From Heptranchias perlo (Eukaryota): 64,000 bases of DNA. This document shows, one piece after another, positions 1 to 64,000 of the stretch. Where the stretch lies: assembly GCF_035084215.1 (NCBI RefSeq), contig NC_090340.1, forward strand, positions 5,580,001 through 5,644,000. The letters are read 5' to 3'. Both the position numbers and the translations under genes were made by a program. The notes beneath the pieces are model-generated. The model did no database searches, had not been told where the DNA came from, and saw only the letters and a list, made by a program, of their open reading frames with translations. Every line of letters starts with the position of its first letter. Within the stretch, counting starts at the first letter, position 1.

Positions 1-369
1 ACACTGTACACTGTACTCCAGGTGAGGTATCACCAAAGCCCTGTACAATTGTACCAAGACTTCCTTACTTTTGTACTCCAAACTCCTTGCAATAAAGGGC
101 AACGTTCCATTTGCTTTTCTAATTGCTTGCTATACCTGCTTGCTAAATTTTTTGTCTCTTGCACAAGGACACCCAAGTCTCTCTGAACACCAACAGTTGA
201 TAGTTTCGCACCATTTAAAAATATTCTGTTCTTCTATTCTTCCTACCAAAGTGATTAACCTCACGTTTCCCCACATTATAGTCCATCTGCCACCTTCTTG
301 CCCATTCACCTAAACTGTCTATATCCATTTGCAGACTCTTTGTGTCCTCCTCACAGCTTACTTTCTCAC
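1..369 (-). mobile_element. CR1 RT fragment
   Basis: LQMDIDSLGEWARRWQMDYNVGK.EV.HFGRKN in ORF 215..517. Confidence 0.85.
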
Positions 370-2748
370 CTGCAAAACCTTCCCTGGTCACGCCCGCTCG
401 ACTTTCGTAATCTCCTCCATCCATACATCCCACAAGCAACCGCGGCTTCTCTGACATCACGTTGCACCTTATTACCTCCTCCTCTGATCCACCATGGGGC
501 GTAGCAGTTTTCGCCATTGTGTGAGTTGACTTCTCTGAATCTACCTGGCTTACTTATTCCTTCTTAAGACTTAAAGTATACCCTAAAACCGTTTCATTCG
601 CCTGTACCTTTGCCCATCCTCAAACTTGTGTTATTTTTTTCATTCCACTAAATCACCATTTCTTTACTCCCATTCAATAAGACGTTCTTAGCGTCCTGCA
701 TAAAGGCAAGTTTTTGTTTATACAATGTTCGCTGCCATTATACTTGAGTAATGTTCCTGCATGATTTAGTTTTGGACTTTTGATGAATTACACTTTCAAA
801 TATCGCAATTTCTAACGTTTCGCAGCATGAACAACGCTTTATCTTCTGTCACCTATTTGGTCGGTGAGCACCAAGCCACAAAAATATAGAAATGTGAAAT
901 TTATGCATAACGAAAATGGAAAGTTATTCTTGAGAGAAGTGGAAACGAAATTTAGGGACCTGAAATAATTTGGTTGACATTTGGAGTAAACATGCTAAAA
1001 TATGTTCAAGCAATTTCTTATGTGGAAAGAACTGGTCTCTGAATAATACGGGTTTCAATTTAAATGTGATTTAAATGACGAAATCACGAGTATTGTTGAG
1101 TGAAACGCATTTTATTTGGTGTGCACACAAATGTTCAGAAAAACACACCAATCCGATCGACGAACGTTCTCTAATGTTATACTTGAAACTTATTTGAAGA
1201 TATGGTTGGACATTCGTGGCAGTAGCACAAAAGCAATCAATTGAGATAAATACCTTCTTAATGCAAGTTAATTTTTAACATTCAGAATGAACAAAATACG
1301 GATATGGATGTTCACTTAGGACGAAACCATTCTACTGTCTCCATCTTACTCCGGCCTACGTTGATCCACGTTGTGGCTTGAATTTCCACTGCTCCATTTC
1401 ATGAAGGGAAGTGAAGCGAACTTGCCCGCCGCCCTTCCGCTGAGCGCTGACAGCTAAGCTCTATAAAATTTGGCGGTCTTCCTTACTAAAACAACCACTG
1501 TATGGGCGAAAAGGGTTGGGCCAGATAATTGGGGGTTAATACAGGAGTTAAAGAACCGCTGCAGCTTAAAAGGGAATTTTTAGCATTTGTTGCATTGGCC
1601 AGGAGCTGAGAGTTCTGGCAAATGAACGTGATAGTCAAATTTCGGTGAACCAAAATGGGTATACTACTGGAAGCCATGACAGCAAGAATGGCAATGCTGT
1701 TTTCATATAAGAAAATTGACCGATGTAGTCACAGTGTGGGTATAGTGGAGGAAGTTGGCTAAAATTGTTAGTGCATCCCTTCATGATCAGCAGGGAACAA
1801 GTGATTGTGTCCAGAATGAGGAAAGCAAATGCCGCAAAATCCGAGTGAATTCATATATATAAATCAAAGATATATCTACATTGATCTTCTCTATCACTCT
1901 CTTTCAAATATAAGTTAACAATTCGCTAAACGCCGGGATATACCACTTCTAGCACTTTTGCATTCTGATCAAGAAAGGGCCAGAAATCGCTCCCGAAATT
2001 AGAGCTCAAAAGTGCTCTAAATTTTCAGTGGCAAATTTTAGGATCAATTCCCACGTTTGCACATGCGCAGTGAAACGCGGAACTCTGGAGCTTGCCCCAC
2101 GTGTTTCCACGGCGAAATGAGAGCTTCGAATTAAACAACCATGGCACGCTGCAATCAGAGAAATCATTGAAAAAGCGCAACAATGCTTATCTTCTCAACT
2201 AGAAAATAACTAATTACGCCACCAAATAGGTACACGTAAAATTACCAGGTCTAAACTACGTGTTAACTGCGCGGTTAGTCTAACTGACTGTTAAACAATT
2301 ACAAATTAACTTTTAAAAATGTGGGGTCTAATATTACTCCCTATTTTAATAGTGTTTGGCTGTTAAAAAAACAAAAAATAAAAAAAAATGTTTTTTTTAC
2401 TTTTCCGTTCTGTCTTTTTAATTTAATTCAATTATTTATTTGCCTTTTTATTAAAACAATATATTTTTTTATTTACAATGACATATATAGTATTACCTTT
2501 AAATGAATGAAGATTGTTTGCCTGCTTGAGCAATGGAGACTGAATCATTGGGCATGACTTCTCTTCCTGACAGATTTTGGGCGTGTCCTCTCCTCATACA
2601 CTTTTCCAGCCGTGCAGCAATTCTGGCCGCTTACAGGCTGAGTTGATAGCGCAGCATTGTGTTTAAAGTCCAATTTCAAACAATTCGACGCCACAGAGCC
2701 CGCAGTAAGTAGTTTCATTAATTTAATTCAGAGCAGCTGCGGTGATCA

Positions 2749-3910
2749 TTGTCTTTATACAAGATAAGAGCTCATGCTGTTGGGGGTAACAAACTGGCAC
2801 GGATAGAGGATTGGCTAACTAAAATAAAACAAAGAATTGGGATAAAAGTATCGTTTTCAAAATGGCAATCTGTAACTAGTGGGGTGCTGCAGAGATCAGT
2901 GCTGGGGCCTTCACCTATTTACAACATATATCAATGACTTGGATGAAGGAACAGAGTGTATTGTGGCCAGATTTGCTGATGATGCAAAGCTAGATGGAAA
3001 ATCAAGTTGCGAGGAGGACACAAAGTGTCTGCAAAGGGATATTGACATGTTAAGCGAATGGGCAAAACATTGTCAGATGGAAGATAATGTGAGAAAATCT
3101 GAACTCATCCACTTTGGGAGGAACAATAACAATGCAGAATATTATTTGAATGGAGAAATACTACAAAATGCTGTGATACACAGGGATCTGGGTGTCCTCG
3201 TACGTGAAACACTAAAAGTCAACAGACAGGTGCAGCAGGTAATCTGGAAGGCAAATCGAATATTGGTCTTTATTTCTCGAGGGACGGAAGAGAAAAGCAG
3301 GGAAGTCATGCTACAACTGTACAGGGTGCTGGCGAGACCACACTTGGAGTACTGCGTACAGTTCTGGTGCCGTTATTATGGAATCATGTACTTGCATTGG
3401 AGTTAGTTCAGAGAAGGTTCACTCGGTTGATTCCGGGTATGGAAGGGTTGACTTAGGAGGAATGATTGAAAGGTTGGGTCCATATTCTGTGGAGTTTAGA
3501 AGAATGAGAGGAGATCTTATTGAAACATATCAGATTCTGAAGGGAGCCGATTGGTAGATGCTGAGAGGATGTTACCCCTCATGGGGGAATCTAAAACTAG
3601 GGGGCATAGTCTTAGAATAAGGGGTCGCCCGTTTAAGACGGAAATGAGGAGGAATTTCTTCTACCAGAGGCTCGTGAATCTTTGGAATTCTATACACCAA
3701 AAAGCTGTGGAGGCTGACTCATTGAACATATTCAAGGATGAGTTAGACATTTTTTTTATTAGCAGGGGAGTCAAAGCATATGGGGAAAAGGCGGGAAAGT
3801 GGAGTTGAGTTATAACATCAGATCAGCCATGATCTCTTTAAATAGCGGAGCAGGCTCGAAGGGCCAAATGTTATACTCCTTATCCTATCTCTGATGGTCT
3901 TATGGACTTA
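2749..3910 (+). mobile_element. 5'-truncated CR1
   Basis: GVLQRSVLGP, FADD, RPHLEYCVQFW, NLWNS and CR1 3' UTR. Confidence 0.92.
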
Positions 3911-4559
3911 TACATTTTTCCTCCAGTGCAGATTCATATGATATCAAAGGATTAATTCAGCCCATTTTTCCCTTAATAAATTTCAGTTTTAACCAGAAGG
4001 TCTCCAATACAATTTGTCAACGATTTATCTTGACTGAGTTGTCAATGAAATCATTCAACTGGATAAGTTATCACTTGTGTTGTATCGATGTGTCTTTCGA
4101 GGAGTTAAACCCTCGGAGGACAGCTACAAGAACAAAGAAAGCGTGTAGTTGAATGCTTGTCAGCTAAAGTCTCTCTCTGGTAAACGAATCTGACTTTCCA
4201 AGCCTTCTCGCAGGAGCTCATAGTTAAGAATTAATCTTTTCCTTACAGCCGCCACAACCACCCCCCACCATTGACAGTCTGATTATATATAAGGCCTTTA
4301 CTAACAAAATCTTCAGTGTCATGTATCTATCGGAATATACTTTGTCACGCAAATGTCCACCCATTTGTATTACCTAACATATCATCAAAAATATTACTAA
4401 TATCAGAATATATTGAATGAAAGCGAATCCTTGAAATCTATTTCTACCGAAATATTCACATATATGTAAAAGTCATCACCTGCATTAAAGTTTCTTCCAA
4501 TCTTCTTTTATTGTTATCCAAATTGTGGGTACTTTAAATTGCAATTTTGGGGTTCATCC

Positions 4560-5050
4560 TGAATTGGAATTTCTAATGCTACATCCGTCTCTACTTGATT
4601 TTCCATCCCACACGACGTACTGATGTTTTTATCTCTTTCCTGATTGTAGCATTAAAAGGTTGGTTTTTCTATGGAACATGTGTCAGTGCCTTGATTAATA
4701 AGTTTCTCAATCTCCTGTGCTACATTAACCATTTCATGTAATGGTGTGGTCAGCGTGACTGAGCATGTCTGATACCAGTTCTTCAGGGCATCTTCATCAT
4801 GCATTCCACATAATAGTTGCCTCACGCTCAACGTATCACATTTGCACACACATTTGCATCCCAAGGTCTTGCCACATGTGACATCAGATACAAGACATTC
4901 CTGCGCTTTCAGGCCATCCTGTCAAAAGATCGGATGGTGTCTGGAGGTCCTTGATTATCTCCCTCTGCATGATCCTGATGTCTGGCCAGCTGATCAAATG
5001 CACTTTTAAATTTTCGCTATGAGCAAGGACACAAACATCTCCAAGATAAA
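4560..5050 (-). mobile_element. Possible highly degraded gag-like relic
   Basis: Minus-strand fragments QGPPDTIRSF, QLLCGMHDE...LHEMVNVAQEIEK and a decayed CYN/SCG knuckle-like stretch; weak resemblance only. Confidence 0.3.
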
Positions 5051-7079
5051 ACTATCAATTAACTATTCTTAACTATATTTTCCTGACTTTCACTAGCTTG
5101 TGCATTGATTCCAGATTGATATTTTATAGTGAATCATGCCCACGTGACATTAGATACTCGTGGGTGCACTCGCACATCTTTTCTTAACTTGCAATTCACG
5201 CATAATCACCTAGGGCGATGAACTTAGACCCCATGTGAAGGTGTAATTTTCCTGTTTCTATCTAATATCCTCAATCACATCCTTTCATTATATTTTACAC
5301 CACCTGTTATGATACCAATTCATCTTATTCGGAAGCCCTGGAGGATCTTCACTGTCCAATACAATATAATCATTACTCCATAAAACATCGATCGAAAGTT
5401 CCCAACTTAGTCTAAGTTGTCAACACATGAATGTTTATTTTACTTGAACTCTTCTTGGACCTCTTCGTTTTCAAAATATTCTGCTATATTAAGCTTGAGT
5501 ACATTTTATCTTTTCGAAATTATCCCAAATCCAGAGAGTAGTCTAGATGAGAGATGTTCGTTACTTTTATCGCAACAGCTCCCCATCCCACACCAGGAAT
5601 AGGTTAAAATTGAACTGGTATTGTTGGATTGACAGGACTTGTCAATGTTTAATTTTATTTCCAAAGAAAACATTCTTCTTTGATACACAGCACTGGACAG
5701 GAACCACCGCGACAAGACTCTTTATTAAAATAACAATTTGGTTAAATCCTTCAGGTCAATGTTCCCTTCTCGAGTGCTTGAACAGAAGCTCATTTATCAA
5801 TATATCTTATCAATTTTAATTTCAGAATCAAATGATGCCCATGCTTTGTGGTTTTACTGAAGAGACAGAAATGCTTGCAATTACTTTTGGAATTAACTCC
5901 CATATCCCCACACCCATCACACTTGAGCACTTTGTCCGAGAAGAAAACAAACGACCCGGAATGGGTTAAGGCTGAGCCTTTGTAAGAAAATGTCTTAGCA
6001 CAATTTGTCAACAGACTGCGACTTTTCACGATTCTTAACACTACTGGATATCCTTCTTAGAACAATACCTTTCCAGCAGAGGCTGCTCCGTAACTCTGTG
6101 GAATCATTTTCGTGTCGAAGAACAACTCTCGGTAATACTGCGCCATCATCACTGACGCGGTCCCGAAAAGCATGGTCACCTGCTGCAAAATAAGAGAAAA
6201 TCGATTGTGGCTCTTCTTGAGAGCCCAGTGGATTAATGGAATAACGTGCATTTGCCAATTCCTGATGTCTTTCTGTCATCGTGGGGAAAATCCCATTCAA
6301 ATTAAGAAATCCACGACTTAACAATGGCCGATATATATTTACATTGAACAATGCAAAGTTATTGTTTGGTGAATATTTACTATAACGATTGAAATCAGAT
6401 GCATTTGGAAGAGTTTAACTTCTTTCCTGTCGGAAAGAAGGGGAAGCCAAATTCATCGTCATTATGCGTCAAGAAACTTTCAAATAAATTGAAAGAAATT
6501 TTGCCCAATGAAACGGAACCAAACTTCATTTTTTCCGAAGTCTTTGTTTCCTTAACAGTGATCCTGTGGATTTATTAAACTTGGAGTCCCCAATCTTACA
6601 TAAGATTAAACTAGCACAAAGATCCTAATACAGTTAAATTGCTGCAAATACATTTTAGCTCCTATTTGACTTCCAAGGATCGAAAGATAAACCGTGAAAG
6701 CAAAAATGTTATCATTTTTTTGCATCATGCAGAATGGAAAATTTGTTAAAACAAGCAGAAATCATAAGTAACATGCTTATTAATTGTAATTACATTCCTG
6801 TCAGGCAAGATAGCATTTTAGTTTCTTAATCACATTTTTTTTTAAAGTAGGAATTTCCTCGCTTTTTACCGATAATTCAGATTCACCAACATTTTTGTTA
6901 AATCATTCATCAACTAGACAAAAGGTTTCCAAAAGCACACGTCTTATTAAATCTTAGCTAATTAGTACAGTCCAAACACAAACTGTTTTCAGATTGTTGC
7001 CATAGAGATGGTGGGAGATGCTTGGATCCCCCTTTTCTAATCAGGTCACTTTTTTGATCACAGTCAATCACAAGATCAA

Positions 7080-7525
7080 GATATATATTAATGACCTGGG
7101 CTTGGTTATACACGGCACAATTTCAAAGTTAGCAAAAATACGAAACTCGGAAACAGTGAGGAGGACAGTAATAAACTTCAGAAGGACATCGTCGGACTGG
7201 TGAAATGGGCCGATACATGACAATGCAATTTAATGCAGATAAATATAAAGTGATTATTTTTGGTAGGAAAGTTGAGGAGGGACAATATAAACTAAAAGGT
7301 TCTAATTTAAATGGGGTGCAGGAACAGCGAGACCTGGAGATGAACGTACACAAAGTTTTGATGGTGGCAGGACAAGAGGAGAAACCGTTAAAAAGGGATA
7401 ACGGATACTTGCCTTTATAAATAAAGGTCCAGAGTATAAAAACAAGGAAGTTATGCTAAACCTTTATAAAACACTGATTAGGCTTCAGCTGGAGTATTGT
7501 GTCCAATTCTCGGCCGCGCACTTCG
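7080..7525 (+). mobile_element. CR1 RT fragment
   Basis: MQFNADKYKVIIFGRK...QRDL. Confidence 0.8.
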
Positions 7526-8615
7526 AATCATAGAAAGGTTACAGAACGGAAGGAGGCCATTCGGCCCATTGAGTCCATGCCGGCTCTTTGCAAGAGCAAT
7601 CTAGCAAGTCCCACTCCCCCGCTCTTTCCCCGTAGCCCCGCATTATTTTTTCCTTTCAAGTATTTATCCAATTCTCTTTTGAAGACCACGATGTCAGCTC
7701 CATTGCCCTCATCTACCCTCCCTGTTACCTCATCGATAAACTCTATCAGATTATTTAAACACGATTTGCCTTTAACAAATTCGTGCTGGCTTTCCCTAAT
7801 CAATCCATCCTCGTCCAAGTGACAGTTAATTCTGTCCCGGATTATCATTTCTAAAAGTTTCCACACCACTGAGGTTAAACTGACTTGCCTATAGTTGCTG
7901 AGTTTCTCCTTACACCATTTTTTGAACAAGGGTGAAACATTAGCAATTCTTCAGTCCTCTGGAACCACCCCTGTATCTGCGGTTGTTTGGAAGATTATGG
8001 CCAGTACCTCTGCGATTTCCAACCTTACTTCCATCAACAATCTAGAATGCACCCCATCTAGAACGAGTGACTTATCTACTTTAAGTACAGCAAGTCTTTC
8101 AAGTACCTTTTCTTTACCAATTTTAGCCCATCCGGTATCTCAACTATATCTTCCTTTAGTGAGACTTTGGCAGCATCTTCTTCCTTTTAAAGACAGATGC
8201 AAAGTACTCATTTAGTACCTCGGCCATTCCTTCTGCCTCCATGAGCAGATCTCCTTTATTGTTCCGAATCAGCCTCACCCCTCCTTTTACTACCCTCTTA
8301 CTGTTTACATACCCGTAGAATACTTTTAGATTCCCCTTTATTTTGGCCGCCAGTCAATTCTTATATTCTATCTTTGCCCCTCGTATTTCCTTTTAAATTC
8401 GCCTCTGAACTTTCTATAATCTGCCTGCTCCTCACGTGTGTTCTCAACCTGACATCTGCCATATGCCCATTTTTCCGTTTCATCTTACTCACGATCTCTT
8501 TTGTCACCCAGGGAGCTCCGACTTTAGTTGTCCTACCTTTCTGCCTCGTGGGAATATGTCTAGACTCTACCCGAACCATCTCCTCTTTAAAGGTCGCCCA
8601 CTGTTCAATTACATG
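7526..8615 (-). mobile_element. Internally deleted CR1
   Basis: NYRQVSLTSVVWKLLE, QHEFVKGKSCL fused to the 3' end; PWVTKEI upstream. Confidence 0.85.
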
Positions 8616-9307
8616 CAATTCCATGTAATGGAGATTAGATTTGAATTTTCACGCGAGGTTCCCATTCCCCTCCCGTAACTTGTGTGGAGGTGCCACGGAA
8701 ACCTAAAAAAAACAGCACTGGCATTCATTTATAATTCTAGAATCAGCCGTGAGTTATTAAATTAATGAATTGTACTCATTCCGTTAAAATTAAATGCCGT
8801 GTTTTAGCTTTTTTGGGCGTTTACATGAATTTCCTTTGTTGGTTCATTGACCAAGTGCAATGAGATTGTGTTCATATTGTTCTGCCAGAAGATGGTAGTG
8901 CTGCACTGTGTAAGCTGTGGCAAATAGAACACAATCGCAGCACTATGATTGAGAGTAAAGTGCAGGCAAAATAATTTCCGTGCTGTGCTCCCAGTCTCCC
9001 ACCAACCTCGAATGTAATCCTTCAGAAGTGACGAAACGGCCTGCTTTCCCGTAATCTTCACTGACTTTAAGATGGGATATTTGGAGAACCGCCGCGGAAA
9101 TTGCAGGCATGCGGTTGATAGCCTATTACATCGTTCAAACTTAAGTTCGGCCTCAATAACCTAGAGATAGCCTTGTACTGTTATGGAACAGGCTTATTTC
9201 AAGTTACCTCGGGTTATTTTCGACCTCGTGGAAGATCCAGGCTTAATTTTTCGGATGCATTATGGCAAACATTGCAGCGTCCTGCAAGAGCGGAAGGCTC
9301 GTGACAC

Positions 9308-10937
9308 AAATCGTTGAAAGTGGCGGCACAAGTTGAGAAGGCAGTTGAAGAAAGCATATGGGATCTTGGGCTTCATTAATAGAGGCATAGTGTACAAAAG
9401 CAATGAAGTTAAGCTAAACATTTATAATACACTAGTTGGGCCTCAGCGATAGTATTGTGTTCAATTCTAGGCACCATATTTTCGGAAAGATGACAAAACC
9501 TTAGAGAAGGTGTAGAAGAGATTTACTGGAATGGTAACAGGGATGTGGGACTCAGTTATGGGGAAGATTGGATAGACTGGAGAAGCTGGGGTTGTTCTCC
9601 TTGGAGCAGAAAATGCTAAGAGAAGATTTGATGGATCTGTTCAAAATCGTGAACAGTAGTTTATTTATTCATTCAGGTATGTGGAAGTCGCTGGGAAGGC
9701 CAGCTTTTATTGATCTCCCCTAATTGCCCTTGAGAAGGTGGAGGTGAGCCGCCTTCTTGAACAGCTGCACTCTGTTTTGAAGGTGCTGTTCGATTGGGAG
9801 TTCCATGATTTTGACCCAGCGACGATGAAGGAACGGTGATTCATTTCCAAGTCAGAATGGTGTGTGAATTGGAAGGGATTTTGCAGCTGGTGGTGCTCTC
9901 ATGCGCCTGCTGCCCTTGACCTTCTAGATGGTCGAGGTCACGAGTTTGGGAGATGCTGTGGAAGAAACCTTGGCGTGTTGCTGCAGTGCATTTTGTAGAT
10001 GGTACACACTGCAGCCACAGTGCCCTGGTGTTGGAGAGATTGAACGTTTAAGATGGTGGATGGGGTGCCAATCATTCCGGCTGCTTTGTCCTGGATGGTG
10101 TCGAGCTTTTTGTGTGTTATTGGAGCTGCACTCAACCAGGCAAGTGGAGAGTATCATATAACACTGCTGACTTGTGCCTTGTAGATGGTGGAAAGGCTTT
10201 TGGGCGTCAGGAGTTGAGTCACTCGCCGCAGAATACCTAGTCTCTTACCTGCTCTTGCAGCCACAGTATTTAGTGGGTGATTTCGTCGATGCAAATGCCA
10301 TTGAATTTCAATGGGAGGTGGTTAGATTATCTCTTGTCGCAAATGTTCATTGCCTGGCACTTGTGTGGCACGAATGTTACTTGCTACTTATCCGCCCAAG
10401 TCTGGATGTTGTCCAGGTCTTGCTGCCTGCGGGCACGGGCTGCTTCATTATCTGAAGAATTGCGAATGAAGCTGAACACTGTGGAATCATCAGCAAACAT
10501 ATCCACTTCTGACATTATGATGGGGGTGGAGAAAGGTCATTGAATAAGTTAAGAAGTAATGAAGAAGTAATAAAGAAGTAATGAAATAATGAAGCAAAGT
10601 TCTTTGATTCAGTAAATAATGAGAAACTGCTTCCAGTAACAGAATGGCTGGTAACAAAAGGATACATATTTAAGGTGACTGGCAAAAGAACCAGAGCAGA
10701 TACGAGGAAACATTTGTTACGCAGAGTGATATTATGCTCTGGAATGTGCTGCTTGAAAGGGTGGTGGAAGCAAATTCGTAAATACTTCCCAAAGGGAATT
10801 GGATAAATACTTGAAGGGAAAAAGTACAAGGCTATGAGGAAAAAGAAGGGTAGTAGGACTTTCAAAGAGCCGGCACAGGCACGATGGGACGAAAGGCCTC
10901 CTTCTTTGCTGTAATATAACATGATACTATGATACTA
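9308..10937 (+). mobile_element. CR1 3' fragment interrupted by an antisense LINE/SINE-tail element (~9660-10540)
   Basis: CR1 halves at 9308-9655 and ~10600-10937, (ATGATACT)n tail, possible TSD TGACAC (9302-07/10938-43); absent from copy B. Confidence 0.8.
9660..10540 (-). mobile_element. LINE 3' end (L2/CR1 group) sharing its tail with the SINE-like repeat at ~28480
   Basis: LDTIQDKAAGMIG...SLQH..TVAAVCTIYKMH on the minus strand. Confidence 0.75.
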
Positions 10938-11049
10938 TGACACTGGCCGATGCAGACTACTCCCGTATAAACTGAACAGGGAGTCAGTGTCATGACAGGC
11001 ATGCCGGTTTTCCAAAGTGCTTTACAAGTGAACGTGGATAACGTAGTTG

Positions 11050-11600
11050 ATTATGAATAACGCAGCTATGTGCAATTGTTTTATAACCTCGACAATATTC
11101 GTACTCTTTGCATGATGCGAGCTGCCCTGCATAAATTCTTCCACCACATGGAAAGGAGATTATTATTTTGCGAATGAAGAAATTCAATAAATTTCAATGA
11201 GAGCTTTTGGAAGGTACTGACGAAAGGATGGTGTGAGAATACCAACTCCTATATCCTACTTTTCTTGTTACGCTGCTACTGGACACTGCTTTGGTGTATT
11301 CCGTTATTTCTGTCGAAGCAATGCAAAGAATGAAAGTAACATTGTTGCAAGGTTCACTCCAGCAAGATGAACCAGACAAGGTGCAGTCCATTAATTTGCA
11401 GCTCATGAAGTCTACTGCCTTAGTCAAAACATTTCAAGGAGAATGCACACTTGTGCTTATTGCATCCGCCAAGCGATCGTTGGTCTACGGCAGAAGCCAC
11501 TGGAAACGCTTTATGCTTCATGGTGGAATGCAGATCTTCCAACTGGCCAAAGCCCACCGCACAGATGATGCTTGTTCAGTCTGCGGTTTCCTGGTCCTTT
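11050..11600 (+). mobile_element. Possible degraded gag knuckle/aspartic protease relic (duplicated at ~50800-51300)
   Basis: HDASCPA, then LLLDTALVYSVIS (LDTGA-like) and LVYGRSHW (ILGRDW-like). Confidence 0.3.
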
Positions 11601-11996
11601 GTTGCTAACTTCACTCGAAGCAGATAGGCTGCTTTCTGAATAATCTCAACGTCTAACTCCAACCAGACTGGTATCGTTTTGCTGGGTTCGCGATTGGTAG
11701 AGTGCTTGATTATGTGGTCATGAAATTTTGGGCTGCTCACCACATTTGGCTTTGATTCTTGACTATTAATGGAAATCGTTGGAAACACCAAGATAAGCAT
11801 CTGTTACAATACGGGTTGCACGGAATTCCTCATGTCCCATGACAAAATTCTTCTGTGTTTTAGAATGAAGACGTGAATGTTTCAGTGTGCCAGGAAAGGA
11901 AACGAATCAGCATTGATTCGTGCTGGTCTGTAACATGTCAAGTCCCTTCTGAAATACCCAGCATAATTTCGTCTATAGCATCACGAATTCTAAGAG

Positions 11997-12414
11997 AAGA
12001 CTGCGGCTCTTTTCCATAGAAAAGAGAAGTCTGAAGGATGACCTGATAGACGTCTTCAAGATTATGAAAGGGTATTGTAGGGTAGACGTAGAGAAGATGC
12101 CCCCACTTGTCTGGGAGACCAGAACTACTGGCCATAAATATATTCTAGCCACTAATAAATCCAATAGGGAATTCAGGAGTAACTTATTTTCCCAGAGAGT
12201 GGTTAGAATGTGGAGCTCGCTACCTTAAGGAGTAGTTGAGGCGACTAGCATAGATGCATTTAAGGGGCAGCTAGATAAACACGTGAGGGAGAAAGGAATA
12301 GAAGAACATGCTGATATGGTTAGATGAAGTAAGGAGGAAGGAGGCTCGTGTGGAGCATAAATCTGTTTGGCCGAATGGCATGTTACTGTGCTGTACGGTC
12401 TATGTCATTCTATG
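11997..12414 (+). mobile_element. Short CR1 3' end
   Basis: RT C-terminus plus 3' UTR, possible TSD TAAGAG; absent from copy B at ~51790. Confidence 0.75.
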
Positions 12415-12739
12415 TAAGAGCTCCAGCCATCTTATGGATTTAAAATTAGGGAAATCTCTATCAATTAATTGATGCTGACTCACGATATGTCTGATTCTTT
12501 AAAAATGTACCATAATGAGATTTATCGCAGTCTGCAGTACACAGGCATTTTCCTGCAAGTGGCCACCCTGGACCTGCCGTTGGGAAATGGGCCTGTGACT
12601 GGAAGATTCCATTTAATGTAGCGAAACGTAATGGATTATGCCAATGCCATACTTGTGTGCATGATGCAGGATTGCGATCTGACAGCATTTGCGCATCAGA
12701 AAAGCCCATGTGTCATACTAAATGAATCTCTGAAGGTTC

Positions 12740-13290
12740 ACGTCCAGTGCACGAGACTATTGTAAAAGAAAATAAAGCATTAGAATGTATGGCCAAGATG
12801 AGTAAATGCAAAACTAAACACATATTATACCGTTTACGAACTTGGTTAGGCCTCATTTGGAATGCTGTGTTGAGTTTTGACCCTGTCAAATGGTGAGTGA
12901 TATAAAGGCCCAACTAAAGGTACCGAGCAGAGGCATTAGATTGATACCACTTGGCCCGTAGTTGGAATGATAGGTTTGAATGGATGCTTATTTTAAGACG
13001 AGAAAAGTATGGACTTTGGGAACATTTGACTACGGTCTTTAAAATAATGAAAGAATCATATTTGATCCATCTGGATAGGTTATTGCACATAAGGGCGACG
13101 GGGTATATGTATGAGTTACATAAGCATGTAAACGTGTTAGATGTCAGGCGGCATTTACTTTCACAGAGAATCGTCTACCTTTGGAAGGAGTTGGCAGCTG
13201 GTACAGTCCCCTGTGTGCATTCACGGCAGACATTCGAAAGGAGGCTGTACGAATTATCGCCTGCGGGCGGCATCACTACCTATTGAAAGA
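12740..13290 (+). mobile_element. Old degraded CR1 (pre-duplication; paralogue at ~55480-55960)
   Basis: RPHLE-like, VFKIMK, SQRIVYLWKEL. Confidence 0.65.
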
Positions 13291-14889
13291 GAGTGGGATA
13301 TTGGGGCATGTTTCTCTCAGTCAATGAGATATGTGGGAAGTGGTTTGATTATGTTTGGCTGTTGGAGCACAATTTCGCAAACAGTTACCCTCTGCCTTGG
13401 CCTCGGTGTTTTTTTCTGTTACTGTTTCCGCATTGAGGGGTTTGTCTGGCTGGTTGGTAATGGTGATGGACAGAGGGGAGGCGGGGTGTGGTGTCAGGAC
13501 GTGTATAAGATGTTCCATAATAATATGGGACAGGCTTGGCAGAGCTGCTGTTCAATTCCTCGCCTTCGTTTTTCGGATGTTCCACTTCTAATACAGACGT
13601 GCCCCTGTAACAAAGAAGAGCAATTCCTTATGAACTGCTGCTGCGCAATATATTCATCAATTGCCGAAGGAACTCTACTCCGATCGCGAGGACCAGCATT
13701 GATGCAGGCACGAGTAGAACAGGGAATTTGCTGTATTATTTATTTTAATGGGGGTTCCAGATCTCCAACCTTAACTTTAGCGGAAATCAAGAAAAAACAT
13801 CGTAAACGATAGAAAGATCCAAAGCGAAGATTACTGGCGTTTGTGAATACCTCAGGGTGGCCGGCAGAGACTTGTACTGGCAGTAAACACTAACATTATT
13901 CAACATAAGTATTTCCTCTACTTTACCTGATTGTCGTTATACATATGCTGCAAGTCAACGTGCACTTACGCAGAAAACAACATTAAAAGTCGACAGTAAA
14001 ATGACCATCTATTTTTTTCTGTCCAAATCAAGGAATTGGAATGTAGAAATTATGGGTCAACCGAACTATTCCTTTGATCTTAGGGATTTCCCCATTAATT
14101 AAGTGGTAGCATGGGCCAGAATTTACCGTGGACGGTGACCGAACGACGTTCGGACGTTCGTTAGACTTGCTCTTGGCTAGGAGGCTTTACGCTGAAAGTT
14201 GCTGTAAGTGTAAGATGGAAACGGCTCTGGGCGCTCGACGGGGCACCTGGGTTCAGAGCGAACAGGACAAGCAATTGTGTATCTCCTTTGCCAATCAGAT
14301 TGAAGGATTGTGAAATGAACAGCGCAGAGGCTCAACTAGGAAGTGCAAGGCAGAATAATGAATTCACTGTCAAATCAGATAAGGAAAGCGAAGGAAAAAA
14401 GATTGCATTACGAGAGACCGAAAAGCGACAGAAAGAAAAATAAACATTTTTTAAACAATATATTTTTTTTTCAAAATTTCCAACAATAATTAAAGCATAA
14501 AAGCGTAAGATTTCATGCTTGAAATCGAAATCTCCAGCTATCTCAGGGGATAAAACTAACACTCTGAATTTATATGCGGCCGTTAAAAAGCCGTTTCAGC
14601 GACTCCAACACCCACTGGAATAACCCTCCCCCTTACAAATTATAAACTGTAATCCATCTGGATCCTGTCCAATGATGGATTGTCTCTTGCATTTGTGCTC
14701 ATCAAACGGAGGAAATAAATTTTAATTCTAGTTATGTAACGTCAGCATCAAATACTCTGAGGTCAGGTGTAGCGCAGGTAATGCTGCAACTTCCAAATAG
14801 CGCCGCCACTGTTCCAGAGTAACATTTATTTATTCTTATTGTGATTTATCAAATAATAGATTGTAAACAAAGATTGGCATTTAAAACTG

Positions 14890-17380
14890 TAATTTAGAAA
14901 TGGGAAGCATTCAAAGAGGACAGTGTTCGAGTATAGACTAGGCACATTCCAACGAGGCCGAAAGGAATGTCAACCAAAGCTGTAGCGTTTTGGATAACTA
15001 AAGATATAGAGATTAAAATGAAACAAAAAAGGACGCTTATGATAAACATCAGATTGATAATACAGTAGAGAATCAAGTAGAATACAGAAATTACAGAGTA
15101 GTACAGAAAAAGAAATTGACTGGGGCAAAGGGAGTGCAATGGAAAAGATTAGTGGGCAACAAAAAAGGAACACTTGATTATTTCATATATATAAAGAGTA
15201 ACAGAACAGTCAAAGGAAGATGAGGCTGATTAGAGACCAAAGAGGAGATTTTCTAAAAGTGGCAGACGGCATGGCAGAGGTACGAAATAAGAACTTTACA
15301 TCTGTCTTCACAAAACAAGCGGATGCTGTCAATGTCACCGTAAAGATGGAAGTAGTAGAGAGATTCGCTAGGATACAATGGATAAACAGGAGGTAATTAA
15401 ATGGTTGGCAGCACTAAAAATAGAAAAGTAACCAGGTCCGGATGGGATGCAACCCAGGTTGCTGAGGCCAGTATGGGTGGAAATAGCGGAGGCCCCAGCC
15501 ACAATCTTTCGATCCTATGTTGATATGGGACTGATGCCAGAGGACTAGAGGATTGAAAATGTTACACCCATGTTCAAAATAGAGAGAGGTACAAATCCGG
15601 CAATTACCGGCCAGTCAGATTGTGGTCGGTAGAGAGGAAAGATTTATTGATAACAAACCTGGACAAAATTAATTGTCACTTGGAAAAACATGGGTTAATA
15701 AATGACAGCTAACTTAGATTTGTTAAAGGCCTGACAAACTTGGTTGAGTTACATAATGAAATAGCTTGGAGGTTTGTTGAGGGTAGAGGGGTTGATGTTT
15801 GGACTGCAGGAAGATATGAATGGACTGGTCAGGTGGGCAGAAAAGTGCCAAATGGAATTCAATCCGGAGAAGTGTGAGGTAATGCACTTGGGGAGGGTAA
15901 ACAAGACAAGGGAATACACAATAAATGGGAGGATACTGAAAGGTGCAGAGGAAGTGAGGGACCTTGGAGTGCATGTCCACAGACCCGTGAAGGTAACCGG
16001 ACAGGTAGATAAGGTGGTTAAGAAGGCACATGGAATACTATACTTTATAAGCCGAGGCATAGAATATAAGAGCAGGGAGGTTATGCTGGAACTGTTTCAT
16101 ACATTGGTTAGGCCACAGCTTGAATATTGTGTGCAGTTCTGGTCACCACATTACTGGAAAGATGTAATTGTACTATAGGGGGTACAGAGGAGATTTACGA
16201 GGATGTTGCCAGGGCTGGAGAATTTTAGCTTTAAGGAAAGATTTGATAGGCTGGGGTTGTTCTCTTTGGAACAGAGGAGGCTGAGGGATGATTTAATTGA
16301 GGTGTACAAAATTATGAGGGTCCTCGTTATAGTGAATAGGAAGGAACTATTTCCATTAGCAGTGAGGACAGTACCCAGGGGGCATAGGTTTAAAGTGATT
16401 CGTAGAAGGATTAGATGTAAGCTGTGCAAGAAAACTTTCACCCAGTCGGTGGTAGGCGTCTGGAACTCACTACCTGAAAGGGTGGTAGCGGCAGAAAGCC
16501 TCAACTCATTTAAAATGGTCCTGGATGTGCACCTAAAGGGCCATGACCTACAAGGCGACGGGCCATGTGCTGGAAAGTGGGACGAGGTTGTGTGGCTCAT
16601 TTTCGGCCGGCACAGACACGATGGACCCAATGGCCTACTTCTGTGCCGTAAATTTTCAATCGTTCTATGATTCTATATTGTTAACACGGACTTTCAAATG
16701 GCGTTAGATAAAGTGTCATATATTCGACCTGTTAGCAAAATTGAAGCCCATGGGATTAATGCGCACATGGAAACTTGGATATGAAATTGGCGAAGGGACT
16801 GAAAGCAGAGAATAGTGGTGAACGGTTATTTTTCGGAATGTAGGATGATGTCACATCGGGATGGTATTAGCACCACTGCTATCTTTGATATATATATATT
16901 AAGGACCAGGACTTGAGTATACAGGGCATAATTTCAAAGTTTGCAGATGATATGAAACTCGGCAATGCAGCAAGCAGTGACGAGTATAGTAGCGGACTTC
17001 AGGAGGACAGAGACAGACTGGAAAAAATGGCAGATGAAATTTAATGCAGAGCAGTGTGAAATGATGCATTTGGGAAATAAGAACGTGGAGAGGAACTATG
17101 AACTAAATGGTTCAAATTTATAGGGGGTGCAGGAACAGAGAGACCTGGTGGATGACGTGCTTTGAAGGTGGCAGGACAAGTTGATGAAGCTGTAAAAAAA
17201 CATGCTGGGCTTGATAACAGTTTAGTGTACAAAAGGAAGGACGTTTTGCTAAACCTTTATAAAACACTGTTAGGCCTCAGCTGGTGTATTGTGTCCAATT
17301 CTGGACACCACGCTTTAAGAAGAATGTCAAGACCTTCGAAATAGTGCAGATGAGATTTAATAGACTGGTATCAGGGATTT
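14890..17380 (+). mobile_element. CR1 ORF2 fragment with a younger CR1 3' end nested at ~15800-16675
   Basis: PGPDGM, NYRPV, then ORFs 15774..16178 and 16203..16670 with a TTCTATGA tail, then the older RT resumes. Confidence 0.85.
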
Positions 17381-17459
17381 AACTTGCTGTCTGTAAAATA
17401 AAGCACAGTGTCAGATTATCGTAGTTTTATCTACTGCTTGCTATCGATTTGAGCTCGTT

Positions 17460-18900
17460 AATATGGTACAATTGAATAACCTTTTCATTCCTTTTCCTGT
17501 ATACTGTATTAAATACACACCCAGATTTGCTCTGTATACTACGGGGAAGAGTCTTTTCCATTTACGCTCAAATACGTGATCTCGCTTCGCATAATTCAGA
17601 ACCATAACTAAATCTCCTACCTCATTCAGAGGGTTTTACTTCTTTGTGGAAATACCTTTTAACCTGATTTTTAGAAATCCCAATGTTACTTGCCGCAAGT
17701 CGGTTAGTTTCGTTTACATATTTCACCGTCTGAATTAACCATTTCCTTCCGATCATTCCCAACAACAACAGTTGCTGTGGGCACTAAAATGTGTCCTGGT
17801 GTGAGCATCAGTCTACCCGTGATGGTGAGATACCTATAATGGCAGGAGGGATTGATTGAATTTCTATAAGACACATGGGCAGCATGTTTACCCATTGAGT
17901 GGGGTGATCTGCAGAAAAAACTTCTTTAGCATAGTTTTTAATGTCTGATTTGCTCTTTCTACCTCACGCGACGATTGTGGGCGATATGAGATGTTCAGTT
18001 TGTGCTCTGTTTTCATGAGCTTTTGGAGTTCAGTAAAGATGTTGCCTGTGAAATGTGACCCTTGATCATTATCTATTATATCCGTGCTCCCCAATGCAGA
18101 TCAGCTCAATCAACAATATTCGAGTTGCAGTAATAGCTGTGTTGGTCCTACATGGAAATAATGCCATCCACTTTGTGAATTTATAAATAATGACCAAACA
18201 ATGCAAATAGCCTGAAGGCGCCTGGTATAAAGGGCCTATGAAATCAATCTGTAAATGCGTCCAAGGTCCTTCGGGTGTGGGGGTGGAGTGGTGGTGGGAG
18301 GGTGGGTGGTGTTGGTGGGTGCACCTCGAAGAAAAGCACGCTTGATGTGTAAGGCTGGATTGTGTTGTGGGCACAGTAAACATCGCGCGACACGGTGAAT
18401 GAAGTCGTCTTTGCATTCAGGCCACCTTGCAATTTTTTGAATTTAATGCGCTGTGGTGTCTGCAGAAAAATGACCACCCCCGGCATGACCGTGGAACATG
18501 TCAAAGAATCCTTCAGCCATAGTCTGGGGAATACACACAATTGGAAAATATTTTGCCGTGAGTTGATACATGAGTAAGGATTGTGCATTATCGCCAAGCG
18601 TGGTTTCGTGAGACCATGGTGTGGGTTGAGATAGTAGTTTATTTTCTTGGTGCCAAACCATGGTTTGCTCATACAATGACCTGGACATTTGTAGGATGTG
18701 TCAGTCTAACGTGACTGTATGACTAGCTGTGGCACAGATACGGCCCTTGGAAAATGGAACAAAACGATACCCGGTGTGGGCGGCCTTTTTGGCAGCCTTG
18801 TTGGCTTGGCAATTACCGACTGAGCGTTAATCGGTTCCTTTGGTGTGGGCCTTCACCCCATTTACTAGTAATTTCGCATCAAAGGTGTGGTAGCTATTCT
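17460..18900 (-). mobile_element. Degraded LTR-retroelement/endogenous retrovirus pol: RNase H C-terminus, integrase, GPY/F-like tail
   Basis: Minus-strand motifs KWVKAHTKG..GNCQANKAAKKAA (18779-18862), HGHAGGGHF, GPWTHLQIDFIGPL, DNDQGSHFTG, YRPQSSREVERANQTLKTMLKK, VGDLVMV...KWKRLFPVV; many frameshifts. Confidence 0.88.
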
Positions 18901-19549
18901 TGCAATACGGAGGAAGTGACAAATATAGTATTGATGGTGCTGATTGATGTGCTGTTTTGCAGCACATCCTATTCAGCCGAGCATAAAAGCAAATGGAAAC
19001 ATTCTAGTGCTGACCACAAGCCAAAAAGTGCAATTTGCAGATTTTATCGGTAAACTGCAGAATCGCTAGTGCTCTTTACAGCCAATAACAAAATAAACCA
19101 GTCCTTCTCTCAGAAAGAGCATATCAATTCAATACTAAGCTCAGCTCATCCATTAGCTCCGGTTCGGTGACAATTGTGCAGCAATGGACTGCAGCCATCG
19201 CTGATACACGCCTTCTCTGACCCATGCAATGCCCTGGCTGATGAGGGTTATTGAGCAAAATGAAATATTCGTTATGGCTTTCTCTTGAGTTCCCGCCGAT
19301 GTTTCGCCCTTCTTGCGGCGGGAGTTGGGAGGAAACGCTGCGGAAAATCCAGGAAAATGAATTGACACAAATGCTGAAGAACGGCTTTTTCTGCTACACC
19401 AATTAAATACACAGGACCGTAATTTACAATAAATGACAATAGTTTTATATTTTAAGTCTACGCACATTAACCCGATGCATGAGGCAAGTATTTCTTTAAA
19501 TTTAAATTGCTGATTCGTGTCAGTTGCTAACTTAGCCTTGGGACGATCC

Positions 19550-20960
19550 TAGAATCATAGAATCAAAGAATCGTTATAGCACAGAAGGAGGATATTCAGC
19601 CCATCGAGTCCTTGCCGACTCTTTGTAAGAGCAAACCAGTTAGTCTCATTAACGAGCGCTTTCCCCTTAGCACTGCAATTCTTTCCCGACATATATTTAT
19701 CCAATTCCGTTTGGAAAGCCACGATTGAATCTGCTCCCAACATCCTTTCTGGCAATGAATTCCAGATCATAACTACTCCCTGCGTAAAAACGTTTTTCAT
19801 CAAGTCGGCTTTGGTTCTTTTGCCAATAACCTTAAATCTGTGACCTCTGGTTTGCGAGACTTCCATCAATGGGAACAGTTTCTCTTTATTTATGTTATCT
19901 AAATTCTTCATGACTTTGAATACTTCTATCAAATCTACTCTCAACCTGTTCTGCTCTAAGGAAAACAACCGCAGCTTCTCCATTCTACCCACATAACTGA
20001 AGTCCTACGTCCCCGGAACCATTCCAGTTAATCTTTTCTGCACCCTCTCTAAGGGCTTCACATCCTTCCTAAAGTCTGGTGCCCAGAATTAGACACAATT
20101 CTCCAGTTCTGGCCGACCAGTGGTTCTTCATAACTTCCTTGCTTTTCCACTCTGTGCCTCTCTTTATAAAGCCTAGGATCCCGTATGTTTTTTTTAATCG
20201 CTTTCTCAACCTGCCCTGTCACCTTCAAAGATTTGTGCACATGTATCCCCAGGTGTCTGTGGTCCTGCACCCACTTTAGAATGGTACCATTTAGTTCATA
20301 GTGCATCTCCTCATTCTACCTGCCAAAATGTATCACTTCGCACTTCTGTGCATTAAACTTCATCTGCCATATGTCCGCCAACCTATCTATTCCCTCTTGA
20401 AGTCTATTATTATCCTCCCCACTGTTTAATAGACTTCCAAGTTTTGTGTTATCTGCAAATTTTGAAATTGTGCCCTGTGGACCCAAGTTCAAGTTATTAT
20501 AATATATCAAAAAAAGCAGTGGTCCTAGTACCGACGCTTGGGAACACTACTGTATGCCTTCCTCCAGTCCAAAAAACAATCGTTCACCACTACTCTCTGT
20601 TTCACGTCACTTAGCCAATTTCGTATCCACACTGCAACTGCCCCTTTTACTCCATGGGCTTAAATTCTGCTGACAAGCCTATTATGTGGCAATTAATGTG
20701 ACTATTAATTTTGTCCCAGATTATCGTTTCTAAAAGCTCCCCGCCATCGCGGTTAAACTGAATGGCCTGTAGTTGCCGGGTTTACTTTGCACTCCTTTTT
20801 GAACAATTGTGTAATATTTGCAATTCTCCATTCTCTGGCACCACCCGTGTATCTATTGAGGATTGGAAATTAGGGTCAGCACCTCTGCAATTTCCACCTT
20901 TAATTCCCTCTGCAACCGAGGGTGCATCCCATCCGGATCGGGTGAATTATCTATCGCTAA
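19550..20960 (-). mobile_element. CR1 fragment
   Basis: ORFs 19555..19992, 20058..20306, 20316..20510 (KFADNTKL). Confidence 0.9.
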
Positions 20961-21339
20961 ATAAGTTGAGGTCGTCTTTATTGTACCACCTTCTTCGTGA
21001 GACGGTCAACGTTGCAATGTATCATTGACAGCGAATTGTAAAAGGAAATTCTCCACGAAATGGTATTTAAATTTAAATGTTGCCCAGGGGAACCTGTTGA
21101 TCCAATGGATTCAATTTTCGCCAATGATTCGCTGAAGATATTGCGGGAGTTCAGGAAACAGAAATTGCGAAAAAGCTACCCATTTTCATGTTGGTTTATA
21201 GGCTAAAGGGGTAAGTTCAACTTCTGGTGATAGAATGCACAGGTTTACACTGTTCTTAAACGGCGGACCAAGTAATTTTCGAGAAACAGTTTCAAGTGAC
21301 TCAATTTGAGAAATGTACACCTCAATTGTATGTCATTGG

Positions 21340-22900
21340 TACATAGGAACAGTAATAGCCTATTTAGTCTCTCCAATCTGTTCCAACATTCAATGTCATA
21401 ATGGATTATCTGTATCCTGACTCCATGCATCCGCCATGGCTCTATAAACTTTAATACCCATGGCTAGCAAAAATGTATCGATATCAGATTTAAAATCGTT
21501 TAATACATGTGCTGCGTTCTATGCAAGAGAGTTCGACACTTCTACGAACATTGCGTGAAACAGTGTATCCTAACTTCTCTCCTGAATGGCGTGGCTCTGA
21601 TTTTAAGGTGATGTCCCGTCGCCCGAGACTCCCCCAACAGCAGAAAACGTTTATCTCTACCTACCCTATCAATTCTTTTCAAAATCATAAAAACCTGAAT
21701 GAAATAACTTAACCTTCTGTTTTCCAGGGAATACAAGACTAATTCATGCAATCTCTCCAACTAATCAAACACTTGGAGCACTGGCAACATTCTGGTGAAT
21801 GTACACCGCACTCCTTCTAAGGCCAATATATCCTTTCTAAGGTGCAGTGCCTAGAACTGTACAGAGTAATCCAGAGGTGGACTAACAAGGGCTTTGTATA
21901 CCTGTAGCAATAATTCCTCACTGTTATATTCTAGCCCTCCAGTTATAAAGGCTAACATTCCATTCGCCATTTTTGATTTATTTTTGCACCTGGCTACTAC
22001 ATTTTAGTGATCTGTGTATATGGGCCCCTAAATCTCTCTGGACCTCCACTGTTCCTAACTTTTCAAGGTTTGAAAAATGCTTGGATCTCTCATTGTTTGG
22101 TCCAAATTGGATGACCCCACACTTTCCTGCATTGAATTCCATACGCCACAGATTTACCCACTAACCAAATCTTTCAATATTTGTTTGTAATTTTATGCTC
22201 CCGTCCACACTTTTTACTGTGCCAACAATGTGCCATTGTATCATCAGCAACTTGGATATATGTTTCTCAATTGTGTTATCTAAGTCATTAATAAATGCAG
22301 TGAATATTTGAGGCCACAGCACAGATCGTTGTGGGAAACCACTAGTCACTTCCTTCCAATTCGAGTACATAGCCATTATCCCTACTCTCTGTCTTCGACC
22401 GCCTAACCAATCTCATAACGAGGTCAATAATTTGTTTTCAATTCCATGAGCTTTCATTTTTGCTAACAGTCTCTTACGTGAAACCTTTTCAAGTACCTTC
22501 TGGAAGTCCATACAAACTATTTCCATAGACAGGCCCGTGTCTACTACTTTATTCACTTCCTCAAAAAGTTCAACTAGATTCCTGAGACATAACCTCCTCT
22601 TTACAAATCCGTATTAGCTCTCTCCAATCAGCTCATTTTTTTCTGAGTGCTCAGTTACCCTGTCCTTAATTATTTCAATAACTTCCCCTCAACAGATGTT
22701 CGACGACGAATTATATAATTTCCTGATTTCGCTCTCTCTCACCTTTCTTAAATAATGGAGTTGCATTTGCAACTTTCCAATCGAAAGGCACAATTCTTGA
22801 ATAGAGAGAGTTTTCGAAGATTGTGGCTAAATCATATGCATTTCATTACTTACTTTCTTTAAAACCCTGGCGTGGAAACCGTAAGGTCCTGGGCAGTTGT
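21340..22900 (-). mobile_element. Older CR1 fragment
   Basis: SGFPQRSVLWPQIF..FINDLD; RT C-terminal motifs. Confidence 0.85.
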
Positions 22901-23519
22901 CCAATAGTTTATTTAGTGCCCCGGAGATCAGAACGATTTTATAGGCCAAGCCTCATGTCTTAGCGGGCTGATTCTCCAGGTGCGGGGCATCTCACACTGG
23001 CACTGCTTGTCTCCAGTTATTTCTCCATTAAATTTGGAAATTGACTGACGAGCTGTATTGCCAATTTAGTCTTAACCTGGCGTAACTGTAGCTGCAGAGT
23101 TCATAATAAAATGACAAATTTCCATAGTCCATATAATGCCCATAAATTTGTAATAATAACCCGAGGATAAATTCGAAACTCTACACATTTATTACATCTA
23201 TATTCAATTACCTCCTCTACCACAATCTATACGTGCCATTCGATCGGGTAATTTTGACACTATCCAAGAATCTATGGGACTTCCTCCCGTCCAAAATTTT
23301 ACTTGTTACACGAATGAACCCGATTGATAGAACCTTTAGTACTCAAGCGATCCTCTTCAGGTCAACCAAGCAAACATTAAACAGATTCTTCAGAATCAAA
23401 AATAGTAAAGACTTGCAATATTCGTCCTTCGTGGCGGGCGAAGTGACGATGAATTATGAACTTGCGAGCTCATGTATAATTTTAATAAACTCCCCCTACT
23501 TTTGCTGTAACTGCAGCTT

Positions 23520-23645
23520 CCTAGTTCCTGTTACCGGTTCTGATCACAGCTACACCAGCAAATCTTAGTATAAGGGGCATGTCTTTCTTCACTTTGCACC
23601 ACTCCGCAACAAAACAGTAATGTGGTATTTGACGTCACAGATAAT
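23520..23645 (+). promoter_or_regulatory. Candidate proximal promoter with ETS, RUNX, CRE and GATA motifs
   Basis: TTCCTG 23525-30, TGTGGT 23621-26, palindromic TGACGTCA 23630-37 and AGATAA 23639-44, all within ~220 bp upstream of the ATG. Motif matches only. Confidence 0.45.
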
Positions 23646-23744
23646 TATGAAATTATATTAGATACACAGCCGCCCATTCTCCAAATCTTCACCCATTCGG
23701 TTCTCAGTCACAAAGGAATATACACTGTACTTTCAGTGCAGGAT

Positions 23745-23799
23745 ATGTCTATGAGTGTGGCATTTTGGATCATTTGTTCCTTGGGCATTTTGTATCCAG
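23745..23799 (+). CDS. Exon 1: signal peptide
   Basis: ATG at 23745 (alternative 23751), hydrophobic MSMSVAFWIICSLGILYP, donor CAG|GTAGGC, phase 1 as is typical of IgSF leader exons. Confidence 0.8.
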
Positions 23800-26700
23800 G
23801 TAGGCTTCTACTTTTGTTGTTATCAATCAATCTTTCCTGAAAAAGGAACAGCGCATGAAGTCGAAATTACATTTGAGGTACAATTGGATATTGTTTTATG
23901 CTGGTTTAATTTGAAGTAATTTTATCATGTCCCTTGCCAAAGGGAAACATCAAGTTGAGAAAGGTGATGTTATTTATGGTTATTCAATGAGGAAACAATT
24001 TCAACAGATGGAGAATAATTCTCAGAGTTAGGTACATTCAATTATTAATGTATCAATGGATTGGATGGAAAATATTATTTTGGTGCTTCAGATCATCTTC
24101 CCTGTATATGAATTATTTAACCGTGTGGCTTCGTTTGTTGACAGTTACTGTGGACACTTCAGGCAAATTGTATCCGGATATTGTACAAATGAAGGCGCTA
24201 AGAGGTACGAACATTACCTTGAAATGTCCTTTTCCCTTCGATCGCAATTATTCAAACATAAAGGCTCACTGGTGGAGAGAGGGCAGCGCTACCTTGCTGC
24301 AAGAAGACAGTAGAAAACAGTTCCAAATAAAGAAAGGCTGCGCCTATCTTCATCTCCTGAATGTGACTGTCCTAGACAACGGGACGTATCGTTGTGCAAT
24401 TAACAATCAGAAGCAACGTTTTGGAAAAGGAACTCGAGTACAAGTTGTTGTATATGGTAAGTATCAGTGGAACTGGAAACGTGAAGAGTTTAGTTGCTGT
24501 CGATGCTCAAAATGCGTTTGAAATGGAATTCCAATAAGGAAATGCCCTGTGTGTAAAAGAGTACAGCTTTCAACTTGTTTATAACGACACGCGTTCAACA
24601 ATAAGGAAACTTTCCCACTTCCAGAGCCTCTGCAAAATGTGACAACTGACGTATATCTTCAATTGTTATTTAATGTTATGTTCATCAAGGGAAGTAAATC
24701 CAAGGCCGGGAACTAAAATGCTTCTTTCCAATTTTAGCACTAAGTATCCCTATGAAACACGTCGGGGTTATTTGCAATATTATAGGTGTTTAAAGGTCCA
24801 GTGGAAAGAAGAGGACAGAAGAGGAAGATTCCCATTCCCTCATTTAGACGGCGCACTTCCCGCTTCTGCGATCCAGATAAAATTCCTGAATCGGTGGAAC
24901 AGAGGAGACACACACGATAAATCAGGTGTCGTAGTCCAGACCAAGGTTTAAACTGGATCCTTTACGTGCAAATGAAGGAGATGATCTCGATGTAACAACA
25001 GAACGCGTTCTGTACTATTTCAAATGTTTAAGCGCAGCATGGCCATTCGTACACCATAATATTCATAAAAGAGGTCCAACTTTTCAAATAAATGTTCTTA
25101 AATTCAACAGGAATATGTCAGTACTGCTGGGGAGGAAATTGGGTAATACCTGTAGATACAGTGAAGAAAAAATAGGTTGAGTTGCAGTCAGGATAAATAA
25201 TAATTACAGATACAACTACGATGCCCCATCACAAGCATTCGTTAATTAATGAAAACAGAGTGTAGATAAGAGTACAGGCCAAATATTTTGCTTTATCTCT
25301 TTTTGTTCTTTACCATTTAGCTGTTCCCGCTCCGCTGAAGATTGTCACCATAACATCCGAAGGGGCTTCTTCCGCTTTTCTGCGACTCGCGTGCAGAACG
25401 GCTGCGTTTTACCCGAAGGACTTTAACCTCACCTGGCATAAAAATGGTACCAAAATCGTGACTGGAATTAGAACTGAACAAAAGGCAAATACAGAGGGAC
25501 TGTATGAAGTTATTAGCTCCATAGAAGATACACATCCAATTGAGCGCGGCACAATTTACACCTGTCAAGTATATCACGTTTCAAACTCAATTCCAGCAAG
25601 TGCCAGCTACACTGTTGGTAACGATGGTAATATTGTTGCACACGTGGTGCTTGTATCGATTCCTGTGTTTCTTCGCGCAGTAATTGAGTTTCCATCGCAG
25701 ATAGTGGGTAAATACAAGAAAATGCGGGAAGTGTTTCCTGCAGTTGTTTGCATATCATTCTGTCACCTCCGAAGTCTGGGTTTACTCCATCTCCCATCAA
25801 TCGGGTGAAGATTCCCTTTCTGTTGGGTATTGGGATATGATGAGAAATAATTTGGACACAAGCAATTTAGGGAAACGTGGACACCAGTACTCAGCATAGT
25901 TTCCATAATTTATGCTAACTGCCAAATAATTTTGCAATTTCACTCAGACAGGGCACGGTGAGGGATGATGCCGGAAACCGAACCATGCGTCATTGGGATT
26001 GGAATAGTATGTGAGGGTTGGAGGCATGGAGTGGCGGAATTGATGACTTTGACATTCCCGCAGCCATAACGCAATCCAAGGTCATTCCCCGCATCATCAG
26101 ATGCACAGTGCGGAGCCCTCGAAATTGCATTAAATATGGAATACATAGGTTGTTCTTGTGAAAAGATGGAAAAAGACTTCGTGAGAATTTGTTCCGAAAG
26201 GCAATTCTAGCGAATTTGTAAAAATGTCCCATTTTCTTTACGAGTTCGCCCTCAATCAGCAATTGTTATTTAATGTTATGTTTGTCAAGGAAAGTAGATT
26301 CAAGGCTGCGAACTAAAATGCTTCTTTCTAATTTTAGCACTAAGTATCCGTATAAAACATGTTGGGGTTATTTGCAATGTTATAGAAGTTTAAGGGATAT
26401 ATGAAAAGAAGAGGATAAAAGAGGAAGATTCCCATTCCCTCATTTAGAACACGCGCTTCCCGTTTCTGCGATCCAGATAAAACTCCTGAATCGCCTTTCG
26501 GTGAAACAGGCGAGACACACACGATAAATCAGATACCGTAGTCCAGACCGAGGTTCAAACTGGATCCTTTAGGTGCAGATGAACAAAATGTTCTCGAACA
26601 ACAGAACGCGTCCTGCACTATTCCAACTGTTTAGCACAGCATGACGATTCGTACACCATAAAATTAGTATGAAAGAGGCCCAATTTTGGAAATAAATTTT

Positions 26701-29700
26701 GGAAATACATCAGTACTGCTGGGGAGGAAATTGAATAATAGAACACACCCAAAACATATTTAATATTTTCCTACATGTCGCGACCAGATGAATTCTTATC
26801 CCAATGCACTTTACTCCCATCAATTAGTGGAGGATCATTCAGTGTGTTTTTTCCACCTTTTTACGTATTGCTGCTAATTATTCAAACTATGCGTTATTTG
26901 AAACACTTTGTTGCCGATTTCACACAAATCAGATGAATAAAGAGTTGTTGAAATGGACCTGCTGAGGCTTTATGTATTGTATTAGCGTATTCTCATAGGA
27001 CTATCTTTGTAAGAGATGCTTGTGATATTTAAACCGACGTATATTCTTTTTCATTTCCACAGATTCTAATTTTGTTTTGATATCAATCTCATAGATGTTG
27101 CCTCTGCATTCAGTGTTGCTCTGATCGCTGAATGCGCCGGGATTGCAGTGGTAATTCTATTGTTGACCGTTATGATTGTGAAGGGACTTCAATTCATTAC
27201 GTCCAAAGGTATGAAGCATCCCGACTTTCTTGATCATTGACTATCTGTTCGCAAGTTGCAACAAATTCTGTAAATTAGAAATTAACGGTATAATTGATAC
27301 CGAAGCAAATACCTTACACGCAGGCAGAGGCTGTATAACATCAGTCTAACATCATTCGTAGAGGAGCTGCCCAGTTGTACAAACTGTCCGATGGATTGAC
27401 GTGAAAATATTTCTGAACGTTCATCTCCATATCTGTTTGCTTCAACTCAAATATTAGATCATAACACGACGTTAGCAGTCTCGTAGCTAGAGTTTGCTGA
27501 ATTCTATTGAAGTAGGTCTAGATCTCGTGCAGTGAATGTCTTGGGTGCATGAAGTTTACACAGCTTCATCACAAGAGACATAACACAATGGAAGCGCGCG
27601 TTTCTGGAATCCTGGAGATAAAGCGTGATACTTGGGGCCCTATCAGACCCTGCGAACTGAACTAATTGCATTTGATTTCGTGGTTCTGTTGAAACACCGA
27701 AATATTGGGCAATTTTGGCCATTCATTTCCATTTTATTTCCCACCAGGTACAAAGAGAAATCCAGTGAATTCTGCTCGGCATGAAGATCGGGTAACGTCA
27801 CCTTACTTTTCACTCTACTTTGTTTCAAATGGACTGAGATTTTGCACTCAAATGAGACAGCGTTAAGAATGTTTCCTGCTTGGATTTATTCTGTGTGCCT
27901 CGGTGTTCTGTAAAAAAAAAGCAACTTGTGCTAAAAAAGAATATTGTAATATAAAATAACGAACGGAGTGTTTAGAAACTCTCGCACCGATTTTAAATGG
28001 ACAGATATATTGTTCAGTTTAATCTACCTTATTAAAAATTGCCATAATATTTAAAGGACAACTGTAGTATTGAGCATTACAGAACGTTGTTTATTTCTTT
28101 GTGCTAACCAGGTGATAGCATGGAGATGTAAACTCCCAACATTCATCCTTGTTCATCAATTGACAACAGATCTCCATAATAGATTTGGACCATCCGAAAC
28201 AGTCCATTATTGTTACCATACTTCAACTCCGTCTTTCTGCGCTGCTCAAAATCAATCCATGCTGTCTGTTTAGACGGGTAACCTAACCTGCCTTCTCCCA
28301 GGTGACCGAACACAAAGGGTAAATGCCGTGCAGCCAATCTGCGGTTATCTTTCATAAGCTGGTGGCGTCAAACAGTATCATATTAGATGCTGTTCCCGCC
28401 TATAGTTCCCCAAGTGGTGGCGTGGAAGCTGGATCAAGGACAGTTGCTGCTAGAGCGCACATTTCATTATTATTCAGTCTTGGGATCTGGGTTTCGTTGG
28501 CAAGGCTGATATTTATTGCCCATCCCTAGTTATCCTGAAAACGTGGTGGTGGGCCTTCTTCTTGAACCACTTATAGTGGTTTGATAGAAGTTAAGTGGCT
28601 TGCTACGACACTTCAGAGGACAGTTAAGAGTTAACCACATTGTTGCAGATCTGGATTTACTCGTAGGCTAGACCGGGTAAGGACGGCAGGTTTCATTCCC
28701 TAAAGGATATTATAGAACCAGCTGGATTCTAACGACAATTCAACAGCTTCATGGTCACTGTAACTAATACCAGCTTTTTATTTGCAAATATTTTAAACTA
28801 AATTCAAGTTTTCAAACTATTATTTGAATTCAGCTGCTAAGGATTATTAGTCCAGGCCCCTGGATATGGTGGCTGAAGTTGAAAAAAAATATTCTGGAAT
28901 TATGTGTGCTTCACCATTTTAGGAATAATGTGACATCGCTTGCTTACTTCCTTATAAATATCGAGTCAGCATGACATATTTGCTCGACTCAGGGCCATGG
29001 ACCCTCCCCTAAGCGGGCACTGTGCCCCCAGTGACATGCAAATCAATATCCAATTATATGATAATCGCACCAGAGAGCTCGAACAATAAGACCCGTACTC
29101 TGTCTGCGTTGTTTACTGTGATCTGGCACATGCCCACATATGTGTTCCCTTTAGATTTCAAATGATAAGGATTGCGATGAATCCAGGTCAATTATAGACC
29201 AACAAGTTATTTAATTTGATATGACATACCTGAATGATAGAGTCATAGAATCATAGAAAATTTAGGGCACAGAAGGAGGCAATTCGACCTATCGTGTCTG
29301 CACTGGCTGAGAAACGAACCACACACCGTAGCCCCACTTTTCCACATTTGGTCCATAGTCCTGTAAGTCACGGCTCTTCAGGTGCACATCGAGACATTTT
29401 TAAATGAGTTGAGGGTTTCTGCCTTTACCACCCTCTCAGGCAGTGAGTTCCAGACACCCACCACCCTCTGGGTGAAAAAAAAATCCTAATTTCCGCTCTA
29501 ATCCTTCTACCAATCACTTTAAATCTATGCTCTCTGGTTATTCACCCTCCGGTAAGGGAATTATCACCTCTATCTCGGCGCCCCATAATTTTGTACAGGC
29601 CAATCAAATCACCCCTCAGCCTCCTCTGTTCATTGGAAAACAACCCCAGCCTATCCAATCAGTCATCATAGCTAAAATTCTCCAGCCCTGGAAACATCCT

Positions 29701-32700
29701 CGGAAATCTCCTCTGCACCCTCTCTATCGTATCTCGGAGCTGGAGCTGCGGGTGGATTCACTGTGGAGAATACGCGATGCAGAGAAACTCGTGGATAGCA
29801 CGTTTAGCGAGTTGGTCACACCGCAGGTAAAGGGAGTACAGGCAGGAAGTGATGGGTGACCACCAGGCAGAGTAAGAGGTGCAGGCAGGTAGTGCAGGGG
29901 TCCCCTGTGGCCATCCCCCCTCTCAAAGAGGTATACCGTTTTGGATGCTGTTGGGGGAGATGGCTCACCAGGGGAAGGTAACAGCAGCCAGGTTCATGGC
30001 ACCGTGGCTGGCTCTGCTGCACAGGAGGGCAGGAAAAAGGGTGGCAGAGCTAAAGTGATAGGGGACTCGATTGTAAGGGGAATAGACAGGCGTTTCTGCG
30101 GACGCAACCGAGACTCCAGGATGGTATGTTGCCTCCCTGGTGCAAGGGTCAGGGATATCTCGGAGCGGCTGCAGGACATTCTGGAGGGGGAGGGTGAACA
30201 GCCAGTTGTCGTGGTGCATATAGGTGCCAACGATATAGGTAAAAAGCAGGATGAGGTCCTACAAGCTGAATTTAGGGAGTTAGGAGTTAAACTAAAAAGT
30301 AGGACCTCAAAGGTAGTAATCTCAGGATTGCTACCAGTGCCACGGGATAGTCAGAGTAGGAATGACAGGATAGCTAGGATGAATACGTGGCTTGAGAAAT
30401 GGTGCAAGAGGGAGGGATTCAAATTCCTGGGCCATTGGAACCGGTTCTTGGGGAGGTGGGACCAGTACAAATTGGACGGTCTGCATCTGGGCAGGACTGG
30501 AACCAATGTCCTAGGGGGAGTGTTTGTTAGTGCTGTTGGGGAGGGTTTAAACTAATGTGGTAGTGGGATGGGAACCGATGCAGGAAGTCAGTGGGAAGTA
30601 AAGTGGTGACAGAAACAAAAGGCAGTAAGGGAGAGTGTACAAAACATGACCGGACAGATGGTCTGAGAAAGCAGGGCAAAGACCAGGGGAAGTCTAGATT
30701 AAACTGCATTTATTTCAATGCATGAAGTCTGATGGGCAAGGCAGATGAACTCAGGGCATGGATGGGTACATGGGACTGGGATGTTATATCTATTACTGAA
30801 ACATGGCTAAGGGAGGGGCAGGACTGGCAGCTCAATGTTCCAGGGTACAGATGCTATAGGAAAGATAGAGCAGGAGGTAAGAGAGGAGGGGGAGTTGCGT
30901 TCTTGATTAGGGAGAACATCACGGCAGTAGTGAGAGGGGATATATCCGAGGGTTCGCCCACTGAGTCTATATGGGTAGAACTGAAAATAAGAAGGGAGAG
31001 ATCACTTTGATAGGATTGTACTACAGACCCCCAAATAGTCAACGGGAAATTGAGGAGCAAATATGTAAGGAGATTACAGACAGCTGCAAGAAAAATAGGG
31101 TGGTAATAGTAGGGGACTTTAACTTTCCCAACATTGACTGGGACAGCCATAGCATTCGGGGCTTGGATGGAGAGAAATTTGTTGAGTGCATTCAGGAGGA
31201 ATTTCTCATTCAGTATGTGGATGGCCCGACTAGAGAGGGGGCAAAACTTGACCTCCTCTTGGGAAATAAGGAAGGGCAGGTGACAGAAGTGTTAGTGAGG
31301 GATCACTTTGGGACCAGTGATCACAATTCCATTCGTTTTAAGATAGCTATGGAGAATGATAGGTCTGGCCCAAAAGTTAAAATTCTAAATTGGGGAAAAG
31401 CCAATGTTGATGGTATTAGACAGGAACTTTCAGAAGTTGATTGGGAGAGTCCGTTGGCACGCAAAGGGAATCTGGTAAGTGGGAGGCTTTCAAAAGTGTG
31501 TTAACCAGGGTTCAGGGTTCCTTATAAAGTGAAGGGCAAGGCTGGTGGAAGCAGGGAATCTTGGATGACTCGGGAGATTGAGGCCCTATTCAAAAAGAAG
31601 AAGGAGGCATATGACATGCATAGGCAGCTGGGATCAAGTGGATCCCTTGAAGAGTATAGAGATTGCCAGAGTAGAGTTAAGAGAGAAATCAGGAGGGCAA
31701 AAAGAGGACATGAGATTGCTTTGGCAGATAAGGCAAAGGAGAATCCAAAGAGCTTCTACAAATACATAAAGGGCAAAAGAGTAACTAGGGAGAGAGTAGG
31801 GCCTCTTAAGGATCAACAAGGTCATCTATGTGCGGAACCACAAGAGATGGGTGAGATCCGAAATGAATATTTCACATCGGTATTTACGGTTGAGAAAGGC
31901 ATGGATGTTAGGGAACTTGGGGAAATAAATAGTGCTTTCTTGAGGAGTGTACATATTACAGAGAGGGAGGTGCTGGAAGTCTTAACGCGCATCAAGGTAG
32001 ATAAATCTCCGGGACCTGATGAAATGTATCCCAGGACGTTATGGGAGGTTAGGGAGGAAATTGCGGGTCCCCTAGCAGAGATTTTTGAAACATCGACAGC
32101 TACAGGTGAGGTGCCTGAAGATTGGAGGGTAGCAAATGTTGTGCATTTGTTTAAGAAGGGCGGCAGGGAAAAGCCTGGGAACTACAGACCGGTGAGCCTG
32201 ACATCTGTAGTGGGTAAGTTGTTAGAGGTATTCTGAGAGACAGGATCTACAGGCATTTGGAGAGGCAGGGACTGATTCGGAACAGTCAGCATGGTTTTGT
32301 GAGAGGAAAATCATGTCTCACGAATTTGATTGAGTTTTTTGAAGGGGTAACCAAGAAGATAGATGAGGGCTGTGCAGTAGACGTGGTCTACATGTACTTT
32401 AGCAAAGCCTTTGACAAGATACATAAGGTTAAATCTCACTGGATCAAAGGTGAGGTAGCCAATTGGATACAAAATTTGCTTGACGACAGAAGACAGAGGG
32501 TGGTTGTAGAGGGTTGTTTTTCAAACTGGAGGCCTGTGACCACCGGTGTGCCTCAGGGATCGGTGCTGTGTCCGCTATTATTTGTTGTTGATATTAATGA
32601 TTTGGATGAGAATTTAGGAGGCATGGTTATTAAATTTGCAGATGACACCAAGATTGGTGGCATTGTGGACAGTGAAGAAGGTTATCTAGGATTGCAACGG

Positions 32701-35700
32701 GATTTTGATAAATTGGGCCAGTGGGCCGATGAATGGCAGATGGAATTTAATTTAGATAAATGTGAGGTGATGTATTTTGGTAGATCGAATCGGGCCAGGA
32801 CCTACTTCGTTAATGGTTGGGCGTTGGGGAGAGTTATAGAACAAAGAGATCTAGGAGTACAGGTTCATAGCTCCTTGAAAGTGGAATCACAGGTGGATAG
32901 GGTGGTGAAAAAGTCATTCGGCATGCTTGGTTTCATTGGTCAGAACATTGAATACAGGAGTTGGGATGTTTTGTTGAAGTTGTACAAGACATTAGTAAGG
33001 CCACACTTGGAATACTGTGTACAGTTCTGGTCACCCTATTATAGAAAGGATATTATTAAACTAGAAAGAGTGCAGAAAAGATTTACTAGGATGCTACCGG
33101 GGCTTGATGGTTTGACTTATAGGGAGAGGTTAGATAGACTGGGACTTTTTTCCCTGGAGAGTAGGAGGTTAAGGGGTGATCTTGTAGTAGTCTATAAAAC
33201 AATGAGGGGCATAGATAAGTTAGATAGTCAAAATCTTTTCCCAAAGGTAGGGGAGTCTATAATGAGGGGGCATAGATTAAAGGTGAGAGGGGAGAGATAC
33301 AAAAGGGTCCAGAGGGGCAATTTTTTCACTCAAAGGGTGGTGAGTGTCTGGAACGAGCTGCCAGAGGCAGTAGTAGAGGCGGGTACAATGTTGTCTTTTA
33401 AAAAGCATTTGGAGAGTTACATGGGTAAGATGGGTATAGAGGGATATGGGCCAAGTGCAGGCAATTGAGACTAGCTTCGTGGTATAAACTGGGCGACATG
33501 GATATGTTGGGCCGAAGGGCCTGTTTCCATGTTGTAAACTTCTATGACTCTATGACTCTATGAATCTAGTGCAATTACATCTTTCCTGTAATGTGGTGAC
33601 CAGAACTGTGCGCAGTCCTCAAGCTGTGGCCTCACTAGTGTTTTATACAGTTCCAGCATAACATCCCTGCTTTTATATTCTATGTTTTGGCTAATAAAGG
33701 AAAGCATTCCATATGCCTTCTTAACCACCTTATCTACCTGTCCTACTTCTTTCAGGGATCTGTGGACATGCACTCCAAGGTCCCGCGCTTCCTCTACAAC
33801 TCTCAGTATCCTCCCATTCACTGTGTACTCCCTTGCCTCGCTTGCTTTCCCTAAATGCGTCACCTGCACTTCATCCATTTGCCACTTTTCTTCCCATCTG
33901 ACCCTTCCATTGATATCTTCCTGCAGTCTACAGTTTTCCTCCTCACTATCAAGCACACGGCCTATCTTTTTGTCATCCGCAAATTTCTTAATCATGTCCC
34001 CTATGTTTAAGTACAATTCGTTAATGTATACCACGAAAAACAAAGGACCTATTGCCGAGCCCCGCTGCACCCCACTGGAAACAGCTTTCCAGTCGCAAAA
34101 ATACCCGTCCACCATTACACTTTGCTTCCTGCCACTGACCCAATTTTAGATCCAATTTACCTCATTCCCTTGGATCCCATGGACCTTTACTAATGATTAT
34201 GTTTATTACAGCGAGATTGACCAAGTTTCTATCACTACTCCTATATTATGAAATGAAGAACCATTGTATGGGCCGAAGGTCTGCAATTTCCTTTCATAGA
34301 CGCAACGCGGAAGTTAGACCCGAAAACGTGCACAATCCCGTGCTCATCCTGCAAATGTTGTGAGGCTCTAATTTACTGTCAATCTCATTTGAATGCGCTC
34401 CACCCTAAAATCGGAGTAAATCACCTTTAACAATCGGGGCCCAAACAAAGCACCGAGCTGGCACGATATATTCCTTCTTCAAGTAAAAAAAGTTAAGGTT
34501 TCGACTCATTCATCCATCAAAAGTACGTCATTGTACGTAAAGCGTTTTGGGACGTCCTGCGATCCTGAAAGGCGCTATACAATGCAAAAACACCCTTTAT
34601 TGATGAACGTTAAGCAGTATGTTTCGCTACCTGCAATCGGGGAAACTTTTCAAGTTTTAAGGCGACTTCTATTTATGCCATAAAAATCCATGAAAAGAAA
34701 CATCGAACAGAGTGCCGGTCGCAGTATGAATTAAAACGCTCGGAAATTTGCAATAAATCACTGGAAAAATGACTTTGTTTCCGACTGAGCCTCAACAACA
34801 GGTAGTAATTTTAAGACAGCCCCTGGGAAAGGGCAACTGCAGGAAACTTGCGTATTAGTCCCTGTCAACTGGGATTGGGGCCATATTTATGGTCGGAGAT
34901 TTGCTCAGTGGGAGGTATTAATAGACAGTCGTAAAAAATCGAGGAGATGTCGTAGTTAGGCATATAACTTACTTTTGCCCAAAATACTGCGATCTTTTAA
35001 GCAAGTAATTGGTTTGCAACAAGGTGACGTATGTCTCTCGGCATCAAGTATAGAGGCAAATGTAACTTCGACAGAAACCTGTGAGAAATGGCGTAAACGG
35101 CCTTTATGCGCATCTTCCACGCAAATTACATCAATTCCAGCCCTACTCTCATTACTCCGCTGTAGCACTCTGATCATGTGTCAGAAGGACGTGCATTAAA
35201 GCACTACTCCAGAAGCTGATCCAACAATGTAAGTTGACGTTCACGTGCAGTACTCGGGGAGCCTTGCATTGTCCCATTGCCAGATGAGACGAAAAACCAA
35301 GGCTTCCAATATGTGCACTTAAAAGATACCAGCACAATATTTCAAAAACAGCAGGCGAGTTCTCCGGATATACTGGCCCAACAATGATACTTTAGCCAAC
35401 ACCAACAATACAGATTAACGAATCATTTATTACACTATTATTTGCATATCCATGCTGTGCATGCATTGGATGCCATATTCCGCTGCATAGAAACAGTATT
35501 TATGTTCTAGAAATAATTAATTTCCTATGAAACGCTTCGGGACTTCCAGACATCCACATTATCTGGACGCCTCTCTGTAAATACATTTTCTTCTTCCTCC
35601 GACGCCCCACACTTCGCCGAGGATTAATTTGTACAGCTGCCAATCGAAACGATCAGATTCCCCTGATTTTGGGGTGCATGTGTATTTAACTGATTATCTC

Positions 35701-36731
35701 TGTAAGAATTTATTTATTTGTTTCTTTACTCTCGTTTATTTATTAATGTTTTGATTGAACTCTCATACGGGAGCGACTACATTGATTCGTCCAGTTGTTG
35801 CACCCTACAACCTAAACTAAGGACGAAACTATTGATATATGTGCCTCAATTTATTTCTTTCTATTTTTCATCCCGAAAAAGGCAAAAAGAATTCCACTTG
35901 TTTTACATATATTTATAATGTAATTTAACACCAAATTTCAACTTGAACGATTGACTATAAACCAAACTACATTCTGAATTTATTCCACTATTGTAATGAA
36001 GGAGGATGTCATTTATCTGAATAACAAAAAACAATTAATTCGCACTGACGCGTAAAACTCATGTTCCTGGAAATTTAATAGTTGCCAAAGTTCCTGGCTA
36101 ACTTTCAAAATTGAAATTCATTCGTTTCCCAGCTGTTTACCATTTTCTAATCCAGCGGTTCGGGGTTATTGATCCCTGGCGAGCGTTAAACTGCAGAAAG
36201 AAATAGTAAACTTCATTAACATCTACAGAACTAATAATAAGGTCAATGCGACTATGCTGCCTGAATTGTCTATTAGATGCAAAGGCTTCATGAATCTTGA
36301 AACTCCAGAAAAAGCACCTCAATGAATGCTAAACATTGACTTTCCAGAAAGAACGAGGGTCAGCTGAGGAGAAGCTGACGTACGCTGCTCTGGATCTGAT
36401 CGGTTCCAAGAAAACTATCAATTCGAGGCAACATGAAGAGCGTACAGTGTATGCAAAGGTACAGTTGAGTTCACACAGGGAAATAATAATCATGCAAAAT
36501 AGAATATATTTGGTTTTGAGATGATATTGAGAATTAATTTGACTTCATTTTGATTTAAATTTTTTGAAGAAAATGACATTATTCTTAATTTTTGTTTTAC
36601 AGACCAAACAGGTCGCGGCTGATAGTCAATTGACTTACGCTGCTTTGAATTTGACTGGTTCCAAGAAAACGTCGAAACGTAAACAGAAAGAAACAAACCT
36701 AACATACGCAGTCGTGAAGACCAGCATCTAA
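23745..36731 (+). CDS. Spliced gene (7 coding exons) for a SIRP-alpha-like (PTPNS1-like) inhibitory IgSF receptor: SP-V(J)-C1-TM-4xTyr tail, 344-347 aa
   Basis: Exons 23745-23799, 24145-24456, 25321-25617/25626, 27095-27208, 28302-28318, 36348-36458, 36603-36731. All are GT-AG, with phases 1,1,1,1,0,0 giving one open frame: MSMSVAFWIICSLGILYP|VTVDTSGKLYPDIVQMKALRGTNITLKCPFPFDRNYSNIKAHWWREG...DNGTYRCAINNQKQRFGKGTRVQVVVY|AVPAPLK...LRLACRTAAFYPKDFNLTWHKNG...YTCQVYHVSNSIPASASYTV(GND)|DVASAFSVALIAECAGIAVVILLLTVMIVKGLQFITSK|GDRTQR|KERGSAEEKLTYAALDLIGSKKTINSRQHEERTVYAK|TKQVAADSQLTYAALNLTGSKKTSKRKQKETNLTYAVVKTSI*. Orthology to SIRPA is not demonstrated. Confidence 0.85.
24145..24456 (+). CDS. Exon 2: V-set Ig domain with germline-joined J-like G strand
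   Basis: Acceptor tttgttgacAG (in-frame alternative start at 24163). B-strand ITLKC, C-strand HWWR, DNGTYRC, FGKGTRVQV. Donor ATG|GTAAGT, phase 1-1. Confidence 0.93.
24661..25147 (+). repeat. Intronic direct repeat copy 1 (intron 2)
   Basis: Begins aattgttatttaatgttatgtt and ends cagtactgctggggaggaaattg; matches 26261-26738 (period ~1600 bp). Confidence 0.9.
25321..25626 (+). CDS. Exon 3: C1-set Ig domain
   Basis: Long polypyrimidine acceptor ending ccatttAG at 25320. C1 hallmarks LxC...FYP...LTW.KNG and YTCQVYH. Two in-phase donors (after 25617 or 25626). Confidence 0.92.
26261..26738 (+). repeat. Intronic direct repeat copy 2 (intron 3)
   Basis: Diverged ~480 bp copy of 24661-25147; the pair brackets the C1 exon. 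Confidence 0.9.
27095..27208 (+). CDS. Exon 4: transmembrane exon
   Basis: atctcatAG acceptor, FSVALIAECAGIAVVILLLTVMIV followed by K, donor AAG|GTATGA, 114 nt, phase 1-1. Confidence 0.85.
28302..28318 (+). CDS. Exon 5: putative 17-nt cytoplasmic micro-exon (GDRTQR)
   Basis: CTAAC branch-like motif at ~28283, ccttctcccAG acceptor, AGG|GTAAAT donor. Converts phase 1 to the phase 0 required by exon 6. Other small exons in the 8 kb intron cannot be excluded. Confidence 0.6.
28470..28870 (-). mobile_element. tRNA-derived SINE-like repeat
   Basis: Reverse complement matches the SINE-like head/body at 57210-57540 (ggcctggactaataatcc, ccttacccggtctagcctac). Confidence 0.7.
29240..29726 (-). mobile_element. 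Host CR1, 3' part (antisense)
   Basis: tcatagaatcatagaa tail and RT C-terminal coding sequence on the minus strand; continues at 33565. Confidence 0.85.
29727..33564 (+). mobile_element. Long CR1 LINE (ORF1 SGNH esterase + ORF2 APE endonuclease/RT), frameshifted, nested in an antisense CR1 within intron 5
   Basis: GDSIVRG/HIGANDI/DGLHL (29941-30555); ITETWL, VGDFNFP, SDHN (30732-31504); KSPGPD, YRPVSLTS, GVPQGSVL, FADD (31529-33468); (TCTATGAC)n tail; host interrupted at ctctgcaccctctcta|...|tctagtgcaattacatc. Confidence 0.95.
33565..34190 (-). mobile_element. Host CR1, RT part (antisense)
   Basis: ORF 33558..34115 with GVQRGSAIGPLFF, FADD, RPQLED.AQFWSP. Confidence 0.9.
35150..35560 (+). 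mobile_element. Degraded DeuSINE-like element
   Basis: Reverse-orientation similarity to 43640-44070. Confidence 0.55.
36348..36458 (+). CDS. Exon 6: cytoplasmic, ITIM LTYAAL plus ITSM-like TVYAK(T/V)
   Basis: gactttccAG acceptor, 111 nt, phase 0-0, donor AAG|GTACAG. Lies inside ORF 36336..36524. Confidence 0.85.
36603..36731 (+). CDS. Exon 7: terminal cytoplasmic exon with ITIMs LTYAAL and LTYAVV
   Basis: tttgttttacAG acceptor; TKQVAADSQLTYAALNLTGSKKTSKRKQKETNLTYAVVKTSI then TAA at 36729-36731. Too short for the ORF track. Confidence 0.87.
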   Translation, partial: TKQVAADSQLTYAALNLTGSKKTSKRKQKETNLTYAVVKTSI

Positions 36732-37332
36732 TTGAGGCAATCACGGATACCTTGCAAAGATTCGAGGGATGTTTCAGTCATACGTTTACGTTGCTTGTGC
36801 ATTTAATCCAACGACTGGCCTATCTGCAGCTTTCCCTTCTTTTCCAAAGTCCTGGAACGCATTGTTGCCTCCCACCATTCTTTATTGCACACTCTCCATT
36901 CCGACTGCTAACTCACGCACTGTGTGTCTCTCAAAGTCACAACTGACTTCTTTGTAAATGTCAACACTGTGCATCACTTTTGCCCTCTCCATCAAGGAAG
37001 CCCTGAGCCATTCCATTAATCTCCATTATTTATATCGACAGTCCGATTCCATGATATACTTTCTCGTGAATCCGCTTGTACCGTGAAACAAGGGCATCAA
37101 TTTATATCCATTTAAATATTACCCTTTCTGCAGTTTACGCGTTTTTTCTATTTGGGATGCCTCTTGAAGCACCAACTGTTCACGAGTTATTTGCTTGTAT
37201 AATGTCTTTAATTTCTGAATCTTTCATTCGATTTTCTAACAAATGAATTGTCATTTAATTCCATTTTCATTCCACCTATAAGTCGTCTCTATTTATATTC
37301 CCCTCACACTCATTTCCCTTTGGCCAGATTCT

Positions 37333-37338
37333 ATTAAA
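37333..37338 (+). terminator. Candidate polyadenylation signal ATTAAA
   Basis: ~600 nt after the stop codon and followed by T-rich sequence. Confidence 0.3.
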
Positions 37339-37499
37339 ATGTTTCATTTTTCATTTTTGTATTCAGAAGAGGAACCAAGTCCCATAAGTTAAACTGTCTT
37401 GTTGTCGACATAGTCGATGGCTGGTTCATGTGTTTCCTGCTTTTATTGTGTGACCTTTGTCCAGAATTAGAAGGGTTTTTTTGCAATTATTATTATTAT

Positions 37500-52194: not shown

Positions 52195-52233
52195 TTTGCC
52201 TGAGGAAGGAGAAAATCTCCGAAAGCTTGTGAA
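52195..52233 (+). ncRNA. Minimal type I hammerhead ribozyme in 5' pseudo-LTR
   Basis: TTTGC-CTGAGGA-A-GGAG(AAAAT)CTCC-GAAA-GC-TT-GTGAA: CUGANGA and GAAA cores, 4-bp stem II, palindromic AGCT stem III, stem I with G-U pairs. Confidence 0.75.
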
Positions 52234-52320
52234 TTTAAAATAAAATTGCTGGACTATAACTTGGTGTTGTAAAATTGTTTACAATTGTCAACCCCAGTCC
52301 ATCACCGGCATCTCCACATC

Positions 52321-55028
52321 ATGACTACCATCGACACCACAAACTGCCGGCTCACAGTGGAAAGGATATCCAAGAAGATCGCGCATTTAGACACAGACAT
52401 CAAGTTTTTACAGAGCTGCAAGAAAGCAGACAAGATCCCGAAAGGACTCCAGATCACGAACCCACTCAAGTCCACATACAACTCGGATTACGCTGAGAGA
52501 CTCTGCCGCCGTACCTCTCGCACACTCCGCAACCATCTCATACACCAACTCTACAGCAGACGCCACAACCTCGAAACCAAGATAGAGTCCATACTCTCAA
52601 CCTGTACTCAGGACACAGCAGACCAGCTACGTTATACCGCCAAACAGACGAGGCAACGGAACTACGCTGCCTACATGAAAACCAAGAGCAGGAAGCTTGA
52701 GAAACTCGGCATCACCACCAGCAACGACCAAGCTTCCCCTGGTACCACGGTTGCAACCACAGGGAAGTCTATTGTCAATTTATCCGACCACACCCTTCAA
52801 CCAGACAAAATCAAAGTTCTCAGCCGAGGGCTCAATTTCTGCCCCACTACCAAAATGGACCCCACTAGTCTCGCGGCGGACACAGAGGAATTCATCAGGA
52901 GAATGAGGCTCCGGGAATTCTACCACAAACCCCAAGATTTCAGCAGCGAACCCAATGAGACAATCGACGATCCGGAACAGCAGACAGAGGGATCCGCGGT
53001 ACAGCAACCGAAGAGGAAAGAGTCAAACTGGACTCCTCCGGAGGGTCGCTGCCCTCAGCTGGACATGTATGCTCAAGCTGTCAGGAAATGCGTCAATGCC
53101 AGATTCATCAGCCGCACTCAGAAGACAGTCCAGAATGTCACCCGAGCACAACGCAACGCCATCAACGCTCTCAAGACCAACCGCAACATCGTCATCAAAC
53201 CAGCGGACAAAGGAGGAGCCATAGTCATACAGAACAGAACAGACTATTGCAAAGAAGCATACCGACAACTGGACAACCAGGAACACTACAGACGGTTACC
53301 CGCAGATCCGAACAAAGAACACACCCACCAGCTCAACAAACTGATCAAGACCTTCGATCCAGACCTTCAAAGCATCCTACGCATTCTCATCCCACGTAAT
53401 CCCCGCGTGGGAGACTTCTACTGCCTCCCAAAGATACACAAAGCCAACACACCCGGACGTCCCATCGTATCAGGCAACGGAACCCTGTGTGAGAACCTCT
53501 CTGGATACATCGAGGGCATCCTGAAACCCATCGTACAGGGAACCCCCAGCTTCTGTCGCGACACTACAGACTTCCTACAAAAACTCAGTACCCACGGACC
53601 AGTTGAACCAGGAACACTTCTCACCACGATGGACGTCTCGGCACTATACACCAGTATCCCCCACGATGACGGTATCGCTGCGACAGCATCAATACTCAAC
53701 ACCAACAACAGCCAATCTCCGGAAGCCATCCTACAACTCATCCGCTTCATCCTGGATCACAATGTCTTCACCTTCGATAACCAGTTCTTTACCCAAACAC
53801 ACGGAACAGCCATGGGGACCAAATTCGCACCCCAATACGCCAACATTTTCATGCACAAGTTCGAGCAGGACTTCTTCACTGCACAAGACCTCCAACCAAC
53901 ACTATACACCAGATACATCGACGACATTTTCTTTCTATGGACCCACGGCAAGGAATCACTAAAGAGACTACACGATAACATCAACAAGTTCCATCCCACC
54001 ATCAAGCTCACCATGGACTACTCCTCAGAATCAGTTTCTTTCTTGGACACACGAATCTCCATCAAAGACGGGCACCTCAGCACCTCACTCTACCGCAAGC
54101 CCACGGACAACCTCACGATGCTCCACTTTTCCAGCTTCCACCCTAACCACGTCAAAGAGGCCATCCCCTATGGACTGGCCCTGCGAATACACAGGGTCTG
54201 CTCAGACAAGGAGGAACGCGATGGACACCTACAGACGCTGAAAGACGCCCTAGTAAGAACGGGATATGACGCTCGACTCATCGATCGACAGTTCCGACGG
54301 GCCACAGCAAAAAATCGCATAGACCTCCTCAGGAGACTAACACGGGACGCAACCAACAGAGTACCCTTTGTCGTCCAGTACTTCCCCGGAGCGGAGAAAC
54401 TACGCCATGTTCTCCGCAGCCTTCAACATGTCATCAATGAGGACAAACACCTCGCTATGGCCATCCCCACACCACCACTACTCGCCTTTAAACAGCCACC
54501 CAACCTCAAACAGACCATCGTTCGCAGCAAACTACCTAGCTTTCAAGAGAACAGCGTCCACGACGCCACACAACCCTGCCACGGTAACCTCTGCAAGACA
54601 TGCCAGATCATCGACACAGATACCACCATCACACGAGATGACACCACCCACCAGGTGCATGGTTCATACTCCTGTGACTCGGCCAACGTTGTCTACCTCA
54701 TACGTTGCAGGAAAGGATGCCCCAGAGCATGGTACATTGGCGAGACCATGCAGACGCTGCGACAACGGATGAACGGACACCGCGCAACAATCGCCAAACA
54801 GGAGGGTTCCCTCCCAGTCGGGGAACACTTCAGCAGTCATGGACATTCATCCACCGACCTTCGGGTAAGCGTACTCCAAGGCGGCCTTCGAGACACACGA
54901 AACGCAAAATCGTCGAGCAGAAATTGATAGCCAAGTTCCGCACCCATGAGGACGGCCTCAACCGGGATCTTGGGTTCATGTCACGCTACACGTTACCCCA
55001 CCAGCGAACAAATGTTATCTGTTTTTAA
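52321..55028 (+). CDS. Penelope RT/GIY-YIG endonuclease polyprotein with one frameshift near the C-terminus (~54901)
   Basis: KPADKG, LPKIHK, GRPIVS, GTAMG, RYIDD; Cys linker PCHGNLCKTC; VVY...WYIGET...RMNGH; HFSSHGH. The main frame stops at 54927 and the conserved tail RKIVEQKLIAKFRTHEDGLN continues in the frame ending 55028. Confidence 0.92.
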
Positions 55029-55274
55029 TATAATGGGTCATTTGCTGGCTCTCTCTGCCTTCCGGATGTTTCTGCCTCTCTCTGTGTTTTTTTTCTCTGT
55101 TTTTTTTTCCTGTTTGTTTTTTTGTTGAATGTGTATTTGGGGGTTCTGCAGATGACACCTCTCTGTCTGAACACGGTGATTGCCTTGGCAACGGGCAGTT
55201 GCAGGGGCAGTCTGTAAACACCATGTATTGTTCAATATGTATAAATGCGTAGGCTTCAAGGAGATCCTGAAACA

Positions 55275-55313
55275 TTTGCCTGAGGAAGGAGAAAATCTCC
55301 GAAAGCTTGTGAA
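55275..55313 (+). ncRNA. Minimal type I hammerhead ribozyme in 3' pseudo-LTR
   Basis: Identical to 52195-52233. Confidence 0.75.
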
Positions 55314-57204
55314 TTTAAAATAAAATTGCTGGACTATAACTTGGTGTTGTAAAATTGTTTACAATTGTCAACCCCAGTCCATCACCGGCATCTCCACATC
55401 ATGTGTATACTATCCAGCGTTGCAACCTTACAGCCTTTGAGCAGGGAACTGTCCAAGTGTCATAGTAAATAAATCTCTGAAAGTTCATGACCAGTGCCAC
55501 GTGGCTATTGTTAAAGCAAATGAAGTAGTGGGATGTTTCGCCCCAATGATTAACTACAAAACAAAATATACTACACCGTGCCTGTATAAGACCCAGGTTA
55601 GGCCTCATTTAGAATGCAGTGACGAGTTTTAATCCCGTCAAATGGTGGGTCATTGAGAGACCCAGAAAAAGGTTCAGAGCATGGGCACTCGATTTATACT
55701 AGTAGGCCCCTAATTATGTTGATATGGTTAAAGAGATAGGTCTTCTTATGCAAGAGATATGAAGATTTCATTGATTTCTTTAAATAATGAAGGCATCAGA
55801 TTTGGTCCATTTGGATAGACTATTGGAGTTAGACAGGTTTCTAACGCCCAAGGGACATGTGTGTAATTTACTTCCTCATAGAAACATGTTAGATATCCGG
55901 TGGTATTTATTTTCGCAAGAGTCGACGACCTTTGAAACAAGTTGTGGGACGGGCGATGAAAGCAGATTCATGATGTGCATATGATGCTCTACGACAGTAG
56001 GTGACTAGCTTGGGGAAACTGCTGTTCTATTTGTGTCCTTCATGTTCGTATGTTCGACTTCTAATACAGTGGTGCCCCTATAACAAAGCCTAACAATTAC
56101 TCATGAACTGATACTGAGCAATATATTCCCACAATGCTTCGGGAGTTCTGCTCAAGCACGAGGACCAGCATTGATGCAGCTACTGGGAGAACAGAGTCCT
56201 TGATAATGGACATTTTTCCATGTGGAGTTCCCAATCTCCCGCCTTAATATTGGCGGAAATCCTGGAAGAATGTCGCAAATGCTCCAGAAAACCGCCGCAG
56301 AGATCACGGGCGTTTGTAAATACATCCGGTCGGACGGCAGTGACTCATAATGGCAGTAAACTCTATCATTACTCAACCAGCGGCATTTCCTCTGGGACAC
56401 CTAATTGCCATTCTACACATACTGCAAGTCAACGTGCAGTTACCCAGAAACAAATTGAAAATCCACAGTAGAGTGATCATTTGTAACTTTCTCTCCAAAT
56501 CAAGCAATTTGAAACTAGAGATTCGGGATCAATCGAACTCTTGCTGTGCTCATAGGGACTGCAACTTAGTCTAGCGGAAGTAAAAATTTGAGTTTTCCTG
56601 ACTTCAGGGCACCCCTCGGACAGAACTTGCCTCAAGTCTCTTTTGTGATTTTTTTTTTCTGCACACTTTTCTTCAACTTAGAAATATCCAGCTCTCTTGG
56701 AAAACAAAACTAACACTCTCAATTTATTTGGCGGTCGTTAAAAATCCGTTTCTGTGGCCCAAGAACCCAACTGAATAATTGACCCTCGAAGTTAAATGAC
56801 AACTGTGACCCATCTACATTCTGTCCAATGGTGGGAATTGTGTTATTTTTGTGCTCAACAAATTCAGTGGACGATAATTCTCATAAATCACCTTCAATTC
56901 TAGTCATCTGACGTCAGCATGAGATACTCTTAGGTGAGGTATGGCACAGATAGTCTGCTCCTTGCTCTGTTGCAACTTCCAAAAATCACCGTAACTATTC
57001 CAATTTAGCATTTTTAAAATTATTGTTATTGATCAAACGAACAGATCTCAGGATAGTCGGAGTAGCTGTATCCATTCGCTTCATTCTTATTACAAAGTGC
57101 ATCACTTCATATTGTTCAAAATGAATTTCATCTGCCGTGTGCATGTAAATTTCAGCAGTCTGTCTATGCCCTTCTGACGTCTGCCACTTACCCCCGCAAT
57201 ATGT

Positions 57205-58330
57205 AAGGGTACGGTCGCATAGTGGTTATGTTACTGGACAAGTAATCCAGAGGCCTGGACTAATAATCCAGATTCATGAGTTAAAATTCCGCCACAACAG
57301 CAGGCGAATTTAAATTCAATTAACTAAATAAAACCTGGAATAAAAAAAACTGGAATCAGTAATGGTGGCCAAGAAACTACCGGACTGTCCTAAAAACCCG
57401 TCTCGTTCAGGAATGTCCTTTAGGGAAGGAAACCTGCCGTTCTTACCCGGTCTGGCCTATATTTGACTCCAGACCCACAGCAATGCGGTTGATTCTTAAT
57501 CGCCCACTGAAATGGCCTAACAAGCCACTCAGTTGTACAATCTCGCTTAAAAAAAGGCATAATAAGAATAAAATGGGACGGACCACTAGGCACCGGACAC
57601 GACAAAGACAAACCAAGCCCAGTCGACCCTGCAAAGTCCTCCTCACTAACATATGGGGATTGTGCCAAAATTGGGAGAGCTGTCCACAGATAAGTCAATC
57701 AACAGCCTGACATAGCCATACTCACAGAATCATAACTTTCAGCCAACGTCCCAGATTCTTCCATCACTATCCCTGGGTATGTCCGATCCCACCGGCAGGA
57801 CAGACCAACCAGAGGGGGTGGTACTGTGATATACAGTGAGGAAGGAGTGGACCTGAGAGTCCTCAACAATGACTCTGGACCCCTTGAAACCTCATGGTAT
57901 CAGGTCAACCATGGGCAAGGAAACCTCCTGCGGATTACCAGCTACTCTCCTCCCTCAGATGATGACTCAGTTCTCCTCCATGTTGAGCATGACTTGGAGG
58001 ATACACTGAGGGTAGCAAGGGCACAGAATGTGGGGTGGGGAACTTTAATGTCCGTCATTAAGAGTGGCTCGATAGCAACACTACTAACAGAGCTGGCCAA
58101 GTCCTGAAGGACATATCTGTCAGACTGGGACTGTGGCAGGTGGTGAGTGAACCAACACGAGGGAAAAATTTACTGGACCTCGTTCTCACCAATATACATG
58201 TCGCAGATGCATCTGTCCATGACAGTATTGGTAGGAGTGACCACCGCACAGTCCTCGTGTTGTGTGGCACGACCACCGTGCTAAATGGGATAGATTCAGA
58301 ACAGATCTAGCAGCTCAAAATTGGACATCC
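57205..58330 (+). mobile_element. tRNA-derived SINE-like head followed by a LINE APE-endonuclease fragment
   Basis: catagtggttatgttactggac...gagttaaaattccgcc head; KVLLTNIWGL, ILTES, PGY...DRPTRGGG, LDLVLT, SDH motifs. Confidence 0.75.
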
Positions 58331-58720
58331 ATTATGTGGCAGTTCATCAAACACAGTTCGAAAGTCCATATACACAATATCAACCGCAATATCTTCATGA
58401 ATTCTCTTTGTTATTTCATCGAAGAACTCAACCAAGCTTGTCAGATAAGATGTGCCTTTAACAAATGCGCGTTGGTTGCCATTTATTGTCCGTCATTATT
58501 AAGCCGTGTTTTTTCTAATTGACAATTAATTTTGTCCGGTATTATGGTCTCAAGATGTTTCCCCACCAGCGACATGAGGCGGTCTGGCCAGTCGTTACCT
58601 GGTTTATCTCGCGCCCATTTTTGAACAGGTGTGTAAAATTTGCAATCCACCAGTCCTCTGTATGCACTCCTATATCTGAGGAAGTGTTCCACTTGCCCAC
58701 TTCATTCCCTACAACTGGAT
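58330..58720 (-). mobile_element. CR1 fragment
   Basis: EDWWIANFTHLFK, DKPGN, VGKHLE. Confidence 0.7.
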
Positions 58721-60009
58721 ACAGCACTGCTTCCTTCTTCGTTCGGCGGAAATCATAATGATCAAGACCGTTCTCCTCTACACTTTTCAGGGACTCCACC
58801 CTCTCCTTGCCATTTACTTTGTTTTTCAAGTGTATTTTAGAATAATGTCAGTCCCCATTATCACTACTCCATCATTGCTACATCTTTCTGAAATATGGTG
58901 AATGATTCACACGAGTGTCAGGCAAAGTTAATTCCCTGAAAATGCCCCAATTATTAAGGTGTTGAGCCCACTGGTAACCTACTCATATGAGGAGGGAATT
59001 GCGTGATGGCGATCCAAAGAGTACTTGTGATTTTGTAACTTTGTTCCCTCCCTGGAGCAGCATCACCTCCCGCACCCCCACCCCCATTCTAGAAGATTTT
59101 GAATGTGAACAATATACATTCCTGTGCGTGACGGGAATCTCGAAAAAGAATTGAATTGTTCACGCTGTCGTGTGGCAACCTCATCATTAATAGTAGCCTT
59201 TTGGTGCAAAAATGGTCATTACCTCGCTTCCGTTCATTACTTTGCTAAGTAACTAAATGCAGTTCCATGGGCATTTGTGTCAGAACTCAGAAACCCCAAT
59301 TTTTACCAAAAAAGGCAAACTGGCGAAGCAGTAACCGTTCAGCAGCCGCATCCAGAACATCCAAGTATTCTGCATTATATGGCTTAATGCCGCACTAATC
59401 AATTGCCTTTGAGTTTTTGACACCAGTTATTGCTCCCCTTTTATAAGGCCCGTTCAGCAAGAAGTCAGGGCATTGAGTATCATTAGGAATTCCGCTGACA
59501 CAAGCAAAGGAGTAAAGAATCCGCCACCGCTCTCAGTTAATGTGTGGAGCGGAAAGGAACTTAAAGATAGCTTTCGGTAACACCAATTTACAAATTATTA
59601 TTTTATTTGTTTACGTCTTCATTTCCATATATTTATCCAATTTCTATTTACAGTGCTTTACAGTCTCCATATGAGTAATGACTCATGCTGAAGTATTCTG
59701 TATTCTGATAAACCTCCATATGGACACCCCCTCTTCGTTTCGTGATAATTCTTAGTCCATGTTCCTTGTTACCTAAGGAAGCAACGTGTCATTAGCCTCC
59801 CTAACAGAAGCTTTCATAATTTTCAACAGCTCCCTTAATTGTTTTCAATCTTTTATGTTCCACTGGAGAAAAAGCTCATCTGAATCGTTGTTCATGGGTC
59901 CAATTTCATATTCGTCAGAACACACGAATGAATCTTCACTGAACCCTTTCAATGGCATCAAAACACTTTCCAATAATGGAATACCAGAACAGCACGCAAC
60001 GCTCCGAAC

Positions 60010-61950
60010 CATAGAGTCAAGGAATGAAACAGCACAGAAGGAGGCCATTCCGTCCATCGTGTCTGAGTCGGCTCCTTGAAAAAGGTATCAAATTAGACCT
60101 ATTCCCCTGCCCTTTCCCCATAGTCCTGCAAGTTTATCCCCTTCAAGTATGTGTCCAATTCCCTTCTGAAAGTTTCTATTGAACCAGCTTCCACTACAAT
60201 TTTTGGCATTGCATTCCAGATCATAACAACTATAAAGGTTTAGCATAACTTATTTGTTTTTGTGATCTTTGCCTCTATTCGTTAAGTAGATAAATCGTCC
60301 GGCCAGATGAACTGTATCTCAGCCTGCTACGAGAACCAAGGGAGAAAATTGTGGAGGCAGTTTCCATCATTTTCCAATCCTCCCTAGCTATAGGTGTGAT
60401 GCCGGAGAATTGGAGGACTGATAACATTGTAGTGTTGCTTAAAAAGGGAGAAAGAGATAGACCGAGTAATTATAGGCCAGTCAATTTAACCTCGGGTGTG
60501 GGCAAATTATTGGAATTGAATCTGAGGGACAGTATAATTTCTCATTTCGAAGGGCACGAGTAAATCAAGGACAGTTAGCATGGATTTGTTAAGGGAAGTT
60601 CGTGTCTGACTAACTTGATTCAAATTTTTGAGCAGGGTGCAAGGACGGTCGCTGAGGGTAACGTCTTTGAAGCTGTGTACATGGATTTTAGCAAGGCTTT
60701 TGGCAAGATCCCACATGGCAGACTGGTCAAAAAAGTAAAAACCCATTAGGCTGTTTCCAGTGGGGTACTTAAAGCCTCAGTAATACGTCCCTTACTTTTT
60801 GTGGAATATATTAATTATTTGGACTTGAATGTGGGGTGGTGGTGTGGGGGGGGGGGGGGGCGTTGATCAAGAAGTTTGAAGATGATACAAAAATTGGCCG
60901 TGTGGTTGATAGTGAGGAGGGAAAATGTAGATGGCAGGAAGATATCAATGGACTTAGGTGGACAGAATAGTGGCAAATGGAATTCAATCTGGAGAAGTGC
61001 GAGGTAATGCATTTGCAGAGGGCAAACAAGGCAAGGGAGTACACAATAAACGGGAGGATACTGAGAGGTGTAGAGGAACAAAGGAACCTTGGAGTGCGTG
61101 TCCACAGATCCATGCAGGTAGCAGGTGAGGTAGATAAGGTGGTTGAAAAGGCATCCGGGATACTCTCCTTTATTAGCCGAGGCATGGAATGTAAGAGCAA
61201 CGAGGTTATGCTAGAACTGTATAAAAGATTGGTCAGGCAACAGCATCAGTAATGCACACAGTTCTGGCCACCACATTATGTGAAAGATGTGATTGCACTG
61301 GAGAGGGTACAGAGGAGATTTACGAGGATGTTGCCAGGGCTGGAGAATTTTAGCTATGAGAAAGGATTGGATAGGCTGGGGTTGTTTTCCTTGGAGCAAA
61401 GGAGGCTGAAGGGAGATTTAATTGAGGTATATAAAATTATGACGGGACTAGATAGAGTTGACATGGAGGACCTAATTCCCTTAACAGAGGGGTCAGTGAC
61501 CAGGGGACGTAGAATTAAATTACTTGGTAGAAGGATTAGGCGGGAGCTGAGGAGATTTTTTTTCACCCAGAGGGAGGTGGGGGTCTGGAAATCACTGCCT
61601 GAAAGGGTGGTAGAATTAAAATCCCTCAATTCATTTAAAAAGTACATGGATGTGCAGTTGAAGTGCCGTAACCTACAGGGCTACGGACCAAGGTCTGGAA
61701 AGTGGGATTAAGCTGGATAGATCTATTTCGGCCGGCATAGACACGATGGGCTGAATGGCCTCCTTCTGTGCCGTAACTTTCTCCTATTCCATGACTTTAT
61801 TTTTAAAGCCAATAATCCCGTATTCTTTCCGGTAGCCTTCTCAACTTGTTCTACTACTTTCAAACATTTGTATACGCACACCCCAAGGTCTTCCTGTTCG
61901 CTCACCCCTTTAAAATAGTACAATGTACTTGATGTTGCACCTCCTCATTC
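60010..61950. mobile_element. Cluster of nested CR1 fragments (minus-strand host at 60010-60280 and 61795-61950; plus-strand pieces 60290-61790)
   Basis: NYRPVNLTS, MEFNLEKCEVMH, ALERVQRRFTRMLPG in the ORF track. Confidence 0.85.
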
Positions 61951-64000
61951 TTAAAATGTGACTCGAATGAAGCCCTGTGAAAATTCAACATCGCTTCATT
62001 TTTTTTAATGTTAAATTCTCGACTGAATAACGCCTAAAATTCCATCTGCCTTTTGATAGCCTTTTCTATCTGCACTTCTAACTTGTAAGTATTATGTGTG
62101 AGCATCGAACTGGATGCTCACTCAAATTTCCGATATGTGTTCCCGCTGCATGAAACTCTACCAAGAGACCACAAAGATAATTATTTACCGCAAATTGTTT
62201 TTGAAAGATATTCTGTTAAAATCATTCCACTCAACAACCCTGACCTTGCGGTTTGGTACTTACACACAAATTGCAAGAATACACACTCAATGGTTGTGTG
62301 ACGCCACTGACCTAACGTGAACCACAGGAACCATCTGCACATCAGCTTGTTGTGCAACACTTCCTGTTCAGCCGAGCATAAAAGCAAATTCTAGAGCTGA
62401 CCTCAGGTCAACAAGTCCATCTTTTTCTATTAGGAGCTCCATACTTTTGTTAGCTGATAGATGATAGAACTTGTCAAGCCAAGCGCTGTAAATGTTCAGA
62501 TTTCCACATTTTGTAAAATGTATCGGTAAACTTCAGAATCGCTGAAGCCAATAACAAATTTAACCGCATCTTCTCTCAGATGGAGCATGTTAATTCAATA
62601 CTAATCACAGCTCAGCTATTAGTGCCTGTTCGCTGACTAATGTGCAGCAACAGAATGGAGCAATCGTCGATTCAATACTTCACATGCTTTCTGTGACCCT
62701 CATAATGTCAGGGCTGATGATGGTTTACTGACGAAAATGAAATATTCACTGTTTATTTCTTAGAGGCCCCTGGAGAAGTTTCGCCAACGTTACAGGTGAG
62801 TTGGGCAGAAATTAGAGAAAAATTAAATGAAACAAAGATCGTCTGTTCGGATACATTAATTAACCATAAGGACCATTATTTCTAACAAATAGCAATAGTG
62901 CTTTAATTTACGTCTAAGCTCATTAACCCGATGCATAAGGCAGGTATTCTTTTGATTTGAATTTGTGATTTAAGTCAGTTGTTAAATTAGCTTTTGGATC
63001 TTTCTACTTCCAGATAAATTAAGAATGTTTTCATTTTACCTTCTTGGTGATACGGCCGACGTTGGTATGCATCATTCACATGAAATTGTAAGCATGAATT
63101 TTCAATGAAATGGTGTCCAAATTTTTGTATTGACCTTGGGAACCTACTAAAATAATAAGGGATAGAATTTCCGCGTGGCTTCCGCCGATATCCCTCTGAA
63201 GTCACGGTGGGAAATGGAGGGACGGAAAATGCGCTCCCATTTTCATGTTGGGATGACGGACTACGGGAGTAATTTCAATATCTGGCAATCATGTACACTT
63301 TTCTTAAATGCGGAGCACGGAGCTTTAGACAAACGGGCAGAAGTGACTCAACTGAGAAACATCGACAACTCAATTTTACTCTAATAGTTTATTTACTGTC
63401 CAGCAGACCCTACCAACATTTTACACCCAGACTAACGTCTTAGCTGACTGACTCTCCAGGTCCACGGCATCTCACGCTGATACTGCTTGTCTTCCTTGAA
63501 CTCTCGAGTCAATTCGGAACCTGACTGACGAGTTATACTGCCACTTTATAACTGAATCTGATGTAACTATCGCCGTAGAATTCATAACAAAACAACTAAT
63601 ATCCATAGTTCATAAAATACCCTTAAAATACCCTTAAATATATAAAAATAACCCGAAGATAAATTTGAAATTCTCCACAGTTATTCCAACTGCTATCTAA
63701 TGACCTCCTCTTCAATATGGATTCCTGCTATGAAGACATGGAACGGTAGCTCTATCCCTCAACCCATGGAACGTCCTCGCCTCCAAAATGAGCTTGTTAC
63801 ACGAATCAGACGGATAGATCAGACCTTTAGTACTGAGGAGACCCTCTTCAGGTCAACAATTGACCCATTAATCAGATGCTGTCGAATAAATTAGTTCTGG
63901 ACACGCAAGATTCATTCTTCGTGGCGGGTAAAGAGGTGATGATTTATGAGCTTGTGAGCTCATGTAGAATTTTAATAAGCTCCACCTTGTTTTGTTATTA

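Follow-up and report, generated by a model that had tools for sequence, protein, structure and literature searches.

In a stretch of Heptranchias perlo DNA 64,000 nucleotides long (the window; positions are counted from its first letter), a predicted inhibitory receptor gene was found that belongs to a cluster of about 100 paralogues. Others in this cluster are predicted activating versions with an arginine-bearing transmembrane (TM) segment of the type that would pair with FcR-gamma/zeta, and the V-C1 tips of the two kinds are likely matched by gene conversion. The window gene codes for a receptor of 356 aa that has V, C1 and TM segments and carries four tyrosine motifs. Its frame is open across seven exons, with GT-AG at every intron:

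23745..23799, + strand: leader exon with the ATG and a phase-1 donor (alignment with homologues P0001-P0008)
24145..24456, + strand: compact V-type Ig domain in one exon, with a J-like G strand (Pfam V-set, E 4.9e-10)
25321..25626, + strand: C1-set Ig exon (Pfam C1-set, E 5.6e-11)
27095..27208, + strand: TM exon of the tailed (I) class, with one Glu near the outer end
27748..27791, + strand: 44-nt juxtamembrane cytoplasmic exon, phase 1 to 0 (AG/GT sites)
36348..36458, + strand: tail exon 1, with ITIM LTYAAL and a second Tyr motif 23 residues further
36603..36731, + strand: tail exon 2, with ITIM LTYAAL, ITIM-like LTYAVV and the stop

The J-like G strand of the V exon has the form FGxG, and the C'' strand is absent from the V-domain model (pLDDT 82). 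The 44-nt exon, detected by scoring against five homologue segments, was found in all four I-type neighbours examined. A 476-nt contig from a run guessed to be RNA matches 25326-25624 at 87% with nearly exact C1-exon edges, which gives a weak hint that a paralogue of the window gene is spliced. No RNA data set was listed for the window gene, and the contigs of three runs covered neither its leader, V, TM and 44-nt exons nor any splice joint.

The first-pass annotation placed the window in a tandem array of ~40 kb. In a self-BLAST of the window, 21 matches on the plus strand are offset by 37-45 kb, and 20 of them were tested further. Eleven of these are essentially without a minus-strand copy in 264 kb and thus do not behave like mobile DNA; their order is strictly colinear, their identity 65-78% and their offset 37,816-43,476, in keeping with the non-coding anchors at about 38-43 kb reported earlier. 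The other nine are dispersed repeats. The anchors and the following paralogue are located as follows:

384..23504, + strand: first copy of the anchors, running from the flank 3' of the preceding gene up to the promoter region of the window gene (self-BLAST)
38200..63994, + strand: second copy of the anchors, which stops some 225 bases short of the next paralogue's ATG, itself outside the window
ATG 64220, V 64620-64931, C1 67308-67613, TM 69872-69985: next paralogue, in extended window numbering (C18:5644220-5650543)

The start of the window resembles DNA about 1.5 kb past the stop, as had been noticed (384-1623 corresponds to 38200-39494, 1.47 kb after the stop at 36731), and its end aligns just upstream of the ATG (63380-63994 matches 22900-23504). 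The paralogue expected beyond 64000 has its leader ATG at 64220, the predicted position being ~64225. Neighbours on both flanks, as proposed, are confirmed by the leader and V exons downstream and by two tyrosine-motif tail exons of the previous gene, 2357-1974 bases (2.0-2.4 kb) before window position 1. An intact gene directly after 64000 was not found: the 64220 copy is likely a pseudogene, in which three splice sites are broken (CG for AG in the acceptors of C1 and TM, AT for GT in the TM donor) and both tail exons are lost through a deletion of ~2.95 kb. The second gene downstream (104406) has a stop within C1. A regular 40-kb period did not hold either. Successive ATGs are 29.6, 60.9, 36.0, 40.5 and 40.2 kb apart (the first of the six placed within ~25 bases), so that 40 kb is a local period only and the actual spacing is irregular, about 30-61 kb. 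The recent duplication unit is a two-gene block of ~76-81 kb with ~90% identity, and adjacent 40-kb units are just 65-75% alike. Among 102 ORFs of the flanks, Pfam recognised two amino-acid-transporter exons and, apart from one weak match, nothing else.

The supposed multigene cluster proved to be far bigger: contig C18 carries 101 loci or more. The C18 DNA examined contains 102 C1 loci, or 101 once one duplicate fragment is dropped, of which 65 lie between 2.7 and 6.0 Mb, 35 between 14.5 and 15.6 Mb and one at 19.0 Mb; V and C1 are both open in 67 of the 101. Comparison of TM charges and tails across the copies, as had been suggested, gave two classes, tailed I and short-tailed Arg A. By TM profiles seeded from these same genes, 55 loci were assigned to I (mostly uncharged TM), 24 to A and 22 to no class; a TM tree with a single class change is circular for this reason. 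Tyrosine-tail exons were found in 27 of the 55 I loci and in none of the 24 A loci within the DNA examined, the absent tails and the 22 class-less loci being partly a sampling gap because only about 10 kb was examined for most genes. The motif R-x16-[DN][HY] occurs in 20 of 24 A-class TMs against 0 of 55 I-class TMs, and one of the four A TMs without it has a stop. In A-type TM exons the stop comes in the same reading frame as the TM. Charge is also seen in eleven I-class TMs, among them that of the window gene (Glu) and those of two paralogues with ITIM tails (Lys). Candidates for the activating members that had been proposed by analogy are Arg-TM, short-tailed genes found 73 and 103 kb upstream and cluster-wide, C18:5506874 being one such Arg-TM gene.

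All six genes modelled exon by exon have the V-C1 ectodomain. The spacing from Trp to the second Cys of the V domain is 41-44 in 63 of 65 genes; in canonical V domains it is about 10 residues longer. The C1 census gave C-x13-W in 82/87, [FY][FYH]P in 74/87 and CxVxH in 79/87. The J-like motif GxG[TS]x[LIV]x[VI] is present in 58 of 83 V exons, and full [FW]GxG in only two of the 83.

A and I types are interleaved on the V tree, where 14 class changes occur over 71 labelled rows, 12 of them forced by starred branches (shuffled mean 16.9). The V identity of A/I partners is 99, 99, 99, 97, 97 and 91%, the family median being 38%, and their TM identity is 9-21%. One of the 99% pairs has its C1 exons at 5847095 and 5768531. 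In all nine chosen pairs the aligned DNA (67-96%) spans V and C1 and excludes the TM exons, and in two pairs alignable DNA is mostly limited to exons. The window gene itself is 92.5% identical to the A-type gene 4648772 across 2.7 kb, one intron included. The best I partner of four A genes reaches at most 57% in V, and only four of the nine pairs lie on opposite strands. The matched V-C1 tips are likely kept similar by gene conversion, a precedent for which is described between paired CEACAMs in the available part of PMC5112662. Catshark and bamboo shark, too, have A-type TMs of this subfamily, and zebra and horn shark have I-type TMs; since both types recur in other sharks, the A/I classes are older than the tip similarity. 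Both TM types are carried by chimaera as well (P0193, P0183), and when several species are put in one tree, a single A gene from the H. perlo genome groups apart from its own-genome paralogues.

By analogy with SIRP, LILR/PIR, CEACAM and Xenopus XFL, a ligand would bind the V domain. As in known families, phosphorylated ITIMs would recruit SHP-1/2 and damp a leukocyte, and the A-type TM Arg would pair with an adaptor Asp and give an ITAM signal. Activating copies would serve as decoys to microbial proteins with affinity for the inhibitory receptor, and the matched on/off versions are likely a defence against microbes exploiting the off switch. Judged on motifs, FcR-gamma/zeta is a candidate adaptor for the Arg-TM members: a TM exon of this type with Cys and Asp lies at C11:52.32 Mb in the same genome. 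Xenopus XFL, in the text available, combines an Arg TM and a short tail in the same exon with FcR-gamma dependence (PMC2413239). A modelled complex of the Arg-TM exon with two adaptor TM copies scored 0.21 (mark 0.34) and was weighed neither way. Positive selection on V, which the first-pass annotation had suggested looking for, was not detected: M2a against M1a gave p=0.32 per clade and 0.97 joint. Pairwise dN/dS is 0.65 for V and 0.52 for C1 (23 disjoint pairs), and the corresponding M2a tests of C1 gave p=0.04 and 0.12. From an arms race one might expect a stronger signal on V, and this counts against the decoy model.

The same absence of a selection signal speaks against a KIR/NITR-like repertoire, in which paired receptors of NK-like cells would survey polymorphic self ligands of the MHC class I kind or similar; this is an unlikely reading. 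The many divergent V lineages, the I:A ratio of about 2:1 and the frequent GxG[TS]x[LIV]x[VI] motif, as in NITRs (available text of bioRxiv 10.1101/2021.06.11.448072), speak for it, but near-identical A/I tips suit decoy logic and the cluster sits on the GPI-bearing contig. Near-neutral birth-and-death is also improbable. Here activating members would arise through unequal crossover that repeatedly swaps Arg-TM 3' modules onto leader-V-C1, with no selection for matched tips; breakpoints in the C1-TM intron suit crossover equally, omega 1 fits about two thirds of V codons, up to 34 of the 101 loci are broken, partial or without V in the DNA examined, and the two downstream neighbours of the window gene are both broken. 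However, identity confined to exons with unalignable introns in two pairs points to conversion and retention, the Arg motif is retained from chimaera to sharks, and V and C1 are open in 17 of the 24 A genes.

Part of the copy number could be inflated by an assembly artefact that sets both haplotypes in tandem, since a ~800-kb block occurs three times (3.46, 4.26 and 5.08 Mb), a ~300-kb block occurs twice and several V exons are identical. This is quite unlikely: the window units are 65-75% alike, 74 of 83 V rows differ and the ~800-kb block has clearly diverged in its third copy. Germline-joined Ig light-chain or TCR-like antigen receptor clusters, to which the V-C1 layout, some 'lambda light chain-like' database labels and Foldseek light-chain matches (of little weight, from the low-confidence two-domain P0001 model, pLDDT 58) might point, are extremely improbable and were ruled out by anatomy. 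The loci have TM and tyrosine tails, an RSS-like motif at the V exon 3' end was found in 0 of 90, the G strand lies within the V exon with [FW]GxG as rare as noted above, and the V is short without C''. A predicted inhibitory receptor in a conversion-matched paired cluster is the probable reading.

Among known systems, SIRP is the closest analogy, as drawn at first; it is the equal-best PDB match and the best ESM-atlas match, by small margins. For chimaera P0183, SIRP-alpha (2wng) is the joint-best PDB match at 60.2 bits, with SIRP-gamma next, the lead over Ig chains being small (60 vs 51 bits); for skate P0047, UrIg2 scores as high as SIRP. The best ESM-atlas clusters are SIRP-alpha-like (0.97), and SIRP-alpha/beta-like is common among the database labels. 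The SIRP-alpha tail, with four tyrosines in two pairs, resembles that of the window gene. SIRP-beta1 has a central, DAP12-binding TM Lys, whereas the activating shark TM has Arg near the outer end. The skate member P0047 is V-C1-C1, as SIRP, but the members in this genome have one C1 only; about 100 loci likewise set the shark family apart. Like SIRP, a non-rearranging receptor with a V-set and C1-set ectodomain, the family has a V domain, best matched by Pfam V-set but with no C'' strand in the model, and a true membrane-proximal C1-set domain (criteria as in the available part of PMC2785349). Fold searches with the V model single out no family: I-set domains, NKp44, PD-L2 and VNAR tie (Z 12-12.7, rmsd ~2, 84-92 aligned), and SIRP V is unlisted, which excludes nothing. 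The SIRP locus adjoins NSFL1C. SEP-domain genes lie on C22 and C3, the C22 gene being presumably NSFL1C-like, and the family cluster lies elsewhere (C18); within 200 kb around the C22 gene, family V, C1 and tail exons were absent by profiles that could miss a diverged SIRP.

LRC-type receptors have an acidic residue about 17 positions past the TM Arg, resembling the shark A-type TM, and C2-type ectodomains as against V-C1 in the shark family. Arg at the TM start (20 of 24 A-class TMs), a short tail in the TM exon and intermingled activating-type and inhibitory-type genes resemble the arrangement in LRC-type receptors (LILRA, PIR-A, NKp46, GPVI, OSCAR, Fc-alpha-R) and XFL TM1, as far as described in PMC2413239. 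Unlike the published NxxR, only 4 of 20 shark Arg TMs have Asn. When the PDB was searched by the Arg-TM profile, nothing but chance matches appeared, and a search for the LRC marker PRPF31 gave no match anywhere and is uninformative. NITRs are likewise a large clustered paired family with single-exon V with a J-like end and both ITIM and Arg-TM forms, but their second domain is I-type, vs C1-set in the shark family; the available text cites no evidence for them in cartilaginous fish (bioRxiv 10.1101/2021.06.11.448072). UrIg/UrIg2 and NKp30, which are non-rearranging VJ genes of sharks, share the single-exon V joined to C1-type domains, and UrIg2 is among the top PDB matches for the family C1. 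The secreted UrIg contains three C1 domains and UrIg2 at least nine; both are linked to MHC or the antigen-receptor complex, and neither is described as a paired family in the available part of PMC12227049. In a representative search, crowded by multi-domain proteins, the best non-family C1 reached 52 bits against at least 116 for single-C1 family matches. Of the clusters looked up, 18 of 20 are family members, all from cartilaginous fish; bony-fish relatives are possible.

A literature search of limited coverage found no paper describing a shark V-C1 paired family, and the elephant-shark genome supplement has zero mentions of SIRP, ITIM, MDIR, NKp30 and FcR. In databases the members are spread over various automatic labels (SIRP-alpha-like, B7H6-like, tapasin-like, lambda-like, MHC II-like), by which the unity of the family is hidden. 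Single-exon V(J)-C1 genes have been sought as relics of antigen-receptor ancestors (available parts of PMC12227049 and PMC2785349). It is conceivable, if doubtful, that this family is the deepest SIRP branch, a surviving non-rearranging V(J)-C1 expansion and the main paired innate system of cartilaginous fish, with an ITIM/FcR-gamma split older than the parting of chimaeras and sharks; if so, Arg/FcR-gamma coupling would predate the DAP12 coupling of SIRP. Paired Ig receptors homogenised by conversion are a well-known kind in general, and for cartilaginous fish little has been charted of large families of paired receptors. The analysis supplies about 100 mapped loci, A/I pairs whose tips are 97-99% identical, and a candidate adaptor; with these, the ligand, the cell type and the question whether FcR-gamma or DAP12 coupling arose first become directly testable.

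The feature proposed in the first-pass annotation is real and was correctly predicted. In the window, which covers 5580001-5644000 of contig C18 in a genome of 3.25 Gb, self-BLAST gave 21 plus-strand self-matches at an offset of 37-45 kb. Eleven of the 20 tested are colinear, have 65-78% identity and show, across the surrounding 264 kb, no minus-strand copies of the kind left by mobile elements, which bears out the described repetition of non-coding anchors. The paralogues expected on both sides were located by exon searches of the fetched flanks, with the downstream start codon accurate to a few bases (window numbering carried on):

64220, start codon of the next paralogue
64620, its V exon
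67308, its C1 exon
69872, its transmembrane (TM) exon
about 2.0-2.4 kb before base 1, tail exons of the upstream gene

A tandem array of about 40 kb was confirmed by the colinear repeats, but the period itself is irregular, successive ATG distances being 29.6, 60.9, 36.0, 40.5 and 40.2 kb. Every second gene is about 90% alike, and the recent unit is therefore a block of two genes spanning about 76-81 kb. The upstream gene keeps an open seven-exon frame. Three splice sites are broken in the gene past 64000, which has also lost both tail exons through a deletion of about 2.95 kb, and the second gene downstream of the window gene carries a stop codon within C1.

The window gene has an open frame of 356 residues in seven exons with GT-AG introns: leader, V-type, C1-set, TM, a 44-nt exon located by homology, and two tail exons, each with two tyrosine motifs spaced 23 residues. 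The compact V domain (Trp-to-Cys spacing of 41-44 in 63 of 65 intact genes) is modelled without a C'' strand (pLDDT 82); I-set domains, NKp44, PD-L2 and VNAR tie as structural matches. Since 58 of the 83 V domains have a J-like G strand, two of 83 carry the complete [FW]GxG and none of 90 V exons is followed by an RSS-like motif, 'VJ' describes these domains only partly. Several repeats lie in the window:

29893-33465 (+), LINE element within the long intron ahead of the tail exons, with fragmented GDSL-esterase ORF1, endonuclease and reverse transcriptase
24660-25148 and 26260-26740, 500-bp internal duplication (82%) in the introns flanking C1, common to close paralogues
52034-52323 and 55114-55403, short direct repeats (99%), 3.1 kb apart
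48043-48235 and 49274-49466, short direct repeats (99%), 1.2 kb apart
about 28470-28840, short repeat of high copy number, found in great abundance among the contigs compared

The two 99% pairs are possibly the ends of young insertions, and the high-copy repeat is likely a SINE.

At least 135 genome matches with C1 and at least 86 with V were found, mostly on C18; these are lower bounds because 150 of 255 C1 candidates were scored. The survey, taking about 10 kb of DNA per C18 C1 match, gave 102 C1 loci on this contig. Removing a duplicated fragment leaves 101, of which 65 lie at 2.7-6.0 Mb, 35 at 14.5-15.6 Mb and a single one at 19.0 Mb, in agreement with the suggested multigene receptor cluster. 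V and C1 are both open in 67 loci. TM exons form two classes, I (n = 55) and A (n = 24), with 22 loci in neither. Class I TMs are mostly uncharged, and 27 of the 55 have tyrosine-motif exons within the approximately 10 kb examined per locus. In class A, reading ends soon after the TM, tail exons were found in none of the 24 in the DNA surveyed, and 20 carry R-x16-[DN][HY], in line with the activating members suggested. Gene 2728741 was shifted from seed class A to I, its TM being I-like except for one Arg.

Other TM variants were seen. Two ITIM-tailed paralogues (L043 and L059, C1 at C18:3917648 and 4754791) have Lys where the window gene has Glu, and could be dual-signal receptors. Several genes at 14.6-15.3 Mb have an I-like TM carrying Arg, with no tail found. 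Ray proteins P0005-P0007, of the window's subfamily, represent another, third kind of TM that has Arg and lacks the C-terminal Asp/Asn-His. The A-type loci closest to the window gene (L042, L057, L058) contain an additional, broken piece of V some 0.7 kb upstream of their V exon.

C18 also contains higher-order repeats of about 800 kb (3.46-4.02, 4.26-4.85 and 5.08-5.97 Mb) and about 300 kb (14.68-14.75 vs 14.98-15.05 Mb) that include several identical genes and are either recent segmental or false duplications. Directly beyond the cluster's right end, segment L137 consists throughout of a degenerate 6-bp tandem repeat of at least 10 kb; L140 has, from about 4600, long open frames resembling those of L137.

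The V tree contains 14 class changes among 71 labelled rows, 12 of them forced by well-supported branches, near the mean of 16.9 obtained by shuffling. Of 19 A genes, six were each matched to a separate I gene sharing 91-99% V identity (family median 38%), and four have no I partner above 57%. The window gene and the A gene at 4.65 Mb are 92.5% identical over 2.7 kb. In all nine hand-picked pairs, the DNA alignment spans V and C1 and excludes the TM exon. Both TM classes of the window's V subfamily also occur in distant sharks, and most members of this genome, with the exception of one A gene, cluster together whatever their class; ectodomains were thus exchanged after those lineages split. 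Gene conversion and module swapping both fit such exchange, and the two of nine pairs in which aligned DNA is largely restricted to exons favour conversion.

Across 23 non-overlapping pairs drawn from 65 intact genes, pairwise dN/dS was 0.65 in V and 0.52 in C1. The comparison proposed for the V domains yielded no positive selection in M1a/M2a fits (p = 0.32 and 0.97), and the C1 signal was marginal (p = 0.04 and 0.12), both at low power and with recombination violating model assumptions; the fits used our own implementation, 42 V and 47 C1 sequences and clades of at least three. An arms race gains no support from this result.

The nearest known family appears to be SIRP, which supplies the best atlas clusters and, by a small margin, an equal-best PDB match for a chimaera member; one skate member is V-C1-C1. 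The family departs from SIRP in domain number, activating TM residue and chromosomal position, and none of its exons were found within 200 kb of the NSFL1C-like gene on contig C22. GPI lies on C18, and exons of an SLC38-like amino-acid transporter flank the cluster at 6.13-6.21 Mb (L136:9297-9593, L138:9297-9650). The transporter resembles SLC38A8, and this gene content matches human 16q/19q12-13 and chicken 11. No published description of this V-C1 family was found in a search covering subscription literature thinly.

Phosphorylated ITIMs of known receptors recruit SHP-1/2, and the tail ITIMs of window-type receptors would be phosphorylated and recruit SHP-1/2 likewise. Contig C11 carries a TM exon of the FcR-gamma/zeta type that has Cys and Asp. 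From the analogous XFL and LRC receptors (PMC2413239), the class A TM is predicted to couple to FcR-gamma through its Arg. The family is predicted to work like SIRP-alpha/beta, and paired inhibitory and activating receptors are a highly probable reading of it. By analogy with CEACAM pairs (PMC5112662), activating members might act as decoys; the chances that pathogen decoy is the purpose are roughly balanced.

Database proteins P0001 and P0010, labelled Heptranchias perlo, match two loci by eye. Further named relatives belong to sharks, rays, a skate and a chimaera, Callorhinchus, in which both TM classes are present. With about 100 loci and with activating TMs whose Arg is LRC-like, this paired, SIRP-like V-C1 family dates back to the chimaera-shark split.

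What the first reader, a model, noticed from the sequence alone, without database searches (positions are those of the whole stretch)
23745..36731. Non-rearranging VJ-C1 inhibitory receptor with a SIRP-alpha-like four-tyrosine tail
Seen: an intact spliced frame with a V exon already containing a J-type FGxGT strand, one C1-set exon, a TM exon and four cytoplasmic Tyr motifs, with no RSS beside the V exon. Known: C1-set domains are largely confined to Ig/TCR/MHC/B2M/tapasin/SIRP-type proteins; SIRP-alpha is V-C1-C1 with four tyrosines that recruit SHP-1/2, and its first motif (ITYADLNLPKGKK, from memory) resembles LTYAALDLIGSKK here. Inference: a cartilaginous-fish SIRP-like self-recognition or NK/myeloid receptor whose V-C1 ectodomain mirrors a single TCR/IgL chain, so it bears on what antigen-receptor precursors looked like. 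I cannot tell whether the family is already described.
Basis: partly seen in the sequence, partly recalled or inferred. Interest (0 to 1): 0.85.

Follow-up and report, generated by a model that had tools for sequence, protein, structure and literature searches.

The report
Shark SIRP-like inhibitory V-C1 receptor gene
This is an intact gene for a ready-joined, antibody-like surface receptor with an inhibitory tail, one of many copies of a shark, ray and chimaera gene family that databases predict under inconsistent names and that I found described in no searchable paper.

Summary
Window 23745-36731 (+) carries an open seven-exon gene: leader, V exon ending in a J-like FGKGT strand, one C1-set exon, TM exon, a 44-nt exon the finding does not list, and two duplicated tail exons. 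All six introns are GT-AG; the product is 356 aa. No RSS lies beside the V exon.

It belongs to a large family. Every family member I found is from a cartilaginous fish, under automatic names such as SIRP-alpha-like, tapasin-like, Ig-lambda-like or B7-H6-like. Its subfamily holds both ITIM-tailed members and short-tailed members with an arginine in the TM.

The tail is SIRP-alpha-like: tyrosine spacing 23-14-23 against 24-17-24, and 31 bits against at most 8 in 500 shuffles. The ectodomain is no closer to SIRP than to Ig light chains, and it has one C1 domain, not two.

The scan has found this family before on other DNA of this genome. Ten searches found no paper describing it.

The parts
23745..23799 (+). 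Exon 1: start codon and signal peptide (MSMSVAFWIICSLGILYP), phase 1 out
   Evidence: Sequence and gtaggc donor. Aligns with the leaders of P0003 and P0161.
24145..24456 (+). Exon 2: V(J) domain, 312 nt, phase 1-1. Cys...Trp...DxGxYxC plus a J-like FGKGTRVQVVVY G strand in the same exon. 55 residues between the cysteines.
   Evidence: Pfam V-set 4.6e-10. 65% identity to P0174 and P0161. No RSS. Representative search: 394 proteins with E up to 0.001.
25321..25626 (+). Exon 3: C1-set domain, 306 nt, phase 1-1 (FYPKDFNLTWHKNG ... YTCQVYH)
   Evidence: Pfam C1-set 5.7e-11. Solved-structure matches are Ig constant domains, UrIg2 and MHC I alpha3. 79% identity to P0165.
27095..27208 (+). Exon 4: stalk and transmembrane segment (..ALIAECAGIAVVILLLTVMIVKGLQFITSK), phase 1-1. 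A Glu and the family's conserved Cys sit at the outer edge.
   Evidence: Hydropathy scan, sequence. Aligns with the TM of P0003 and P0161.
27748..27791 (+). Exon 5: 44-nt cytoplasmic exon (GTKRNPVNSARHEDR), phase 1 in, phase 0 out. Needed to keep the frame; not listed in the finding.
   Evidence: tblastn with P0003, ag|..|gt sites. Aligns to KRTSLNTSQHADR of P0003.
36348..36458 (+). Exon 6 (cyt1): LTYAAL (ITIM) and TVYAK|, tyrosines at exon residues 12 and 35
   Evidence: Paralogous to exon 7 (tblastn E 6e-8; DNA alignment).
36603..36731 (+). Exon 7 (cyt2): LTYAAL (ITIM) and LTYAVV (ITIM), tyrosines again at exon residues 12 and 35, then TAA stop at 36729-36731
   Evidence: First AATAAA/ATTAAA after the stop is at 37333.

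Best explanation
An intact, germline-joined (non-rearranging) gene for a 356-aa type I membrane receptor: signal peptide, one compact V domain with a J-like G strand, one C1-set domain, a TM segment, and a tail made of two duplicated two-tyrosine exons. It is an inhibitory-type member of a large multigene family whose members I found only in cartilaginous fishes. The family has paired forms: ITIM-tailed members, and short-tailed members with an arginine in the TM.

Inferred mechanism (not shown): the V domain binds an unknown cell-surface or pathogen ligand. Src-family kinases then phosphorylate the ITIM tyrosines. These sit 23 residues from a second tyrosine, as in SIRP-alpha, and would recruit tandem-SH2 phosphatases (SHP-1/SHP-2). 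That would damp signals from activating receptors, including the family's own arginine-TM members, which share 62-79% ectodomain identity with this gene.

Shown: gene structure, domain types, family membership and tail architecture. Inferred: expression, ligand, phosphatase recruitment and cell type.
For: - Seven open exons, six GT-AG introns, 1071 nt including the stop.
- Pfam V-set and C1-set above cut-off.
- 28 of 30 columns conserved in at least 88% of 17 family proteins are kept. The 2 changes are conservative: L to V and L to I.
- All seven exon translations align collinearly with full-length RefSeq models P0003 and P0161.
- V and C1 trees both place the window in the same 14-row clade (SH-aLRT 100 and 95). 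By my script's rough motif rule this clade holds 6 ITIM-tailed and 7 arginine-TM short-tailed members from sharks and rays.
- Tail: 3 canonical ITIMs; spacing 23-14-23, shared by 5 of the 13 family tails tabulated (a sixth repeats the same unit, 23-14-23-14-23-14-23) and close to SIRP-alpha's 24-17-24.
- Tail profile scores 31.3 bits on SIRP-alpha against at most 8.2 in 500 shuffles.
- No activating-type TM exon is hidden in the window.
Against: - No transcript evidence. No RNA run was listed as holding the stretch, and the three runs laid gave 0 contigs.
- Two gene-specific oddities: a Glu where close paralogues have Gly at the outer TM edge, and an extra Cys (KKGCAY) in the V domain.
- An 8.6-kb intron with a same-strand LINE separates the tail exons from the rest.
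- The second tyrosine motif (TVYAKT) fits no canonical SH2 motif.
- Phosphatase binding and the ligand are pure inference from motifs.
Confidence: 0.75

Rival explanations
1. It is a true SIRP orthologue or co-orthologue: the cartilaginous-fish SIRP family, binding CD47 as a 'self' signal on myeloid cells.
For: RefSeq names many members SIRP-alpha-, beta- or gamma-like. A rodent SIRP-alpha is the best hit outside the cartilaginous fishes in the word-limited searches (1.5e-11; 1.9e-30). Tail architecture and spacing match. SIRPs also come as paired inhibitory and activating forms (recalled knowledge).
Against: There is one C1 exon, not two. SIRP-alpha D1-D2 scores 59.2 bits against the family profile, below Ig light chains at 66-81 bits. 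SIRP is absent from the best 60 matches of the V exon, the C1 exon and the V-only profile. In my trees the SIRP-alpha domains sit on very long branches outside the family, though they were set as outgroup. Automatic names are mutually contradictory. Earlier scan notes (unchecked) report V-C1-C1-C1 genes on other pieces that could be the real SIRP counterparts.
Confidence: 0.12
2. It is a recently silenced or never-expressed copy: a structurally intact pseudogene in a fast-turnover cluster.
For: No RNA support. Earlier follow-up notes report damaged copies elsewhere in the cluster (unchecked). There is a Glu at the TM edge, an extra Cys in V, and a long LINE-bearing intron.
Against: All 7 exons are open and all 12 splice sites canonical. 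28 of 30 conserved columns are kept. Both tail exons keep their tyrosines in register.
Confidence: 0.1
3. It is a B7/butyrophilin-type V-C ligand (counter-structure), not a receptor of the SIRP or antigen-receptor kind.
For: The V-only profile's best single-domain solved matches are PD-L1 V domains (7e-10). CD276 is among the hits of the V exon and of the family profile. Some members are named NCR3-ligand-1-like. Atlas structure neighbours include ICOS ligand, CD276, CD80 and HHLA2.
Against: The conserved GxGT J-like strand is not a B7 feature (recalled). The C domain scores far better as C1-set (5.7e-11) than as the butyrophilin or CD80 C-set models (8e-4 and 0.014). The multi-ITIM tail and the arginine-TM partners are the signature of paired receptors.
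Confidence: 0.05

Closest known systems
SIRP-alpha (SHPS-1 / PTPNS1) and the SIRP paired-receptor family
   Same: V domain with a J-like strand followed by a C1-set domain. Type I TM protein. Four-tyrosine tail built as two ITIM-plus-second-tyrosine units with near-identical spacing (23-14-23 against 24-17-24). Tail profile 31.3 bits. Inhibitory and arginine-TM forms both occur in the family. Hatherley et al. 2009 (PMC2785349, passages read) already argued that V-C1 SIRPs relate to antigen-receptor precursors.
   Different: One C1 domain instead of two. A compact V domain with 55 residues between its cysteines. The ectodomain is no closer to SIRP than to Ig light chains. A very large tandem expansion. 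The second motif is TVYAxT, not xEYASI. CD47 binding is unknown.
Ig light chain / TCR chain (V-J-C1)
   Same: V-J-C1 order and phase 1 exons. The family profile aligns over the whole V+C of light chains at 66-81 bits. There is a conserved Cys just outside the membrane; I recall such a position from TCR chains.
   Different: V and J are one exon and there is no RSS. The V domain is about 12 residues shorter than a lambda V between Trp and the second Cys, 7 of them at C'-C''/CDR2 (alignment). It has an ITIM tail of its own.
UrIg / UrIg2 (non-rearranging shark VJ-C1 Ig-like genes; PMC12227049 abstract and passages, PMC10751288 passages)
   Same: Non-rearranging VJ exon followed by C1, in cartilaginous fishes. 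The UrIg2 structure 9dmx is among the top matches of the C1 exon (1.1e-11) and of the family profile (1.7e-31).
   Different: UrIg2 is V-C1-C2-C3, an antibody-like dimer (PMC12227049). Here there is a single C1, a TM segment and an ITIM tail, in a multigene family. Neither paper mentions ITIM or SIRP.
Teleost novel immune-type receptors (NITR)
   Same: Non-rearranging V domains with a J-like motif and an ITIM tail. Paired forms are recalled, not tested. Carp NITR13 matches the family profile at 7.7e-13, and its tail LSYAAL...SVYNQI scores 15.7 bits.
   Different: NITR13 has two V-type domains and no C1. It is from a bony fish.
NKp30 (NCR3)
   Same: A non-rearranging VJ-type domain. PMC10751288 and PMC12227049 name it as the other non-rearranging, MHC-linked VJ gene.
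   Different: NKp30 is not in the best 60 matches of the V exon or the V-only profile. It has no C1 domain and no ITIM tail (recalled, not tested). Earlier scan notes that mention the MHC all lie on other pieces of this genome (unchecked).

Membership tests
Cartilaginous-fish V(J)-C1 paired receptor family (RefSeq 'SIRP-alpha-like' etc.) | V exon homologous over its full length to family V domains | tested here: met
   P0002 5.2e-34 (65%) and P0003 2.1e-31 over query residues 2-103. 65% identity to P0174 and P0161. Clade of 14 rows with SH-aLRT 100.
Cartilaginous-fish V(J)-C1 paired receptor family (RefSeq 'SIRP-alpha-like' etc.) | Single C1-set exon homologous to family C1 domains | tested here: met
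   79% identity to P0165 and 74% to P0174. The same 14-row clade, SH-aLRT 95.
Cartilaginous-fish V(J)-C1 paired receptor family (RefSeq 'SIRP-alpha-like' etc.) | Inhibitory-type tail: xTYAxL - 23 - TVYAxT - 14 - LTYAxL - 23 - xxYAxV | tested here: met
   Window spacing is 23-14-23. The same pattern is in P0162, P0163, P0079, P0071 and P0175, and P0161 repeats the unit.
Cartilaginous-fish V(J)-C1 paired receptor family (RefSeq 'SIRP-alpha-like' etc.) | Conserved residues of the family kept | tested here: met
   28 of 30 columns conserved in at least 88% of 17 proteins are kept; the 2 changes are conservative.
SIRP family | V-C1-C1 ectodomain (three Ig domains) | tested here: not met
   Only one C1 exon. 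tblastn of 12 family proteins and of the C1 exon finds no second C1 in the window.
SIRP family | Ectodomain closer to SIRP than to other V-C1 proteins | tested here: not met
   SIRP-alpha D1-D2 scores 59.2 bits against 66-81 bits for Ig light chains. SIRP is absent from the best 60 matches.
SIRP family | Four-tyrosine ITIM tail that recruits SHP-1/2 | tested here: met
   The motif architecture is met. Phosphatase binding itself cannot be tested here.
SIRP family | Conserved synteny with the tetrapod SIRP region; orthology by phylogeny | not testable with these tools
No Ig, TCR, MHC, tapasin or B7 sequence sets could be fetched: the last protein search returned nothing.
SIRP family | CD47 binding by the V domain | not testable with these tools
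Rearranging antigen receptors (Ig/TCR) | Separate V and J segments flanked by RSS | tested here: not met
   The J-like strand is inside the V exon, which ends in a splice donor. There are 0 RSS-like sites on the + strand.
C1-set Ig domain | Match to the C1-set model above its curated cut-off, better than to C2- or I-set models | tested here: met
   C1-set 43 bits (cut-off 21), E 5.7e-11. C2-set_3 8e-4 and C2-set_2 0.014, both below their cut-offs.
NITR (teleost) | V (or V plus a second V/I-type domain) without C1; bony fish | tested here: not met
   A C1 domain is present. The family came only from cartilaginous fishes.
NKp30 | Single V-type domain closely matching NKp30 | tested here: not met
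   NKp30 is not in the best 60 matches of the V exon or the V-only profile. A C1 exon is present.

The most novel reading that the evidence does not exclude
The family is a surviving lineage of the pre-RAG V(J)-C1 receptor, the kind of gene from which both SIRPs (by C1 duplication) and rearranging Ig/TCR chains (by RAG invasion of the VJ exon) descend. It would work as a disulfide-linked, TCR-like dimer through the conserved Cys at the membrane edge, with paired C1 domains. It would signal through its own ITIM tail or, in the arginine-TM forms, through an adaptor. In that case the original antigen-receptor-like molecule was an innate paired inhibitory/activating receptor.
Probability: 0.12. 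Interest if true: 0.8.

Novelty: new variant of a known kind. Interest (0 to 1): 0.45.

Why it matters
C1-set domains are almost confined to Ig, TCR, MHC, beta2-microglobulin, tapasin and SIRP (PMC2785349). Non-rearranging VJ-C1 genes in sharks are currently being used to reconstruct how antigen receptors arose (UrIg and UrIg2; PMC10751288, PMC12227049).

This gene belongs to a large, paired inhibitory/activating V(J)-C1 family that I found in sharks, rays and a chimaera. It combines an Ig-light-chain-like V-C1 unit with a SIRP-alpha-type tail. That gives a concrete, testable candidate link between SIRPs and antigen receptors.

The family also shows that RefSeq's automatic names for it, roughly ten different and mutually contradictory ones, are unreliable.

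This single gene adds one intact inhibitory member and a clean exon map. The family itself was already met several times in this scan.

Tried and rejected
**Transcript evidence.** The look-up of sequencing runs listed no RNA holder; 3 runs came from the same sample with share 0.00. Read laying on 23700-27900 with X1-X3 laid 0 contigs. Expression therefore stays open.

**Synteny and species.** Earlier scan notes that mention the MHC all lie on other pieces (unchecked).

**Outgroups for a proper domain tree.** The last homologous-protein run, with the C1 exon alone, gave 1 candidate and 0 hits. The trees therefore have only SIRP-alpha and NITR13 as outgroups, on long branches. They say nothing about Ig, TCR, MHC, tapasin or B7. 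Of the 50 proteins that passed the V-plus-C1 filter, I left out 10 near-duplicate cluster members (P0004, P0151, P0152, P0154-P0160).

**Rejected ideas.**
- A hidden activating-type TM exon: tblastn of 9 C-termini gave nothing better than chance.
- A direct TM-to-cyt1 splice at the first AG: it runs into a stop.
- An RSS beside V.
- An RNA family in 23000-37500: 0 Rfam matches.
- A canonical ITSM at the second tyrosine: only intron read-through would give TVYAKV.

**Atlas.** The two atlas searches gave only generic IgSF neighbours.

**Literature.** Ten searches found no paper on this family. Four likely relevant Flajnik/Ohta papers were not held (PMC3709836, PMC6761025, PMC4594805, PMC10530332). 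They, and the supplements (closed, not opened), may describe it.

**Joined model.** I did not build, type, search or look up the joined protein. So I could not check whether this exact gene is already a RefSeq model.

Full report
**1. What is there**

On the + strand between 23745 and 36731 I find seven exons, each open in its phase:
- leader, 23745-23799
- V, 24145-24456
- C1, 25321-25626
- stalk and TM, 27095-27208
- a 44-nt cytoplasmic exon, 27748-27791
- two tail exons, 36348-36458 and 36603-36731, ending in TAA

All six introns begin GT and end AG. The exons sum to 1071 nt, which is 356 codons plus the stop.

The 44-nt exon is not in the finding's text. The TM exon leaves in phase 1 and the first tail exon enters in phase 0, so a direct splice at the first AG runs into a stop. 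I found the exon with tblastn of homologue P0003. It has ag|..|gt borders, and its product aligns with the same segment in 14 of the 17 whole family proteins of alignment A1.

**2. More than chance**

- The V exon scores V-set E 4.6e-10 and the C1 exon C1-set E 5.7e-11, both above Pfam's cut-offs.
- Against solved structures the C1 exon matches Ig constant domains, UrIg2 and MHC class I alpha3.
- The V exon ends RFGKGTRVQVVVY and is followed directly by a splice donor, so V and J are germline-joined.
- A scan for heptamer, 12/23 spacer and nonamer found none on the + strand of the whole window. It found two weak sites on the - strand far from the V exon.
- Of 30 alignment columns conserved in at least 88% of 17 family proteins, the window keeps 28. 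The two changes are L to V and L to I.

**3. The family**

The V exon alone, scored against 1.84 billion representative proteins, gave 394 proteins at E up to 0.001. Its best full-length single-domain matches were P0002 (65%), P0003 (58%), P0004 and P0010.

- All 20 clusters whose sources I looked up are from cartilaginous fishes. They cover sharks of five orders, rays and the chimaera Callorhinchus.
- In the word-limited searches, 17 of 18 hits and 23 of 26 hits are cartilaginous fish. The others are a rodent SIRP-alpha, a frog Ig-like protein and a carp NITR13.
- RefSeq's automatic names contradict each other. They include SIRP-alpha-, beta- and gamma-like, NCR3-ligand-1-like, tapasin-related-like, Ig lambda-like, TCR beta-like, MHC class II beta-like, CDON-like and 'uncharacterized'.
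- The nearest proteins I hold are Heptranchias perlo P0165 (C1 79%, V 62%) and P0174 (C1 74%, V 65%), and Heterodontus francisci P0161 (C1 70%, V 65%).

Maximum-likelihood trees of the V domains (44 rows) and the C1 domains (43 rows) put the window in the same 14-row clade, with SH-aLRT 100 and 95. By my script's rough motif rule, that clade holds six members with ITIM tails and seven with a short tail and an arginine in the TM, from both sharks and rays. It is therefore a paired inhibitory/activating family, and this gene is an inhibitory member. No activating-type TM exon is hidden in the window.

**4. The tail**

The two tail exons are duplicates (tblastn E 6e-8; DNA alignment). Both carry tyrosines at exon residues 12 and 35.

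After splicing the motifs are LTYAAL, TVYAKT, LTYAAL and LTYAVV. Three are canonical ITIMs. The second has an ITSM-like Thr at -2 but Thr at +3. Only read-through of the donor would give TVYAKV, followed by a stop.

Tyrosine spacing is 23-14-23:
- The same pattern occurs in 5 of the 13 family tails I tabulated, from sharks and the chimaera, and P0161 repeats the unit. Most of the other tails contain parts of it.
- Rodent SIRP-alpha has ITYADL, TEYASI, LTYADL and SEYASV at 24-17-24.

A profile of the tails alone (the 13 of 18 rows of A2 with tails of at least 60 aa) scores:
- 31.3 bits on the SIRP-alpha tail
- 15.7 bits on a carp NITR tail
- at most 8.2 bits on 500 shuffles of the SIRP-alpha tail

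**5. The ectodomain is not specifically SIRP-like**

| Comparison with the family profile | Score |
|---|---|
| SIRP-alpha D1-D2 | 59.2 bits |
| SIRP-alpha D3 + TM + tail | 64.6 bits |
| Light-chain V-C units inside larger chains | 66.4 and 69.0 bits |
| Stand-alone light chains | 75.6-81.4 bits |
| UrIg2 (three matched stretches) | E 1.7e-31 |

- SIRP and NKp30 are absent from the best 60 solved-structure matches of the V exon, the C1 exon and a V-only family profile.
- That V-only profile is nearest to I-set domains (titin, contactins, DCC). Among single-domain chains it is nearest to the PD-L1 V domain (7e-10).
- The V domain has only 55 residues between its cysteines. In the printed alignment it lacks about 12 residues of a lambda V domain, seven of them at C'-C''.

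The domain is best described as a compact V/I-type domain that keeps a J-like GxGT strand. The key Gly of that strand is conserved in at least 90% of 34 aligned rows.

**6. Mechanism**

Shown: the gene structure, the domain types, family membership and the tail architecture.

Inferred from established ITIM biology: ligand binding by the V domain, then tyrosine phosphorylation, then recruitment of tandem-SH2 phosphatases. This would oppose the arginine-TM paralogues, which presumably use an acidic-TM adaptor.

A Cys conserved at the membrane edge in most ITIM-type members raises the possibility of a covalent dimer. C1-set domains are otherwise always found paired (PMC2785349, passage read).

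**7. What I could not show**

- Expression. No RNA run was listed, and the three runs laid gave nothing.
- A domain phylogeny with Ig, TCR, MHC, tapasin and B7. No such sequences could be fetched.

**8. Earlier notes of this scan**

Searches list the same family many times on this piece, from about 2.85 Mb before the window to about 9.7 Mb beyond it, and on other pieces. They include a paralogue ending about 2 kb before the window and another starting just after it. Follow-up agents there reached the same reading: a SIRP-like paired VJ-C1 family, sevengill shark, no paper found. I treat these as leads. My family assignment, tail analysis and literature searches are my own.

**9. Literature**

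Ten full-text searches found no description of a cartilaginous-fish V-C1 ITIM family.

- The papers on non-rearranging shark VJ-C1 genes concern UrIg and UrIg2 (PMC10751288, passages; PMC12227049, abstract and passages). They do not contain the words SIRP or ITIM.
- Hatherley et al. 2009 (PMC2785349, passages) set out the idea that V-C1 SIRPs relate to antigen-receptor precursors. They state that no SIRP genes were known in organisms predating adaptive immunity.
- Four likely relevant papers were not held and supplements were closed. The claim 'not in print' is therefore limited to what I could search.

**10. Verdict**

This is a real, apparently intact inhibitory member of a large family of non-rearranging V(J)-C1 paired receptors that I found only in cartilaginous fishes. 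It works like a SIRP-alpha-type inhibitory receptor. It fails two defining tests of SIRP membership: the number of C1 domains, and ectodomain affinity.

It is a new variant of a known kind. The family is of moderate interest for the origin of antigen receptors. This single locus adds an exon-exact model and the tail-spacing comparison.

Noticed in passing
window 24655-25063 and 26255-26665: Two direct copies (84% identity over about 410 nt) of an unclassified element lie in introns 2 and 3 and bracket the C1 exon. There are no other copies in the 64 kb. Unequal recombination between them could delete or duplicate the C1 exon. That would fit the V-only and multi-C1 relatives reported in the family.
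   Followed up: partly
window 29941-33468 (+) and 33558-34115 (-): Intron 5 (8.6 kb) holds a degraded LINE on the gene's own strand, with a GDSL-esterase-like ORF, an endonuclease and a reverse transcriptase (Pfam 2e-13, 6e-14, 2e-16). An ORF on the opposite strand lies next to it; it gave no Pfam match but its sequence resembles the reverse-transcriptase ORFs listed.
   Followed up: partly
window 36458-36540: Read-through of the cyt1 donor would change the spliced TVYAK|T into TVYAKV, a canonical ITSM, and stop 21 codons later. That would give a two-tyrosine ITIM+ITSM tail.
   Followed up: partly
window 24330-24345 and 27125-27135: There are two gene-specific residues. An extra Cys in the V domain (KKGCAY, where 15 of the 17 aligned family proteins have Gly at the preceding position and none has Cys here). 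A Glu before the conserved membrane-edge Cys (IAECAG, where close paralogues have Gly; P0113 also has E-C).
   Followed up: no
window 52285-54927 (+): An uninterrupted 880-aa ORF with a reverse-transcriptase domain (RVT_1, 3.2e-10). It is a possibly young retroelement of another type than the CR1-like fragments that fill much of the window.
   Followed up: no
database proteins P0002/P0161 (Heterodontus francisci): RefSeq isoform X4 (P0002) of the closest inhibitory homologue skips the C1 domain in frame. P0161 carries the two-exon tail unit twice, giving eight motif tyrosines at 23-14-23-14-23-14-23. C1 skipping is also frame-neutral in the window gene, because the exon is phase 1-1.
   Followed up: no
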